DNA from: Pseudogymnoascus verrucosus
Lineage: Eukaryota
NCBI GenBank assembly: GCA_001662655.1
Contig: KV460226.1
Length of the DNA: 64,000 nt
Reading direction: 5' to 3' (one strand)
Shown here piece by piece: positions 1-64,000 of this stretch (its first letter is position 1; each line of letters starts with the position of its first letter). The notes beneath the pieces are model-generated. The model had not been told where the DNA came from, made no database searches, and was given only the letters and a program-made list of their open reading frames with translations. Position numbers and translations under genes: made by a program.

Positions 1-3000
1 CGGAATCCTCCCCCGCAACGCATTAAAATCATGAAAAACCTCTGGGTGAAGCCACTTCAGAAGGAAGTTCGGCTTCGGATTTGTACCATCCGGAGAGATC
101 CAAGCACTCCAAAAATCAATACTCTGAAAGAACGACGACACTGATCCAGCCCTCGCGGAGAACTTCTCTTGCATGGACGCCGACAGAAAGCGAAAGGCTA
201 CCTTTGAATACCCCTTCGTCCCCTCCACTGCGACTCCACGCGTTCCCAACTCCTCATGCGTCACGGCATTCGGTTCCCCGGGATCGAAATCGGAGTCGTA
301 TTGGGTCTCCAAATCCTCAACAACTATCGGAGCCTCTTCCTCCTCGAGATCATCGTACAGCCCCTGCACCGAAAGGGATCGCGGTAAATTATACAACAGC
401 GGCCCTAGCGCATCGTTCAAAGATATCTGAACCAAAAAGGTAAAGATAGCAAGCATAAGCATCATCAGAAGCGGTCCAAAGGCGGCCTGGATGCCGAAAA
501 GCCCGATGAGACATATCTCGGCGAGATACACACCTGTGAGAATCTGCATCAAGGCATGGGGATACAGCAGCCCACGCGTATCAACTTCCGACGAGTAGAC
601 GTACAGCAGGTTGTAGTGATACACCTTGTGGACGAAGTAGAAACACATGGCGCCGAATGCGAGTATTATAGGGGCAATGCACGAATAGCTTATTACTGCG
701 GGGGTTAGCTTTGAAACAACAACAGACGAAAGACTAACCAATTACACCCATATTGGCAAACAATGGAAAGTCGCTCCCCCAATGGATCGTCTTCAGGCGG
801 TGCCACCTCGTCGACATCATCCTCGGAGTCTTTCCGTTGGCAAACACCGCTCGATGAAGCGAAGGCAGATGCACAACCCTCGTTGCGCTCATAGCCAGGC
901 CTTGCAGAATGAGGTACGAAACATAAAAGTTGGAGGCTTTGGGGAGACTCTCAGACAGGAGATTTTGAACCGACAGCGGGTTCTCGATTATTTTCGTGAG
1001 AGAGGCTGATATGGCCGCGGTGAGGGTCGTAACGAGGAAGACCTGGACGACTTGGAAGATGAAATATGACTTTAGCACAAACAGTTCGATCATGGACAGC
1101 GAAGGCACGCCAGATTGTCTCGCGACAGCTACAAATATTAGAAAAAACTCAATAGCGGAGATGAGACTAACCTCTCAAAATCATCGGCACAGTAGCCATC
1201 AGCAGTGACAAAGCCACTGCGGGAAGAAGGCCAGTGATAAGGCCAAGAATTGGTTTCGGCAATTTGTTGATCCATCTGAGGAAAATAACCTTGTCTGTCA
1301 GGAAATCAATCTTGGATATCAATGCGACTCCTGCTGCTGGAAGGGACCAAAACACCACCATGACTGCGACCACTGCTGTCGCCATGAAATTCCGCACAAT
1401 CCGTTCCCACCACTTCATGCGCAGAGTCGACCAAACGATTTCCTCTGGTCGGATCCCGTTGATGTGCGGCGTCATGTGGAATGGTCGGTGATGTGGCAAT
1501 GTCTGATACGCGCTCTGGGCATTTACGAGGGTATCAAACTCGATAAAGGCAGCAGGCATACGTCTGGCATCCCCATTGCGATGCTTTCGTCGCAATTTAT
1601 ATATCCTAGGCGCCAGCGCTTTCAGCCTGTTCCGCGTCCATTTGATCGTGTCGACTCGGCGCCCATAGTTTGCCAATGGGCGATGGTGTGGTCGCCAGTG
1701 GACGGGTATCCATTGTGCTGCAACGGACCCCCTGACATTAGGAATGCCGCGCTGGATTCCCCATTTCAACTCTGGCCATTCGGCGTTGGGTGTGTCCAGG
1801 TTTGGGGTTTGGCTTTGGGTTATGGTGATGGAGGATGTCTCGTTCTTTGAGTCTTTGGTATTGCTCTTCACCATAGTTGCTTCGTCTGTTGAGGCTGATG
1901 AAGGCGACACAAGAGTTGCTCCGGTGAAATCTGAGGCAGGCGATACTATAGTTGCATCTGTGAAGCCTGAAGGAGACGCCAGAGTTGCATCTGTAAGGCC
2001 TGAAGGAGATGCCAGGGTTGCATCTGTGAGGCTTGAAGGAGACGCAAGAGTCGCATCTGTGAGGCCTGAAGGAGACGTGACACCACCAGGCAAGTTCGAA
2101 GCCGACGCAATGCTTGCTCCACGCGTCAACTTAGGCGACGCACCACTGGTAAATCCTAGAGGCGACGAGGCTCCACCAGCCTCCGAAGTTGCATCCACCG
2201 ATTCCAAAGCCGACGACCCAACAGTCAACTCTGTCGCACCCACCCCTTCCCCTATCACCTCAGGCGACGCCACAGCCCCTCTATCAGCCAACTCAAACCC
2301 CGACGTAGCTCCACCAGCCACGTTCGTAGGCAGCGTGGACACATCCTTCTCCGGACTTTCCTCCCCCTTCGACTCCATCTCACTTGCAGGGGTATTCGCT
2401 TCAATATCAGACTTCCCATTCCTCATCACCTTATTCCGCTCAACATTAGCCAACCTGATCAGTTCAATCTCGGCATCCTCCAGTCGCAATGCAGTTTGAT
2501 TCCTCTCCTTCACCAAATCATCCAGGTCGCCGCTATAAGTCGGTATCCAAACATTTTTAACCGAATCTCCAAAAAGCTTCTTCAACCTCGCCTCATCGCG
2601 AAATTGCTCAGGAACGCAGGTAAACAACACGGTCCTCGAAGAAAGGCGCTTTGCATAGTATGGCGATAAAAGATATGCTTGCCGCAGGTTAATGTAATAC
2701 ACGCATTCCCGAGAAATCATGTACAGGATAAACCCTGCCGAACGTCAGTCACAACCCCACAAACCGTCAAACAACCTACCAAAGAAGATCCACGCCAAAA
2801 ACGCGTGAACAAAGTACCATGACGGCTTCTTGACGTTCCCAAACGTCAATGCATCCAACTGAGACCCGCCTCCACCGCCCAGAATATGCAACGGGAAAAG
2901 AACTGGCCACGTGATGCAGGCCCCAACGATGCAGATCGTGCAGAGGATCCTGAGGAAGCGCAGGAATAAGAATCCATCGATTGACGATTTGTGCAAGACG

Positions 3001-3460
3001 TCTAGATCTGGGGTCTTGAAGAGCGGCTTCAACCAGTTAAACCATCCGGATGGTAGTTTTTTGGGGCGTTCACTGCGGTTTATTAGAACGCGTCTCCATA
3101 TCTGCCATGACACTTACTGAGGCTCTAGACTGCTCAGAATCGACCTCGGGGAATAAACACGAGGGTAGCGTGTTCGGCAGCCCCAGAATATCAGCAAACA
3201 CACAACCGCGTAGACAATAACCGGGACGAGCGTGGCCAACAGCCCCGGAATGGAGGAGGTGTTAGTTCCCTTGGTGGCATTCGATAATGTCCCACCGCTG
3301 GTCGAACCATTCCTCGCTGATCCTACCCTTGGATCACTGTTCTCCTAAAAAGGGGGTTAGCGGTCAGTTTGGCCTCGGCGCAGCCTCGGGGGAGGAGGCT
3401 CACGGGGTCGCGTTTGAGGTTGATGTGCAAAGCAAGAGCATCGACTATTAAAGCCGCCAT
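1..3460 (-). CDS. CSC1/OSCA (DUF221/RSN1-like) calcium-permeable stress-gated channel, 3' end runs off the window
   Basis: Multi-exon. Likely ATG at 3460 (MAALIVDAL...). Motifs RVYSPRS, IDGFLFLRFL, YYINLRQAYLLSP..SSRTVLF, PAAFIEF, RPEEIVWSTL, LPKASNFYVSY and YHYNLLYVY are typical of the family. The last exon stays open to position 1. Confidence 0.92.
1945..2080. repeat. 33-bp coding tandem repeat (about 4 copies; ASPSGLTDATL) inside the CSC1 loop
   Basis: The unit gttgcatctgt(g/a)aggcctgaaggaga(c/t)gc(c/a)ag is repeated, giving repeated SPSGLTDATLA in ORF 1167..2720. Confidence 0.9.
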
Positions 3461-4419
3461 ATTCCAGGGGTATCGCGCATCCTTCAAATGCAAATGCGCT
3501 GATGAACGTTCAACGTCGTGCAAGCCGTTGACATGTTGTTTTCCAATCGCGGCACGTGATGTCGGTTAGAGGATGTGGCATTTACCCCTGCACCCTTGGA
3601 CGGACCCCTGTAAAAAACGGGAAAGTTGGGAGCTGAAGGAAGGCTGAGCTTTCTAGAGATTCGGATTGGCTGCCAGTTTTGCACCGTCGATCTGTTCTAT
3701 CTCGTTGATACGCTTTAATAATCGCTACCACCTTATAATACCATCTTCCTCTTGGAAAATATATCTTTGGATCCCCTGACGCTCCTGCTTCCAGAGCAGC
3801 ACGCTAATGGCGTCTTGCGGGTCTGGATATGAGATCCGGCCCAGTAGGTGGGCCACAGTTTACTTCTTCGAAACATGCCGGCATGATGTGGATATGAGAA
3901 TGTGGACGCCCCCTCTTAGCTGCAGCCGTGGAAGCCATAACTTAAACCGCAAAAATGGTATTATCACGTGAGGTCATTTTACAGAACAATTCGCGTGTCT
4001 CACATTTTCGGTTGAAAGGAGAGATCGATTGGATAGTACAGTATTATCATGTGGTGTGAATAGCGGGGATTAGAAGATCTCCGCACGTTTCAATCACGTG
4101 ACTAGACAACACATATCAACTTACTAATACCCTCACGCTGCTTCGTCAGACGCCGGAGATGGGAATCTAGATTTGAACATCTGTATCACAATACCCCTCC
4201 TGCTTTGTCAGACATGCAGCGAGAGGAAACCTAGATCCTGCACCTGCACATCTCCGGAAATATCTTGCCTTGTATCACATGACTAATATTTGTAAGACTC
4301 GGCCCAACAGGTATCGCCGACGTCATCATCCGCCGTTGCGCGACGTAGCTTGCACCACCATACAACCATCCAGACCATTCAAAGGCCATTTATTACACAT
4401 TTACAATTAGTGCAGGACA

Positions 4420-6046
4420 ATGAGATATATGTATCATGCTGTCCCACGTTCCATCTCACGATCCATAACACTCGTCAACGCTGCAAAATTTAAACCAATT
4501 TATCCGGGGTCTATTTACTATCAGAAGCGGAGTATCACAATGGCAACCTCACGCAAGGTCCAACTTTCCCCAGAAGTTTCGGGGGTCTTTAGTCTATCCA
4601 AGCCGAGCGAAGAGAGTGCTCAAATGGCCAGCCGTCTCTTGCAGGAGAATCATGAGGTAAATATTATCATCCGTTGAGAGGGCAAGGCTGACACGTGAAT
4701 AGAAATATGTATGCCACCCGAAGACTTCACTGTATTAAACTAATATGAAAAGAATCTATTTTTCAATGAAGAAGGCTTCCATAACCACATCGTGCACCAA
4801 GTTCTAACCCTTTACGGTCTTGGAGCCCCTCCCAATGTGATAGAGGCGCATTACAAGTCGAACACGTCGTACCAGATGAAGCCAAAGCCACTAAGAGAAG
4901 AGAATGTGAAAGCTATGAGCGAGCCGGAGGGATTCAAGAAGTTTCTCGGCAATATAAAGTACACGCATGACTATATCGAATTTTTCCATCGGGAACTCGA
5001 GGCCAAGGGCGTAGAGGCGGTCGTTCAAGAGTATTTATTCTCCAGGTCTGAGCTTGCAGAGGATCTGCTCGCCAGATTATACGGCGGTATGTCCATCTCC
5101 ATTCTATACAGATGCCATTGCTCACTTCTCAGGATTCCTCCATCCCCTAATTCATCTCGGCTTTGGTCTTGAATTTAAACAGCCCCTCATTGTCGCCGAG
5201 GCTCTCGCAGAGGCTGCAGTTCACGATATCTGGCTTAAGCCGTTCTTTATTGGTGCCGAAAAGCTAGCCAAAGAGAGCAAAACCTCCAAAAGCCTCTCTC
5301 AACTCGTCGTGGATGTTGATTCCGATGAGAAGTTGAAGGCATCTCCTAAATGGGTATGTTCACCGTCCCCTTTGAAGCGCATACTAACATCACAGGCTGA
5401 CGGCAATAAAATCCGAGACGGGATCCTCAAACGCGCCCCACAAGAGATGATCAACCATGCGTCAAAGTACCACGTGCCACTGGACCAGCTCGCTCAAAAG
5501 ACGGCAGAAATGATGGATGCCACCATTTTCTACACGGCAGCAGCGCAGCACCCGCCGAAGGCGATCAAAATAGACTTCTTCTTTATGCACTGCGTGAATG
5601 CGTCCATCTTCTGGCCGACATTCAACGCCCTCTCCTGGATAAGCGACGAGAACAAATGCCGCTTACTAGAATGGAAAGGACGCCTGGATCTGGTAATGTA
5701 TGTCTCTCGTGGAACGCCGCCTCTGTTGAAGGAGGAAATCGAGGAGTATACTGCAGAAACTGGCAAGGATTTGACTTGGAATCAGTTGGGAGAGAGGCTG
5801 TTCAAGATTAATAACGATGACGGACATGCAGTTAAGCTTCTGAGGGCACTTGGGACTGCAGAGCAGGTGACCAAGGGGTTCGAAGGGGGGAAGGTGCAGA
5901 AGGAGCAGTGGTTGGGAATTGGACGGATGGTGGTTGACAGCGTTGAGGCTGTACAGGGATCCGACCAGAGTCCATGGGCGAGAAGTGTGGGCTTTGATAA
6001 GGCTTGGGATGATGTGAAGGAAAGGCCAGCAAAGTCTAGCCTGTGA
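4420..6046 (+). CDS. HypA/AflY-like oxidoreductase (questin oxidase family, DUF4243)
   Basis: The spliced product reads ENHE-KY-NLFFNEEGFHNHIVH...GFLHPLIHLGFGLEF...IDFFFMHCVNASIF...DDGHAVKL. The start is at 4420 or 4540 (both in frame). Confidence 0.85.
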
Positions 6047-6233
6047 AGATATTCATGAATATATGGATCTACATTTGCCGGTCATTCCACGTAATTACGA
6101 AGGGTGTTCACGCCGGTACAGCTAGGTATGCAAGGAATGAGCATGTTCAGTATATAACTGATGAAAACCATATATTGTCTGATAAAATACTCTTATCATT
6201 GATTCACAACCTTTCCCCCACCCTTGGAACCGT

Positions 6234-7937
6234 CTAGTTAAACAGCTCAACAGCATCAAAGATCTGAAATCATTAGCATTGTACCCCAGCATACGCATGA
6301 CTATACTTACGACATTGGGCTGCAAGTAGGTATCCCCACTGCTGCCAGACGCAACATCAATGGTGATCGTGTTGCTTCCAGATGTGAGTGTCCCGGCAGG
6401 AATCGTCACATCATAAACCTCTCCAAATCCACGGTACGCGCCCCTGGTGACACCACGGCTATCAATCTTCGTGGGAGCTGCTGGTGTCGCTCCTTGCCAG
6501 CTGTTGACCTTTGCTACTGGCCTGGCTCCAGCGAACGACAGAGTCGTTCCAATGCGGAGAGTTGTAGTGCCACTTGGCGCGGAAGAAAGGGTGAACTTGA
6601 TCGTCGCCGGAGTGTTGACCGACTTGAACAGAGCCATTGGGAAGTCGGTGAGGGCGCTGCTGCCAACCGTGTAGGTCAATGGTCCCCAGCTGCTCATGCG
6701 CGAATCGCTAGGGTGCATTCTGAGCTGCTTGTCGGCATTGCGGAATCCCTTTGGCTGTCCATCCCAATCTCCAATCTTCCATAGCGTGTTGCGCGACTGG
6801 CTGGCTCCGGCAATGTTGGATGTGGTAGTTCCTCCGGCAGAAACACTGACAGACTGCGAGGCAAGTTGGAATTCACCCTGGTAGAGCTTCATCGTGTAGC
6901 TTCCCGGCTTCATGGCTGGCGAGGTGAAGGCTCCGCTCGACGAGGCATACACCCAGTATTGAGAGGCCGAGTTGTACCAGTGAACGACGATCTGGAATCC
7001 AGACGCAACTCCGGTAGCCGTACCCTTAACAACACCTCTGCCAGAGTCTGCGACGTAGCCGCTGATGCCAAGGTCGCTGAAGAAGGCAAAGTTGGCATCG
7101 ACAGATGCCGGGATCCCGCTGCGGCTGAACTGAAGCGCGTATGGGCCGTGGAGTCCAGTGCGGTAGGCCTCGGTTTGAACGTGTCCCGAGTTCATGTAGT
7201 TATACAGCGAAGTGTAAGCTCCTCCGTTGTTGGTGTTGATGTCACGGAAGAACGGTCCGCCAGAGCTGGCTTCCTTGCCGGGGGTAGATAGAACCATGCA
7301 TGCGTGGATGGATGCGTCGCTGGCAGTGACGCACTGGACCTTGTCGTCGATGAAGCGCTCGCTGCTGTAGAACTTGCTTCTTGTCTGGCCGTTCACAAGG
7401 TAGACATCAGATCCCTCGATGGCGGTTCCGCCAACAGTGGTAGAGGCAGTGCCGAAGGGATACTCGAGCGGCAGCAGAGCGCTATCGAGACGAGCAATGT
7501 AGCGCAGCTCTCCGATGGCGGGTTGAGCATTGGTGTTGGTTGCCATGTACACGATGCTGTCTCCCGACTTGACGACATAGTAGTGAGTCAGATCGAAATC
7601 AGCGCTCTTCACCACACAGGTGATCTTGGCATATTGGCCTGAAACGTTAGATTACTTAAAAACAAGGGAATGAGCACCAACTGTTAATCGTCGTTGCGGA
7701 CACCGTCGCAGATCCAAGCCCAGATGCAATGTGAGACTTTGTGCTCTGATACTGATACTCAACGCCGCGGTACTTGATCGAGGTGATATCGCAGTTGGTG
7801 CGGCTGACGGTCACAACAAAGGACTCGGCGGAACCGGCGTCTATGGCATAGCTCGCAGTGGACGTCGTGATACCAAAGGCAGCAAACGCTGAAGAGACGC
7901 AGCCCAGCAGGGCGACGGACTGTACAAAAAGATGCAT
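6234..7937 (-). CDS. Secreted rhamnogalacturonan lyase (PL4, RglA-like)
   Basis: Signal peptide [11 protein letters not shown]...AFA. Motifs [60 protein letters not shown] and [11 protein letters not shown]. The last exon is IFDAVELFN*. Confidence 0.93.
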
Positions 7938-8699
7938 CGCGAAGGGTCGGCAATTGCAATTGGCGGTGGTCAAAAAAGATAGCAATTCGGGGAATCGTTT
8001 CCCATTTATAGGATCATCGCGAGATCATCACGGCCGGGCCTGGCTTGCCGCGATAACCTTGGGAGTGCTGGCCCTTTTCGTCACCAGTTAGAAATAGATT
8101 GCCGGCTGTGGGGTATAACCTCCTCGCCAATCTAAACGGCTTTAGTGCCCCCGTCTTAGAAATTGCCTTCCACTCATCGTCCGAACGTTTCAATGCGTTA
8201 TGGGGTCACAAGATGATATATCCTTCCATCTGCTCTCCGTGCGTTCTTGGGAGCAATTTAGTGTCGTTCGCGGTGAGGTTAATCTTGGAATGCAATATGG
8301 AAAGTTTAGAAGGGTTCCCCGCAATGCGGAGAACGCGGGAATTATCCACTAATGGCAGTTTAAGCTTTATAGTTTTGACTGCCAATCCCTGTTGCTTCTA
8401 AACATTCGACCCCAGGAACAGTCGGTCCCTCTTATGGCGACGGATCCATTTGCCCGGTATATTTCTTCGGCATCGGTTCATCGAATACCGATTTCTGTTG
8501 AGCATCAGTTGATCTGCGGTGAAATCTTGAAACATAAGCATTCCGGCATATCATCGGCACTGCCGACCACCCTGCCTATCTTCACAACGCCCCCGAACCC
8601 CAAAAGACACGGATTAACTGGGGTAAATATCGAATATAAGCCTTTTATGACAGCTACATGATTCTAAGTCCTCCTCCATCTGCCCGACATAGTTCAACA

Positions 8700-10808
8700 T
8701 TACCGACTTCCATTATGTCGCCCCTGAATCTTGCCAACCACCTTCTTCACTGCCGACCTCGCACGCTCTACAAAACTAATAGGCACAACAGCACGCTCGA
8801 GCTCGCGATCGTCAACCTGGATCCGCTTGCCCGCCGTCCTCCTCGATGGATCCGTATCGTCAAGCCACCCGATGATGTCATCGATGCCGCGTAGGACCCA
8901 AGGATGACGCTTCACTTCTCGCAACTTGATGCGCTCGGCCGGATCCTTCACCAGCATCCGGCGCAGGAGGTCGAACAGTTCGTCGTCGATATCCTCCATC
9001 ACCAACTCTCCGTCCGCCCTGTAATCACCTTCCTTAATCTTATGGTCCGGGTCTGGGGTTCCGGGGTCAACGGCCTTGAGCCGCCGCCTGGGTATATATA
9101 CATCTTGCTGCGCAATTGCTCTAAACAGCTGGTATTCGTCTTCGGCCAGGAAGGGAATTCTGGCAAATATAAGACAGTAGAGGGTCACGCCCAGCGACCA
9201 GATATCGATCTGGTCGTTGATTCTGGGCTGTGGGGTATCGAGGTCTGTATAGCACAGCTCTGGGGCAAAGAACGCCGGCGTGCCGACTGTCTTTGATAGC
9301 TCAACGTCGTCATCGAACTCAGTCTCATCCGACTCGGAGGCATTCTCTCCTTGCTCGCCATCCCTCGTTGGCCTGCCAAAGAAGGAGACGCCAAAGTCGG
9401 ATATCTTCACCCGGTGCTCTTTTGTCCACAGTAGGTTCGCCGGCTTGATATCGCGGTGAACGATTCCTTCGTAGTGTAGATATTCCAGTCCCAACACCGT
9501 ATCTCGAAAGGTTGACCTCGCTTGATCCATCGTGAAGCACGGGACGTAAGAGAAGTCCTCTTCAAACGAGTCGTTGTGGGTGACATCGTCAACCGACGAC
9601 ATGTGCGAGATGATACTGTCGGCCATGCTCGGCGACCTTGCACGATTCGCGAGCGCATCGTCTCGCAGTGCGAGGGGATTGGCGCTTCCAAACCCTCCCG
9701 TAGCAGACGACAGGGTTGACGGGGTTGACGGCAGGGGGCATGGCTCGTCGTCTTCATTGTCGCTGTCGATCGGCCCAATGTCCAGGTACGTCGGTACCAT
9801 GGTGCGATGCGCGGTAGAGCTCGTACGCGACGGCGTGCAGGACGCTGCACGCGAGGTCGGATTCGAGTTGGGGTTCGAGCGGACGAGCGAGGTGTGCGAC
9901 ACGTGTGACGTGTGCGACTGGAAGGACCGCGGGATGAAGAGCGATTCGTGCGTCGGTACGCGAGAGAGCGGCGTCACATCGCCAAACTCGTCCTCGTCGT
10001 CTCCATGCTCCAAGCTCCAGAAGTCGGCCGAGTGCGTCTGGTTGGCCAGCTTCGCTCGCTGTGCATCCTTGCGGATCCTGCGCCGCTCGAGCATCTTGAA
10101 GAGCCTCTCCTCGTCGCCGCCGTCCTCCTCGCAGCGCAGCTCCCTCTCTATCCGTCTCCTCTCGAACGCGCAGATCTGCGATGTGCCCTTGCGCCTCCAT
10201 TTAATCTCTCCGAGCTCGACATACTCGAGAATCATGTAGATCTTCTTGTAGTCGGGGTCGTCTATCACTTCGTACAGGCCCACGATGTCGGGGTGTCGTA
10301 TCTTCTTGAGGATGGCAATCTCCCTCTTCGTCTTCGTCTCCGGCGAGGAGCTGACACGGGTGAGCCGGCGCTTCTTCGAGTATCGCTGGATGATCTTGAT
10401 GGCGACCTTCTCGTCGGTCTCGATGTTCCTAGCCAGCTTCACCTTGCCGTGCATGCCGCGACCGATCTCTCCGAGGATCTCATACTGGTTGATGAGCTTG
10501 CGCCCGGTGATGTAGTCTTGTTCGATGGCGGCTTTGTGCGTCCTGTGCAAGAGAGAGACGGTTAGCACATGTCAAGGTTTGGTGGATTGTGAAGTGCATG
10601 GGGCGACGACTCACTCTCGAACCTTGTGCATCTGCAATGGGTGCAGGAAGGGGCTACCGGCGGGCGTGCCAGACGACGAGGCCGGGTAGAGACGAGACGG
10701 GGAGCTGCTCTGCGCGGGACTGTAGAGCCCGGGGCTGGACATGGCTGAGGTGGCAGCCATGCCCTGAGTCTTTATGGGGTGGGGATTCATATTCATATTC
10801 ATATTCAT
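8700..10808 (-). CDS. Ser/Thr protein kinase, CAMKK group (Ssp1/Sak1/Tos3-like Snf1-activating kinase)
   Basis: Exon 1 ends SPFLHPLQMHKVRE and splices to THKA...INQYEI. Motifs IGRGMHGKVK, VAIK, HRDIKPANLL, ISDFG and GTPAFFAPE. The long insert within the kinase domain is typical of this group. Confidence 0.9.
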
Positions 10809-13800
10809 CCTGGCTGGTGAAGTTGTTCACTGCTGAAAACCAACATGGTGGTGCGCACATTCAGTGCATAACTCCCGCAGCTGAGTGGTGGTGGTGGTGG
10901 TGGTGGATGTGGGCGGGTGGGAGGAGGCGGAGGCGGTGTATTTGTGAAGGCAGTTCGAGTGTCAGTGTCGAACGAGTATATTGTCGAGTATAAGTTCGAA
11001 GTATTAAATGGTTATTTTGAGGAAATTGTGAGGTTGAGAATGGGACAGCGAGTAGCGGCGGCGGAGTGGGAGAAAAGTTGACGGGATGTGAGTCCGTTGA
11101 GTGGATTTTGGGGATGAGTTGAGTTGAGTGGGTGGCGAGGGGCGAGGGGGGGGTGGGTGGAGGGCGAGGGCGAGGGGCGCGGGTGGATAAGGCAGGCAGG
11201 GCGGGCGGTGAATGGCCAAAAGTGCGGCGGAAGTGGGTAGTTTGGGTAGTTTGGGTTGGCAGAAAAGAGCTGTAGGTGGGAGAGTGACCTGGTGTGAATT
11301 TGAGGTGACGACGATGACGACGGCGGCGACAGGAGCGACGGCGAGGGTGAAATGAGGCCGATGAGGAGGGCGGTGATGGCGAGAGGTATCAAGATGAGGA
11401 TTTCCAATAAATAACCAGTAGAAAGTAGAGTAAAGGTGAGTAGAACAAGACGGGACTGTTCTGTCGAGAGTAGAATAGCAGTAGAATAGCAGTAGAATAG
11501 CACGGATGATCACTAAGATCGGAGATCAGCGATCAGAAATCATTAATCAGTGATTCTGTAAGTACCGTCCAATACAATTTAGTACTTGGAGGTACTTGTA
11601 GCTGTCTCTTTTTTTCTCTCTTTTCTCTCTTTTCTCTCTTGTGGCGTCTCTCGATGGAGTACTGTGCTGCGAAGTACCCGTTCGGTGTGTCGTGCTGAGA
11701 AATACACTGGTTGTTCTGAGAAATACTATGTAGAGTATTCTGCGGATTGTCGGGTATTGTTGGGTGTAGCTTGAAATGGCCCAAACGTGGAGGATTTCTA
11801 TAGTATATAGCATGTGGGATATACCATCGATATATGGAAGCATGTCCACTCCCAAGACTCCCATCTCCCATACCCATCCCTATCCCCTCCCCTCCCCCTT
11901 AAAAGCGGCGAGATCAAGTCGCCGCCGTCCCTACCTTGCCCGCCATCGTCGCCCAATCCATACTCCCTGCTCCATGCTGCCCTATCTGCCATCTGCCCTA
12001 CTCCCGTCCCTTCCCTGCCCCTCGTCCCCAGATCGAACCAATCCACGGCCCACGATAAGGAAAGAAAGATGCTGGGGTTGTCATGCTGCACAGGTACCTG
12101 CTTGACCATGGCTGATGGCTGATGGCCGATGTCTCATCCACCAATCTCCCGTACTCTGCTGTACTGCTGTACTGCTGTACTGTTGTACTTCCTCCCAAAC
12201 AATGCCCGGCATGTTGACATGTTGGCATGTTGGGGCCAGTGAGGGTGATAAGATCGCTGCGAATCCCTAAAGATGGGCGCAGACGGACGTGTCAGCGGCA
12301 TCAGCGGCGTCCTTGGGTCAAGACACGGTGCCAGAGATACATATTCTCACTCCTGAGGCAAAGACATATATGATCCTTGATTTGTTAGGGTGTTGTGCCG
12401 CCAGCAACAATCGAGTATGGAGTATGGGAAGCCCGGCCTTAATATCTGCAAACCCGCCAATATTACCACCCATAGGAGCCAGATCACGGCAAACCCGCCA
12501 ATATTACCATCCACAGCTGCCAGGTCACGGCAAATATCCCGCATCCAAGCTATGGCCTGGGCTGCACTTTCGCCTGGCATCACCGATATGGTAAAGTACA
12601 CACACGTGTGGTGGTGTTGTGGTGGTGTTGTGGCGGCGCCAATATCCCATATTACACAGCATCAGATTGCCCTGTCCTGAGCGACATCTTGACTCTCTCC
12701 CCACCACCTCCCCCTTCCCCCGCACCATGCCCGCTATACCCGCAACAAACCGAACAAACGCCCATCAATCAGCATCCAACACCCCAAACTTCGACAGTGA
12801 CAGTGCCAGAACGTGAGACAGATCTCACCTCGACACGCACTATCGACGCTCGGCACCGTCGGCGGCACGCTTACCTCACCCCCCCAACTAAGCACATCCC
12901 AATCAAAGTCGGACAAACCAAGACAAAACTGCCAGATAAACCAGCCTCTCTCTCCCTACCCAAGTCAGACCTGCCAGCGATCCCGCCGCATAGCGCCCTT
13001 TTCTCCCAGCCGAGAGGCCATGTCAGGCCAAGGAACGGTCCAAGCACCCTCCCCTCCTCCTCCTCCCATGCCTGCGCTGCACGACCCAACTCCGCTTCCC
13101 TTCCCTCCCCTTCCCGTCCGTCGCGCGCGGGGCCGGCGCGGATCCACGACCGATTAAATCCCCTGTGGCCGCCTCAGCCGCGGTCCCCATCCCAAAAATG
13201 TGCGCGACTTTTCGATCGGGTTTTGCGACGGGCGGCCGTGCGCGAGCGAGGCTTCATGCAGAGTACTCGTGCAGGCTCCACTACGACAGGAGACTCTGCT
13301 GGTCGATGAATGCAGACCTCCTGCGCGTCATCCCGCTAGGCCCGGCTGTCCGCTGCGGCGCGAGTGAAGGATGAGCGAGGCATAGACTCATGGGATTGGT
13401 GAGCTGACCCTAGAGAGGAATGCTAACTCGACTCTCCCATGCTCCAACTGTCGCAAGTGCCTCAGGTTGAACCCATCTTCCAAGCCCGAGGAGCCGTCAT
13501 GGTGGCTTAGGCACTGGTGCGCTTTCGGTTGGCTGGGGGTACAGGTGAGCGCCGCTTTTGACGCCTTTCGTGGGAGCAGGGGAGGAAGTCGGAGTCTTTC
13601 TTTTCTTGCCGCAGCTACATAGATAACATGTACACACCAAGTCCGTCCATGTAGGGTACTTGGTATCGTGCTGCTGCTTCACTCCACAGGACGGACTCAG
13701 GACGGGCCGACACCGAGGTTCTGTGCTCGGTGCCGTGTAACCCTCTCCAGCACTGTGTCCCGTTGATGGCGACGAACACATGGTCAGTGCGACTGCACAT

Positions 13801-14082
13801 AAGATGACCATGCAGGCACTTCCGCGGAAACCAGACCGTATTTGTGATAGGGGCTACTCATAGAGGGAGGGAGGAGAAGGCCGGAGCTGCCTTGCAAACG
13901 TGTAGTATTTACAGTATGTCGTATTATATGGTACAGTATAGTACAGCTCTCCTCGTAGCGTGACCTTGACGTCCATGGAGAAACTCAACATGAAAAGGCT
14001 ATGACAATGTGGCGTCTTCAACGACCTATACATGACTCATGATCGGCATCAGTTCGATAACCTATTGGCCAGGAAGTCCAGC

Positions 14083-15159
14083 TCAGGGCTTCACATCAGG
14101 AGCCTTCAGCTTCGCCGCGGCGGCATCCCTGACCTTCGTATCCCATCCCGCCTTCCCAACACCCTCCATCAACTTGCTTCGCGGAGGTGTGCACGGCATG
14201 ACAGGGTTCTTCAGCGGCATGAACACATCCAACAGATGCCCCTGCACAAAACTTACCAACATCGTGGAGATCCAATAATACAATACTCCCGCGGGCAATG
14301 CTAGCGTCAGCGGTCCCGCTGCCAGAGCGAGGAGTTTCAGCATGTTCCGAAGTCTGCGTTGAAAGGTAGAGGGTGTGCCCACTGGGGCTGCGGCGCGTGT
14401 GAAGTAGTGCGAAGGCACGAGATGGAGGAGCATTGTGGCGGACAGCGCGAAGGGGAGGATGAGGAGCGGATCTGCAGCGCTGAGGTCGACGAACCATAGA
14501 GGCCCTTCGGTGGTCATCGAAGGTTCTATCCGGGTGAGCGCAGTGGCAATGTCTGTGTTCGCGGTTGCACCAGACGCAGTTTCAGCAGCGCCTTCCGTCA
14601 CAGAAGGCACGGAGCTGAAAATCAAACGCAACAGTCCGCTGCCAGCTCCAGCCAACCGTCTGATTGACTCGATGATTATGAGGAAGAATGGGAGTTGTAG
14701 CGCGGGTGCGATGAACAGCTTGTAGCGTTGGCAGGAGAAGGCCTTGTAGATTTCCATCGTCTTGCGTGCGGCCAGCACCTTCATGTTGGAGGTTCCCTTG
14801 GATATGTCAACATTGCGCTCCAGTGCCCCTCGCCATGCTGTAATGAGAGGTGTAAGGCTTCGTTGCTTCGATATTATGCGGCGAGACCATATCGTCAGCG
14901 GGAGAAAGGCAAGGCGGACTGCGACGGCAGCAAATGGGATGGCCGCCCACCAAGGGAGAACATGGTGGATTCCGAGGAAGGCGTTGTGAGTAGCCTCGAG
15001 GACGGGGTCGAGGATTGTATATTTCTGACGGGGCGTAGCATGGAAGGATCGTGAGGCTGCAGAGGGGAAGCAGGACAGGAACGGTTGTGGTTGTCGAGCT
15101 TGCTGGAATTGTAGCCGCACTGCTCGAGAGAGTGGGCGTTGCACGAGATGCCGCGACAT
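14083..15159 (-). CDS. COX18: Mitochondrial inner-membrane insertase Cox18 (Oxa1/YidC family)
   Basis: Arg/Ser-rich presequence from ATG 15159. Motifs LPWWAAIP, LQLPFF, EGPLWFVDLSAADP and PAGVLYYWIS. It lacks the long Oxa1 C-terminal tail. Confidence 0.85.
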   Translation of the reverse strand: MSRHLVQRPLSRAVRLQFQQARQPQPFLSCFPSAASRSFHATPRQKYTILDPVLEATHNAFLGIHHVLPWWAAIPFAAVAVRLAFLPLTIWSRRIISKQRSLTPLITAWRGALERNVDISKGTSNMKVLAARKTMEIYKAFSCQRYKLFIAPALQLPFFLIIIESIRRLAGAGSGLLRLIFSSVPSVTEGAAETASGATANTDIATALTRIEPSMTTEGPLWFVDLSAADPLLILPFALSATMLLHLVPSHYFTRAAAPVGTPSTFQRRLRNMLKLLALAAGPLTLALPAGVLYYWISTMLVSFVQGHLLDVFMPLKNPVMPCTPPRSKLMEGVGKAGWDTKVRDAAAAKLKAPDVKP

Positions 15160-15515
15160 GAAGCTGGCTCCGAGTTTTGAGGCGTTCGGGGCCAATTGGC
15201 ACGAAACCCTTTGCTAGATAGCTCTGACCATCAAAAGATATTAGCTGGAGACAGGCTGACTTGAAATAGCAGCGATACCCAATCTACCGTTCTGTCAATG
15301 TATCGCGGGATGAAGACAAAATATCGCGGGCGTCAGCCTTTCGGCACCGGGCCTTTAATTTGCCGAGAACACGAGCCCACGTGTGTTACTTGTCACGTCG
15401 CAACGTCCTCAGCCTTGCCATGCGCCAAGCAACATACATACCTAATACGGAGTTTCATAGTTCTGGACCATTTCCATGCTGATATAACACTTTCGTGCCT
15501 CTTTATAAGGGCAGA

Positions 15516-17300
15516 ATGATCCCTCTAGGCTGGCTCCTTGGCATCACTGCCTTGGTGACACTTCTGCCCGTAGGATTACTCCTCTACGGCCATTCGCTAG
15601 CCCAGATACTTGGAGAGACGATAGGGTGGTACTTACTAAAGCGGACGGCCCCGAAGAGGGCAATCATTCTCAAAAAGGTTGCCGAGGAAGAGGCGGAGCT
15701 GGCAAAGGAGGCGGCGCGCGGGAAGAAGGCCAAGGAAGGCGACGAGGAGTGGGAGAGGGTTGAAAGCTACACTGTTGGCAACGCTGTGAACGGAGATGTC
15801 GCCGAGAAGGATTGGGAGGGGATCGTGGGCTTCCTACACCCATTCTGCAACGCAGGGGGTGGTGGTGAGAGAGTTCTCTGGGCAGCTGTGCGCGCGACGC
15901 AGCAGAGGTGGCCCAAGGCTACATGTGTGGTTTATACGGGCGACCACGATGTCACCAAGGAGAAGATGCTGGAGAGGGTTGAGGTATGTTGGTCCTACGC
16001 CCTACAATTCACTGCTAATGATTTGCGAGTAGAATCGGTTCAATATCCAGCTTCACGCGCCGACCGTCACCTTCCTCTATCTCACAACACGGCACTTAGT
16101 CCTAGCCTCAACATGGTCATTTGCAACTCTCTTCGGCCAATCCTTGGGCTCGTTGTTCATGGCCTACGACGCCTTCTCCCTTTTAGTCCCGGATATCTTT
16201 GTCGACACTATGGGCTATGCATTCGCTCTTGGGCTGTGCAAGCTGATGTTCCCAAAGGTGCCGACGGGAGCATACGTCCACTACCCCACAATCTCCACAG
16301 ACATGCTTGCCTCGCTCGACTCTACGACCAACAGCACACACGGTGTCAACGCCGGAAAGGGCGTCGGCGCGAAGGGTGCAGCGAAGAAGGTTTACTGGGA
16401 GATTTTCGCCAAGGTCTACGGCTGGGTCGGCTCCTCGATTGACGTCGTCATGACGAACTCTACATGGACACAGGGCCATATCCGCTCACTATGGGGCGGT
16501 TTCCGAGCTGAGCGTGGCGTCATGTCTGATATAGCAGTTGTGTACCCTCCCGTCGCAGTCGAAGAGCTCGAGAGCGAAATCGAAATCTCGGCAGAGAGTG
16601 AGAAGAAGAGGTCGAAGACGCTCTTGTACATTGCGCAGTTCCGGCCGGAGAAGAATCACACGTTGATATTGAACTCATTCGCCGAGTTCATGCGCACAAA
16701 GACGCCTGCCACGAAAGGCGCAAAGCTTGTCCTTGTCGGGAGTGTGCGGGATGATTCCGACTCAAAGCGCGTGTATGAGCTGAGATTATTGGCCAACGAG
16801 CTCCAGATCAAGGACAGTGTGGAATTCCATCTGGATGCCTCTTGGCCAGAGATATTGGAGTGGTTACGAAAGGCGTCTGTGGGTGTCAATGGAATGTGGA
16901 ATGAGCACTTTGGCATTGGTGTTGTAGAATATCAGGCGGCGGGGTTGATCGCGGTGGTACATAAGAGTGGCGGACCGAAGATAGATATTGTTACAGAGGT
17001 GGAGGGGAAGCCAACTGGTGAGTTTTCCGAGAATGCCTTCTATTTGCCAGGATCTAACGGATATCAGGGTTCCATGCGACAACTTCGACTGAATTTGCCG
17101 AAGGGTTCGAGAAGGCACTGTCACTCAAGGATACACTTGACTGGCGTCGCAGGGCACGGTTGTCTGCAAAAGGTTTTACAGAAGAGGAGTTTGCGAAGAG
17201 GTTCATCAAACAGATGGAGACGCTGGTGCTGCTGCAGGTTAACGGGCCAGGCCCTGGTAAGAAGATAGATACCCATTTTACAGAGGGATTCCACATGTAG
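15516..17300 (+). CDS. ALG11: Alpha-1,2-mannosyltransferase Alg11 (GT4)
   Basis: Motifs [49 protein letters not shown] and [13 protein letters not shown]. Two introns. Confidence 0.96.
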
Positions 17301-17486
17301 ATATATCAAAGAAAGGCATGTATATTTTGTCAACTGCGGGAAATACACGTGAAACCTTGACACAAGCATTGTAACCAGGCAGAGCCGTCGAATTATCTTT
17401 CGTATCATATCGACTTGAACAACCGTATCCTCTACAGTCTGAAATTAAAGAAACTGGTATCACAATCGACGCCTAACCCATCAAGT

Positions 17487-17927
17487 CTACACTTTCCACG
17501 GCCCATCCCAAAGCACCTTCTTAGGCTTAAGCAGGATCCCCCTCTCATCAAACTCGACACCCTCCTCCTTCAGAATCAACAGTTTCTTCGACACATTCCC
17601 CCCCTCGGGCAACACCTTTTTCGCGACATCCGCCTTCGCCCCCTTCGGCGTAGACCTGCTCGCCGTTCCCTGTGCCGTCCCATCCTTTGCCCTCTTAAAC
17701 GTCGTCCGCTTGATTACTTCTCCGTCATATCCATTGATATAGCCGCTGGCATTCACGCAGCGGTGGCACGGGACCTCGGGCGCGAAGGGGTTGTTGCGCA
17801 GTGCGTTGCCGACGGCGCGGGGTGAGGACTTCAGAGCGCGGGCGAGGGCGCCATATGTCGTGACACGGCCTTCCGGGATCTGGGTCAGGAGGGTGTAGAC
17901 GCGCTCTTGGAATTCTGTGACGGGCAT
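17487..17927 (-). CDS. O6-methylguanine-DNA methyltransferase (Ogt/MGMT DNA-binding domain)
   Basis: FQERVY..IPEGRVTTYG..RAVGNAL..NP..VPCHRCV, with the PCHR active-site motif intact. Confidence 0.9.
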   Translation of the reverse strand: MPVTEFQERVYTLLTQIPEGRVTTYGALARALKSSPRAVGNALRNNPFAPEVPCHRCVNASGYINGYDGEVIKRTTFKRAKDGTAQGTASRSTPKGAKADVAKKVLPEGGNVSKKLLILKEEGVEFDERGILLKPKKVLWDGPWKV

Positions 17928-18705
17928 TTTGGGTGCTGTGGTAGGGTCGAATGTGGATCTGCCACCTTGAGGGATGGGTAGAGATTGAACTCGCCGTATG
18001 TCAGTTCCGTTCCAAACGTATAGGTATATCCTGAAGGTTATTTGGTTGAGGCATAAAAAGGCGCATAATGGACGCGTTGATGAGGTATTCCGGGCTTTGG
18101 GTCCTCGGCGTTTGTGAGCTCGGTATTTGACGCGGTTCTAGGCACTGATCAATAATCAATTGCCAGGCGGGAGTGAGTCAACAACCACGCCCTTTCAAAT
18201 ACATGACACTTATTATGCTTTTCAAAAATAGTAGCTCTCTCGATACACTTTTTATAGCTTTTTCATGATACCAAAGCCTTTAGTATGTTATTCTGTAGAG
18301 ATTTAAATATTATCCCCAAATTTATTAGTTTCATTGATAATTATATCCCCAAAAAAATCATTTTTCATCAATTAAATAATATCTTAGGTCTATTCCATAA
18401 TAATATACTCCAACCCCCCCCCAAAGAACCTATCCCATAAAAAACAACAAACATCTCAAGCCAGCGTGCTTTGTCTGCTTTGCCTTTATATAACCCATAG
18501 AAGTATACAGGTGGATCCCTGTATTTCACGTGACTTAAATACACTAGCGCGTCGGCCCGCACACGTCAACAAATAAATCACGTGGCGCGACGCCAACGTT
18601 TATCTAATCTGATCAACGTTGATCAGGACCCTGAACAGTTATATCTTTCTGCAATAACAGCCCCTTAAAAAGGCAGATCTGCCGAAAACAAGCACGAACT
18701 CAAAG

Positions 18706-19822
18706 ATGGAGCCTGAAACCACCCAAAAGGTTGTGGAGAGCACTCCTACTGAGAGCACTCCTGCTGAGCTCCCCGTCGAGTCGGTCCCTGAGGTTGCCGC
18801 GGAGATCAACCAACGCAAGGACACCCCTACTGAGCTTCCTACTGAGCTTCCCGCCGAGCCAAACCCAGTAGTTGCAGCTGAGACTGAGCAATCCAAGACT
18901 GCCGAGACCTCTCCAGAGGCTGTTGTTGACAAGAGCCAGCCCGAGACTCCTCTTTCCAAGCTCTTTGGAGAGCTTCCCAAGATCATCGTCGATGCTGAGC
19001 ACGGTGAGATGTGGGGCGTGAAGCTCGAGGACGCCACCAATGTTCCAACCACCATCATCCTTCAAAAGTTCCTCCGTGCAAACAACGATGATGTTGCCAA
19101 AGCCAAGGCCCAGCTCCTCGAGGCCTTGCAATGGCGCAAGAAGGTGGACCCTCTGAAGCTCCTTACAGAGGTGGAGCACAACAAGGAGAAGTTCGGAAAC
19201 CTTGGCTATGTCACTGTCTACAACGCCACCGGCACCCAGAAGGAAATCATCACCTGGAACATCTACGGAGCAGTAAAGGACATCAAGGGCACGTTTGACA
19301 ATGTTGAGGAGTACGTACTATAGACCCCTCATGTGATAAGTGTTAACCAGCTACAGGTTCATCAAATGGCGCACTGCTCTTATGGAGCTTTCTATCAAGG
19401 AGCTCGATCTTGCCTCCGCCACCGAGAAGATCCCCGACGGCGGCCCTGACCCCTACCGCATGATCCAAGTGCACGACTACCTCAACGTCAGCTTCCTCCG
19501 AATGGACCCCAGCGTCCGCGCCGCTTCCAAGGCCGCAATCCAGACCTTTGCCATGGCGTACCCAGAGCTGGTCAAGGAGAAGTTCTTTGTCAACGTGCCC
19601 TTGGCCATGGGCTGGGTCTTTGCTGCTCTGAAGCTGTTCCTGAGCGCCGAGACGATCAAGAAGTTCCACCCTCTGAGCTATGGAGGAAGTTTGGCTGGAG
19701 AGATTCCCGAGTGTGGAATCCAGTTGCCAGAGGTTTATGGAGGAAAGGGAGTGCCCCTGACTGAAGGCGGACTGGTTGTCAAGTACGGCAACGCGGAGGA
19801 GCCCCAGCCCGAGTCAAAGTAA
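18706..19822 (+). CDS. SFH5: Phosphatidylinositol transfer protein Sfh5 (CRAL-TRIO)
   Basis: Motifs EMWGV, LQKFLRAN, TWNIYG, FIKWRTALME, QVHDYLNVSFLR and YPELVKEKFFVNVP. One intron near 19311-19356. Confidence 0.92.
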
Positions 19823-20061
19823 ACAGTCACAAGGCGCTGAAGGGACACATGTAACACAACAAAGATGGCAGACGCTCTCGCGGTAAAATGAACATTAATT
19901 TCGCTCTGATTGAGAACCGAATTATGATAGTCTCACCTGTGACGTGCTTATGTCCTTTCTTTACCTTGTACAAAGTTTATCCTCCCACTATGTAGTGATG
20001 CCACCCGAAACGCCGCTCCGCTTCCCCATGCACGCTATCATATTGTATACAAACGGAAAGC

Positions 20062-23000
20062 TCATAGGTACAGAGACTGTGCTGCGACAATGTCGCGCTT
20101 AATCTTTGTCAAAGCCTCCTCAAACTTGGCCGACAGGTCATCTGATCCCATAACCTTGCCAGCTTGCGCCATCTGCCTCAGTAGCTCTTCCAAGCGGCGG
20201 AAAAGTCGGATGAGAGATCCTTCGTAGACATCCGTCATTTTACTATTATTGTCAGTGTTGTTCATGTCTTTCATCATTGGGTAACTCACCAGATCTCCGC
20301 GAAGGATTTCCCTTGCGTCCAAGCCAAAACAACATCCATAAGCTGGTACTTGAAGCTTTGCACGTACTCCTCCTCGTTCACCTCCAGCTTCGACTCCTGG
20401 CTCACCTTGGCGATAATCCTCGCCTGTGCCTGGATTTCTCTAAACGGTTTGGCAAGTTCCTCCTTTAGCGGAGGGCACTGGCTCTTCTCCTCAAAGATGA
20501 AGCAACTCAGCACGGCAGCACAAAGCTCAGGACTCAACTCGTTGAAGAAACGGTTGAACAGGAGCTCGGACAAAAGCAGCTCGTGTCCATCACCAGTAGA
20601 GATCTCGCAAGCTACACGAGCCTTCAGTTCGACGACTTCCTGGTCATTGATGAAGCCGAGACGACGCAAAACACGCTTACGGGATTTGAGTTCATCCAGT
20701 TGCATAATCGCATGTGCAGCGGTTATCGACTTCTTCTTCTCCTTGATCTTGTTGCCAAATTCGATCTTCTCGGCGTATTTGTCGAAGAGATCGGTGAGGC
20801 GAGGCGAGTTGTGTAGAGGGTTCGAGAGGAGACGAGACTCCAAGACTTCGATCTTGCGGAGGAGCTTCTTAAACGACTCGTCCTTGATGCCCATATTCTC
20901 GATTGGATCGAGAACTGCAATGCCGTCTGGGAAGCGGCGCTTGACCTCGTCCAACGACTTGCGGACGGTGTTGCGCTGGTCTGCCGCCTTGAGGTCTTTT
21001 GGCAGGAAGATGCGGACGTGGCCAATCGACTCGATGCACGACAGCAGTATCGGGACGATTTCCATCTTTCCGGTTTCGCCTTCGTTAGGTGGGTGAACTC
21101 CAGCAGGAATCTCTTGGTGTGTCTGTGTGCCGACAGACGAAGATTCCGAAACTGGCAACAGAACATCGGCAATATATGACTCTTGTGGGGCATACTCCTC
21201 CACAACTTGGCCCTTGGGTGCCCTTCTGGCTGTGAACTTCACAACAGCTCCCCACCCAAAGTCTTCGCCCTTGTGCTTGATGTGGACTAAACGACCAGAC
21301 TGCAGGAAAGGTAGAGAGTAATTCGGGTGGTTGATAACAGCCTTCAAGTCCTTCGAATAGGTGTCTAGCTGTTGTTTCAGATCGTAGTAATCCTTGATAG
21401 TCGCCTCATCCGGAATCTCCATGCCATCCCTCTCAGTCTGGAGCTGCTGAAGATCTCTCTCCAGGCCAGAGACACCAGAGGTGTTCTGGAACTGGAAGAA
21501 GCAGTGCTCCAACATAAATTCCGGTGAGATACCCTCGACTCTCATCAAGTTGAGAATCATATTGTATCCCAAGTAGAACGCCGAATTGAGCTTGTCTTGT
21601 TCTCCCCGTACGATTTCTTTCGCAACGGCGGGCTCCATCTTGTCGTCAATCATCATAATGACAATACCACGATCATCCAATCCTCTACGTCCAGCACGAC
21701 CAGACATCTGCACAAACTCTGAAGGCGTCAGGTATCTCTGGGAGACACCGTCAAACTTCCGCACGCTCGTGAAAACAACAGTCTTGGCGGGCATGTTGAG
21801 TCCGATGGAGAAGGTCTCGGTCGCAAAGAGAACCTTGATCAAATTCTCCTGGAACAAGATCTCAATGGTCTCCTTCAAGATGGGAAGAAGCCCAGAGTGA
21901 TGAACTCCGATACCGCGGCGAAGCAGAGGCAGGATATGCTGGATTTGCGGAAGCTGCTTGTCCTCATCCGACAGCATTTCAATAGCGCTGTCGAACACTT
22001 TGCTGACCATTGCCTTCTCCGAGTCGTCGTTGAACGCCATCGAGCTCATCTGAAGTGCGTATGCCTCGCACTCTCTCTTGCTGAAACTGAAGACAATAAC
22101 AGGGTTGTAATGCTTGACCATGATCATCCGCACAATCTTATAGATATCGGTCGTCTCCTTATTGCCACCCTTGTTGGTCTTCTTGTCCTTTCCTCTTCCC
22201 TTCTGCTTCGCGTTGATGTCAGCCGGGTCTGAGCCCTTCTTGTCTTCTATCGTCGACATGGCCTTGTCAAAGTTGTCTTGCCTGAAGTTACCCTTCTCGT
22301 CAACAATCAAATGGATACCATCTGCGCCAGCGGGGAAGAAGTAATGCTGAAGAGGGGTTGGGCGGAAATCGGTGTACACAATGTGACACGGCTGGTTATG
22401 TGTTTTCGTGATCCATTCCGCAAACTGCATCGAGTTGGGGATGGTGGCGGACAGGAAGACGTAGCGGACCTTGTCTGGGAGAAGGATGATGGTCTCTTCC
22501 CAGACAACACCTCGCGCCTTGTCTCTCATGTAATGGATTTCGTCGAAAACGACCCAGCCGACTTCGCGCATGATCTCCGAACCACGATACAACATGGACC
22601 TCAGAATCTCCGTAGTCATGACCAGACAGGTCGCAGTTGGGTTGATTGTGACATCTCCAGTCATGAGCCCGACATCCCCAAACTCGGCGGCAAACTCTCT
22701 GTATTTCTGGTTGCTCAATGCCTTGATCGGACTTGTGTAGATGACTCGCTGGTTGTTCTGCAGACTCTGCGCGATGGCGTACTCGGCCGTGACCGTCTTT
22801 CCGGCACTCGTGTGCGCCGACACCAGCACAGACTCTCCACGCTGTATAGAGGCAATCGCAACCTTCTGGAAAGGATCCAGCTCGAAAGGCCATACCCTCG
22901 CGGGCTTCGCGGGCGGTACATGTTGGGAGATGGGAATGTAGTCGTAGTCCGGCGGCAGCGAGACTTGATGCTGGATGTTGTGCTGTAAAACGAGAGCGCC

Positions 23001-23348
23001 ATCCTCCTTGCTGGCCTGGAGACCTGCAGAGGCAGCAACTTCTCTCGATTGAGCAGTCTCGAACGTGTCCGTCACAACCGGCGCGGCTTCCTCGTCCTTG
23101 CGCCTTCGCTTGGCTTCCTTCTCCTTGACGGCCTCGTCCGCCTCTTCTGATTCCTCTGGCTCAGCCTCTGCTACAGCCTCCTCTGCTGCCTCTTCACCAT
23201 TCTGCTCCTCCTCCTCAACCTGCTTCACTGCACCACTGGCATTCCGCTTCTTGCTCCGGTCCTTCTTCTTCGATTTGTCTCTCTTGGGCGCTGTAGTCGC
23301 GGGCGCACGCTGAGGCGCATCGTTGAAGACGTCAAAAAGGTCGTCCAT
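20062..23348 (-). CDS. MTR4: Ski2-like RNA helicase Mtr4/Dob1
   Basis: MDDLFDVF start. Motifs [23 protein letters not shown] and [10 protein letters not shown]. The C-terminus is [11 protein letters not shown]. Confidence 0.97.
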
Positions 23349-23736
23349 GGTGACTGAGTTCACTGCATAGGCCAGTAATCTCAGGACCTTGAACCGATCC
23401 TATAAATCTGTTGTGGTTTGTTGCCCAAAAATGGTTGATTTCACTTTAATTTTTTTATCGCAATCGCAGGTTGCGGCTCTTGCTATGAATTTTTGGATTG
23501 GTCCGTTCAGCCAATCAGAATATTAGGCGAGAATTCATGGGTCATTTCGCCGTAACGGAGCTAAAATACTTGAAGCTACAGTCAACTTCGGCTCATCCAA
23601 CGACTTCATCACCAAAGAAACTACAAATCCGCCCCGCGCAACACAACCGCAAAGGTTAGCCATGGACTCCAATCGAATCCGCGCTCAATTGATATCAGAA
23701 TCGCGGAATAAAGAATACTCAAGCTGACACGACCAG

Positions 23737-24090
23737 ATGTTCGCCCGCACTGCTACCCGCGTCTCCCCGATGGCCCAGATGGCTGCCCGCCGTGGCTTCC
23801 ACTCTACCCGCTCGCAGATGGCCTCGCCATACCATTACCCTGAGGGCCCGAGGAACAACTTGCCATTCAACCCGTTGACCAAGTTCTTCGCTCTGAGATA
23901 CTGGGGCTTCATGGGTAGGCTTCCCTGATGGAACGGCCGAGGTACTACCAGCCAGATTGCTAACTAGAGACCACAGCTCTCGGATTCGGTGCGCCATTCG
24001 GAATTGCTGGTAAGGCTTCTATACCCTTTATTCGACGCTGAGCAGGAAACTAACGGTGGTGTAGTCTGGCAAACAAAGAAGAACCAGTAA
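23737..24090 (+). CDS. Cytochrome c oxidase subunit VIIc (yeast Cox8-like), 3 coding exons
   Basis: Presequence followed by YHYPEGPRNNLPFNP...GFGAPFGIA..WQTKKNQ*. Confidence 0.88.
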
Positions 24091-24620
24091 ATGCGCACTG
24101 GGTGATGATGGAAGGATCTATAGAAGGGGATGGGTTGGATGGGATGAAGGCGGACTGTTTGGAACCACTGTGTACACAATAAGACGAAAATATCACTTTC
24201 ATTGTCCATCTTGAAATGTTGGGTTGCTATGGGGGTGTGTTGTGCACCAGAGGCATTGTGTGCGACATGTGTTGTAGAGACAAACATTCGGCCTAACAAC
24301 AGCGAATTGAATTGGATACATGTTTTAAAACTACAGCCCGAAGAATCCAGCGGAGGTAAGTTGATAGATTGAAACCTGAGCGATATTCTGGCGTTGTCGT
24401 CTCATTATGTGGACGTGAGCTATCTCCACGGAGATACCGAGGTGTTTCAACCTTCAATTATACAAGTCGTGGAAGAAGCCTGCAATGACAAACAGTTCAC
24501 ATATGGACGGGCGAATTCCGTAGTCAATACAGCACAATCAACAAATCGTTATCCCATTTTCATTTCGCCGATACGTCTATCATATACCCAAGATTTCTCG
24601 TTTTAGACCCCTCTAAACCT

Positions 24621-25974
24621 CTACTCCTTGTTTACCCCCGCATTATTAGCCTCCACCTTCTCCACCGCCGCCTGTCCACCCACCACCGTCGACTTCGCCG
24701 GCAGCGTCTGCTTCAGCGGTGGCAGCAGACTCCTGCTCGCCTGCCTCGCCTGCTGCGCCATCAGAGCATCAATGACAACCAAGCTGGCCATCGCCTCGAC
24801 AATCGGCACCGCGCGGGGAACTACGCACGGGTCGTGACGTCCCTTCGCCTCAAGGACGCCAGCCTCGTCACCGTCGTAAGTGACGGTATTCTGGGCCTGC
24901 CCAATGGTTGCTGCCGGCTTGAACGCGACGCGGAAGTAGATGGGGGCGCCGTTGGTGATTCCTCCCTGGATACCACCCGAGTTGTTCGTCTTGGTGGTCA
25001 AGCGGGGCCTTGGAATACCAGCGCGCGAAGCACCAGTCTCGGCACCAGTCTCAGCGGGGGCCCTGACAAAGGGATCGTTGTGGATGGAGCCGGGAACCTC
25101 GCAGCCGCCGAAGCCGGAGCCGATCTCAAAACCCTTGGTGGCGGGGATGCTGAGCATGGCGTGGGCGAGCATGGCCTCCATCTTGTCGAAGCAGGGCTCG
25201 CCGAGACCGCTGGGGACGTTCCTGATGACGCAGGTGACGGTGCCACCGATGCTGTCTTGGCGGTCGCGGAACTCCTCGATGCACTTCTTCATCTTCTCGC
25301 CGGCGGCAGCATCAGGGCAGCGCACGGGAACGAAGGAGTCGACGGTCTCGCGGTCGATGGTGTCGAGGAGCTTGAGGAATGCGGGGTTCGTGGATGGCGA
25401 CGGGTGCTCTGGCGTCGGGGGGAACATGTGTACTGAGCCTACGGACGAGACAAAGGCCGTGATCTCAATTCCGTGTGCGAGTCGAAGGTATTTGTCCGCA
25501 ATCGCACCGGCAGCCACTCTCCCAATAGTCTCGCGCGCGGAGCTGCGACCACCGCCCGAGCTGGCCTTGACGCCGTACTTCTCGAGGTATGTCCAGTCGG
25601 CATGCGATGGGCGCGGGAAGAGGTCCATGGTCGAGTTTCCGTAGTCCTTAGGGCGCTGGTCCTGGTTGCGGACGAGCATGCCGATGGGGGTACCCAGGGT
25701 GACGCCGAACTCGGTGCCAGAGTGGATTTCGACCTGGTCCTTCTCATCGCGGGGAGTCGTCAGGGCGCTCTGGCCGGGTCGGCGACGGGTCATCTGAGGC
25801 TGGATATCGGCTTCGGTGAGCTCCATTCCTGGGGGGCAGCCATCGACGATGCATCCCACCGAGCGACAATGCGACTCGCCATAGCTGTGCACTGTTAGTA
25901 TCGGGGACGCCACGTCACATTTAGGGCGCCCAAACTCACGTCGTAACCTTGAAGTATTCTCCGAACGTAGACAT
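24621..25974 (-). CDS. ARO2: Chorismate synthase
   Basis: [17 protein letters not shown], plus [25 protein letters not shown] and [11 protein letters not shown]. Confidence 0.98.
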
Positions 25975-26199
25975 CTCGAATAGATCCTTTGATTTTGATT
26001 ATGACAATACCACTCGCCGTAGTCTTCTCTTTGTGTCCAGAAATCTGCAAAACGGTGACTCGATTAGAAAATGTGCGGGACGCAATCGGTGGGGTGGACC
26101 CCTGTCATCGATAAACTCGGCTCCGCAGACCGCAGCTCCGTCCTCCGCCTCGTCACTCCAAATCCCTCAGCCTCGCCTCAAAAATTTCCCAACAACTAC

Positions 26200-27474
26200 A
26201 TGGCTCCCTCCAGGGGCATCACCGCGCTTTTGCGCGCCAATTGCTCAGCGACGACGACATTTCGTTACGGGCTTCAGCGCTGGCATGGACTCACCCGCTC
26301 CTACACCTCCATCCCCGACCTCGCGACCGACCCGGCGCGACAGACTCAGATCTACATCTCCCGCAGCACCGACCCCTACCTCAACCTCTCCCTGGAGCAC
26401 TACCTGCTCCAATCCACCCCGCCAACCTCCACCGTCCTCTTCCTCTATACCAACCGGCCCAGTCTCATCATAGGCCGCAACCAAAACCCTTGGGTGGAAA
26501 CCAATCTCTCGCTCCTCCGAAACACCCCGTCATCCGCCTCTACAGATGACATCTCCCTCGTCCGCCGCCGCTCCGGAGGCGGCGCCGTATTCCACGACGA
26601 GGGCAACGTGAATTACTGTGTCATCACCCCGACATCCGAGTTCGACCGCGACAAGCACGCTCACATGGTCGTGCGGGCCTTGCACTCCCTCGGCGCGACG
26701 CGGGCGGCCGTGAATGCCCGACACGACATCGTGCTTGACGTGTCGCCCCCTCCCATCCCACGAAGCAAGAAAGCAAACATCACGACAAGCGCTGCAGCCA
26801 CGGGACCCGCGACGCCAACGCATAGGAAGGTGTCTGGGTCGGCATATAAGTTGACGCGGCTGCGGTCTCTCCATCATGGGACGTGTCTGCTCAGTTCGCC
26901 GAATATAGGGGGGATAGGGGCGTATCTTCGCTCGCCAGGGAAGGGATATATGCTGGCGCGCGGGGTGGATAGCGTGAGTTCGCCGATTGCGAATGTGCGT
27001 GTTGGAAATGGAGAGTTTGAGGAGGCAGTGGTTGGAGAGTTTGAGGAGATGTACGGGGGGGTTGAGGTTGTAGAGGTTGGGGAGGAAGAGATTGAGGGGG
27101 TGGAGGAGATCAGGAAGGGTGTGAAGGAATTGAGGGTATGTTTATATATTCCCATAACAGTCTGGCCATGCTAACAATGATAGTCTGAGGACTGGATATA
27201 CCTCCAGACACCGCAGTTCACATTCTCGTCGCACCCGACGGAAGAGGACCCTCGCGAGCGTCCTCTCCGGCCACCCTACGTCCATGCGGCGGCATCTGTG
27301 CTGTTTACGGCGCGCAACGGCGCGATTACCGACGCAGAGATCCGCAATGGGGAGGGCGAGCGTGCGGAGGGGTTAGTGGGGAGGAAGGTGCATGAGATTA
27401 TGGATTGGCGTGAGGCGCTGGGAGGGCGTGATGATGGGGTTGGGAAGTGGTTGAATGGGTTGTTTGGGGTGTAG
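26200..27474 (+). CDS. Lipoate-protein ligase A (Lip3/Aim22-like), mitochondrial
   Basis: Motifs [42 protein letters not shown] and HHGTCL. The second exon begins [12 protein letters not shown]. Confidence 0.92.
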
Positions 27475-27648
27475 ATGAGGCATATTGACGGATATATATT
27501 AGTTGATATTGATTGAGAACGAGACGATTGTATAATACAAGTACTATATTCAACAAAATACACGGAAGCCTTTCACATTAGCAAAGGCCATAACCGATGG
27601 AACGAAGAAGCCAGACGGCCGATTTGTTTTCTACTTTGCTCTCCTCCC

Positions 27649-28166
27649 TCAAACCTTCTTCTGTGCCTTTTCAATCATCTCCAAATACCCAGCATCAATA
27701 ACAGTCAACCCTGCCACCCCTAGCTCCTCCACCGTCTTCGTATCAACCACCAGCGTCGCAATGAAAGTCGCCGGTTCCGTTGTGGATGCGTTCTCGCTAA
27801 GCCTGTGATGGCATCCCGGATGTTCCTTAAAGCTGTCTCCTGGTCCCAGAAGCTGCATTGGTTCCTTGTTCATCCCGTTGAGCATATGGCCAGTTAGGAT
27901 GTGGGCGCTCACGAATGCACCGGCATGAGTATGTGGTGGTGTGGATCCGTTGGGAGGCTGCGAAATTAGGTAGGACACGATGGATTTTCCAGGAGCGTTT
28001 GGGATGAGGTTGTTGTAGAGGCATTTGACGTCCGCCTGAGGGCGACTGGGGAAGGGTCAGTTAGAAGAAATGCTGGAGAGAGGCAAGAAGAGGAGAAAGA
28101 TGCGCCAACTAACCTAGGATCATACACTGGTTCTGTTGCTGGAAGTTCTGGCTTTGAAGGCGCCAT
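27649..28166 (-). CDS. Small cupin-fold protein
   Basis: Two exons. PPNGSTPPHTHAGAFV...GPGDSFKEHPGCHH..SENAS matches the two cupin motifs with HxH...H metal ligands. Confidence 0.8.
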
Positions 28167-29460
28167 TTTGGGAATAGGGAGATGGATATTGATTTTTGTG
28201 CAAGTCAGTCTCGGTTTTCGTTGTTTAAACTGAGGTCAGTCCTAAGCATGCGTATTTATTAGGATCAAATATTTACTCCATCTCAGCAAATCCACGACTA
28301 TACGCTGCTTTCAGCCATCAAAACTTGCCACCCTCGAGATGGATGAATCGAATTCACGAAACTAACAAGTCTGTGCAACCGATGACGACTTATGAAACCT
28401 GCAGTTCTGCCAAGCTTCGCCACATAAGAACCTTGTGACTAGGAAAATAGATCTGCAGCCTATAACATAAAGTCTGTGCTACTTGGGATCTTGCAAAGCG
28501 AGCCTACAAGCCATGGATATGCAAGACATCTATCCCGGCACAACGGCAAATAGTTCCAAGCAACAGCATAGATGGCGGGATGGTTATGATTACCATCTCG
28601 CCATCCATGCGTGTTGCTTGAGCAGGTGGGGTTGTCCGGCTATGCAAGCTGAAGAATATTCCCGAGGGTCCCTGCACATCCTACTTCGAACATATCGCTT
28701 GCAGTTGCATCATGTTAAGTCAACAAAACAGAGCATATTAAATCGGACAACACACTGGAGACTCGAGGAAGAAACTATGCACGGTTGGGGCGAGAATGGC
28801 GATCTCGGAGACACAGTTGGTTGCTTTTGATGTTGCACTAAAGGATTCCTGTATCACTATGCACTATGCATGTACACAAATGTGATAAAAGTTCAGCTCT
28901 CAACTTGCACTCAATTACGCCACCAAAATTCCTATTCGATGTTTCACCGCTATTGATCTGCTGGTGCAATGCTGCATCGTATGGCCTATTCGATATTCTC
29001 GCCGAGACTGTACATGTACAGAGATATTCTCAACCAGCATTCAATTACGCCACTAGATGCCTATCGCAACCAATCTGCTGGTGCAACAATATACCGTGCT
29101 GCCTGTCCGATTCTCGCATGGATTCCTCTCGCACACAGTTCCACAAGGTCATGCCAGAGTATGACGAACAGTCCGTAGACCACAACAGGTTCCATGAATA
29201 TGTAGCTCGCAAAGTTGAACTTTTATGTTGGCCAAATGTTTCAGACACAAGCTATTGCATTGGTGGTTATTTGTGGGTAGTTCATATGGGTCTGATCTCA
29301 ACGGCGATTAAGAGATAACGTAATTTTGACAAGACCTGTGATCTGACGAAGTCTTTTACTTTTTAAAGCATCGTCAAATATCTCCATTTGTATTTGTTTC
29401 TGAATTCAGCTTTCACAACCCGATAAGTCCCTGAAAACAACTCGCCACTCCTCATACCTC

Positions 29461-31371
29461 TCAACACTGCCCACCCATTCGCCAATATTCCATCTTCGAT
29501 AAGTCTATAACGTCCACTCCATCCTTTCCCCGCCAATCATCACCAAAGAACTTCTTGCGGGCATCTATCTTTGAAATCTTCCCGTTTACTGTCAAAGATA
29601 TTTCTTCACCCTCTTTGAGCCAGTAGATTACTGTCGGTTGCTTGAATAGCATCAAACCAGTCTTTTCTGTCAGGTCATGTCGAAGGGCGTCGAAGCTCGG
29701 CTGCTCCAATGATGGCTTGATTTTCACAATAGCAGAAACGCGCTCCTTGTATTCCGTGTCGGCGAGAGGTAGGGAGATGGCGTCGGCGATGTAGGGGAGA
29801 GAGAGAAGCGCGCTTTCGACTTCGCCTGTATGGACGGTGAAGCCCCAGAAATGCAGAACTATAAGGGTTAGAAGTATTTTGAATACGGGAGAGTGTTCGA
29901 ACCATCTATGTTTGCCCGGCCGTGGAGAACATAAGTATCCCCGACCTTTTCTGCACAATCTCCGCTCTTGAAGTAGCCCTCTGAATCGAAAGCCTTCTCG
30001 GTCAAGGTTGGATCATCCGAAATGTATCTGGTTCGTTAGCACTCTGGTCCTGCATGCATGTCATTATCCATACCGTGAGAACATCGAAGGAGCCTTGAGT
30101 CGCATCTCCCCGTCCACAAGCTTCACCTCAACTCCCGTCACGGGTGGTCCGATCGAGGACTATCAGTCAGTCAATATCTCAACGCAGAGTGTGAGGACGT
30201 TATCATTACCATATCAGTATAGTCGGGGTTTTCCCATCTCATGCTGCATATCAAGGTGACCTCTGTAGATCCATATAGGTTTAGCAATGGCTTTCCACGA
30301 CGGAGTTTCGTCCATCTCTCTTGCGTATGTGGCGAAAGGAGTGATCCCGAGACGCCCGCAACCTTAACATCTATCATTCCTTGAACATAAATCTCTGTCT
30401 CTGCGGGGGGTAGCACAGCGATATGGTCGTCAAAGTACTTTGCGAGCCTGTCATAACCAGTAGGTGCAACGTCAAATACGCTGACACCCCCTTGCCTAAT
30501 GCGTTCCCAAAACCATTCGGGGTTGAAGACGCCTCCACAAGTTTCTCTAAATATTATCAGCATTGAAGGTGTCAACGAGCCACAAAGTCTTACAGGCAAG
30601 CTCCAGACATCAAACTTGGAATGATGCCGAAAATCCCTCCCATCCAATTGCCTGGTTTTTGGTTGAGAAACACATCCTTTTCTGTCATCTGCCACGTTCC
30701 TATTCGCTCTCGTGCGGACGCAAGAAGAGCTTGGTAGGAATGAACCACGCCTTTCTGATTTCCAGATGTGCCTGATGTGAAGAACAATGTACCATTCTGA
30801 GTAGACAGGTTCTTGGTGCTAACGCTTGTTTCGTATTCGAGAGATGTCGAGCTGTCGAGGCAAGATGTCTGTATTTCCACGAAAGGGAGTTTGGGGTTGA
30901 CTCCGCTGTCACTGCTGGCACACAAGACTTTGATTGCCTGGGCTTTCTCGGCGAGCGCGGGGGCATATAGCAGGGCTAGAGGCTTTGCGAGCTTGAAATA
31001 GCGCAGAACATCCTCTGGCTTGACAACGATGGCTATGTTTGAGTAAGCATAGTGCATCCCACGAAAATAGGCTACTTACATTGTGCTGACATGGCGGCAC
31101 CGAGGGAGAAGATGGTGAGCATCGATACCACATATTCCAATCCCGGAGGAGCTATAAGAAAGATAAATTTGTCTTGGCCGGCGGTTTCCCATCCATTCTG
31201 AAGCAGCTCATCCTTCAATTTATCGCGGAGCGAAGAAACTCTCTGCAGCAATTGTCCGGCTGTGGCAGTTTTCCCCGTAGAATGGTCCCTAAGAGCAATC
31301 CTATCGGGGTGTTGCCGCGCATGTTGAATTAACTCCAGAAACGGAGACACTGGAGGAAATAGAAGCTGCAT
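29461..31371 (-). CDS. Standalone AMP-dependent ligase (ANL superfamily, acyl-CoA synthetase-like)
   Basis: Multi-exon. P-loop FFTSGTSGNQKG, NLYGSTE, FDSEGYFKSGD, GRAN.D and terminal TVNGKISK. No carrier or condensation domain is present. Confidence 0.9.
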
Positions 31372-32119
31372 ATTAACAAGATGATTTTCTGACACGAGGC
31401 AAAAACAAGAAGCACTCTCAGGTTGATGTCCAGTATCTCAGATATACCAAGTAGAAACCAAGTCAAGATTCTGTATGGAAGAAAATGAGCACAGCTACTT
31501 TATGTTTCGTCCCCGGGTCGAAAATGTGAACCAATGCTGCAAGTCCCTTTGTCTCAGCGGAGAACACACCTCAACTACTCACTAAGGGTGCAGAATTGCT
31601 CTTTCGACGCGGAACTAAGACGGAATAAATTCGACCGGCGGTGTAGGTCTATCATATCTTTCTATCGTTTCACTGCATCTTCGAGGACCTGGAGCCTCTG
31701 TACTTGCCCCGAATTACCCTTTCCATTCCCGTCCTCCCGAGGTCAGACAGTAGCTGAGATGCTTGGAACGGTAGGTATCGACGTCTGATGTTCCACTTTT
31801 TAGGAAATATTGCCATAGCAATAACCTAATTGGGTATATTCGTTCCGAACCTTGTTCGGGTAGTGGGGCCCTTATAAAAGCCACTAGTAGTGATCTGCAC
31901 AAGGGTGGATACGAGCAGCTGTACAATGGGACCCCGGTTCACACCCCTGTTTAGAGATCCGGGGGCTAGCGGCTTGGGCTCCGGAAGAGAGCCCCCAGAT
32001 GATATTTACACCTCTGTTATAAGGCAGATAGCAACCCAATATTCTCAATCGGGAGTACCTTTATCTACGGTTCCATTGCTTCTAAATTGATTGAAATTTG
32101 ATCACGACTTGTTGGTAAA

Positions 32120-33540
32120 ATGGCAAAAGTCCGACCTTCCCCGATTGAGTCCCTAGAGGCCTACAAGCACATTTCTCCAGACTCAGGGGAGCCAACTGCG
32201 ATCCACCCCAACTACAACCCCAAAATCAAGGCCCATGTTCCCCAGGACCTCCCTCACAAAGAGTTTACACCCCCGAAAGACCGGGGGTCCTACGCTGATC
32301 CAGAGAAGAAGGCATTGTTCGCTGTTGCGACACCCGCTGATGTGACTGAAAGCATTGGTATCTATCTCCAGAACGCAGAACCGACATAGACTGATCTTCT
32401 CCAGGCACGGAGCTCAAGAATGTTCAATTGAGCCAATTAGATACGAAGCAGTTGGATGAGCTTGCTGCACTTGTCAATGAACGCGGTGTGGTCTTCTTCC
32501 GAGACCAAGACTTGACAACTGAGAGGCAAGTTGAGATCTTTGAGCATTTTGGAGTTTTGGACACGCACCCCACTCAAAAAGTACTTGGCCGCATCTCTTG
32601 ACCCGGTAGAGAAGGAACTTTCTAACACTTGCCAGGATACGAAGCATTTCATTGTTGGAGGAAACAATGCAGATTGGCGGACGCTTTTGAAGTATACTCC
32701 ATGGCCAATGTCGGACTTCCATTCTGATACGAGCTATGAGATCAACCGTATGCCCCCTCTACCTATTGTCAACTTCCTCTCTGACGAAAGACAGCCCCAA
32801 GCTATTCTCTCCTTCGTATGGAGGAGCATCCTGCTGTTGGCGGAGACACGGCGTGGGTGTCTGGGTATGGTCTTTATGATGAGCTTAGCCCTCACATGCA
32901 AAAGCTTCTAGAAGGGTTGCATGCTGTGCACACCTCGCGTTTGCAATACGATACCTTGATTGTGAGCTCTGACCTTCTGTTCCCGTCCCTCGCTACCAGT
33001 AATATCTTGACACCACGATACACGAAGTAGCTGACTTTTCCATCCAGGACTACTTCGGCGATGAACCCCGCCGTCCACCAATGGATACACATCATCCTGC
33101 GATTCGCACGCACCCTGTCACTGGCCTAAAGTCGCTCAATGTCAATCTCGTTTACTGCACTGGCTTTGCCGAGTTGAAGAAGGCGGAGTCAGATGCTCTC
33201 CTCCAATTCCTGACCCTGCTTATTCACAGTTCGGATGACCACTATGTCAGATGGAAGTGGCAACCAGGAAGTATCGCCTTATGGGATAACGTAAGCCTTC
33301 TACGATAACTATTTGATCGATACTGACAGGCGTGTAGAGATCAAGTCTTCATCGGATCATACCAGGAAACTACCAGTCCGGTATAAGGAGAGGTATCAGA
33401 ACGACTGTCTTTGGGGAGAAACGTGAGTCCCGTAATTCCAGGTCTGGGAGAACCACCTAACATAAACAGCATTCTATGACCCGAAGAGTGAAGGCCGGAT
33501 GCAGAGAGAAGAGCGACTTATTGCTGAGAGCAAGAAATGA
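32120..33540 (+). CDS. TauD/TfdA-family Fe(II)/2-oxoglutarate dioxygenase
   Basis: Motifs RGVVFFRDQDL, DFHSDTSYE (HxD), GGDTAW, HPAIRTHPVTG, RWKWQPGSIALWDN|RSSLHR and RTTVFGEKP. Multiple introns. Confidence 0.92.
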
Positions 33541-33939
33541 TCTCGGCATGGCGTGCCTACAAATGGTACAAAGCTTCTGGTCGTAATCCATAGTTTTGAT
33601 ATCTAGCCATAGATTGAAAATCTTATATAGCTCAAACAAAGATTAACATATCTTCTATTCAATGTCAAATGGAAATTCCGTGCAACTTCATGCGTCTCAT
33701 CGGTACATGTACTCCATTATCTATCCAAGCTATTCTAACCGCGCACAAAAGCTTCGAAAACATCATCATTCCAAAAAAAAAATCCATTCTATTTAGCGCC
33801 GTACTGCCACAGTTTTCACACATAAACAAGAGTCCCCCAAACTAAACACGAGGCACATTGTACTGGCCGTAAATGTTACATCGTCCATTAATTTTCCCAA
33901 GATACAAATACGCAGTGCCCACCAGAAATAATCTTACAG

Positions 33940-36259
33940 TCAGTATGAATACTTCTCCGTCGTAGAAATCATAGGGAGAATGGTGAGTGCCTGTGTTGAC
34001 ACAGCAAAGACTAAGAAAATATCAGTCATCTGAAGCCACTGAAATCGTGCACGATATCGAATGACATACCTGGTACGACCCAGAAACTTGCAAGATAACC
34101 CTGGCGTATGAGTGACTGGACTGCCTCAGGTAGCAGTGCCACGACAGAAGAATCATCCAAGATTCTCTGAATAATTTGATCCTGGTACTGGTCAGGGCTT
34201 TTCTTTACGAAGAAGGTGAGGCATGGGACCAACCTTTGTATATCCTGGCACTTCGGTCATTATTTTCTGTAAGGTGGCGTGGAACTGGTGCTTCAGAAGC
34301 CCCGAGCTAATGCTTATGCCCAGAGCGACACCGATTTGTTGACTCATATAGTACATGCTGATGGCTGTGGCCATATATTGCTTCGAAGAACACTGGTACA
34401 AGCCGATGAACTGTGCGGAGAGGGCTATGCCACCAAAGAGACCGAATGGGAAAGTAGTCATGATTCCCTCCCAGACGCCTAAATGAGTTTCATGCATAAG
34501 TTAGCTTCTATTTGAGGTTGCTTTCAAAGCCAAATCCTTGTCACCGCGGAGACAGGAAACGAGGGTAGGTGATATCGAGCTTGAACTTTGACATACCAAT
34601 AGTATGAGGCCATCGGATAAGGATAGCCACCGAATTGGCGATACAGAAGAACAGCGAGATAATAGAAAGCTTTTTGTATGTTCCAAATCTAAGGATAGAT
34701 ATTAGTCATTGAGTCGATCTCAAAAGGGACGATAAACCAAGCCCACCTTTTGATTATTTGTCCTGCGAGCAGAGCGCCGATTGCATTTCCGATACTGAAA
34801 GGAGCTGTACGCCCCCCACCTTCCGCATCTGAAGCTCCTCGAGTATTTGCAAAGTAAGGTGCTATTTGAGAAACGAACTATGCATGGTTTGTCAGTAGAG
34901 TAAATAGAGAATGTAAACCTTCACATACCCCATAACCACTCGCAACGATAAGTAACTAGCAAACAAGTCAGTATGCGCGTTGTGACCCAGGAGAGAATTC
35001 AAATACCTGTCCAGCACAAAATGCACCAATCTCGGTTTTCAAAAGCTTTAAAGGCATCAAGAGCTCCCTGTTACCGGGAAAGGTCTCGAAGACAAGAAAC
35101 GCTAATGTGGAGATTGCGCCAATAACAATCAAACTCTGAACAAGAGGATGCGACCAAGATAGCGAGCCCTGTAAATCAATTACTGCCAAAAGCGAGGATA
35201 TCGATATGGCAATAGTAATCGCCCCCGGGAAATCGAAGGCCAGGACAGGTTCTTCTCGTTGCGGTTCCTCTTCCTGTTCTACTTTTGGACACATAACTTC
35301 GAAACTCTTTGCCATAAGCAAACAAGATGCAGCTGCGATTGGGACTTGGCCGAGAAATAACCTTCAGAAACGTTAATAGTAATTCGTAGAATAAATGCGA
35401 CCGGGTGCCTACCATCTCCATCCAATTGCTCCAGCGAGAAAACCGCCAAGCGGACCACCCCCTGAGAGTCCAATTGTTGAGGCTATGTTGACGTAACTTC
35501 GTAAAACCGCGACATCCGAAGAGTCAGCGAGCTCTATTTTAAAAAGTCAGTTGGCATAGCTATCTTAGAAAAGAGGGTTACGAACTCACCTGTAATGATA
35601 ATAGAAGCCAGAGAGACCATCCCCGATGCCCCGCAGCCGGCAACAACCCTGCCCAAAATCACTTGCCAGTAAGTTTGACCAATTCCGCTATTCTCACGTA
35701 AGTACGTTTGAAGGGCAAACAGCCATCTAGGCCATCACTTACCAGAGTGTGCTACCAATACAAAATGTACAGTACGCCACCAGTAGAGGGCGTAAGCTAC
35801 CATAACTATCACTTAATCGTCCATACTATTGTGGTCTGTTAGTGAAATTTCCTGGAGTCTGCCTTCAAGAACGGAGTCTATCAAACGCTTCAACAACTCA
35901 CCAGCGGCAGAGTTACGCAATACCCCATCGTGAAACTCGTCATCATCCATGATGAGTTCTGGAGGCTATTAAATCGCGATGCTATCGTCTCATGAGTTGC
36001 CCAAACAAGAGAGGTATCCGCGTATGCCAAGAGGATTCCTGCAAAAGTTCATCAGATCAAAATGTACCAACAAGGCGAGCAAGAACCACAGCCTACCGAT
36101 AAGTGCTCCAACCTGCCATAGTCTAAATATTTTACTGTTCTTCTCCGGTTCGGGTTTTGCTGGCTTTGGCAGTAACTGGGTTGTTTCGTCCGCAGATTCT
36201 TCACCAAACCCGCTCATGCTTGACCTTCGAGATAGCGTACAGGAACTTGAGGAAGACAT
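33940..36259 (-). CDS. MFS drug/metabolite transporter (DHA2/Vba-like)
   Basis: Many exons. Motifs YGRLSDSYG, GRVVAGCGASGM, GGPLGG..GWRW, FDFPGA and GVALGISIS. Confidence 0.88.
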
Positions 36260-36670
36260 CGGAAGCCGGTCCTTTGGGATAGTATGCCAGCGCTTGATAT
36301 GCGTGTGAAAGAAAACAGCCTGGGTTCAACTGCGGGGTATGTGGCTGCAAGATGAGGAGTACGAGGATAATGAGAATGCACATGAATACTGAAAGGCGTC
36401 AAAGACGAGATAGCGAGAGGCGGATGTATAGGCGGCGAATCCCACAACCCAATCACGAATCTAAAGGAGCAGACTATGACGGAACCCCGGAAAGAGAATC
36501 TCCCTGTGCACGACCTACAGTAAAATAACCCTATTCGCTCTGTTCACGCACGGGCTCGTACGAATTCTTCTGGCGCCAAATTTTAGCTCACCCTCTGAAT
36601 GGCTCATTTGCCTTTGGTCTCACTTTAGGTCAAAAGCCGAGGGCTGAAGTTTGCCTCTCCCCGATCTGCT

Positions 36671-36940
36671 TCATATTGCAAGACAGGAGCTGAAGCCTAC
36701 TGCACCTCATCCTATGTCTCGCCTCATATTGAAAGACAAGAGCTGAGGTCTCCTGTGCATTACTGGTTCGGGTGGGATATACAGAGATCTATACTTTCGT
36801 GCACGTCACTTCTGTTTTTGTAATAATGGGCCGGGGTCTTTCCGGGGTCTTCGCTCCATTCGTAAAAGCATTGGCGGTGGGGCAGGTCTCATATTGTAAG
36901 ACAACAGCTGAAGGCTGGCGTACTACCCTATATCTCGCTG
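36671..36940. repeat. Three imperfect copies of TCATATTGnAAGACAnnAGCTGA in the MFS / 2OG-oxygenase divergent promoter
   Basis: Copies start at about 36671, 36724 and 36889. Copies 1 and 3 are also followed by CCTAT(G/A)TCTCGC. Confidence 0.85.
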
Positions 36941-37263
36941 CATTTAGTAACCTACCAAAAGAATTAATATTAACATGGTTAAAAAATACGTAAAATTATT
37001 TAAATTGATTTAATATGGTACTAGGTGACTTAATTTAAATGTTAATATTCTAATCAGGGTGGTGCAGGGGAGCTAGTTCTGCATTTCAGCCGCTTCATGA
37101 TTCCCCACCGACCCACTACATGTTATACCTGAGAACTGAGATATGATGCAAGAAAACGGTCTACTTAGAACAGACACTTCATTATCTTTCCAAACTCGAC
37201 GTGATTCTACCAAATCTTACACATTCAGACACGACAAAGCAGAATACGCATCTCTCAATCAAT

Positions 37264-38190
37264 ATGGCAAGCCACCCTTCAGACCCTGCCAATGGAGCCG
37301 CACTCGGCGGCGCTCCTATTGCCCAGATCTCGACCATCTCGCTGGCTCGGCTCCACAAGAAAGATCCCGCTGAGATTGCTCTCCTCAACAAAGTGTGCTC
37401 AGAGGCAGGCTTTTTTTACCTTGACTTTCGTGGAGATACGGAGAGCAAAGGTGTGCTTGCACATCTCTCCGACGTCAATACGGCAGTTGAGAAGTACTTC
37501 GACCAGCCCGGCGTGGCCAAGGCAGGGGACGCCAGGCTTGACATCAAACCTTCCCAGGATCTCGGATATAAGAGGGGCCGTGGCGGTGAGTCGTTTGAGG
37601 TAAGAATGCCCGACTTCTAATGTGGTAGATCCTAGCCATGGCATCTCTGCTGACCTAATGGAAATTAGATATCACGAGACGAAATTACATCAGATAGCGC
37701 TTCTATCTCGAAAATACCGGAGCTGTTCCAGCATGATTGGGCCAAGATCAGCAGCTTCATCGCTGGTTGTGACGAGGCTTGCTTGACGTTGCTCAAAAGT
37801 CTCTCGGAAGATTTCCTGCTGCACCACCGTGCCGATCACCCCAGCGACACTGGACTGAAATTTGTCCTGCACCCATCCCTGGCTCGGTTGTCAGACGTTG
37901 GCGAAAACCTACACACGGACAGCGGAACCCTGACCCTTCTGTTTTACAAGGATTGGAGCATCCATGCTTTTCTTCCCGACGCCGACAGATGGGCTTTCAT
38001 CCCGCCACCCCCGGAAGGTTGTACCCTGGTCAATGTGGCCGACACACTGCAGGCCCTCTCGGAGGGGAAGCTGCATTCACCAAAGCACAGAGTAACACAG
38101 CCGGTTGATGGCGCAAACAATCGGTACTTCCTCAGCTACTTCTTGAGGCCTGAAAACGGGTGGATCAATAAATGCAGCTCTACTAAGTAG
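37264..38190 (+). CDS. 2OG-Fe(II) oxygenase, IPNS/DIOX_N family
   Basis: TISLARL..GFFYL at the N-terminus. HTDSGTLTLL (HxD), LVNVADTLQALSEGKLHSPKHRV (distal His) and RYFLSYFLRP. One intron near 37600-37668. Confidence 0.92.
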
Positions 38191-38589
38191 ACAGGGCATG
38201 GGGATGGATGGGTTGGCCAGCATCCAAAGGAATGCATGTCGTGACAAAAATGTGATCTCTCAAGTCTTTAGCACCTAGAATATTACTTGTTGTTGAGAAA
38301 TTGGATAGAAGCATTATTACACTATACTAAAATTATACTTTCCTCTCCGTATCGAGTTTAAGACAGTTTTGTCTTGTGATAAGGCCAAAATAGCGATAAG
38401 GATGATAATATATTATGTGGTGTTGTTGTAAGCCATAGGAAGCCACATATCGGAAGCTCCGCTGATCATCGATACCCCTGTGACACTGAATACCGCGGAT
38501 CAGCTTTTGAGTATTGGGAATTGCATTTCCTAGAGAGCTGTCCAATTTCATTCATCGTACTTTGGGCACTCAATCAACCCCAACTCATC

Positions 38590-40833
38590 ATGATCTCTCC
38601 CTTAGTGCAATGGTTTCCGACATTTGCTACTGTCGCTTCTGTGGTAGCTGTCATACTCTTGGGTCAATCTCGATCGAAAACTTGGCTCCGAACAAAATGG
38701 GGCTCGAATTTTGGACGCAGCCGTTTCCCCAACAAGCCGACTGAGATAAAGATTGAGGCCAGCCATCGGAAGTGGGAAGTCCGCAACAAAGATAGCGATG
38801 ATGAGAAGCTGGACGAACTCAAAAAGCTCAAGCAACTATACTACCAACTGCACAATCTCGAAAAGTTCCCCGAAGTCCTTCCTCAGGCCAAGAGACTCTT
38901 GGTTTTATTGATGAATGAGACAAGTGCAACGGGCCGGACACTACCTCTACATGACAGTATTTTGTCAGTCCCATCCTTCTCTCGGCATGCTCTAGAGGAG
39001 TTTCAACACAGACGTGATCGCGCCATTGGAAAGGAATGGGAGGATTATAATATTCGACGAAAAGAGGGGTCTCCACGGGAGTTGGTCCGCGACAGGGAAG
39101 AAGCAATTTGGTGGTTGAAGCAACTTTCTCCCGTCAAGTATGTTGATGGCGCTTGGCTGGGTTACATTGGCAAGGTGACCACACCATTTGCCCTCTTGAA
39201 GACGATGAAAGGGGCATGGCAGATCTTGTCCGAGGAATTGGGTGATGGTGATTTGCGAAAGAACCACGTCCACCTGTACCACAAGCTGCTCGAAACTACC
39301 GCTCCGGAGTTACCTACTGCGGAATCTCCCGACTTTGGTCACTCAAGGCATCAGCTCAACGAGCTCTCCGTATGGAAATCCGCAATCGCTCAACTACTGA
39401 TTTCTCTATTTCCGCATGAGTTTCTACCGGAGATAATCGGATTTAATCTACATTTCGAAGCTATTTCAATGGACACGCTAAAGGCCACCCGGGAATTGAA
39501 AGAAGTTGGGATAGACCCCTATTACTTCCTCCTCCACATATCGATCGATAATACCCACTCTGGCCACAGTGCGATTGCGATAGAGGTGGTTTGTGAATAC
39601 ATGAGGCACATACTCGAAAGTGAAGGACAAGAAGCTGCACAAAAGGCATGGGGAAAGCTTCAGGCAGGGTATCTCCTCTCAGCATGCCTGCCAGGAGCAG
39701 TTATTTGCCCATCCCAAAAAATATTGAGCAATGACTCCGATATTGTTCTAAATTCAACCGAAGTCAAGGTAATCAGCATATTCAGGGCCAAGGCACAGGT
39801 TGCCCATGGGTTTCATTGCAGTAGCCGGGTCAAGATTGGGTCCCGAAGCGTCGCCGACTGGCTTGACCCAGTCGCACTGGAGTCCAAAGAATGGCAGAAG
39901 GGGCTGCTCGATGCGCTCAGCTCAAGCAAGTACTGGATTTGCAAGGGTGATAGTCGCAGAAGCCGCTTTATCCAGGAATTGCAATGGAATGGAAGAATGT
40001 TTGGCTCTTTCACCCAGGATGAATACGATGTCTTGACGCAATGGGTTGATACCCTCCCCAGCAACTCTTCAATTCTGCAGGCTCTCGATGCCACGATACA
40101 GAATGACGATGATGAAAACAGCAAGGACATCCTTTCTGGATACCCCGTGTTTCAGCAATCCCTCAGTGGTTGGAGTTCGGGGATACCAAAATCTTTCCAG
40201 CCAGCCACAACCTTGTTCAAGTTCCAAGGACTCCCATCTTTGGATATTGGAAGCCGGCCAGTTATGGACAGGTTACTACCACTGTGGATCTCTCACCCTT
40301 GCCTTCTTCAAATGTTCGTGTCTGTTCCGATTAGAACCAAGAACGGATTTGTCTGCTCAATCATCAAGATTCTGCGTGCACAGGGCGGCTTCGACATTGA
40401 GAGAGAATGTCCTGCTGGGATGGATGAAGTCCAACGCACCAATAGCCTTGGCCTTGCCGGAATTGGTATGAATATGATGGTGCAACAGGGTCTCTCCCCT
40501 ATAGCGCTACCATCACTAAAGGAAATTCTCAAAATATATCCTTCCGAATTTGCGGTCTATATGTTACACTTTTCGATGCGCCCAATGAGTCACAAGGGTA
40601 TGCTCATTGGCATGGCAACTGCTTTTGCAAAGATGCATTCCGTACTATCAGAGTCTAAATCCGGCCTGTTGTCTATCCAGGATCAAGACATTTTGCGGAG
40701 GATAGCTCGTCGAGAACTAGAGGGACTTGAGCTTTGCTGGAAAGAACTAGAACACGATAAAAAAGCATATAGCGACTGCTGTGAGGGTTATGTCAAGGCC
40801 GCGGATGAAATCAAGCGCTGTTTTGAATTGTGA
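38590..40833 (+). CDS. Heme-oxygenase-like dimetal oxidase (HDO; iron-containing redox enzyme family), intronless, N-terminal TM anchor, 747 aa
   Basis: VDGAWLG, SEELGDGDLRKNHVHLY, GFNLHFE and DPYYFLLHISIDNTHSGH give a D/E, E-x9-H, E, H-x3-D...H dimetal ligand set. The N-terminus is hydrophobic (FATVASVVAVILLG). Confidence 0.82.
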   Translation: MISPLVQWFPTFATVASVVAVILLGQSRSKTWLRTKWGSNFGRSRFPNKPTEIKIEASHRKWEVRNKDSDDEKLDELKKLKQLYYQLHNLEKFPEVLPQAKRLLVLLMNETSATGRTLPLHDSILSVPSFSRHALEEFQHRRDRAIGKEWEDYNIRRKEGSPRELVRDREEAIWWLKQLSPVKYVDGAWLGYIGKVTTPFALLKTMKGAWQILSEELGDGDLRKNHVHLYHKLLETTAPELPTAESPDFGHSRHQLNELSVWKSAIAQLLISLFPHEFLPEIIGFNLHFEAISMDTLKATRELKEVGIDPYYFLLHISIDNTHSGHSAIAIEVVCEYMRHILESEGQEAAQKAWGKLQAGYLLSACLPGAVICPSQKILSNDSDIVLNSTEVKVISIFRAKAQVAHGFHCSSRVKIGSRSVADWLDPVALESKEWQKGLLDALSSSKYWICKGDSRRSRFIQELQWNGRMFGSFTQDEYDVLTQWVDTLPSNSSILQALDATIQNDDDENSKDILSGYPVFQQSLSGWSSGIPKSFQPATTLFKFQGLPSLDIGSRPVMDRLLPLWISHPCLLQMFVSVPIRTKNGFVCSIIKILRAQGGFDIERECPAGMDEVQRTNSLGLAGIGMNMMVQQGLSPIALPSLKEILKIYPSEFAVYMLHFSMRPMSHKGMLIGMATAFAKMHSVLSESKSGLLSIQDQDILRRIARRELEGLELCWKELEHDKKAYSDCCEGYVKAADEIKRCFEL

Positions 40834-41606
40834 ATATCAGACCGGAGGGTAGAAGTTTGCGATTAAATAGTTTTCAGCTCATATCGCAGTTTGATTTAAT
40901 GATATTTGCAATTTAGAGACTTGAAATGAGAAAGACTAAATGTTTCCTAAATCGCTCATATCTAGTTCAAAATTTGTGAAAGTTCACACTAAACCCCATA
41001 TTACATCCGATTACTGAAGTCGACCACAATTGATATGCTTGTGTGACCCTAGATTAAAAATCTGCTTCAAAGTCAAAAAGCTCAGCAGTCGTCGTGTTAC
41101 GTGTCCCCACTTGTCTAATGGACATTAACGTCGATCCCGCTGAGGAAGACGAACCCTTCGTTGTCCCACGCTGACGAGGGCCTGGCACATCCCTCACAGC
41201 CCCGTGACGCCTGAGAACAAAGTGCATACTCTAGTGAAACCTTGCATATCGAATGGACGGATGACTCCGAGCAGGGAAATTGATCGGTTTATGGCTTGCT
41301 TGTACTACTGCGCCTCTCGGTTTTCAGAATGTGAGTCGGATAGCCCCAAACGTCTCATTTTCAGACACGCCGTTCCGCTACCTTGACTTTAACCACTTAT
41401 GTCTCCAAGTGTGTCCGAAAGTGTGGGATTCGGGTTATGCAGTAATTCTGTTCCGAATATGACTTAGCGTAGATATAGGAGTACCCTGAGGGAAATGTAG
41501 TTGGATAGAAACTACCAGCTCAACAAAGCCATGTCTTGAGTTCATAGTATAAAGCCATGGCGTATACCCCTCCAAATCCTCACAATCCTACGTATCAACC
41601 AGCAAA

Positions 41607-43269
41607 ATGAAGGTTTCTTGTCTTATTCTCTTCCTTGGGATCTCAAGATGCTACGGGCGTCTTGTTGGTCAACCGATCAAAACATCCAGCGGCCCAGTTA
41701 GCGGCCACGCAGCGACTGTCAATTCAGATGTCTCCGTATATCTCGGCATCCCTTATGCACTTCCACCAGTTGGAAATCTGAGATTTATGCCACCGAAGAA
41801 ATACCATGGTGATAAACCCATTAATGGAAGCAGTATTGTTTGTTTTTCCCTGTCTCCTGACAAATCCGAGTGTATGTTCTCATGCCAACCTTAGGGATAC
41901 GCTTGTCCGGCCAACACACCATTCGCCGCTCGTGGCAATGATCTTAACAATTACGATATGGCCCTTGCGAACCTGACTGCCCAAGGAATTGCGACTCTCT
42001 CGGACCTATTTCAAGTCTCGGCAACTTTTAGTGAAGACTGCCTAACTCTAAATGTCTGGGTTCCTGCTGGTGGGGAACCACACAAGGCTGTGATGATCTA
42101 TGTCTACGGGGGTAGTTATACCGGAGGGAGTACTCAGATTGGTTATTACGACGGACAGCATCTTGCAGCTGAACAAGATGTTATCGTCGTCACCCTCAAG
42201 TAAGAAATCCATCATCAAATGAGCCAGGGGCAAATTCTAAATCTCTCGCTTTAGCTACCGGGTCGATATCTTGGGATTCCATGGCGATCCAGAGTCTGAA
42301 AATCATAACCCCGGATTCCTTGACCAGCGGATGGCTGTAGAATGGGTAAGAGACAACATAGGCGCTTTTGGCGGCGATGTCTCAAGATTGACGTTATTCG
42401 GTCAATCCGCTGGTTCTGCCTCAGTGGACCACTATGCCTATTCCTATGCGTCTAACCCCATCGTTTCTGGCTTCATTATGGAGTCTGGTGCGGCTGGTTT
42501 TGGGAAGGCCTTGCCATCGAACAATGCCGAAGCATGGTACAGCGTCTCTGATACTCTTGGTTGCGGCACAAACGCTACTTCTAGTCATCAGGATATACTT
42601 TCGTGTCTACAAGCGAAGGATTTCAAAGAGTTGTTTGCTGCAATCGGATCCAATAGCTTCGGGCCCAGCGTCGACGGCATCACTGGCTTTGCCGACTATC
42701 CCGCTCTTTCGAAAGCAGGCAAATTTGCTCAACTCCCTGTTTTGACTGGAAATAACGATTTCGAGACCGGCGCATACATTCCCTTATTTGCTCTCAACGG
42801 CGTCACTCAAGACCATCAATTCTGGGTTGATTACGCTAATAGGGAGTTTGCGTGCCCGGCAGGTGCACGAGCGAATGTCAGCGCCTCACATGGTCTTCCT
42901 ATATGGCGTTACCGGTGGTTCGGCAACTTCCCAAACACTCGCCTGTTCACCAACCCCGATAGCGGCGCCTGGCATTGCTCCGAGATTGCCTTCATCTGGA
43001 ACACGCTCCCTACCGGACCAGGAATTCCTCCGGATACCGCGACGGAAGTTTCAATTAGGGGATATATTCAGGGGGCATGGGCTGCTTTTGCAAAATCTCC
43101 CCTGACAGGGTTGACGAAGTACAGGGGTGGATGGCCTAAATATTCGCCTTTTGAGCCATCGTTGATTAGGTTGGCCTATGATAATGTGACGGGCACGAAT
43201 GTTGCATCGTCTGGAATTTATGACGAGGCCTGTCTCACGACCTATCCCATAGGCGATAAAGATCATTGA
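41607..43269 (+). CDS. Secreted type-B carboxylesterase (COesterase)
   Basis: Signal peptide. Motifs YLGIPYALPPVGNLRF, SEDCLTLNVW, YGGSY, FGQSAG (nucleophile), GNNDFE and AWHCSE. Two introns. Confidence 0.93.
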
Positions 43270-43842
43270 TAGTACTATAAGACTTTTTACCAGTGTTTAT
43301 CTCGTTGCATTTCTCAGTTTACTATTCGTTTGTGGAATTGGATTTTGGTATGACTTGACACATCGAAACTCGTCCTTGGGTCTTAGATAAATAACCCAAG
43401 ACGCCAGCCATCCCGTTCCACTGATCGTTTCTCTTGTCCAGGAAGCAGTGGTATCAATAGCCTGTGCGATGAAGAATACATATGTCAGTTCCTGAGTGCC
43501 ATGGGTGTCGCAGCAGCTTGATCCCCAGACTTGGCATACCATATCGCGCTTGGTGTTCGGATTATAAATTTCTCTCAGCTGCGTAGCCCTTATCAGCTAC
43601 TTTCATAATACAGTAAATATGACCACATCCCAAAACCCAAAACGAAGCATGTATAATAGTTAATGGAAGATGGCTATTGTCAATACCAGAGAAAATTCAA
43701 GAAAACAGCATCATTTGTCATTCGCGGAAATAATAAAGCCTAGCAATATTACATCACACTCGAATTTCTTGCCACCACTTCCACCCTTCCCCACTTTCTC
43801 TTCCCAGTAGCAGCATTCTGACTGCTGCTTCTATCCAAAAGC

Positions 43843-45997
43843 TTAAGGCTGTTCGTTGCCAACTGTTCCGTCCTCCCAGTCACTGAGAGGGAAGTACTCA
43901 ACGACCTCCGGGGGGTGCGTCTCATTCCCAACAACGCTCCCTCCAAAGGTAAGATACCCTTCCACACCTGGCCTATCAATCAATGAGAGCACTTCAGTCT
44001 GGTTCCCCATAACCCAAGCCTGTAATAGACGGGTTAGTAACTTTAACAGAGGACCAATTATCCACAAAAAGATGAAAACTCACAGAGTTCATGCCCCAAA
44101 CCATGTGAGGGAGAAGATGGCAGTGAATCATCCAAACACCTGGATGATCAATCCTGAGTCTCCAGGCTCTCCATGCCGAGAGTGTGCCATTTGGTGATTT
44201 TCCGCCGTACATATATAGGTTTGTAGTACTATCCAAAGATTAGTGCTGATGTTCTTGGTAAGACTCCCACCTAATGCCACGGAAGTAATTATCGGTGGAA
44301 TTCGGGGACATGGACGGGGATACATACTCTCTCCTAATGGGATGTCCTATAGAACTGCGCCATCTTGCCTCATTCTCCTCGCGGTTGTATACACCCTCTC
44401 CAGAACCCAAATCCCAATAATGGGCTCCGTGAGCGTGCCATGGGTGCGTCTCTGTCCCACCACCTGCAGAACCGGTGCCTTGGACCACAATCTCAATCAC
44501 CTCTCCTATATCTGCTGGGAAGGCATACGTGACCGGGTCCAAACCATCATGCTGGAGAGCGCGTTCCATGGATGGCCAGTTCGAACCGCCATCTTTGTAG
44601 AGGCTGACAAGATAAGGCTCGTGCACAAGACCTTCATTCCAGGTTTGACCATTTATTGTGTAGAGCAGGCCACCGCCTGGGATATCGAGATGAGATGTGA
44701 TATTGACTCTCCTGGTCACTTCCTCTGCGGTTGGGAAATCAAGTGCATTGTGTGATGCGGCAGGGTGTTTCGTGTTGTTGTAGGGGCGAAGCGAGTACTC
44801 TAGCCAGTAAGGGTCCGTTGGTGGCAAGGTGATAGGATCAGTAGCCGGGGGATAAACTTTAGGAGTCTTATCGGTGCTAGGAGGGCCGTAGTTGAGAACC
44901 GCGAAAGAGCGGGTAGGGGGTCCAAATTCGCGACTCTCCAGCTGTATATAGTAATATTGCTTTGCTGGCTTTTTAAGAGTGTCGATGAGGAAACTGAACC
45001 GTTGGCCTGGACTAACTTGCATAACATGGGTTGCAAATTTATCGGTATAAGCTCTATTCACTGTTAATTCCATTGGCAAATAGGATAGGCTGAGGAGACA
45101 TACCCTTCAGCTTCAATCACTTGGAGAGTCTCATGGCCCTCGATGGCCAGAATGTCAAACGATAATCCAGTTCCACCAATAAGTCTCAGTCTGTAAGTTT
45201 TCCCGGGTTCAACGTCGATGACGGACAACTCATCGTTGCATCGCGAGCCATCCGATGAGACGATACCACCACCTTTTCCGTTGATAAGTACCATTTCCTG
45301 GGCTCTCTCATATTCCATAGGGACGGCAAGCAATGCGTGCTCAATAAATTCATCTGTATCCGGGAAGACATCTTGTAGGAAGACGATAAGATCATCATCG
45401 TAGTGGTACGGGGGTTTATCTTTATCCTCAATCTGTCATATATCAGTACAAGAAAGCAGTGACTTAAGCGAATAGAAAAATGTTACTTACAATTAACGGA
45501 CCCGTAGCAGAGATAGCCTGGAGACCGACGTGCGAATGGTAAAAATATGTTCCGGCAAAACCAATTGGCACGTAAAGCTCATAATCAAAGAAATGGAACG
45601 GAGGAATTGGCCATTGGGCAGCCTGAGGAGTTCCATCAGAGAATGGAGCTGTTGCCATTGTGAGGCCATGCCAATGCTGTTTGATAGTTAGTTAAAGTGG
45701 CTACTGGAGTGGGTATAAGGAATCTGCGCGGAATCTCACCATGGTAAGGTTTTGAGTAGCAATATCATTGTAAACTCTAATCCAAACCGTCTGGCCTTCC
45801 GTGAATCTGAGAGCAGGCCCTGGACTTGTGCCATTGACAACCAAAATGTCTTTCTCTGGGACGCAAGACTGTTTTCTCGTCTCCTCGGTTACTCTGAGAA
45901 CAGCATCTGGAATAAAATCTGCACCATGAGTCGTTGTAGCAGCCACTCCGATCAACCCTGCCGCGAGGACTGGTATGAATGGGAGGAAGAAACGCAT
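43843..45997 (-). CDS. Secreted multicopper oxidase (AA1, fungal ascorbate-oxidase-like)
   Basis: Signal peptide MRFFLPFIPVLAAG. All four copper motifs are present: HWHG, FYHSH, HPWHAHG and HCHLLPHMVWGM. Confidence 0.94.
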
Positions 45998-47360
45998 CTT
46001 CAAAACTTCCAATAAATGGGAGGTGTCCTGAGAGAATTTGAGAAGGTTTGAGCAGATGAAGAACGCAGTGCAACAAATCAAGGCTTATATACCTTTGCCT
46101 TGCGTTTGGTTACAAGACACAACTATCCGACTCCCAAAGTCAGGACCAAGAAAACATGCACGCGGACAACTTGGGCCGGGGGGGTAAGAAACATTGTACA
46201 TCACACAATCCGTTGCGAGACAGTAGTATAGTTGCGAGTGAACCAGATCCCGAAATTCTCATCCTACGGCTGTGAAAATCTTATTCGTTTACGATTCATG
46301 AGGCGATCTACCCGTGCGGCCCAAACGTCCGTGTAGGGGAACTCGGGAAGAACCGTGCGGTTGACTGAGATTCAAATTGAAGCTTATAATTGGCTACGTA
46401 TCAGTTTGCGGGCACGAGATCCCTACGGAGACTTTTGGACCCTAGCGTATTGGTTAAAGACTCAACCTGGGTATTGTTGAGATCTGAGATCACTGCCGCA
46501 TCCGTTATCTTCGGTTCCACCTCAGCTAACATTTACGCAACTCCATTTCCTAGAAAAACAAATCCGTTTTCATCACCTGCAGATCTGGGTTACACTTCAG
46601 CTTTGTCTAGGTGCGCTATGAAGTGTTCATATTCATGCGTCTTGATCCAGAATTTGTTGATAGTTTTGGCTCAGCTTATGAGACATTCCCGGGGGGGTTT
46701 TTCCGGTGGTCTCACCACATTACACTACGAAAGCTATAGCTAGCAATAATACCCTAAATTGTTGTGTGGCTGGAACATAATATAACGTTTGCAGCGGAGG
46801 TATTCTAATATTGCTACGTGAAGCCTCAAGCTTTTATCTTTCCGAGACACAAGTCCAAAAGGGATAAGTTACTCGTTCTTAGCTCGGACGATTTACTCTA
46901 AGTAACCCTGAAGCATCGTCGTTCCCTTTTGGTGCCACGCCAGAGTACAGTCACACTAAACTTCCCTTTCTGGATAATTTCCTTCCTATCTAAGAAATCC
47001 ACGCTAAGCCGTACTCGTAGCTACTTTTGCAACTAAATTGTCCTATTTTGATGTGGTTCAGGGATATCCTAGTGAGTGCCCCGTTGGCTCCCGGATGGTA
47101 CCCGCGGTGGGGCTTCAGCCTAACTTTATGTCCCCGCTCGGGATGCTGACCCGATTAAAGAATGGGGACAGCTTTTGGTGTTTTCCCCTACCTTGACACA
47201 CCCCAATCCCGAAGCACCCGAAGCACGTGAGGGGTGGTGGCAGCCAGATTTTCGCGGAATTCTCAGTATCCGTATCAATGGCCATTCCAGCAAGAACTCA
47301 AGCTGGATCAACTCTCGATTGTTCTTACGCTGTCTCAACGTTCGACCGCCAATCGCCATT

Positions 47361-49047
47361 ATGGCTCTCCAGCTCTGGGAGGTTTGCATCTCAGCATTTT
47401 GCTTGGGCTGGCTGGGTTTATTTGTTTACAGAGCAGCATTAGCACCCTTGTCAAAACTTCCTGGGCCATGGTACAGCCGATTCTCTGATGCGATTCTCAT
47501 GTACAAAGAATTCACAGCTCATCGTCGAGTGTATATTCACGAGTTGCACAAGAAGTTTGGGCCTGTTGTTCGATTGGGTCCCAATGAGGTATCTTTTACG
47601 TCCGTGGAAGCTCTGAAGGAGATATACCAGAGTGGCGGGAGCGGATATGACAAGACTGAGTTTTACAACTTGTTCATACAGTATGGAATAAGGTGGGTAG
47701 TTGTAACGTATTGGGTCAAGGATCTGGTTAACTAAAGAAAAAGGACAACGTTCTCAACGCTGCAGAAACGAAAAGTGAGCTGCCTTTCAACCTTCATACA
47801 ATTCCCCCACTGACGAAAGCATAGCATGATCAAATGAAACGCTACATCGCGGGATCATATGCCAATACAAGCATTATGCATCCCGAGGTCGTAGATGGTA
47901 TTCAAGAACGAGTAAGGGCATTCTTAAGACAATGCGAAGAAGCAGAAAAGCCAGCCATAGATTTCTACGTAAGAATCGCCAATTGCACTTTCAGTGACAA
48001 CAAAATTGACTTGACTGGTGTAGGTTTATCTGCATTGTTTTGCCATGGATTGTGCCTCGTTCCATTTGCTCCATCCTCACGGAACCAAATCAATTGAGGG
48101 TAGAGATCTCCATTTGATGGAAGAGTATTCATTTGGCGACACATTGAGAAGTTCGTAGTCTCAAATCCTTCACGAGAAGCAGTTCTAACAGTATGGCAGA
48201 AAAGTTACTTCGATACCGTTTGCCAACTATGACACGTTGGCTGGATGAGACCTTCAAACAGAAATTGGAGTCGAAAATCGGCCAGTACGTAATAACGGCA
48301 TGCGAACAGACTGATTCCGGAGACCACAGTCTGGCGTACAAACTTAAGAATAGTAAGGCGGAATTCCAGCAAATGCAAGTCGCTGCGGAGTGCATGAACC
48401 ATCTTGCAGCGGGTATTGATACAACAGGTGACGCTTTGTGCTTCTTGATACATCAATTATCTCTACCCGGGAGTCACCACATCCAAGACAAACTTATTGC
48501 TGAACTTTCTTCCAACAAAGATAAAGCTCTTGATGACCTGCCATACTTGGAAGCAGTCATCAAAGAGGGTCTGAGGTGTTTCCCTCCCATTCCAATGTCA
48601 CAGCCGCGGTGTGTCCCCTCTGCTGGCCGCGTCATCGACGAATATTTTATTCCTGCAGGGGCTATCGTCAGCTGTCAGGCTTGGAGTGTCCATCAGTTAA
48701 ACCCGCATATTTTTGATCGGGGTGATCAATTTATCCCAGAAAGATGGCTTGATTCGAAGGCCGCCATTGAGATGAACAGGCTGTTTTTCTCATTTGGGGC
48801 TGGTGGGCGATCTTGCACAGGCAGACAGTATGTTTGCGACTTCCACTAACAGAACACTTACTAACAGAATACTAGTCTTGCAACGGTTGAAATGAAATGC
48901 CTGCTTCGTGAACTATATTCTCGATACAGGACTAGAATTGCCCCGGAAATGAAAGGGAGCATGGAATTGTATGACCAGGCAATTTCTACTCGGCCTTTCG
49001 ATCAGACTTGCTTATTGGTCCTTGAATCTATACCGCTGGAGCCCTGA
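47361..49047 (+). CDS. Cytochrome P450 monooxygenase
   Basis: N-terminal TM segment followed by PLSKLPGP. Motifs GPVVRLGPNEVS, AGIDTT, EGLR, PERW and the heme motif FGAGGRSCTG. Confidence 0.95.
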
Positions 49048-49308
49048 GTCCTCTACTGTGGGTTTGGAAAGCGGTTGACATGGCATATTAGCTTGTAGAC
49101 ATGAACGCGCGAAATAGACTGCGTCAGATATATAGAATCAATAGATCGGTCAAAAGGTTGATGTTAACAATTTGCATAATGGCCTTCTTTCTCGAGACTA
49201 TAACAAATGGTTACCATATTTTTAATTTAATATAATACGTATTTGCATCTCTTTCAATTCACGCAAAGACTTATGCCGAGATAATTCATCATTCACAATT
49301 GTATGCCC

Positions 49309-50740
49309 CTAATCTATCTGACACTCGATACAGGCCTCTGGTTCGCTCCCTCTCCAGATCTTCTTGATTCCCAAGCCACTCCTTGCAAGTAGTTTCCTCC
49401 ACTGACTTTCAGTCCTCTCCATCCCCCCCATTGGAAACATCGTGATATCCATAATTGCCTCTTGCATTGTCCCGTTCGAGTCTGGCAACACCACATCAAC
49501 CAACAGCAATTTGCTTCTTGGCTGCGTTTTTAACACTGGCACAATTTGCCCGAGAATGGTGGTGCAATCATCGTCACTCCAATTATGGAAAATATGGCGA
49601 TAATGATAGACATCGGCGTCTTTGACAGGTTGGGGAGTGAAGATGTCATAATTCATGAAATTTACTCCAGTTGGTGGAGTGGGCACAGCTTCAAATGTAG
49701 AAGGTAAATCTTGAACAATAAACCGTCCTTTGATCTGCGGGTTTCTTTGACGGACCTCGCCCACTAGATAACCCATTGTCAGTATTTGTATATTGTACGC
49801 ATGGAACAAGGCCGCAGCCTGCATATCTCCAGAATTGGCAAAGACGTGCTCATCAACGATTCAGACACAAAGAAAGTTCGCCTTACTGATGTGCCCTTGG
49901 CCCCCAGCAATATCCACAACCGCAATGTCTTCATCTTTCAGGTCCAACTTTCCAAGCTCAGCACCCCATGGATAAGCATCCAGGGCGTTATGTGACGTCA
50001 TACCAGCAACCATATTGAGGGCTCGATCGGGGTGGGAGCCTAGCCAGGTCCAGAGCTCCTCCCCGTAGGCCCATTTGAAAGGTGTTCCCGTCTCTTTAGT
50101 GGGCGCTTTGTACTGCTTCTCTGCCAATGTTTTTGGCATTGCCATGATCGAAGGAATGAGATCGAAGAATACGAAGTTGTTGAATGCGCGGTGGTCGGGG
50201 TGCAGATATGGTTTCCCGAGGGAAGTGAGAATGAAACCTGGGCCTCTAGGGCCCATGGATTCCACAAACAGGTTTGCCGCTGTGAGCTGACGGAATATAC
50301 GGACTACACAAGAGTCAGTAAAGAACCTCATTAAGGACGCGGCAAAAGGGAATATTCACTAATGATTATTTCATCGGCTTCAGTGGACTCCACAATTTCC
50401 GCCAGGGAAACTTCCTTTCCTCCTTCGAACTTCTCCCATAGTTTAAGTTGAGACACGATCTCAATTGAAACACTGACATTGACCTGCAACAATAGGTTAC
50501 TATATAAGCCTTTTTCCTGTTTCAGGGACTTCGCCCACTTACTTGAAATATCCGAGGCCAAACTTCTCCATTAGGCTCTTCCAAAGAATTGAGAAGCTTT
50601 CTAGCCTCGTGCTGCAGCTTTCGTCGAGCAACATGAAGGTCACCTTGAGCTGCAGCTGCTGTGTCAAAGCTAGCAGCCGCTTCATTTACACCTTTCACTA
50701 AGTCGGCAATTTCTGACGGAGACGTATATACAGTCGACAT
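49309..50740 (-). CDS. SAM-dependent O-methyltransferase (Methyltransf_2 / OmtA-like)
   Basis: Motifs VVDIAGGQGH, FIVQDLP, YDIFTPQPVKDAD, RHIFHNWSD and GMERTESQW. Confidence 0.92.
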
Positions 50741-52249
50741 TTTGACAATGAAGCTTCGAGTCAAACTCAATATAGATTCTGGGACGTAGAGAAATTAATG
50801 ATCAATACTGGTATGTTGGTTTTCTTCCCTCCACAAGCACACTTTCCAAGGGCCGCGCTCATCACGTGTTCATGTAGGCCTTCACTTAAAACGGGAGCTA
50901 CCTTTCGCGCACAATTCAACGTATTACTTCCGTATAGCTGCATGTAGTGGGGCTATTGCTCCTCCAAGCTACTCCAAGGCCCTCCGGAGCTGAAAAGCCG
51001 ATACGCGGCGGAGCCATAACGGGAAATCCCTATTGAAACCCAAGGATGCCTGTCTCTGCCTCTACATTATTGTTTTTGTAATGCATCTCAACACTTTGTG
51101 TCCCTGTTGTGTACTAATCGATTGCATAAAGCCGCATCTCAGCACCAAAATGAATATACTTCTGAGGTCCACACTTAATGATCAGTACTTGTCTCACATC
51201 GCGGGCAATGCACCGACTCCCGTCTGCTGGGGTTGCTAGCGCAGCGCCAAAAAGTCCCCATAATGTACAAGTTGGAGAAATGGGGATGCACAGGCCCGCC
51301 CCAAGTCTGTGGGGCCGTGACGCCATATAGTGTTGAAGATACTGTACCATCCAACCTTAGTCGCTTAATATGCAATATTAAAAAAGTAGAGCTGATCTTC
51401 ATGATTTTGGAGCTGAAAAGCTGTGGGGTCTAGATCCCACGTCACATACAGGTGAAACCAATATTGCATGTAGGCATTATAGCAAAATGCACGCCTCGAT
51501 ATGTAACGGACAGCTATGGTAAGACAATAAATTAGGAATGCATATGTGTATGTGCCTCGGCCTAACTGGCCGAGGAGCATATGCAGGTCGGGGTGGTTGG
51601 CCTATAACATATACCTTTGAACTTGCAGAAAGCGGAACCTCTGTGCGACTTTCAGGTGGCTTTTTGGCGTATTAATTCCCGTTTTGAATGAGCCGTTGGG
51701 AGATGTCTCGGAGAAAACGCACTTAAACAGCAGCGCTGTGACTGTGTACGCTTTGCTTGCATATGAATCTTGTTTTAGAGCACGCTGCATGAATTTAAGG
51801 GATATTCCTATCATTCTGTGAGACCTAGGCAAGCTCTCCGCGTGTGGGTCATCCTCTCCAAAGCTAACGGGCCGGGAGGTGCAGTTGCACGGCTTTGTGA
51901 GTTGATAGGGCCCGGATAGTCTTTTATTGAGTAGGGCAGCGTATGGACCCTGTTTCAAGCGCATCTGATAGCCTCAAGTAGGGTCCATATTACCCCTCCA
52001 ATGGAAAGATCGGACGCATCTGGACACGACGAGTTGTCTGTATTGGGTCAGCTCAGGATATCTCACCGCCATCTGCTGGACCTCGATTATTCTCCACCTA
52101 TTTGACCTCTGTGCCGATTCGAAAAAACACTGAAGTTATCAGAACACGTGCCTGTGAGAACATCCTACTCATTGCGATTCACCATCGTCTGGCTTCACAA
52201 AGTAACGAGCGACTTCAAATCTACTATTCATCACCTTCTCAATAGCAAA

Positions 52250-53730
52250 ATGGACAGAGAACAGAGGATAGCGCAGCATAATGCTATCAAAACGCAACTC
52301 AAAACTCTCACCGATGCTGTGAATGCCTACTCCGCTACGTTTGAGAAGAACTCCTCATCCGACGACCTTGCGGCTATCGGCGAAATCTCACAATGCCAAG
52401 TCACGATGACTGAGAGCGTGAAGCAGATGCAAAGCGCTATCTATGGGCCATTGAATATGGTTATGTTGCATTATGAAGAGGTAAGCCTTTACATTCCTAC
52501 TACAAAGCAATGGCGAGAGCCGGACCTGATCTTGGATGGTGAAAGTAGTGTTTCCGTTCAAGCTCGCTTAGAACACTGCTGGAGATGGGTGTTTTTGATA
52601 TTCTGCCCGCTGATGGCAGTGAAATGTCCGCGGAGGAACTGGCTAAGAAGCTAGGCGTTGACGAAGCTCTTCTCGGTTTGTTATAAATGAAGCAGTGGGT
52701 TCGTAAGGTCGGGGCTAATGACACAAAGTTCGTCTGATGCGCATTGTCATACCTACATTCTTCGAAGAACCACGCCCAGAAGTTTACACTCACACGCCGA
52801 ACTCCAGAGTCTACTTGGAGCTTCCCTTGCGGGCCAACTTCAAAATGATGTATGAGAATTTGGTATTATTTTCAAAATAGATTAACCAGTTCTAACCTTC
52901 TTCAGGTACGACGAGACTTGCTTCGCGAGCATGAAGATGACCGAATTCTTCAAGAAAAATGGGTATATCAACCCCGACTCTCGGAGTAACAATCCCTACA
53001 CCTACGCCCATGACACTAAAGGCCTAAATATGTTCGAATTCCTCCTTCAGAACCCTGAGCGTTTCAAAAATTTCAACGATGCGATGCAAGCTCGTTCTTC
53101 CCAAACATCCCTTCCCTACGACTTGTTCCCTTTCAAAAACAAATTAGGAGAGGTGCAGACTACGGATGAGACTGTTCTGCTGGTAGATGTTGGCAGCGGC
53201 ATAGGCCAGGCTACGCTTGCCATTCGGGAGGCTTGTCGAGATGTAAAGGGGAAAATCGTCATGCAGGATCAGAAGGAGGTTATTGAGGGGATCGCAGGTC
53301 CGTTGCCGACGGGTGTGGTGGGAATGGCGCATGATTTCTTCAAACCGCAGCCAGTCAAAGGTACACTCTCCTCGCCCTATAATCAACTAATGGACTCACG
53401 AACCTGACAATTCTAGGTGCCCTCTATTATTACATCCACCGCTGTCTTCACGATTGGCCAGACTCCGATTGTCTCTTGATTCTGCAACATCTCGCTGCCG
53501 CGATGGAACCTGGCGTCTCGCGCATTTTGATCTCTGAGATTGTGATGCCCGTTGGACACGTCGATATCCAAACAGCGTGGTCGGATATTAACATGCTGAC
53601 ATTCAGCGGGGTGGAGCGGAGTGAAAAGCAGTGGGTAGACTTGCTGGAAAATGCTGGATTGAAAATTGCGAATATGCATGGCGATGATGGAGGATGCTAC
53701 TTCCGGGTATTGGAGGTTGTTCATAAGTAA
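52250..53730 (+). CDS. SAM-dependent O-methyltransferase (Methyltransf_2 / OmtA-like)
   Basis: Motifs LVDVGSGIG, MQDQ, HDFFKPQPVKG, CLHDWPD and GVERSEKQW. Confidence 0.93.
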
Positions 53731-53797
53731 ATTGGGCCATGGGCATACGGTGGCCATCTCGATAACATTTTAGAAGTGAAATAGCTGGCTTTAAATA

Positions 53798-53914
53798 AAT
53801 ATATTCTGCTGTCTTATTAAAATACTATGCCGTCCCCGAATTGAATATCTAGTTTAATATATATTCTGCTGTCTTATTAAAATAGTATGTCATCCCCGAA
53901 GTAAATATCTAGTT
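53798..53914. repeat. 60-bp tandem duplication at the right edge of the AT-richer block
   Basis: atattctgctgtcttattaaaata...ccccgaa..aatatctagtt occurs at 53801 and 53861. Confidence 0.92.
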
Positions 53915-53989
53915 GATTATAAATATTAGTATTAGTCCTGGCAGCTAAACGGCCACCATTGGGAACACAGACACCCTCCATCACGTTCG

Positions 53990-55502
53990 TTATGGGCCAT
54001 TTGTAGCACCGTGCTTCGACGCCTCCGCCGTTAGCCATCTCTCCAACTCCACCATCACCGCATTAGCAATGCGCTCCTCCACCACCCCCTTCTGCCAACT
54101 CAGCAGCACATTCAACTCTCCCCCCTTCACCGTCGCGACGCTAAACGAGTACGCCGCCCCAATCACATTCGCCGACTGTCCAAAAACAACACTCTCGCAT
54201 CTCACGCTCTCCTCTCCCCCATCCACCTTCTCGCTGCCAAAATCCACCACCCCCAAATTACTAATCTCAAAGCTTTTCTCCCGTGACTGCCCAGGCTTAC
54301 CCTCCAGAAACTTCATCATATTAGGTATCACCTTCAAGAAAGCCGAGAACTGGTTCTTCGTCCCCCCGGCACCCTTGGCCAACAGCCCCTTGACTCTCTT
54401 TGCTTCCTCCCACTCCACCCCATCGCCCAGCCTCCCCTTTCCCTTCGCATTTGATCGGAAAAACAGGCACGACATGGCGGATATATATGTCCCCATATCC
54501 TCTGCCCCCACCCCATCCGCGAACTTCCGCAAGCTAATCGCCACACTCGCGTCAATCCCTTTCGCACCCTTCGTCTTCCCCGCCACCACCTCCGCAGCAA
54601 CAACCATCAGCAGCGCCGTCACGCTCGTCTCGTGGCGCTTACACCGTGCCGCTAGCGCCGCCGCCTGCGCCGCTGAGAGACTGAATTGCCGCAGCTTCGT
54701 TACAACAGGCTGGGATTTCGTAATAAGGGCACCCGACCAGACGTCCCGGTTCGGGAAAACAGTCTGGTAAAGCGCGCGTAGAAACCCTCCTGTGGTGATG
54801 GTGAGCGGGACGGCGGTCTCGAAGGCGGGCGGTAGGTCGGCGCTGGATGGTTGAACGGTAGTAGGTGGGCTACTCGACGGCTCGCGCAGGGCGGCAAGAA
54901 GAGTGCGCTGGATGCAAGTCTGTACCGCGGCGCCGCTGAGCCCGTCACCAATAGCGTGGTGGTAGAAGAAGCCGATGGTTAGGTGGAATGGAGCTGGAGA
55001 CTTTAGTGTGGCATCCGCAGCAACAGGGGGCGACGGGATGACCAGGGCGCGCCATAGAGGTGAGGTGCCGTCATCGCCGAGGATGGGCGTGTTGAAGAGC
55101 TTGATGAGGTACTCCTCGACCGAGGCGTTAGGCTCGGTGAAGGTGACGAGGCTGGGGAGGTCAATGCTCTCGAGCCGGTTCCAGGATGGGGTCAGCGTGC
55201 TTGCGCCGAGAACTGAGATTCCTAGCGATGGGTGCTGGGCGATCAGCTGCGCCAGGACTTGGTACGTGAGGTTTGCGACGGCCGCCGAGCAGTCTGCTGC
55301 GAGGAAGGCAGATGAGAGGAGAGCCGGCGGGATGGTGTAGGTTGATGTGACGCCTACGTTGTTGTAATATCCCAGATGACTACGAGCGATATAATAACGC
55401 TCGATTATTCCTAGAATATCTGTCAGCCGCCGCGGGAGGGGAGAATCTGCGGATGGACGAACCGGGCGCCCGGATAGGCTTTTCTACTTGATTTTCCGCC
55501 AT
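53990..55502 (-). CDS. Alcohol acetyltransferase (AATase/Atf/Sli1-like, CoA-dependent acyltransferase)
   Basis: ATG 55502 and a short exon, then a long open exon (ERYYIARSHLGYYNNVG..QHPSL..PLWR..FYHHAIGDG..FEISNLG..FGQS). The HxxxD motif is present. The ORF track shows only the 3' part because the exon has no earlier in-frame start codon. Confidence 0.85.
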
Positions 55503-56533
55503 TTTCACTGGGATTTCGTTATGGAGCTGCCTGTCCACGAGATACGCCAATACGCAAAGTTAGAGAGGTCTAGCCAAGCTAATTAACGAGCAATCCCGTA
55601 AACTTCAACTTTGTAAAAAGGAGTTTCATGAAACAGCCTAAATCTTATGTCACGAGATACGCTTCGCACCCCCTGTAATCACGTGATATAAATGCTTATT
55701 TCAACCTTCCTACGACGACAACAGAAGACACGCTGGTGAGCCTTTCTCGTTCTGTATAACGTCGTTGCTATTATCTTTGACCAGTCTCAAATTTATTCCA
55801 TATGTATTGAACCTATTTCCTGACTTTACCGCCCGGCTGACCTCGTCCCAAATTCGGTCCATCATCAAGCCGCCTTCCCCGCGATTATTTCCCCAGATTC
55901 CCCTCCCCTGTCGCTCCAAGCCTTCCGGCATCTCCTTCCTCAACGGTCGGAGCTCTCCCCATGCATTCCCCTTCCCGGACTTCATCTATACCCTCATCTC
56001 CCACATGCGCCCCAATATCTCCGCCACGAGGACATCAGGCAACTGCCGGATCGCCTCTCTTGGTATTTCTTCTTCCCACCTCGCCTGCGACGGATAAAAG
56101 CATTCCTCGATGCCGCCATCCCGACACCACTCTATTTTCCGTCCTAGCTCCTTCAGGTCAATATATATCCCACCCACCCATTTGCCGGCGCGTCCTCCTC
56201 CGCCCAGCCAGGGAGGCAGCTTCATTTATTGAACGGTGATTATAGGCGGATATACACCACGCCGTGGCAAGTGCTCACATCGATGTGAATAGAGGAGGGT
56301 CATCAGACAACAGTCTGCGAAGAACAGGTTTGAGTCTCTTTCCGTTTGCATCTCAGCGCCCCGCGCGTCTTTTCGTGCTGGTGCTGCTCGGATGCTGCAG
56401 CCGAGAAGATGAAGACGTCCTGTGCGTGGTGCAGCCAGCTCCCGCAAAAGCCATATATATCCCCCGTTTATCCCCCTATCTTTCTCAGATCGAGAGTCTC
56501 TTGTTATATTAGCATATCAAAGACCCGCTCAAT

Positions 56534-57438
56534 ATGGTTTCCTTCACCTTTCTTGGCCTCGGCCTCCTGGCCCCTATCGTTGCCGCCCATGGCACAGTGA
56601 GCGGCATCATCGCCGACGGAAAATAGTGCGTCCCACCGATCTTTTCCCCTCACCTACATTCCTCTATACTCCCTCATCCACTCTCCTTCCTCCAGTCTCC
56701 CTCCTCCAGTCTCCCTCCTCCAGTCTCCCTCCTCCAGTCTTCCCCTCACCACTCCGCCCCAACCAAACTTCCCCACTAACCTCCTCCAGCTACGTGGGCT
56801 ACAACCCCTCCTTCCAGTGGGCCAACCCCATCCCATCTGTCGTCGGCTGGTCCATCCCCACCGACCTCGATAACGGCTTCATCGCCCCCTCCGCCTTCTC
56901 CACCTCCGACGTCATCTGTCACAAGGTAGCCACCCCGGGCCAAGACACCGCCCCCATCACCGCCGGCTCAACCCTAACTCTCGAATGGACCCCCTGGCCC
57001 GTCTCCCACCACGGACCAGTCATCGACTACCTCGCCCCTTGCAACGGGCCCTGTAAGTCGGTCGATAAGACCGCGCTGCGCTGGTTCAAAATAGATGGCG
57101 TTGGGCTCCTCTCCGGCAGCAACCCAGGTAACTGGGCAACTGACACCCTCATCGCGAATAACAACACCTGGACCGTTAAGATCCCAGCTGATATCGCGCC
57201 GGGAGAGTATGTCCTGCGCCACGAGATCATCGCATTGCATGCGGCGGGGCAGGCGGATGGGGCACAGGATTACCCGCAGTGTGTGAACCTCAATATCAAG
57301 GGCAGTGGCACCAAGAAGCCAACGGGCGTGGCGATGGTGGGGTTGTATACCCCGACGGATCCGGGGATTCTGTTTAATCTTTATACTTCGTTTTCGAGTT
57401 ACCAGATTCCTGGACCGGCGGTGTACGTGTCATCGTAG
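56534..57438 (+). CDS. AA9 lytic polysaccharide monooxygenase
   Basis: The signal peptide ends before His1 (HGTVSG). Motifs DVICHK, SHHGPVIDYLA, WFKID, LRHEIIALH and QDYPQC. One CT-rich intron. Confidence 0.95.
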
Positions 57439-58335
57439 GGGGTAGGAAGAGAGATATGATAGTGGGGTTGTGAGGGGTGAGGGGGGGACGAAGTGAGAAG
57501 ACGAGGACAGGGGGAAAGGCATACTGAAAGACATGAAGAGAGATGGGTTCTAAATTGAACACCCGGAGGATACTGTACATAACACTGAGGACTGGAATCT
57601 GCAATGCATCATCGTTGTCTCGCTGACCCCAGCTCTCCTTAGTCCCCAGTCCCGCACCTCCTTCCCGCTCATCCCTTGCAAGTGGGGTCGTGCCTTCCCT
57701 ATGGTAGACCTTTCATGGGTGGCACCTTCCATCTGTTAGATCATCCATGGGTGGCAACTTCCATACCTTCTTTCGATACATGCATAGGTCGCGCCTTCCG
57801 TCAGGTCTGCACCATATCATTGTCTATTCCCCCAGCGAGCAACCATTGGAAGGTGGAAGGTAAACATTACTATCACAGCACGCACACTTCACATCTTCAG
57901 AACACATCAATATCTAGTCCAGTAATCCATTTCTTTGTATACTGTATCTCGGAATCTTCGTCCCGTTCATAAACACAATCCGCCTTATTAATTCTCCCCC
58001 CGGAGCCATGATGCATCTACGCAAAGACCATTTTCTTCCGCAATCGATCGCCTCATTACTTATTAACCCCTCATACAGACGTGATAGGGCATACGATCCT
58101 TTGGGCGCTCCGTCAGTGATCATGGACGGCATTCACCTATCCTCACAGGCACTCGTCGCTCGCAGCACCCTGCTCCGACCCGGTAAAGAATGTCGAGAAG
58201 ATGTATGTATGTATTTTTCAACGACCGCCACCTCGTAGGCTAGAAGGGTATCGCACACCACCACCCGCAACCCCACATATATTACTCCCCCGTCTCTACT
58301 CCATTCATACAAGATTAGGTGAGGTAAGTGGATGC

Positions 58336-59414
58336 TTACAACACGAAGGCGGCAAGACCAGCAACGGCCATGACACCGGCAGCAGCGGCAGTCTGTCTGG
58401 CACCTCCAGCAGAGGAGGTGGAGGTTCCAGAGCCGGAGCCGGAGCCGCCGGTGGAGGAGCTGGAGCCAGCACCACCAGCAGCACCGCCGTTGCCGGAGTC
58501 AGAACCACCGGTGGAGGCGGATCCAGATCCAGAGGAGACAGTGGTAACAAAGGTGGAGGAGCCGCTGGTGACAGTGCTCACATCGCCACCAGCTCCGCTG
58601 CCGGAACCACCGTTGGCACCTCCGGCGGCGCCGAAGAGGGTGGTGACGGCCTTTCCGTCAGAGGTGACGGTGGAGACCGGGGTCGCGCTGGCGTCAGAGG
58701 AGTAGATGGTGGTGGAGCCGACAGTCTTGGAGTCGGAGACAACAGCCGAGGTGGTGATTGGGACTGGGCCGCCCTCAGCACCGGAGCCGCTGGCACCTGC
58801 GCCACCTCCAACAGCGCCGCCGGCCTGGGATACGTTAGATATGATTCAGTAAGTGAGAGAGGCGAGGGAACTTACACCACCAGCACCGTCAGTGGCGGAT
58901 GCGGAAGAAGAGGCGGCAGTTCCGGTGGCAGAGCCAGCACCGGCTCCGGCGCCGGAGCCCGAGCCCGAGGTGGAAGCACCGCTGTCAGAGCCGCCGTTCT
59001 GGCCTAGTCGCGCCGTTAGTACGAACGTTCAAACGCTTCAGAAAGAGCAAGAGGGGACTCACCCTTGCAGAAGGCGGTGCCGTAGGCGATGATCTTAGGG
59101 GCGTCAGAGCCGCAGGCCTCATTGGCGCAGTCACGGATACCGTAGGCGAAGTCGCTCTTGTTGCAGAGGCAGGCGGCATCAGTGTTAGAGCAGCCAAGGG
59201 TGGCGGCCTGGGCGAGCATGCTCTTCACGCATTGTTGCTGTGATGTGTTAGTGAGTGTCTATTGGGTTGTTTGGTGATGAATTGTTGTGTTTTGGGGGGT
59301 GAATTGACACGAATTGAGGCGAGGTTCACTTACACCACAAGCAGTGAGATCGGACACGGACTGTGCAGACGCGAGGGCGGCGAGAGCACCGACAAAGACA
59401 ATGGAGTACTTCAT
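58336..59414 (-). CDS. CFEM-domain GPI-anchored cell-surface protein
   Basis: Signal peptide MKYSIVFVGALAALASA. An 8-Cys CFEM pattern (C..QQC..GC..DAACLC..IRDC..AC..FC), a Ser/Gly/Thr-rich stalk and a hydrophobic GPI tail (AAGVMAVAGLAAFVL). Confidence 0.92.
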
Positions 59415-60599
59415 GTTGATGATTGTTGAGAGTGAAGAGATTGAGTGTGTGTGTGTATGAAGATTGAGAAGAGCTGTGTGTTTAGGTATTTGCGAGTTGT
59501 GAGGTGAAGAGGAGGTTTTGTTAAGATCTGGGCGCGGATCGGGGCTGTTTACATTTATATGTGGAGGACGGCGATGGACGATGGGGACGATGGGTGTGGA
59601 GCTTGCAGCAGGTGGGTCGGCGAGGAGTGGAGCGGCGCGGTACTTGGAAGGGAAAAACAAGACGGGATTTTGGAGAAAGTGTGGATTTCTTGATTGGGGA
59701 GATTGGGGGGAGATTTGGGGCGGAGGGGGTTGGAGGCTGTAGGTGGGCTAACAGGTTGCTAGGGGGGGGGAGGATGGGAAAAATAGGGAACAGGAGGGAA
59801 AGCAGGAACACACAGCACAACGGCGAACAGGGGAGCAAGGGGATAGCTCCGGTCTCAGTTGGATGTCTGTTTTGGGTAAATGTGTGCATATTTGTGCGTT
59901 AGTGGGAGGCAATTGAAGACATTCTGGGGGTTGTTCCGTCACAATGCTGCAGGCAATAGTGAACACAACGCGGGGGGGTTGCGGTGTGGTGCGGTGTGAT
60001 GCGGTGTGATGCGGTCTGAGGCGGGAGTGATGCTTGACAGAAAAAGGGACAGGTAGGGGCGTATAGGCATGACTAGAGACGTAGGACGAAGAGACGAGAT
60101 AGCTATCTATGATGTGATGTGTTGGCTGCGTGCAGGAGAAGTGCAGGAGAAGTGCAGCTACTAGAGGAGGAGAGTGCAGTAATAGTAATAGTAAACCCAG
60201 TGGTACATATGAAGCTGCAGATATACATGTCATAGTGAGTTAGTGAATAGTCGAGTGAATGTTCAGTGTTGTTGACAGGGAGATACAGCGGAGATGCTGA
60301 ATCTGAGTGGCAAAAAGACGTGCACTGACAGTGAAGGGGAACGGCGGCTATCATCCCCGGTCTCCAATAGAGATGTCTAATTTCCTGAGTAATGGAAATG
60401 TCCGATGGAAATGTCAATGGACCATGGGCAAATGGAAAATTAGACTTCAGGTCCTGGTTAACCGACTTCTTTGTCTGGTTAGAGACGTGTATCTAGTGGG
60501 GTTTAGTTGACTTTAGCAGGTTGTTAGGTCTTAAAAAAAACAGGGATAGTTTCCTGTATTTCGGTAGACCAGGGCACAACAAGCGCGGTTGCTATAAGA

Positions 60600-60675
60600 C
60601 TAGGATAAATAGTTGGGCTTAGGATACAGCTAGGATCTAGGATACAGCTAGGATACAGTTAGGATACAGCTAGGA
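60600..60675. repeat. Short tandem repeat (about 11-bp unit TAGGATACAGC)
   Basis: taggatacagc/taggatacagt is repeated about 4-5 times with variants. Confidence 0.85.
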
Positions 60676-63538
60676 AAGGATTAGGACGCCGCAAGTGTTC
60701 CTTGGTTGGCTGATGCTTAGAGGACACTGTGGTGGCTTGAACTGGTCTGTAGTGAAAGACGGGTCGGAGATGAGGGTGAGACAGACAACGATAGCTGTCG
60801 CACATTCATCTCGTTCTCCTGCCTTGATGGGATATGAGTGTATCACTGCGAAACGCCCAGTATGAAATATATTATCACTTTCTAAGGGGCTGTCTTGTGA
60901 ACAGTCGACAATTGATCAAATTGAAGCAATTGACACATAAATTGATACTTATCCTCACTCACGATGGATGATGATGCTGACGATGCACTGATCTGCTGTC
61001 ATTCACTAGCGTTAGAGTGCACCTACCCAAAGGAAAGCGCCACTCGGACTTGAGAGCTGGGAAGGGAAGGGACGACAAGGGTAGCTAGGAAGGGGTAGAA
61101 AGGCAGAAAGGGTAGGCACTGCGGCAACCCACAGCCGTGCATGGGCAGTACAATTCTCTACAACTCTACAACTATCTACAACGTGTAGCATTCGCAGGGT
61201 TGCTGTGGCCGATTGCCGACTTTCATCCTTCCTAGGGAGATCTTAACGGAGATGGGACCTGAGAACCTTAACGTGGGAGTTACTACAGCGCATACAACCA
61301 TTGCTATAGGGTACATCACGATACAATGCAATACAACATCATGAAGAGAGTCCAGATGAACAAATAAGGGCTCAAATCTACGACATGACAGATAGCTGCG
61401 TTGTGCTGTGCCAGCGAACATCTTCAGGGCCAACTGGACAACGATTGTTGGAGAAGCCAATGTACCAGTCCAAGTCATGCCCATGTACCCATCATCCAAA
61501 GACCATAGCACAATACTGACAGGGAGCAATCTCGCAGGTCTCACAAACAACGTCCCTGACATCATACGTTTCTTTTCTTCTGTCGCCGTCGACCAGCCAT
61601 TGGCCGCCGCCGCTCCTCCTGCGGTACTCGCTGTCAATGCAGCGATGCGGTGATGTATCAGTCAATCGAATCGCATCCAATTTGCATTGTCATAGGGGCC
61701 TACAACTCAAATTGACCCTCGGAGATGGTTACAGTACTACAGCTTATCTCTGTGCTGTGCGTTACTCCAGTACCAAACATTGACGCCCGGGAAATTTATC
61801 CCCTCTTCCCCTTCCCCTTCCACGGTACAACAAACAAACGCGGTGCACAGAAGAAGAAAACAAGCCGCAAAACCAGGAACTCCCGTCGCCAACACGCGCC
61901 ATGCACCTTCAATGTTTGTCCTGCCAAGGTCTCAATCCCAGCATCGCGTCGGCCTAGCGCGATGGAGCTCTCCTCCGCGCAATTACGGTACAGAGTGGTA
62001 CTTTCCCCAATTAACAGTGCGCTCAGTTACTCCTCAGCTCGCCATGGGTGAGACAGGCGTCCATGGGTCAAGGATGCGCCGGTGATCGCGGGGTGGATTG
62101 GGATTAGATTGGGTTTGCTTTGGGATTGGCTATTGATTTGGGGGTGCGGAGTACTTTAGGATTTCATCCCGACTGGGATGGGCCAGACGAAGGAGCGCGA
62201 TGATGGGGTGGATGATGGGATTGTGGGATTGTGGCTCCCCCAGGAGATGGCGGTGCTGAAAAAGCTTGGTTAGGGGCAGACTGGGGACGATGACTTCATC
62301 CGCCTCAAGAGAGATAAGAGCTCAGCCACGACTCGGGGTAGTAGGACCGACCATACACGGCCATACCGACTGAATCGACATAGTTTGGCTTTTTATCAGC
62401 CATATACTTCACCGGTCACGCCGAGCATATCTCATCCTCGTCTGTGAAGACAGGCTGTGAAGAAATCTTCATCGATGGATGTCCATGCCTTTCCATTACC
62501 CACCACAGAGCAGATCCCGGCGATCAACACGCCACTTCATCTGTCACCCATTCCACCCTCGGTTACGGGATAAATATCTCCCCAAGTAGAGCCTCATCTC
62601 GCGTCGAGCAAGCGCAAACTGACTACCTGACCACGTGTGGGAAATGAGCCAGCGTAGTAGAACCACTACGGATCCAGACCCGAGCAGAACCGTCGACGCC
62701 GAACCAGGCAGTCGCATCAATAGCCTCGGTCAGCCCTCTACTCTCCTTACTGCCTCCTTACTCCCATAGTGCAGCACTACCCACGCCCTTACAATTCGCT
62801 CTGTCGATCATCATCTGTCGCAGAGCCGCTCCGCCAACCATCGATCCACCACGCCCACCTGCCAGATTGCCCAGCTTCCGGATGCGGAAGAACGCGATCC
62901 GATGAGGATCTGCGAGAAATCTCTTTTCTCCCATTTTATGGGAGTTTTCATGGCTCGTAGGGATGATGTCCAGAGTCTGTCCTGTCCACGTGAATTATAT
63001 CGTCATATTGCCCACTCACTTTATCTACTGTGGATTATATTGTCATTGAAGGGAATTGGCTGTGCTTGTGCTGTATCGTATCCCCTAATTGTCGTGATCA
63101 AACTTTCTCTTCTCTCATCAAGGTTGGAAAAAACATCGCCGCGGTATTAGGGGGAAGCAATGTGGTCGGTTTCGACTACCAAATAGTGTAAGTACCTTTT
63201 CATAGTAATTTGTATGTAAAGGTACATAAATCAATTATCGTATGAAATTTCAATTTGTCGCTCCCGCAATCTCTCCTACTCCTTCTCTCCCTGTTGCTCT
63301 CGGCTTTTGGTTTAGGAACTGGCTCTTTGCATGCGGAAGGAATTGGGATGCCAGCATTACGAGGGGCTGCCACCCTCTTTTCGGAGGCGGTCTTCCTCTC
63401 AGGCCTAAACTCCAGCCCTACAGAGCTGCTGTCTGGCTTGATTTGGTAGCATGGCGAGCTATCCGGGCTCTTTAGCTTGGGCCTTTTAAACCTAAAGCTC
63501 AGCTTTCTGAGGGCCCTGAGGAGCGCGGAGTCAGTGAG

Positions 63539-63661
63539 ATAAAGGGGGAAGGAACGGCTTAGTGCGGAATATAGGTCGCACTTGCCAATACTAGAACCCT
63601 CTCTTGTCATAAAGGGGGAAGGAACAGCTTAGTAAGAGATATAGGTCGCACCTGCCAATAC
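63539..63661. repeat. About 53-bp direct repeat with a 70-bp period
   Basis: ataaagggggaaggaac(g/a)gcttagt...atataggtcgcac(t/c)tgccaatac occurs at 63539 and 63609. Confidence 0.9.
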
Positions 63662-64000
63662 AAGAAGATCTCACGGTATAGTAGATTATCTCTCGTTTAT
63701 TAGTATGCCTTCCCGAGTTTCAACCAAAGGACCATCTCTTCTCTGGTCATGAGTCCGCAAAGTCTCGATTTCTGCCATTCCGGAGAGTTCAGCCAATAAC
63801 TATTTGCCAAACTTTCTGTGATTATCGTGTGCGGGTCAGGGTATCACTATATGAGGGGCACAGAGACAAAATCCGGGGCTGAACGTCAAATTATACGTTG
63901 TGTGAGTCTATCTTTTCATTTATAGGGTGGTGACCACCGACACTGCCAATGGCGGGACTCTCCCCCGGCCCATCGGCTTCCATCATTCTGGTTTAATGTG

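Follow-up and report, generated by a model that had tools for sequence, protein, structure and literature searches.

Aspergillus isocyanide clusters are copper-responsive, have no PKS or NRPS core and are core-less by the usual rules. The fluopsin C operon flcABCDE of Pseudomonas aeruginosa is described in PMC13653836 as a small, exporter-linked operon without PKS or NRPS that is induced by copper excess and starts from an amino acid, with two HDO-type enzymes and a route that combines FlcD, an iron enzyme with an HO-like domain, with the Fe(II) enzyme FlcE and methyl transfer. For the nitrocyclopropyl-alanine route of belactosin and hormaomycin, PMC10764440 reports that an HDO (BelK/HrmI) and an Fe/2OG enzyme (BelL/HrmJ; BelL resembles isoleucine dioxygenase), encoded together, act one after the other on a free amino acid, and that ATP-dependent ligases afterwards form amide bonds in belactosin. 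Isocyanide chalkophores of A. fumigatus are mentioned in PMC12113139.

The window (the whole 64,000-nt stretch of DNA analysed) carries a block of 11 genes, in the order cupin, ligase, TauD, MFS, 2OG, HDO, esterase, MCO, P450, OMT1 and OMT2, that partly resembles each of these systems. As in the BelK/HrmI and BelL/HrmJ route, the fungal cassette combines an HDO, a 2OG oxygenase and an ATP-dependent ligase. Unlike BelL, however, the fungal partner is a DIOX_N/2OG-FeII_Oxy enzyme nearest ACC oxidases, a second Fe/2OG enzyme of the TauD type is present, and the ligase is an ANL enzyme rather than an ATP-grasp. Likeness to flc lies in the rise of the colinear Pseudogymnoascus destructans genes with copper overload and in the presence of FlcD among the fold matches of the HDO, whereas the fungal cluster, in a eukaryotic host, has one HDO, two Fe/2OG enzymes, a P450 and a multicopper oxidase, and the FlcB/FlcC-type lyase Pfam family had no match on the ORFs scanned in the region. 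The Aspergillus clusters share the lack of a usual core enzyme and the link to copper supply, but no isocyanide synthase domain was matched here, and in P. destructans module A (defined below) responds to copper excess and module B to both excess and lack. On balance, and by a narrow measure, we judge the block to be a single biosynthetic gene cluster, bipartite and copper-responsive, that lacks a PKS, NRPS or terpene core.

Pfam scanning of stop-to-stop ORFs (≥80 aa) in 27–54 kb (70 ORFs scanned of 111 listed over 25–56 kb) gave families for every gene but the MFS, and all 11 genes lie at the positions given by the original prediction, which had described 11 consecutive tailoring or transport genes with several divergent pairs; four such pairs are present (ligase|TauD, MFS|2OG, MCO|P450 and OMT1|OMT2), and the MFS is the weakest family call. 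The predicted lack of PKS, NRPS, terpene cyclase, DMATS and isocyanide synthase also held, with no match to these Pfam families among the 70 ORFs or among 51 ORFs picked in the flanks (of 98 listed at ≥100–110 aa). Both flanks are of housekeeping type: the upstream one carries Mtr4, chorismate synthase and LipB, the downstream one an AATase-like and an AA9 gene. The cluster coincides with a low-GC island (28,001–54,000) in which 13 of 13 2-kb windows have a G+C content of 0.450–0.487, against 0.56 in neighbouring windows (0.471 for the region, 0.532 and 0.531 for the flanks). GC3 of the cluster genes (0.47–0.615; 10/10) is likewise lower than that of flank genes (0.615–0.73; 7/7). No transcription factor was seen in the island, the Zn2Cys6 motif is absent from the whole window, and no k-mer is common to the promoters. 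Because of the island, the gene order elsewhere, the spliced transcripts of eight genes in a relative (X4) and the copper co-regulation in P. destructans, the grouping goes beyond chance.

The HDO (38,590–40,833, plus strand; 747 aa, no intron) lies within an 816-codon frame (38,383–40,833), matches PF14518 (Haem_oxygenas_2; E 2.3e-30, 106 bits against a cut-off of 28.9) and is 100% identical to P0002. As modelled, it is a membrane-anchored tandem HO-fold protein (AF2, pLDDT 81.9) with a membrane helix (residues 6–26), a disordered linker, an HO-like dimetal domain (~65–380), a conserved linker (380–540) and a second HO-like domain (541–747) with no conserved His. The first domain (residues 65–380) resembles N-oxygenases (VIA Z 17.8 to RohS, 258 residues aligned, rmsd 3.8; 15.8 to HrmI; 14.8 to SznF), with FlcD the fourth-best fold match (Z 12.1), while the C-terminal domain folded alone (pLDDT 89.6) scores Z 14.2 against HrmI and 12.4 against CtCADD. 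Across 89 sequences, E215, E216, H226, E290, H316, D320 and H326 do not vary; these three histidines and three or four carboxylates fit the 3H/3C set of HDOs given in a review. The protein has both the described fold and the conserved ligand set. The heme-oxygenase-like fold is common to the bacterial N-oxygenases RohS (9pfx), HrmI (9n1a) and SznF (6vzy), but there is no usable sequence relation: phmmer against the PDB gave no match at E ≤ 1, and the 89-sequence profile reached only E 1.9 with RohS. The N-terminal membrane helix, the conserved 160-residue linker and the second, His-less domain are additions of the fungal protein. Literature searches yielded no characterised fungal HDO and no matching cluster, in keeping with the original prediction, which had recognised none.

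Upstream of the HDO, the ANL-family ligase (MatB/ACSF3-like; 29,461–31,371, minus strand; 558 aa, six exons) contains AMP-binding and AMP-binding_C domains (frame 29,461–31,437; AMP-binding E 2.5e-41 for the complete protein); its five introns all agree with joints in X4, its model is letter-identical to P0123, and its top solved relative is a malonyl-CoA ligase (3nyq, E 6.6e-25). The TauD-family Fe/2OG dioxygenase (32,120–33,540, plus strand; 363 aa, seven exons; TauD frame 32,785–33,308) matches Pfam TauD on two exon frames (E 1.7e-12 and 2.6e-16), with 6/6 introns agreeing with X4 joints, and one exon has TauD 1gqw (5e-15), PlaO1 and AtsK as top solved relatives. The model of the MFS-type transporter (~33,842–36,259, both ends approximate, minus strand; many exons) is incomplete: exon pieces give three colinear sub-threshold MFS_1 matches (E 0.0015 to 0.018), and X4 supplies three clean joints with CT..AC ends (34,010/34,070, 34,180/34,233 and 36,037/36,096) and two more with letters between their sides. 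PMC12113139 names the colinear counterpart in P. destructans, VC83_08519, an MFS transporter. The 2OG-Fe(II) oxygenase (ACC-oxidase/IPNS type; 37,264–38,190, plus strand; 285 aa, two exons; DIOX_N and 2OG-FeII_Oxy frame 37,147–38,190) has an intron (37,600–37,668) seen in X4. Its top solved relatives are designer proteins matched over only 20 query residues (SAKe6AC-LB 8pjr, 2.7e-8; SAKe6AC 7ona, 4.4e-8), followed by a putative 2OG-Fe(II) oxygenase (3oox, 2.1e-7) and ACC oxidases (~3e-7).

Downstream lies a type-B carboxylesterase with a signal-peptide-like N-terminus (41,607–43,269, plus strand; 516 aa, three exons; three COesterase frames within 41,553–43,269, best E 1.2e-39), of which intron 1 is present in X4 and intron 2 was read from sequence; in P0009 (86% identity) HDO and esterase are fused into one gene model. 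The multicopper oxidase (laccase-like/ascorbate-oxidase-like; 43,843–45,997, minus strand; 606 aa, six exons, introns from X2 and X4 pieces) also has a signal-peptide-like N-terminus, three Pfam domains (Cu-oxidase, Cu-oxidase_2 and Cu-oxidase_3; frames within 43,994–46,084) and a laccase-like MCO (7zn6, E 3.9e-38) as top solved relative. The cytochrome P450 (47,361–49,047, plus strand; 479 aa, six exons; p450 frame 48,148–48,849, E 1e-34) aligns end to end with P0146 (VC83_08524; 94%). The two O-methyltransferases (PF00891) have exons modelled from the sequence: OMT1 (49,309–50,740, minus strand; 397 aa, or 418 aa with another acceptor at 49,826; Methyltransf_2 frame 49,309–49,860, E 7.8e-17) and OMT2 (52,250–53,730, plus strand; 415 aa, five exons; frame 53,383–53,730, E 1.2e-11). 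At the other end, the cupin (27,649–28,166, minus strand; exons 28,114–28,166 and 27,649–28,045, 149 aa model; Cupin_2 frame 27,649–28,056, E 2.6e-7, score 30.7 bits, cut-off 27.2) is a candidate member, with GC3 (0.547) similar to that of the cluster genes and a first exon and adjoining intron that are predicted only.

Comparison with relatives divides the block into two modules with different conservation and regulation. Module A, as defined by sequence comparison, consists of ligase, TauD, MFS, 2OG and HDO, often with the esterase, and its order is kept in Leotiomycete-like contigs and in named genomes. The order ligase-TauD-MFS-2OG-HDO is complete in two contigs (L001 and L008); others have MFS-2OG-HDO (L005, which lacks the TauD piece although ~1 kb of it would be expected there), MFS-2OG-HDO-esterase (L002) or 2OG-HDO-esterase (L003 and L004), with the esterase downstream of the HDO in L002–L004. 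MFS orthologous pieces adjoin 2OG-HDO in L001, L002, L005 and L008, and the 2OG gene lies 560–650 bp upstream of the HDO in 5/5 groups of close loci. HDO and ligase are on equally long contigs in 11 sources, and their locus tags are 3–4 apart in Chlorociboria, Hymenoscyphus albidus, Drepanopeziza and Oculimacula. Module B comprises MCO and P450 and, probably, both OMTs, and is joined to module A in Pseudogymnoascus and Venustampulla. A P450 orthologue lies three tags from the HDO in Pseudogymnoascus sp. WSF 3629, sp. 23342-1-I1 and Venustampulla, two tags from it in VKM F-4513 (where HDO and esterase form one merged gene model) and seven tags from the ligase in VKM F-4515, as in the window.

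Expression data come from relatives and none from the window's own organism. Spliced transcript contigs of a relative 90–95% alike (X4), compared over 29,300–49,299, cover 30/30 bins of that interval, with canonical ends on the correct strand at 11 of 15 listed joints; the HDO transcript is unspliced (contig 38,391–40,916). For P. destructans, File S1 of PMC12113139 has 9/10 colinear tags (VC83_08517–08526) as up in the control versus copper overload comparison (logFC 1.3–4.6), while of the flank tags VC83_08514, 08515 and 08529 are unlisted and 08530 is down under overload. The tag-to-gene mapping is fixed by two anchors, 08519 (MFS, from the paper text) and 08524 (P450 orthologue), the other 8/10 assignments being by colinearity alone. 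VC83_08522, the expected esterase, has zero counts in 21/21 samples; the other nine tags have counts. Copper replicates scatter widely (3.3 to 295 for 08521). Spearman correlations over the 21 samples are 0.68–0.88 within 08517–21 and 0.74–0.98 within 08523–26. Under copper withholding 08523–26 are up, 08517, 08518, 08520 and 08521 are flat and 08519 is down.

These differences bear on whether two independent units merely adjoin, module A being a true HDO cassette and MCO-P450-OMT1-OMT2 plus the cupin serving another pathway or general phenolic metabolism. We regard this as unlikely, if the most serious of the alternatives. Next to the HDO, module B is lacking in L001 (over the 10 kb visible downstream) and in L003/L004, and in four Helotiales (Oculimacula, Tricladium, Calycina and Rhynchosporium) the closest P450 homologue is on a different contig, at ≤58% identity; between-block correlation over the 21 samples is low (−0.36 to 0.64), the blocks part under copper withholding, and the OMT portion of a merged OMT–HDO gene model in Hyphodiscus (P0047) shares only 30% identity with OMT1/OMT2. 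Nevertheless, the P450 orthologue adjoins the ligase orthologue in one member of the Hypocreales (Aphanocladium) and sits two tags off in another (Torrubiella), the order HDO-esterase-MCO-P450 is common to Pseudogymnoascus and Venustampulla, both blocks rise under copper overload and correlate positively (0.43–1.0) within the eight copper samples, and the low-GC island spans both. The genes are there and intact, and they keep their order elsewhere; one relative transcribes and splices them, and in another the colinear genes are co-induced by copper. Co-conservation and co-expression, which were among the checks proposed with the original prediction, are borne out by module A order in other contigs and genomes, by P450 genes near the HDO or ligase in several and by copper co-induction that excludes the flank tags; the single block foreseen there stands as a conserved, co-regulated unit but resolves into two modules that differ in conservation and in their response to copper withholding.

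Beyond close relatives, 816 HDO relatives were found at E ≤ 1e-3 among 7,999 candidates scored; the full-length proteins among the best 120 are mostly ~745 aa and come from Leotio-, Lecanoro-, Orbilio-, Pezizo- and Geoglossomycetes, with 43–49% identity. This breadth, together with the partly short-branched, species-like look of a quick tree, would fit a conserved near-primary function (a cofactor-like or housekeeping small molecule) with the cluster being local synteny around an old gene, as would 14 locus groups in which the HDO adjoins an MTS methyltransferase amid ordinary genes. A whole clade of relatives lies next to an MTS-type methyltransferase and has no 2OG gene, which indicates that the HDO family is not bound to one context. 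Such a function is nonetheless very improbable in our estimation, given a patchy distribution (no Eurotiales or Sordariales names among the best 120 matches), low basal and stress-inducible expression in P. destructans, cluster GC3 below that of the flanks and partner genes that vary between lineages. Across 55 distinct locus groups, 14 have a 2OG oxygenase ≤3 kb from the HDO; 11 of the 14 also have an MFS gene and nine an ATP-dependent ligase (ANL in three, one of them also with a GS-like gene; AspRS-like in five; TyrRS-like in one). Across fungi, the genes that constantly accompany the HDO are a 2OG oxygenase, an MFS and some ATP-dependent ligase, not the P450/MCO/OMT set. The MFS genes of distant HDO loci are not orthologues of that in the window.

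The accompaniment of distant HDO-2OG pairs by aminoacyl-tRNA-synthetase-like paralogues, a glutamine-synthetase-like gene and exporters looks like making, not breakdown, and speaks against a catabolic or detoxification island, in which, with uptake through the MFS and CoA activation, the oxygenases, esterase, laccase-like oxidase and methyltransferases would break down or disarm a phenolic, sulfonated or ester compound from outside, or would buffer copper and oxidative stress directly. Two O-methyltransferases and an N-oxygenase-like HDO would be unusual in a degradation pathway, and no ring-cleavage or dehydrogenase genes were seen by Pfam on the ORFs scanned in the region. We find such an island improbable, even though the TauD exon is nearest true taurine and alkyl-sulfate dioxygenases, P450 relatives are named ‘benzoate 4-monooxygenase’, ‘pisatin demethylase’ and similar by their sources, the esterase and MCO look secreted, and stress induction would be compatible too.

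For the biosynthetic cluster that we favour, the product would be a small metabolite, oxidised and methylated, with an amino acid or small acid as its origin, as originally suggested; the closeness of the ligase to the malonyl-CoA ligase MatB means that a small acid fits better than an amino acid. The central place originally given to the HDO and ligase agrees with their position in the most conserved part of the block, and their scaffold-forming role is conjectural. We infer the substrate, every chemical step and the action of both modules on a single metabolite. On this reading, module A is an old cassette of MatB-like ligase, TauD-type dioxygenase, MFS exporter, 2OG oxygenase, HDO and, usually, secreted carboxylesterase. 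In it the HDO, a dimetal enzyme with its fold nearest N-oxygenases, and the two Fe/2OG oxygenases would remodel an amino acid or a small acid bearing an amine by oxidation, the ligase would prepare a small carboxylate for conjugation by turning it into an adenylate or CoA thioester, and the MFS would export the product. Module B (secreted MCO, P450 and two OMTs) would then be a lineage-specific extension that may hydroxylate, methylate and oxidise the product outside the cell.

The 11-gene locus at ~27649-53730 is a conserved, transcribed and copper-responsive block around an intact gene for a candidate heme-oxygenase-like dimetal oxidase (HDO) with a fold nearest to N-oxygenases, the expression evidence coming from relatives of Pseudogymnoascus verrucosus. 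A Pfam scan of stop-to-stop ORFs of at least 80 aa in 27-54 kb (70 ORFs scanned out of 111 in 25-56 kb) identified Cupin_2, AMP-binding, TauD, DIOX_N/2OG-FeII_Oxy, Haem_oxygenas_2, COesterase, three multicopper-oxidase domains, p450 and two Methyltransf_2 matches, in agreement with the families and places given in the original prediction. The MFS transporter gene is the one weak call, with exon pieces scoring 14-18 bits against MFS_1 (cut-off 33.4), sub-threshold and colinear; an orthologous piece in a metagenome locus (L008) reaches 19.3 bits against the same cut-off. Four divergent gene pairs, an arrangement also predicted, were found in the cluster. Families of PKS, NRPS, terpene cyclase, DMATS and isocyanide synthase were unmatched in the 70 cluster-region ORFs and in 51 flank ORFs chosen from 98, bearing out the claim that the cluster has no core gene; among the scanned ORFs, a core enzyme of the kind recognised by rule-based finders is absent. 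Because rule-based cluster finders look for core enzymes, they should overlook both this locus and its relatives, which occur in Leotiomycetes, lichen fungi and Orbiliomycetes, among others.

The cluster is flanked by ordinary genes, Mtr4, chorismate synthase and LipB upstream and an AATase-like gene and an AA9 gene downstream, and its borders are those of a low-GC island: GC is 0.450-0.487 in each of the thirteen 2-kb windows spanning 28001-54000 and 0.56 in the adjoining windows, while GC3 is 0.47-0.615 in 10/10 cluster genes vs 0.615-0.73 in 7/7 flank genes. The AATase-like acyltransferase gene (53990-55483, minus strand), 260 bp past the second O-methyltransferase gene (OMT2), would place an acyl-CoA user beside a cluster with a CoA ligase; it was left out as a member, having a flank-like GC3 (0.686) and no match in related loci. 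ORFs at 28471-29318 and in other gaps were likewise rejected as genes (no Pfam match, translations not protein-like). A questin-oxidase-like gene (4744-6046, plus strand; PF14027, E 3.6e-70) lies amid housekeeping genes 22 kb from the cluster. No Zn2Cys6-type motif was present in any frame of the 64,000-nt window, and the cluster is therefore read as lacking a resident regulator of the type common in fungi. Across seven upstream regions no 7-mer was shared by at least six and no 8-mer by at least five; a spaced CGG pattern, found in 4/7, was judged unconvincing as a common promoter element. The cupin gene is tied to the cluster by position and composition only, and OMT1 and OMT2 only by these and by colinear tags in P. 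destructans.

The window consists of fungal DNA with introns, and gene models were built from joints in X4, a sequence set of a relative, together with reading of the sequence by eye (sequence reading alone for both OMTs and the first cupin exon); several family and structure assignments of intron-bearing genes rest on exon pieces. X4 contigs, 90-95% like the window, cover all 30 bins of 29300-49299, skipping short stretches. Canonical ends (GT..AG in plus-strand genes, CT..AC in minus-strand genes) were found at 11/15 listed joints, the remaining four being offset by 1-2 letters. X4 is read as RNA on the sole ground that its contigs are spliced, no run being recorded as RNA; from these joints the ligase, TauD, MFS, 2OG, esterase, multicopper oxidase (MCO) and P450 genes are taken to be transcribed and spliced in a close relative, and the HDO gene is covered by a single unspliced X4 contig. 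The ligase model agrees letter for letter with a protein of 558 aa listed by NCBI under P. verrucosus, the P450 model aligns end to end with P. destructans VC83_08524 (94%), and the MFS model is incomplete. Nothing in the cluster genes looks broken.

The HDO gene (38590-40833, plus strand) is intronless and encodes 747 aa. Its match to PF14518 (106.2 bits, cut-off 28.9; E 2.3e-30) spans residues 243-430 of the 816-codon stop-to-stop frame, or ~174-361 of the protein. Among 7999 candidates scored, 816 relatives were found at E <= 1e-3; most of the best 120 of these are ~745 aa long, and 120/120 carry PF14518. Identity, among the matches listed, is 81-89% in Pseudogymnoascus spp., 81% in Venustampulla, 48-69% in other Leotiomycetes and 43-49% in lichen fungi, Orbiliomycetes, Morchella and Geoglossum. 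Seven residues (E215, E216, H226, E290, H316, D320 and H326) show no variation across 89 sequences; these candidates for the three-His/three-carboxylate ligand set lie on helices predicted by AF2, whose all-helical model (pLDDT 81.9, pTM 0.76) includes a membrane helix (residues 6-26) and is disordered from there to residue 68.

By sequence the HDO had no match in the PDB, and a profile of the 89 sequences returned only RohS, at E 1.9, and rows resembling NDUFA5. The RohS match, over its E..H motif, is the one residue-level alignment with a solved HDO, and is weak; kinship of residues 98-171 (38881-39102) with the complex-I subunit NDUFA5/B13 (E 0.016-0.03 with the same profile) was rejected as probably due to chance. 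Structural comparison of residues 65-380 by VIA gave RohS (Z 17.8; 258 aligned, rmsd 3.8), HrmI (15.8), SznF (14.8) and FlcD (12.1), in alignments covering 255-263 residues; Foldseek ranked HrmI, SznF and RohS at probability ~1, but with E of at least 0.1. The modelled fold is heme-oxygenase-like and nearest to the N-oxygenases RohS, HrmI and SznF, and binding of two metals and activation of O2 are predicted.

Residues 541-747, when folded alone (pLDDT 89.6), form a second heme-oxygenase-like fold, which matches HrmI (Z 14.2; 186/212 aligned), CtCADD (12.4), HamA (12.0) and TenA. The first 28 rows of the structure search all belong to the HO-like superfamily, and Foldseek returned HamA and BesC at probability 0.93-0.99 (E ~0.14); the ESM Atlas gave no usable match to this segment. 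Across 29 diverse sequences no His is conserved at 90%, while R596, E604, E613 and R708 stand out. A second catalytic HDO domain was rejected, as these sequences gave no conserved His/carboxylate ligand set, and judged from them the domain is unlikely to hold a dimetal site; it may take the place of a second subunit, as in a dimer. The linker (residues 380-540; 39730-40200), modelled with moderate confidence and matching no family, contains an invariant block that includes W424, W449, W466, G468, M470, F471, G472, F474 and W485.

The best solved relative of the ligase is the malonyl-CoA ligase MatB (E 6.6e-25), followed by acetyl-CoA synthetase, DltA and oxalyl-CoA synthetase, and the enzyme probably activates a small acid. 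An ‘FDVA’ segment had been considered as the motif with which A-domains bind amino acids; aligned with MatB over its full length, the ligase has that motif elsewhere, and the amino-acid adenylation reading was therefore dropped. The TauD-type enzyme is closest to true taurine and alkyl-sulfate dioxygenases and PlaO1, the 2OG oxygenase (DIOX_N plus 2OG-FeII_Oxy) to ACC oxidases among solved relatives, and the MCO to the laccase-like multicopper oxidase 7zn6 (E 3.9e-38). What we take to be the diagnostic motifs are present: HxD...H in both Fe/2OG enzymes, copper motifs in the MCO, the Cys-heme motif in the P450, GxSxG in the esterase and glycine-rich SAM motifs in both OMTs. The esterase and MCO have signal-peptide-like N-terminal segments.

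Metagenome contigs scanned with the HDO alignment yielded 80 loci, forming 55 distinct groups at 95% DNA identity. In 5/5 groups whose HDO is 56-66% identical to that of the window, a 2OG gene lies 560-650 bp upstream; MFS comes next in L001, L002, L005 and L008, followed by TauD and ligase in L001 and L008, these two not being seen in L005, where ~1 kb of TauD was expected. The esterase is downstream of HDO in L002-L004 and not in L001, where a different AMP-ligase is found. No orthologue of MCO, P450, OMT1 or OMT2 adjoins HDO in any metagenome locus. Ligase and HDO orthologues occur on equally long contigs in 11 named sources, 3-4 locus tags apart in four of these. The P450 is 3 tags from HDO in two Pseudogymnoascus genomes and Venustampulla, 2 tags away in a genome in which a single gene model joins HDO to the esterase, and 7 tags from the ligase in another Pseudogymnoascus, as in the window's order; in Stipitochalara it is on a contig of matching length, and it adjoins the ligase or lies 2 tags from it in the Hypocreales Aphanocladium and Torrubiella, respectively. 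For Oculimacula, Tricladium, Calycina and Rhynchosporium, the closest homologue of the P450 (at most 58%) is located elsewhere.

Conservation of the genes in other genomes, and with it the co-localisation expected of a fungal biosynthetic gene cluster, was thereby confirmed for ligase through esterase and, in Pseudogymnoascus and Venustampulla, also for the MCO and P450; for OMT1 and OMT2, co-localisation elsewhere is seen in colinear P. destructans tags only. The ligase-to-esterase conservation and P450 tag distances therefore indicate a widespread module A (ligase-TauD-MFS-2OG-HDO, often with the esterase), which module B (MCO-P450, probably with both OMTs) has joined in some lineages. Two unrelated neighbouring units are a possible, if doubtful, explanation of this division, to be weighed against the joint occurrence of P450 with HDO or ligase in several genera.

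Outside Leotiomycetes, orthologues of the ligase (64-66%) and P450 (68-74%) were observed in Aphanocladium album (P0154/P0134), Torrubiella hemipterigena (P0157/P0135) and Periconia (P0138), side by side in the two Hypocreales. A quick tree joins the HDO of the window in a pair with that of Venustampulla, within a Helotiales group. Taken together, the Hypocreales orthologues, this placement and the low-GC island are hints of horizontal movement of the cluster.

Expression was assessed in File S1 of PMC12113139, a study of copper stress, with 21 P. destructans samples (7 chelator (BCS), 6 control and 8 copper overload). Ligase to OMT2 should correspond by colinearity to VC83_08517-08526, with two anchors, VC83_08519, called an MFS transporter in the text of that paper, and VC83_08524, the P450 orthologue, at a 5-tag spacing equal to that in the window; 8/10 assignments are by colinearity alone. 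In these data, which are from a relative and in which copper replicates scatter widely, 9/9 tags with counts are listed as up in control vs copper overload, with logFC of 2.50 (VC83_08517), 1.84 (VC83_08518), 4.31 (VC83_08519), 1.30 (VC83_08520), 4.56 (VC83_08521), 3.42 (VC83_08523), 1.61 (VC83_08524), 1.62 (VC83_08525) and 2.29 (VC83_08526). Under BCS, VC83_08519 is down (-1.51), VC83_08523 to VC83_08526 are up (+2.92, +3.84, +1.58 and +1.79, respectively), and VC83_08517, VC83_08518, VC83_08520 and VC83_08521 are not listed. Of the flanking tags in the same file, 08514, 08515 and 08529 are not listed as changed, 08530 is slightly down, and 08516, 08527 and 08528 have zero counts. The co-expression anticipated for the cluster thus holds in this relative, and over the 21 samples Spearman correlations run from 0.68 to 0.88 inside the 08517-21 block and from 0.74 to 0.98 inside 08523-26, with lower values between the blocks. 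In P. destructans, and on a mapping made mostly by colinearity, the tags with counts among VC83_08517-08526 show co-regulation as two blocks, which coincide with the two evolutionary modules. Induction by a stress would also fit a degradative or detoxifying island, a reading that we consider improbable.

VC83_08522, the expected esterase, has zero counts in all 21 samples. X4 contigs over the HDO (38391-40916) and esterase (42255-43280) genes have 7 and 6 gaps relative to the window, and P. destructans is missing among the best 120 near-length HDO matches, yet is first in the P450 list; from these observations, the HDO and esterase genes may be decaying in some relatives. In the available text, the authors of PMC12113139 mention the MFS alone, among seven reciprocal genes, and describe no cluster at VC83_08517-08526; the VC83_0852x tags were not found in the main texts of the papers searched. 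The CRC cluster of that paper (VC83_01834-01838) was considered and is a different locus.

Among the more distant relatives, a 2OG oxygenase lies within 3 kb of HDO in 14/55 locus groups, 11 of which also have an MFS gene and nine an ATP-dependent ligase (ANL in three, AspRS-like in five, TyrRS-like in one). The MFS genes of these distant loci are not orthologues of the window's. L010, one of the three ANL groups, also carries a glutamine-synthetase-like gene (12933-14585) and a carnitine acyltransferase-like one (4312-4746). The AspRS-like genes (L031, L065, L067, L069 and L080), beside HDO, 2OG and MFS, match yeast AspRS at only 100 bits over 236 residues, and the TyrRS-like gene is at L017:12679-13170. 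These divergent aminoacyl-tRNA-synthetase-like genes could either be copies that give resistance to an amino-acid analogue or encode enzymes that carry out a ligation.

In 14 other groups (L022, L023, L025, L027, L033, L034, L038, L043, L046, L049, L052, L054, L062 and L063; HDO identity 39-50%) there is no 2OG gene and an MTS-type methyltransferase gene (PF05175) lies 0.8-1.9 kb upstream of HDO. In the quick HDO tree (56 rows from a quick search, omitting groups with HDO pieces of <450 aa in total), the 11 MTS-linked groups represented (all but L043, L049 and L062) fall in one clade and the 2OG-linked loci are scattered over others. The MTS-methyltransferase neighbourhood is a second conserved context of the HDO family. 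Its surroundings are ordinary-looking genes, which would favour a conserved near-primary role of HDO; we regard such a role as very improbable.

The nitro-cyclopentane amino acid of Aspergillus wentii is a possible HDO product, and was not mentioned in the literature searched. Searches of freely readable full texts turned up neither a characterised fungal HDO nor a description of this cluster, which within that literature accordingly stands as uncharacterised, as predicted; nor was HDO enzymology outside bacteria found there. A 2026 HDO mini-review, in its available text, puts the membership at >10,000, ‘in a myriad of bacterial species’, and contains neither ‘eukaryot’ nor ‘fung’ except in ‘fungible’. 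Precedents for the proposed logic are BelK/HrmI, followed by BelL/HrmJ and ATP-dependent ligases (in passages of PMC10764440), and the fluopsin C operon, which is induced by copper and combines HO-like iron enzymes with a methyl transfer and a linked efflux pump (in passages of PMC13653836). The BelL/HrmJ group is described as isoleucine-dioxygenase-like, and the HDO partner here is a DIOX_N/2OG-FeII_Oxy enzyme with ACC oxidases as its best solved relatives. The fluopsin operon has FlcB/FlcC-type lyases beside its HDOs, whereas no lyase family was matched in the 70 ORFs scanned here. HDO-centred pathways to amino-acid-derived small molecules are known in bacteria; the locus is a fungal form of them, in which the enzyme architecture is new and the gene cassette recurs.

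For the chemistry of the cluster, product included, we infer that HDO and the two Fe/2OG oxygenases would oxidatively reshape a small amine-bearing acid or amino acid, that the MatB-like ligase would activate a small carboxylate for conjugation, and that the MFS would export the product, which the secreted esterase may unmask. In module B, the P450 would hydroxylate, the OMTs would methylate, and the secreted copper oxidase would work outside the cell. A more specific version, put forward tentatively and rather unlikely as it stands, is a fungal counterpart of the fluopsin type, in which copper excess would lead to export of a small N-oxygenated, methylated, metal-binding compound, the key step falling to a membrane-anchored, pseudo-dimeric dimetal N-oxygenase with tandem HO folds. 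If the fluopsin-like reading is true, HDO, 2OG oxygenase, ATP-dependent ligase and MFS would constitute a widespread and unrecognised class of fungal biosynthetic core, and the aminoacyl-tRNA-synthetase-like genes, in the versions that carry them, would point to amino-acid antimetabolites as products.

An HDO that is conserved and expressed in fungi, and built of two domains in a new way, would give the HDO family a eukaryotic branch. The copper response of P. destructans provides a concrete condition under which to seek the product, and connects the locus with copper handling in Pseudogymnoascus, the genus to which the agent of bat white-nose syndrome belongs.
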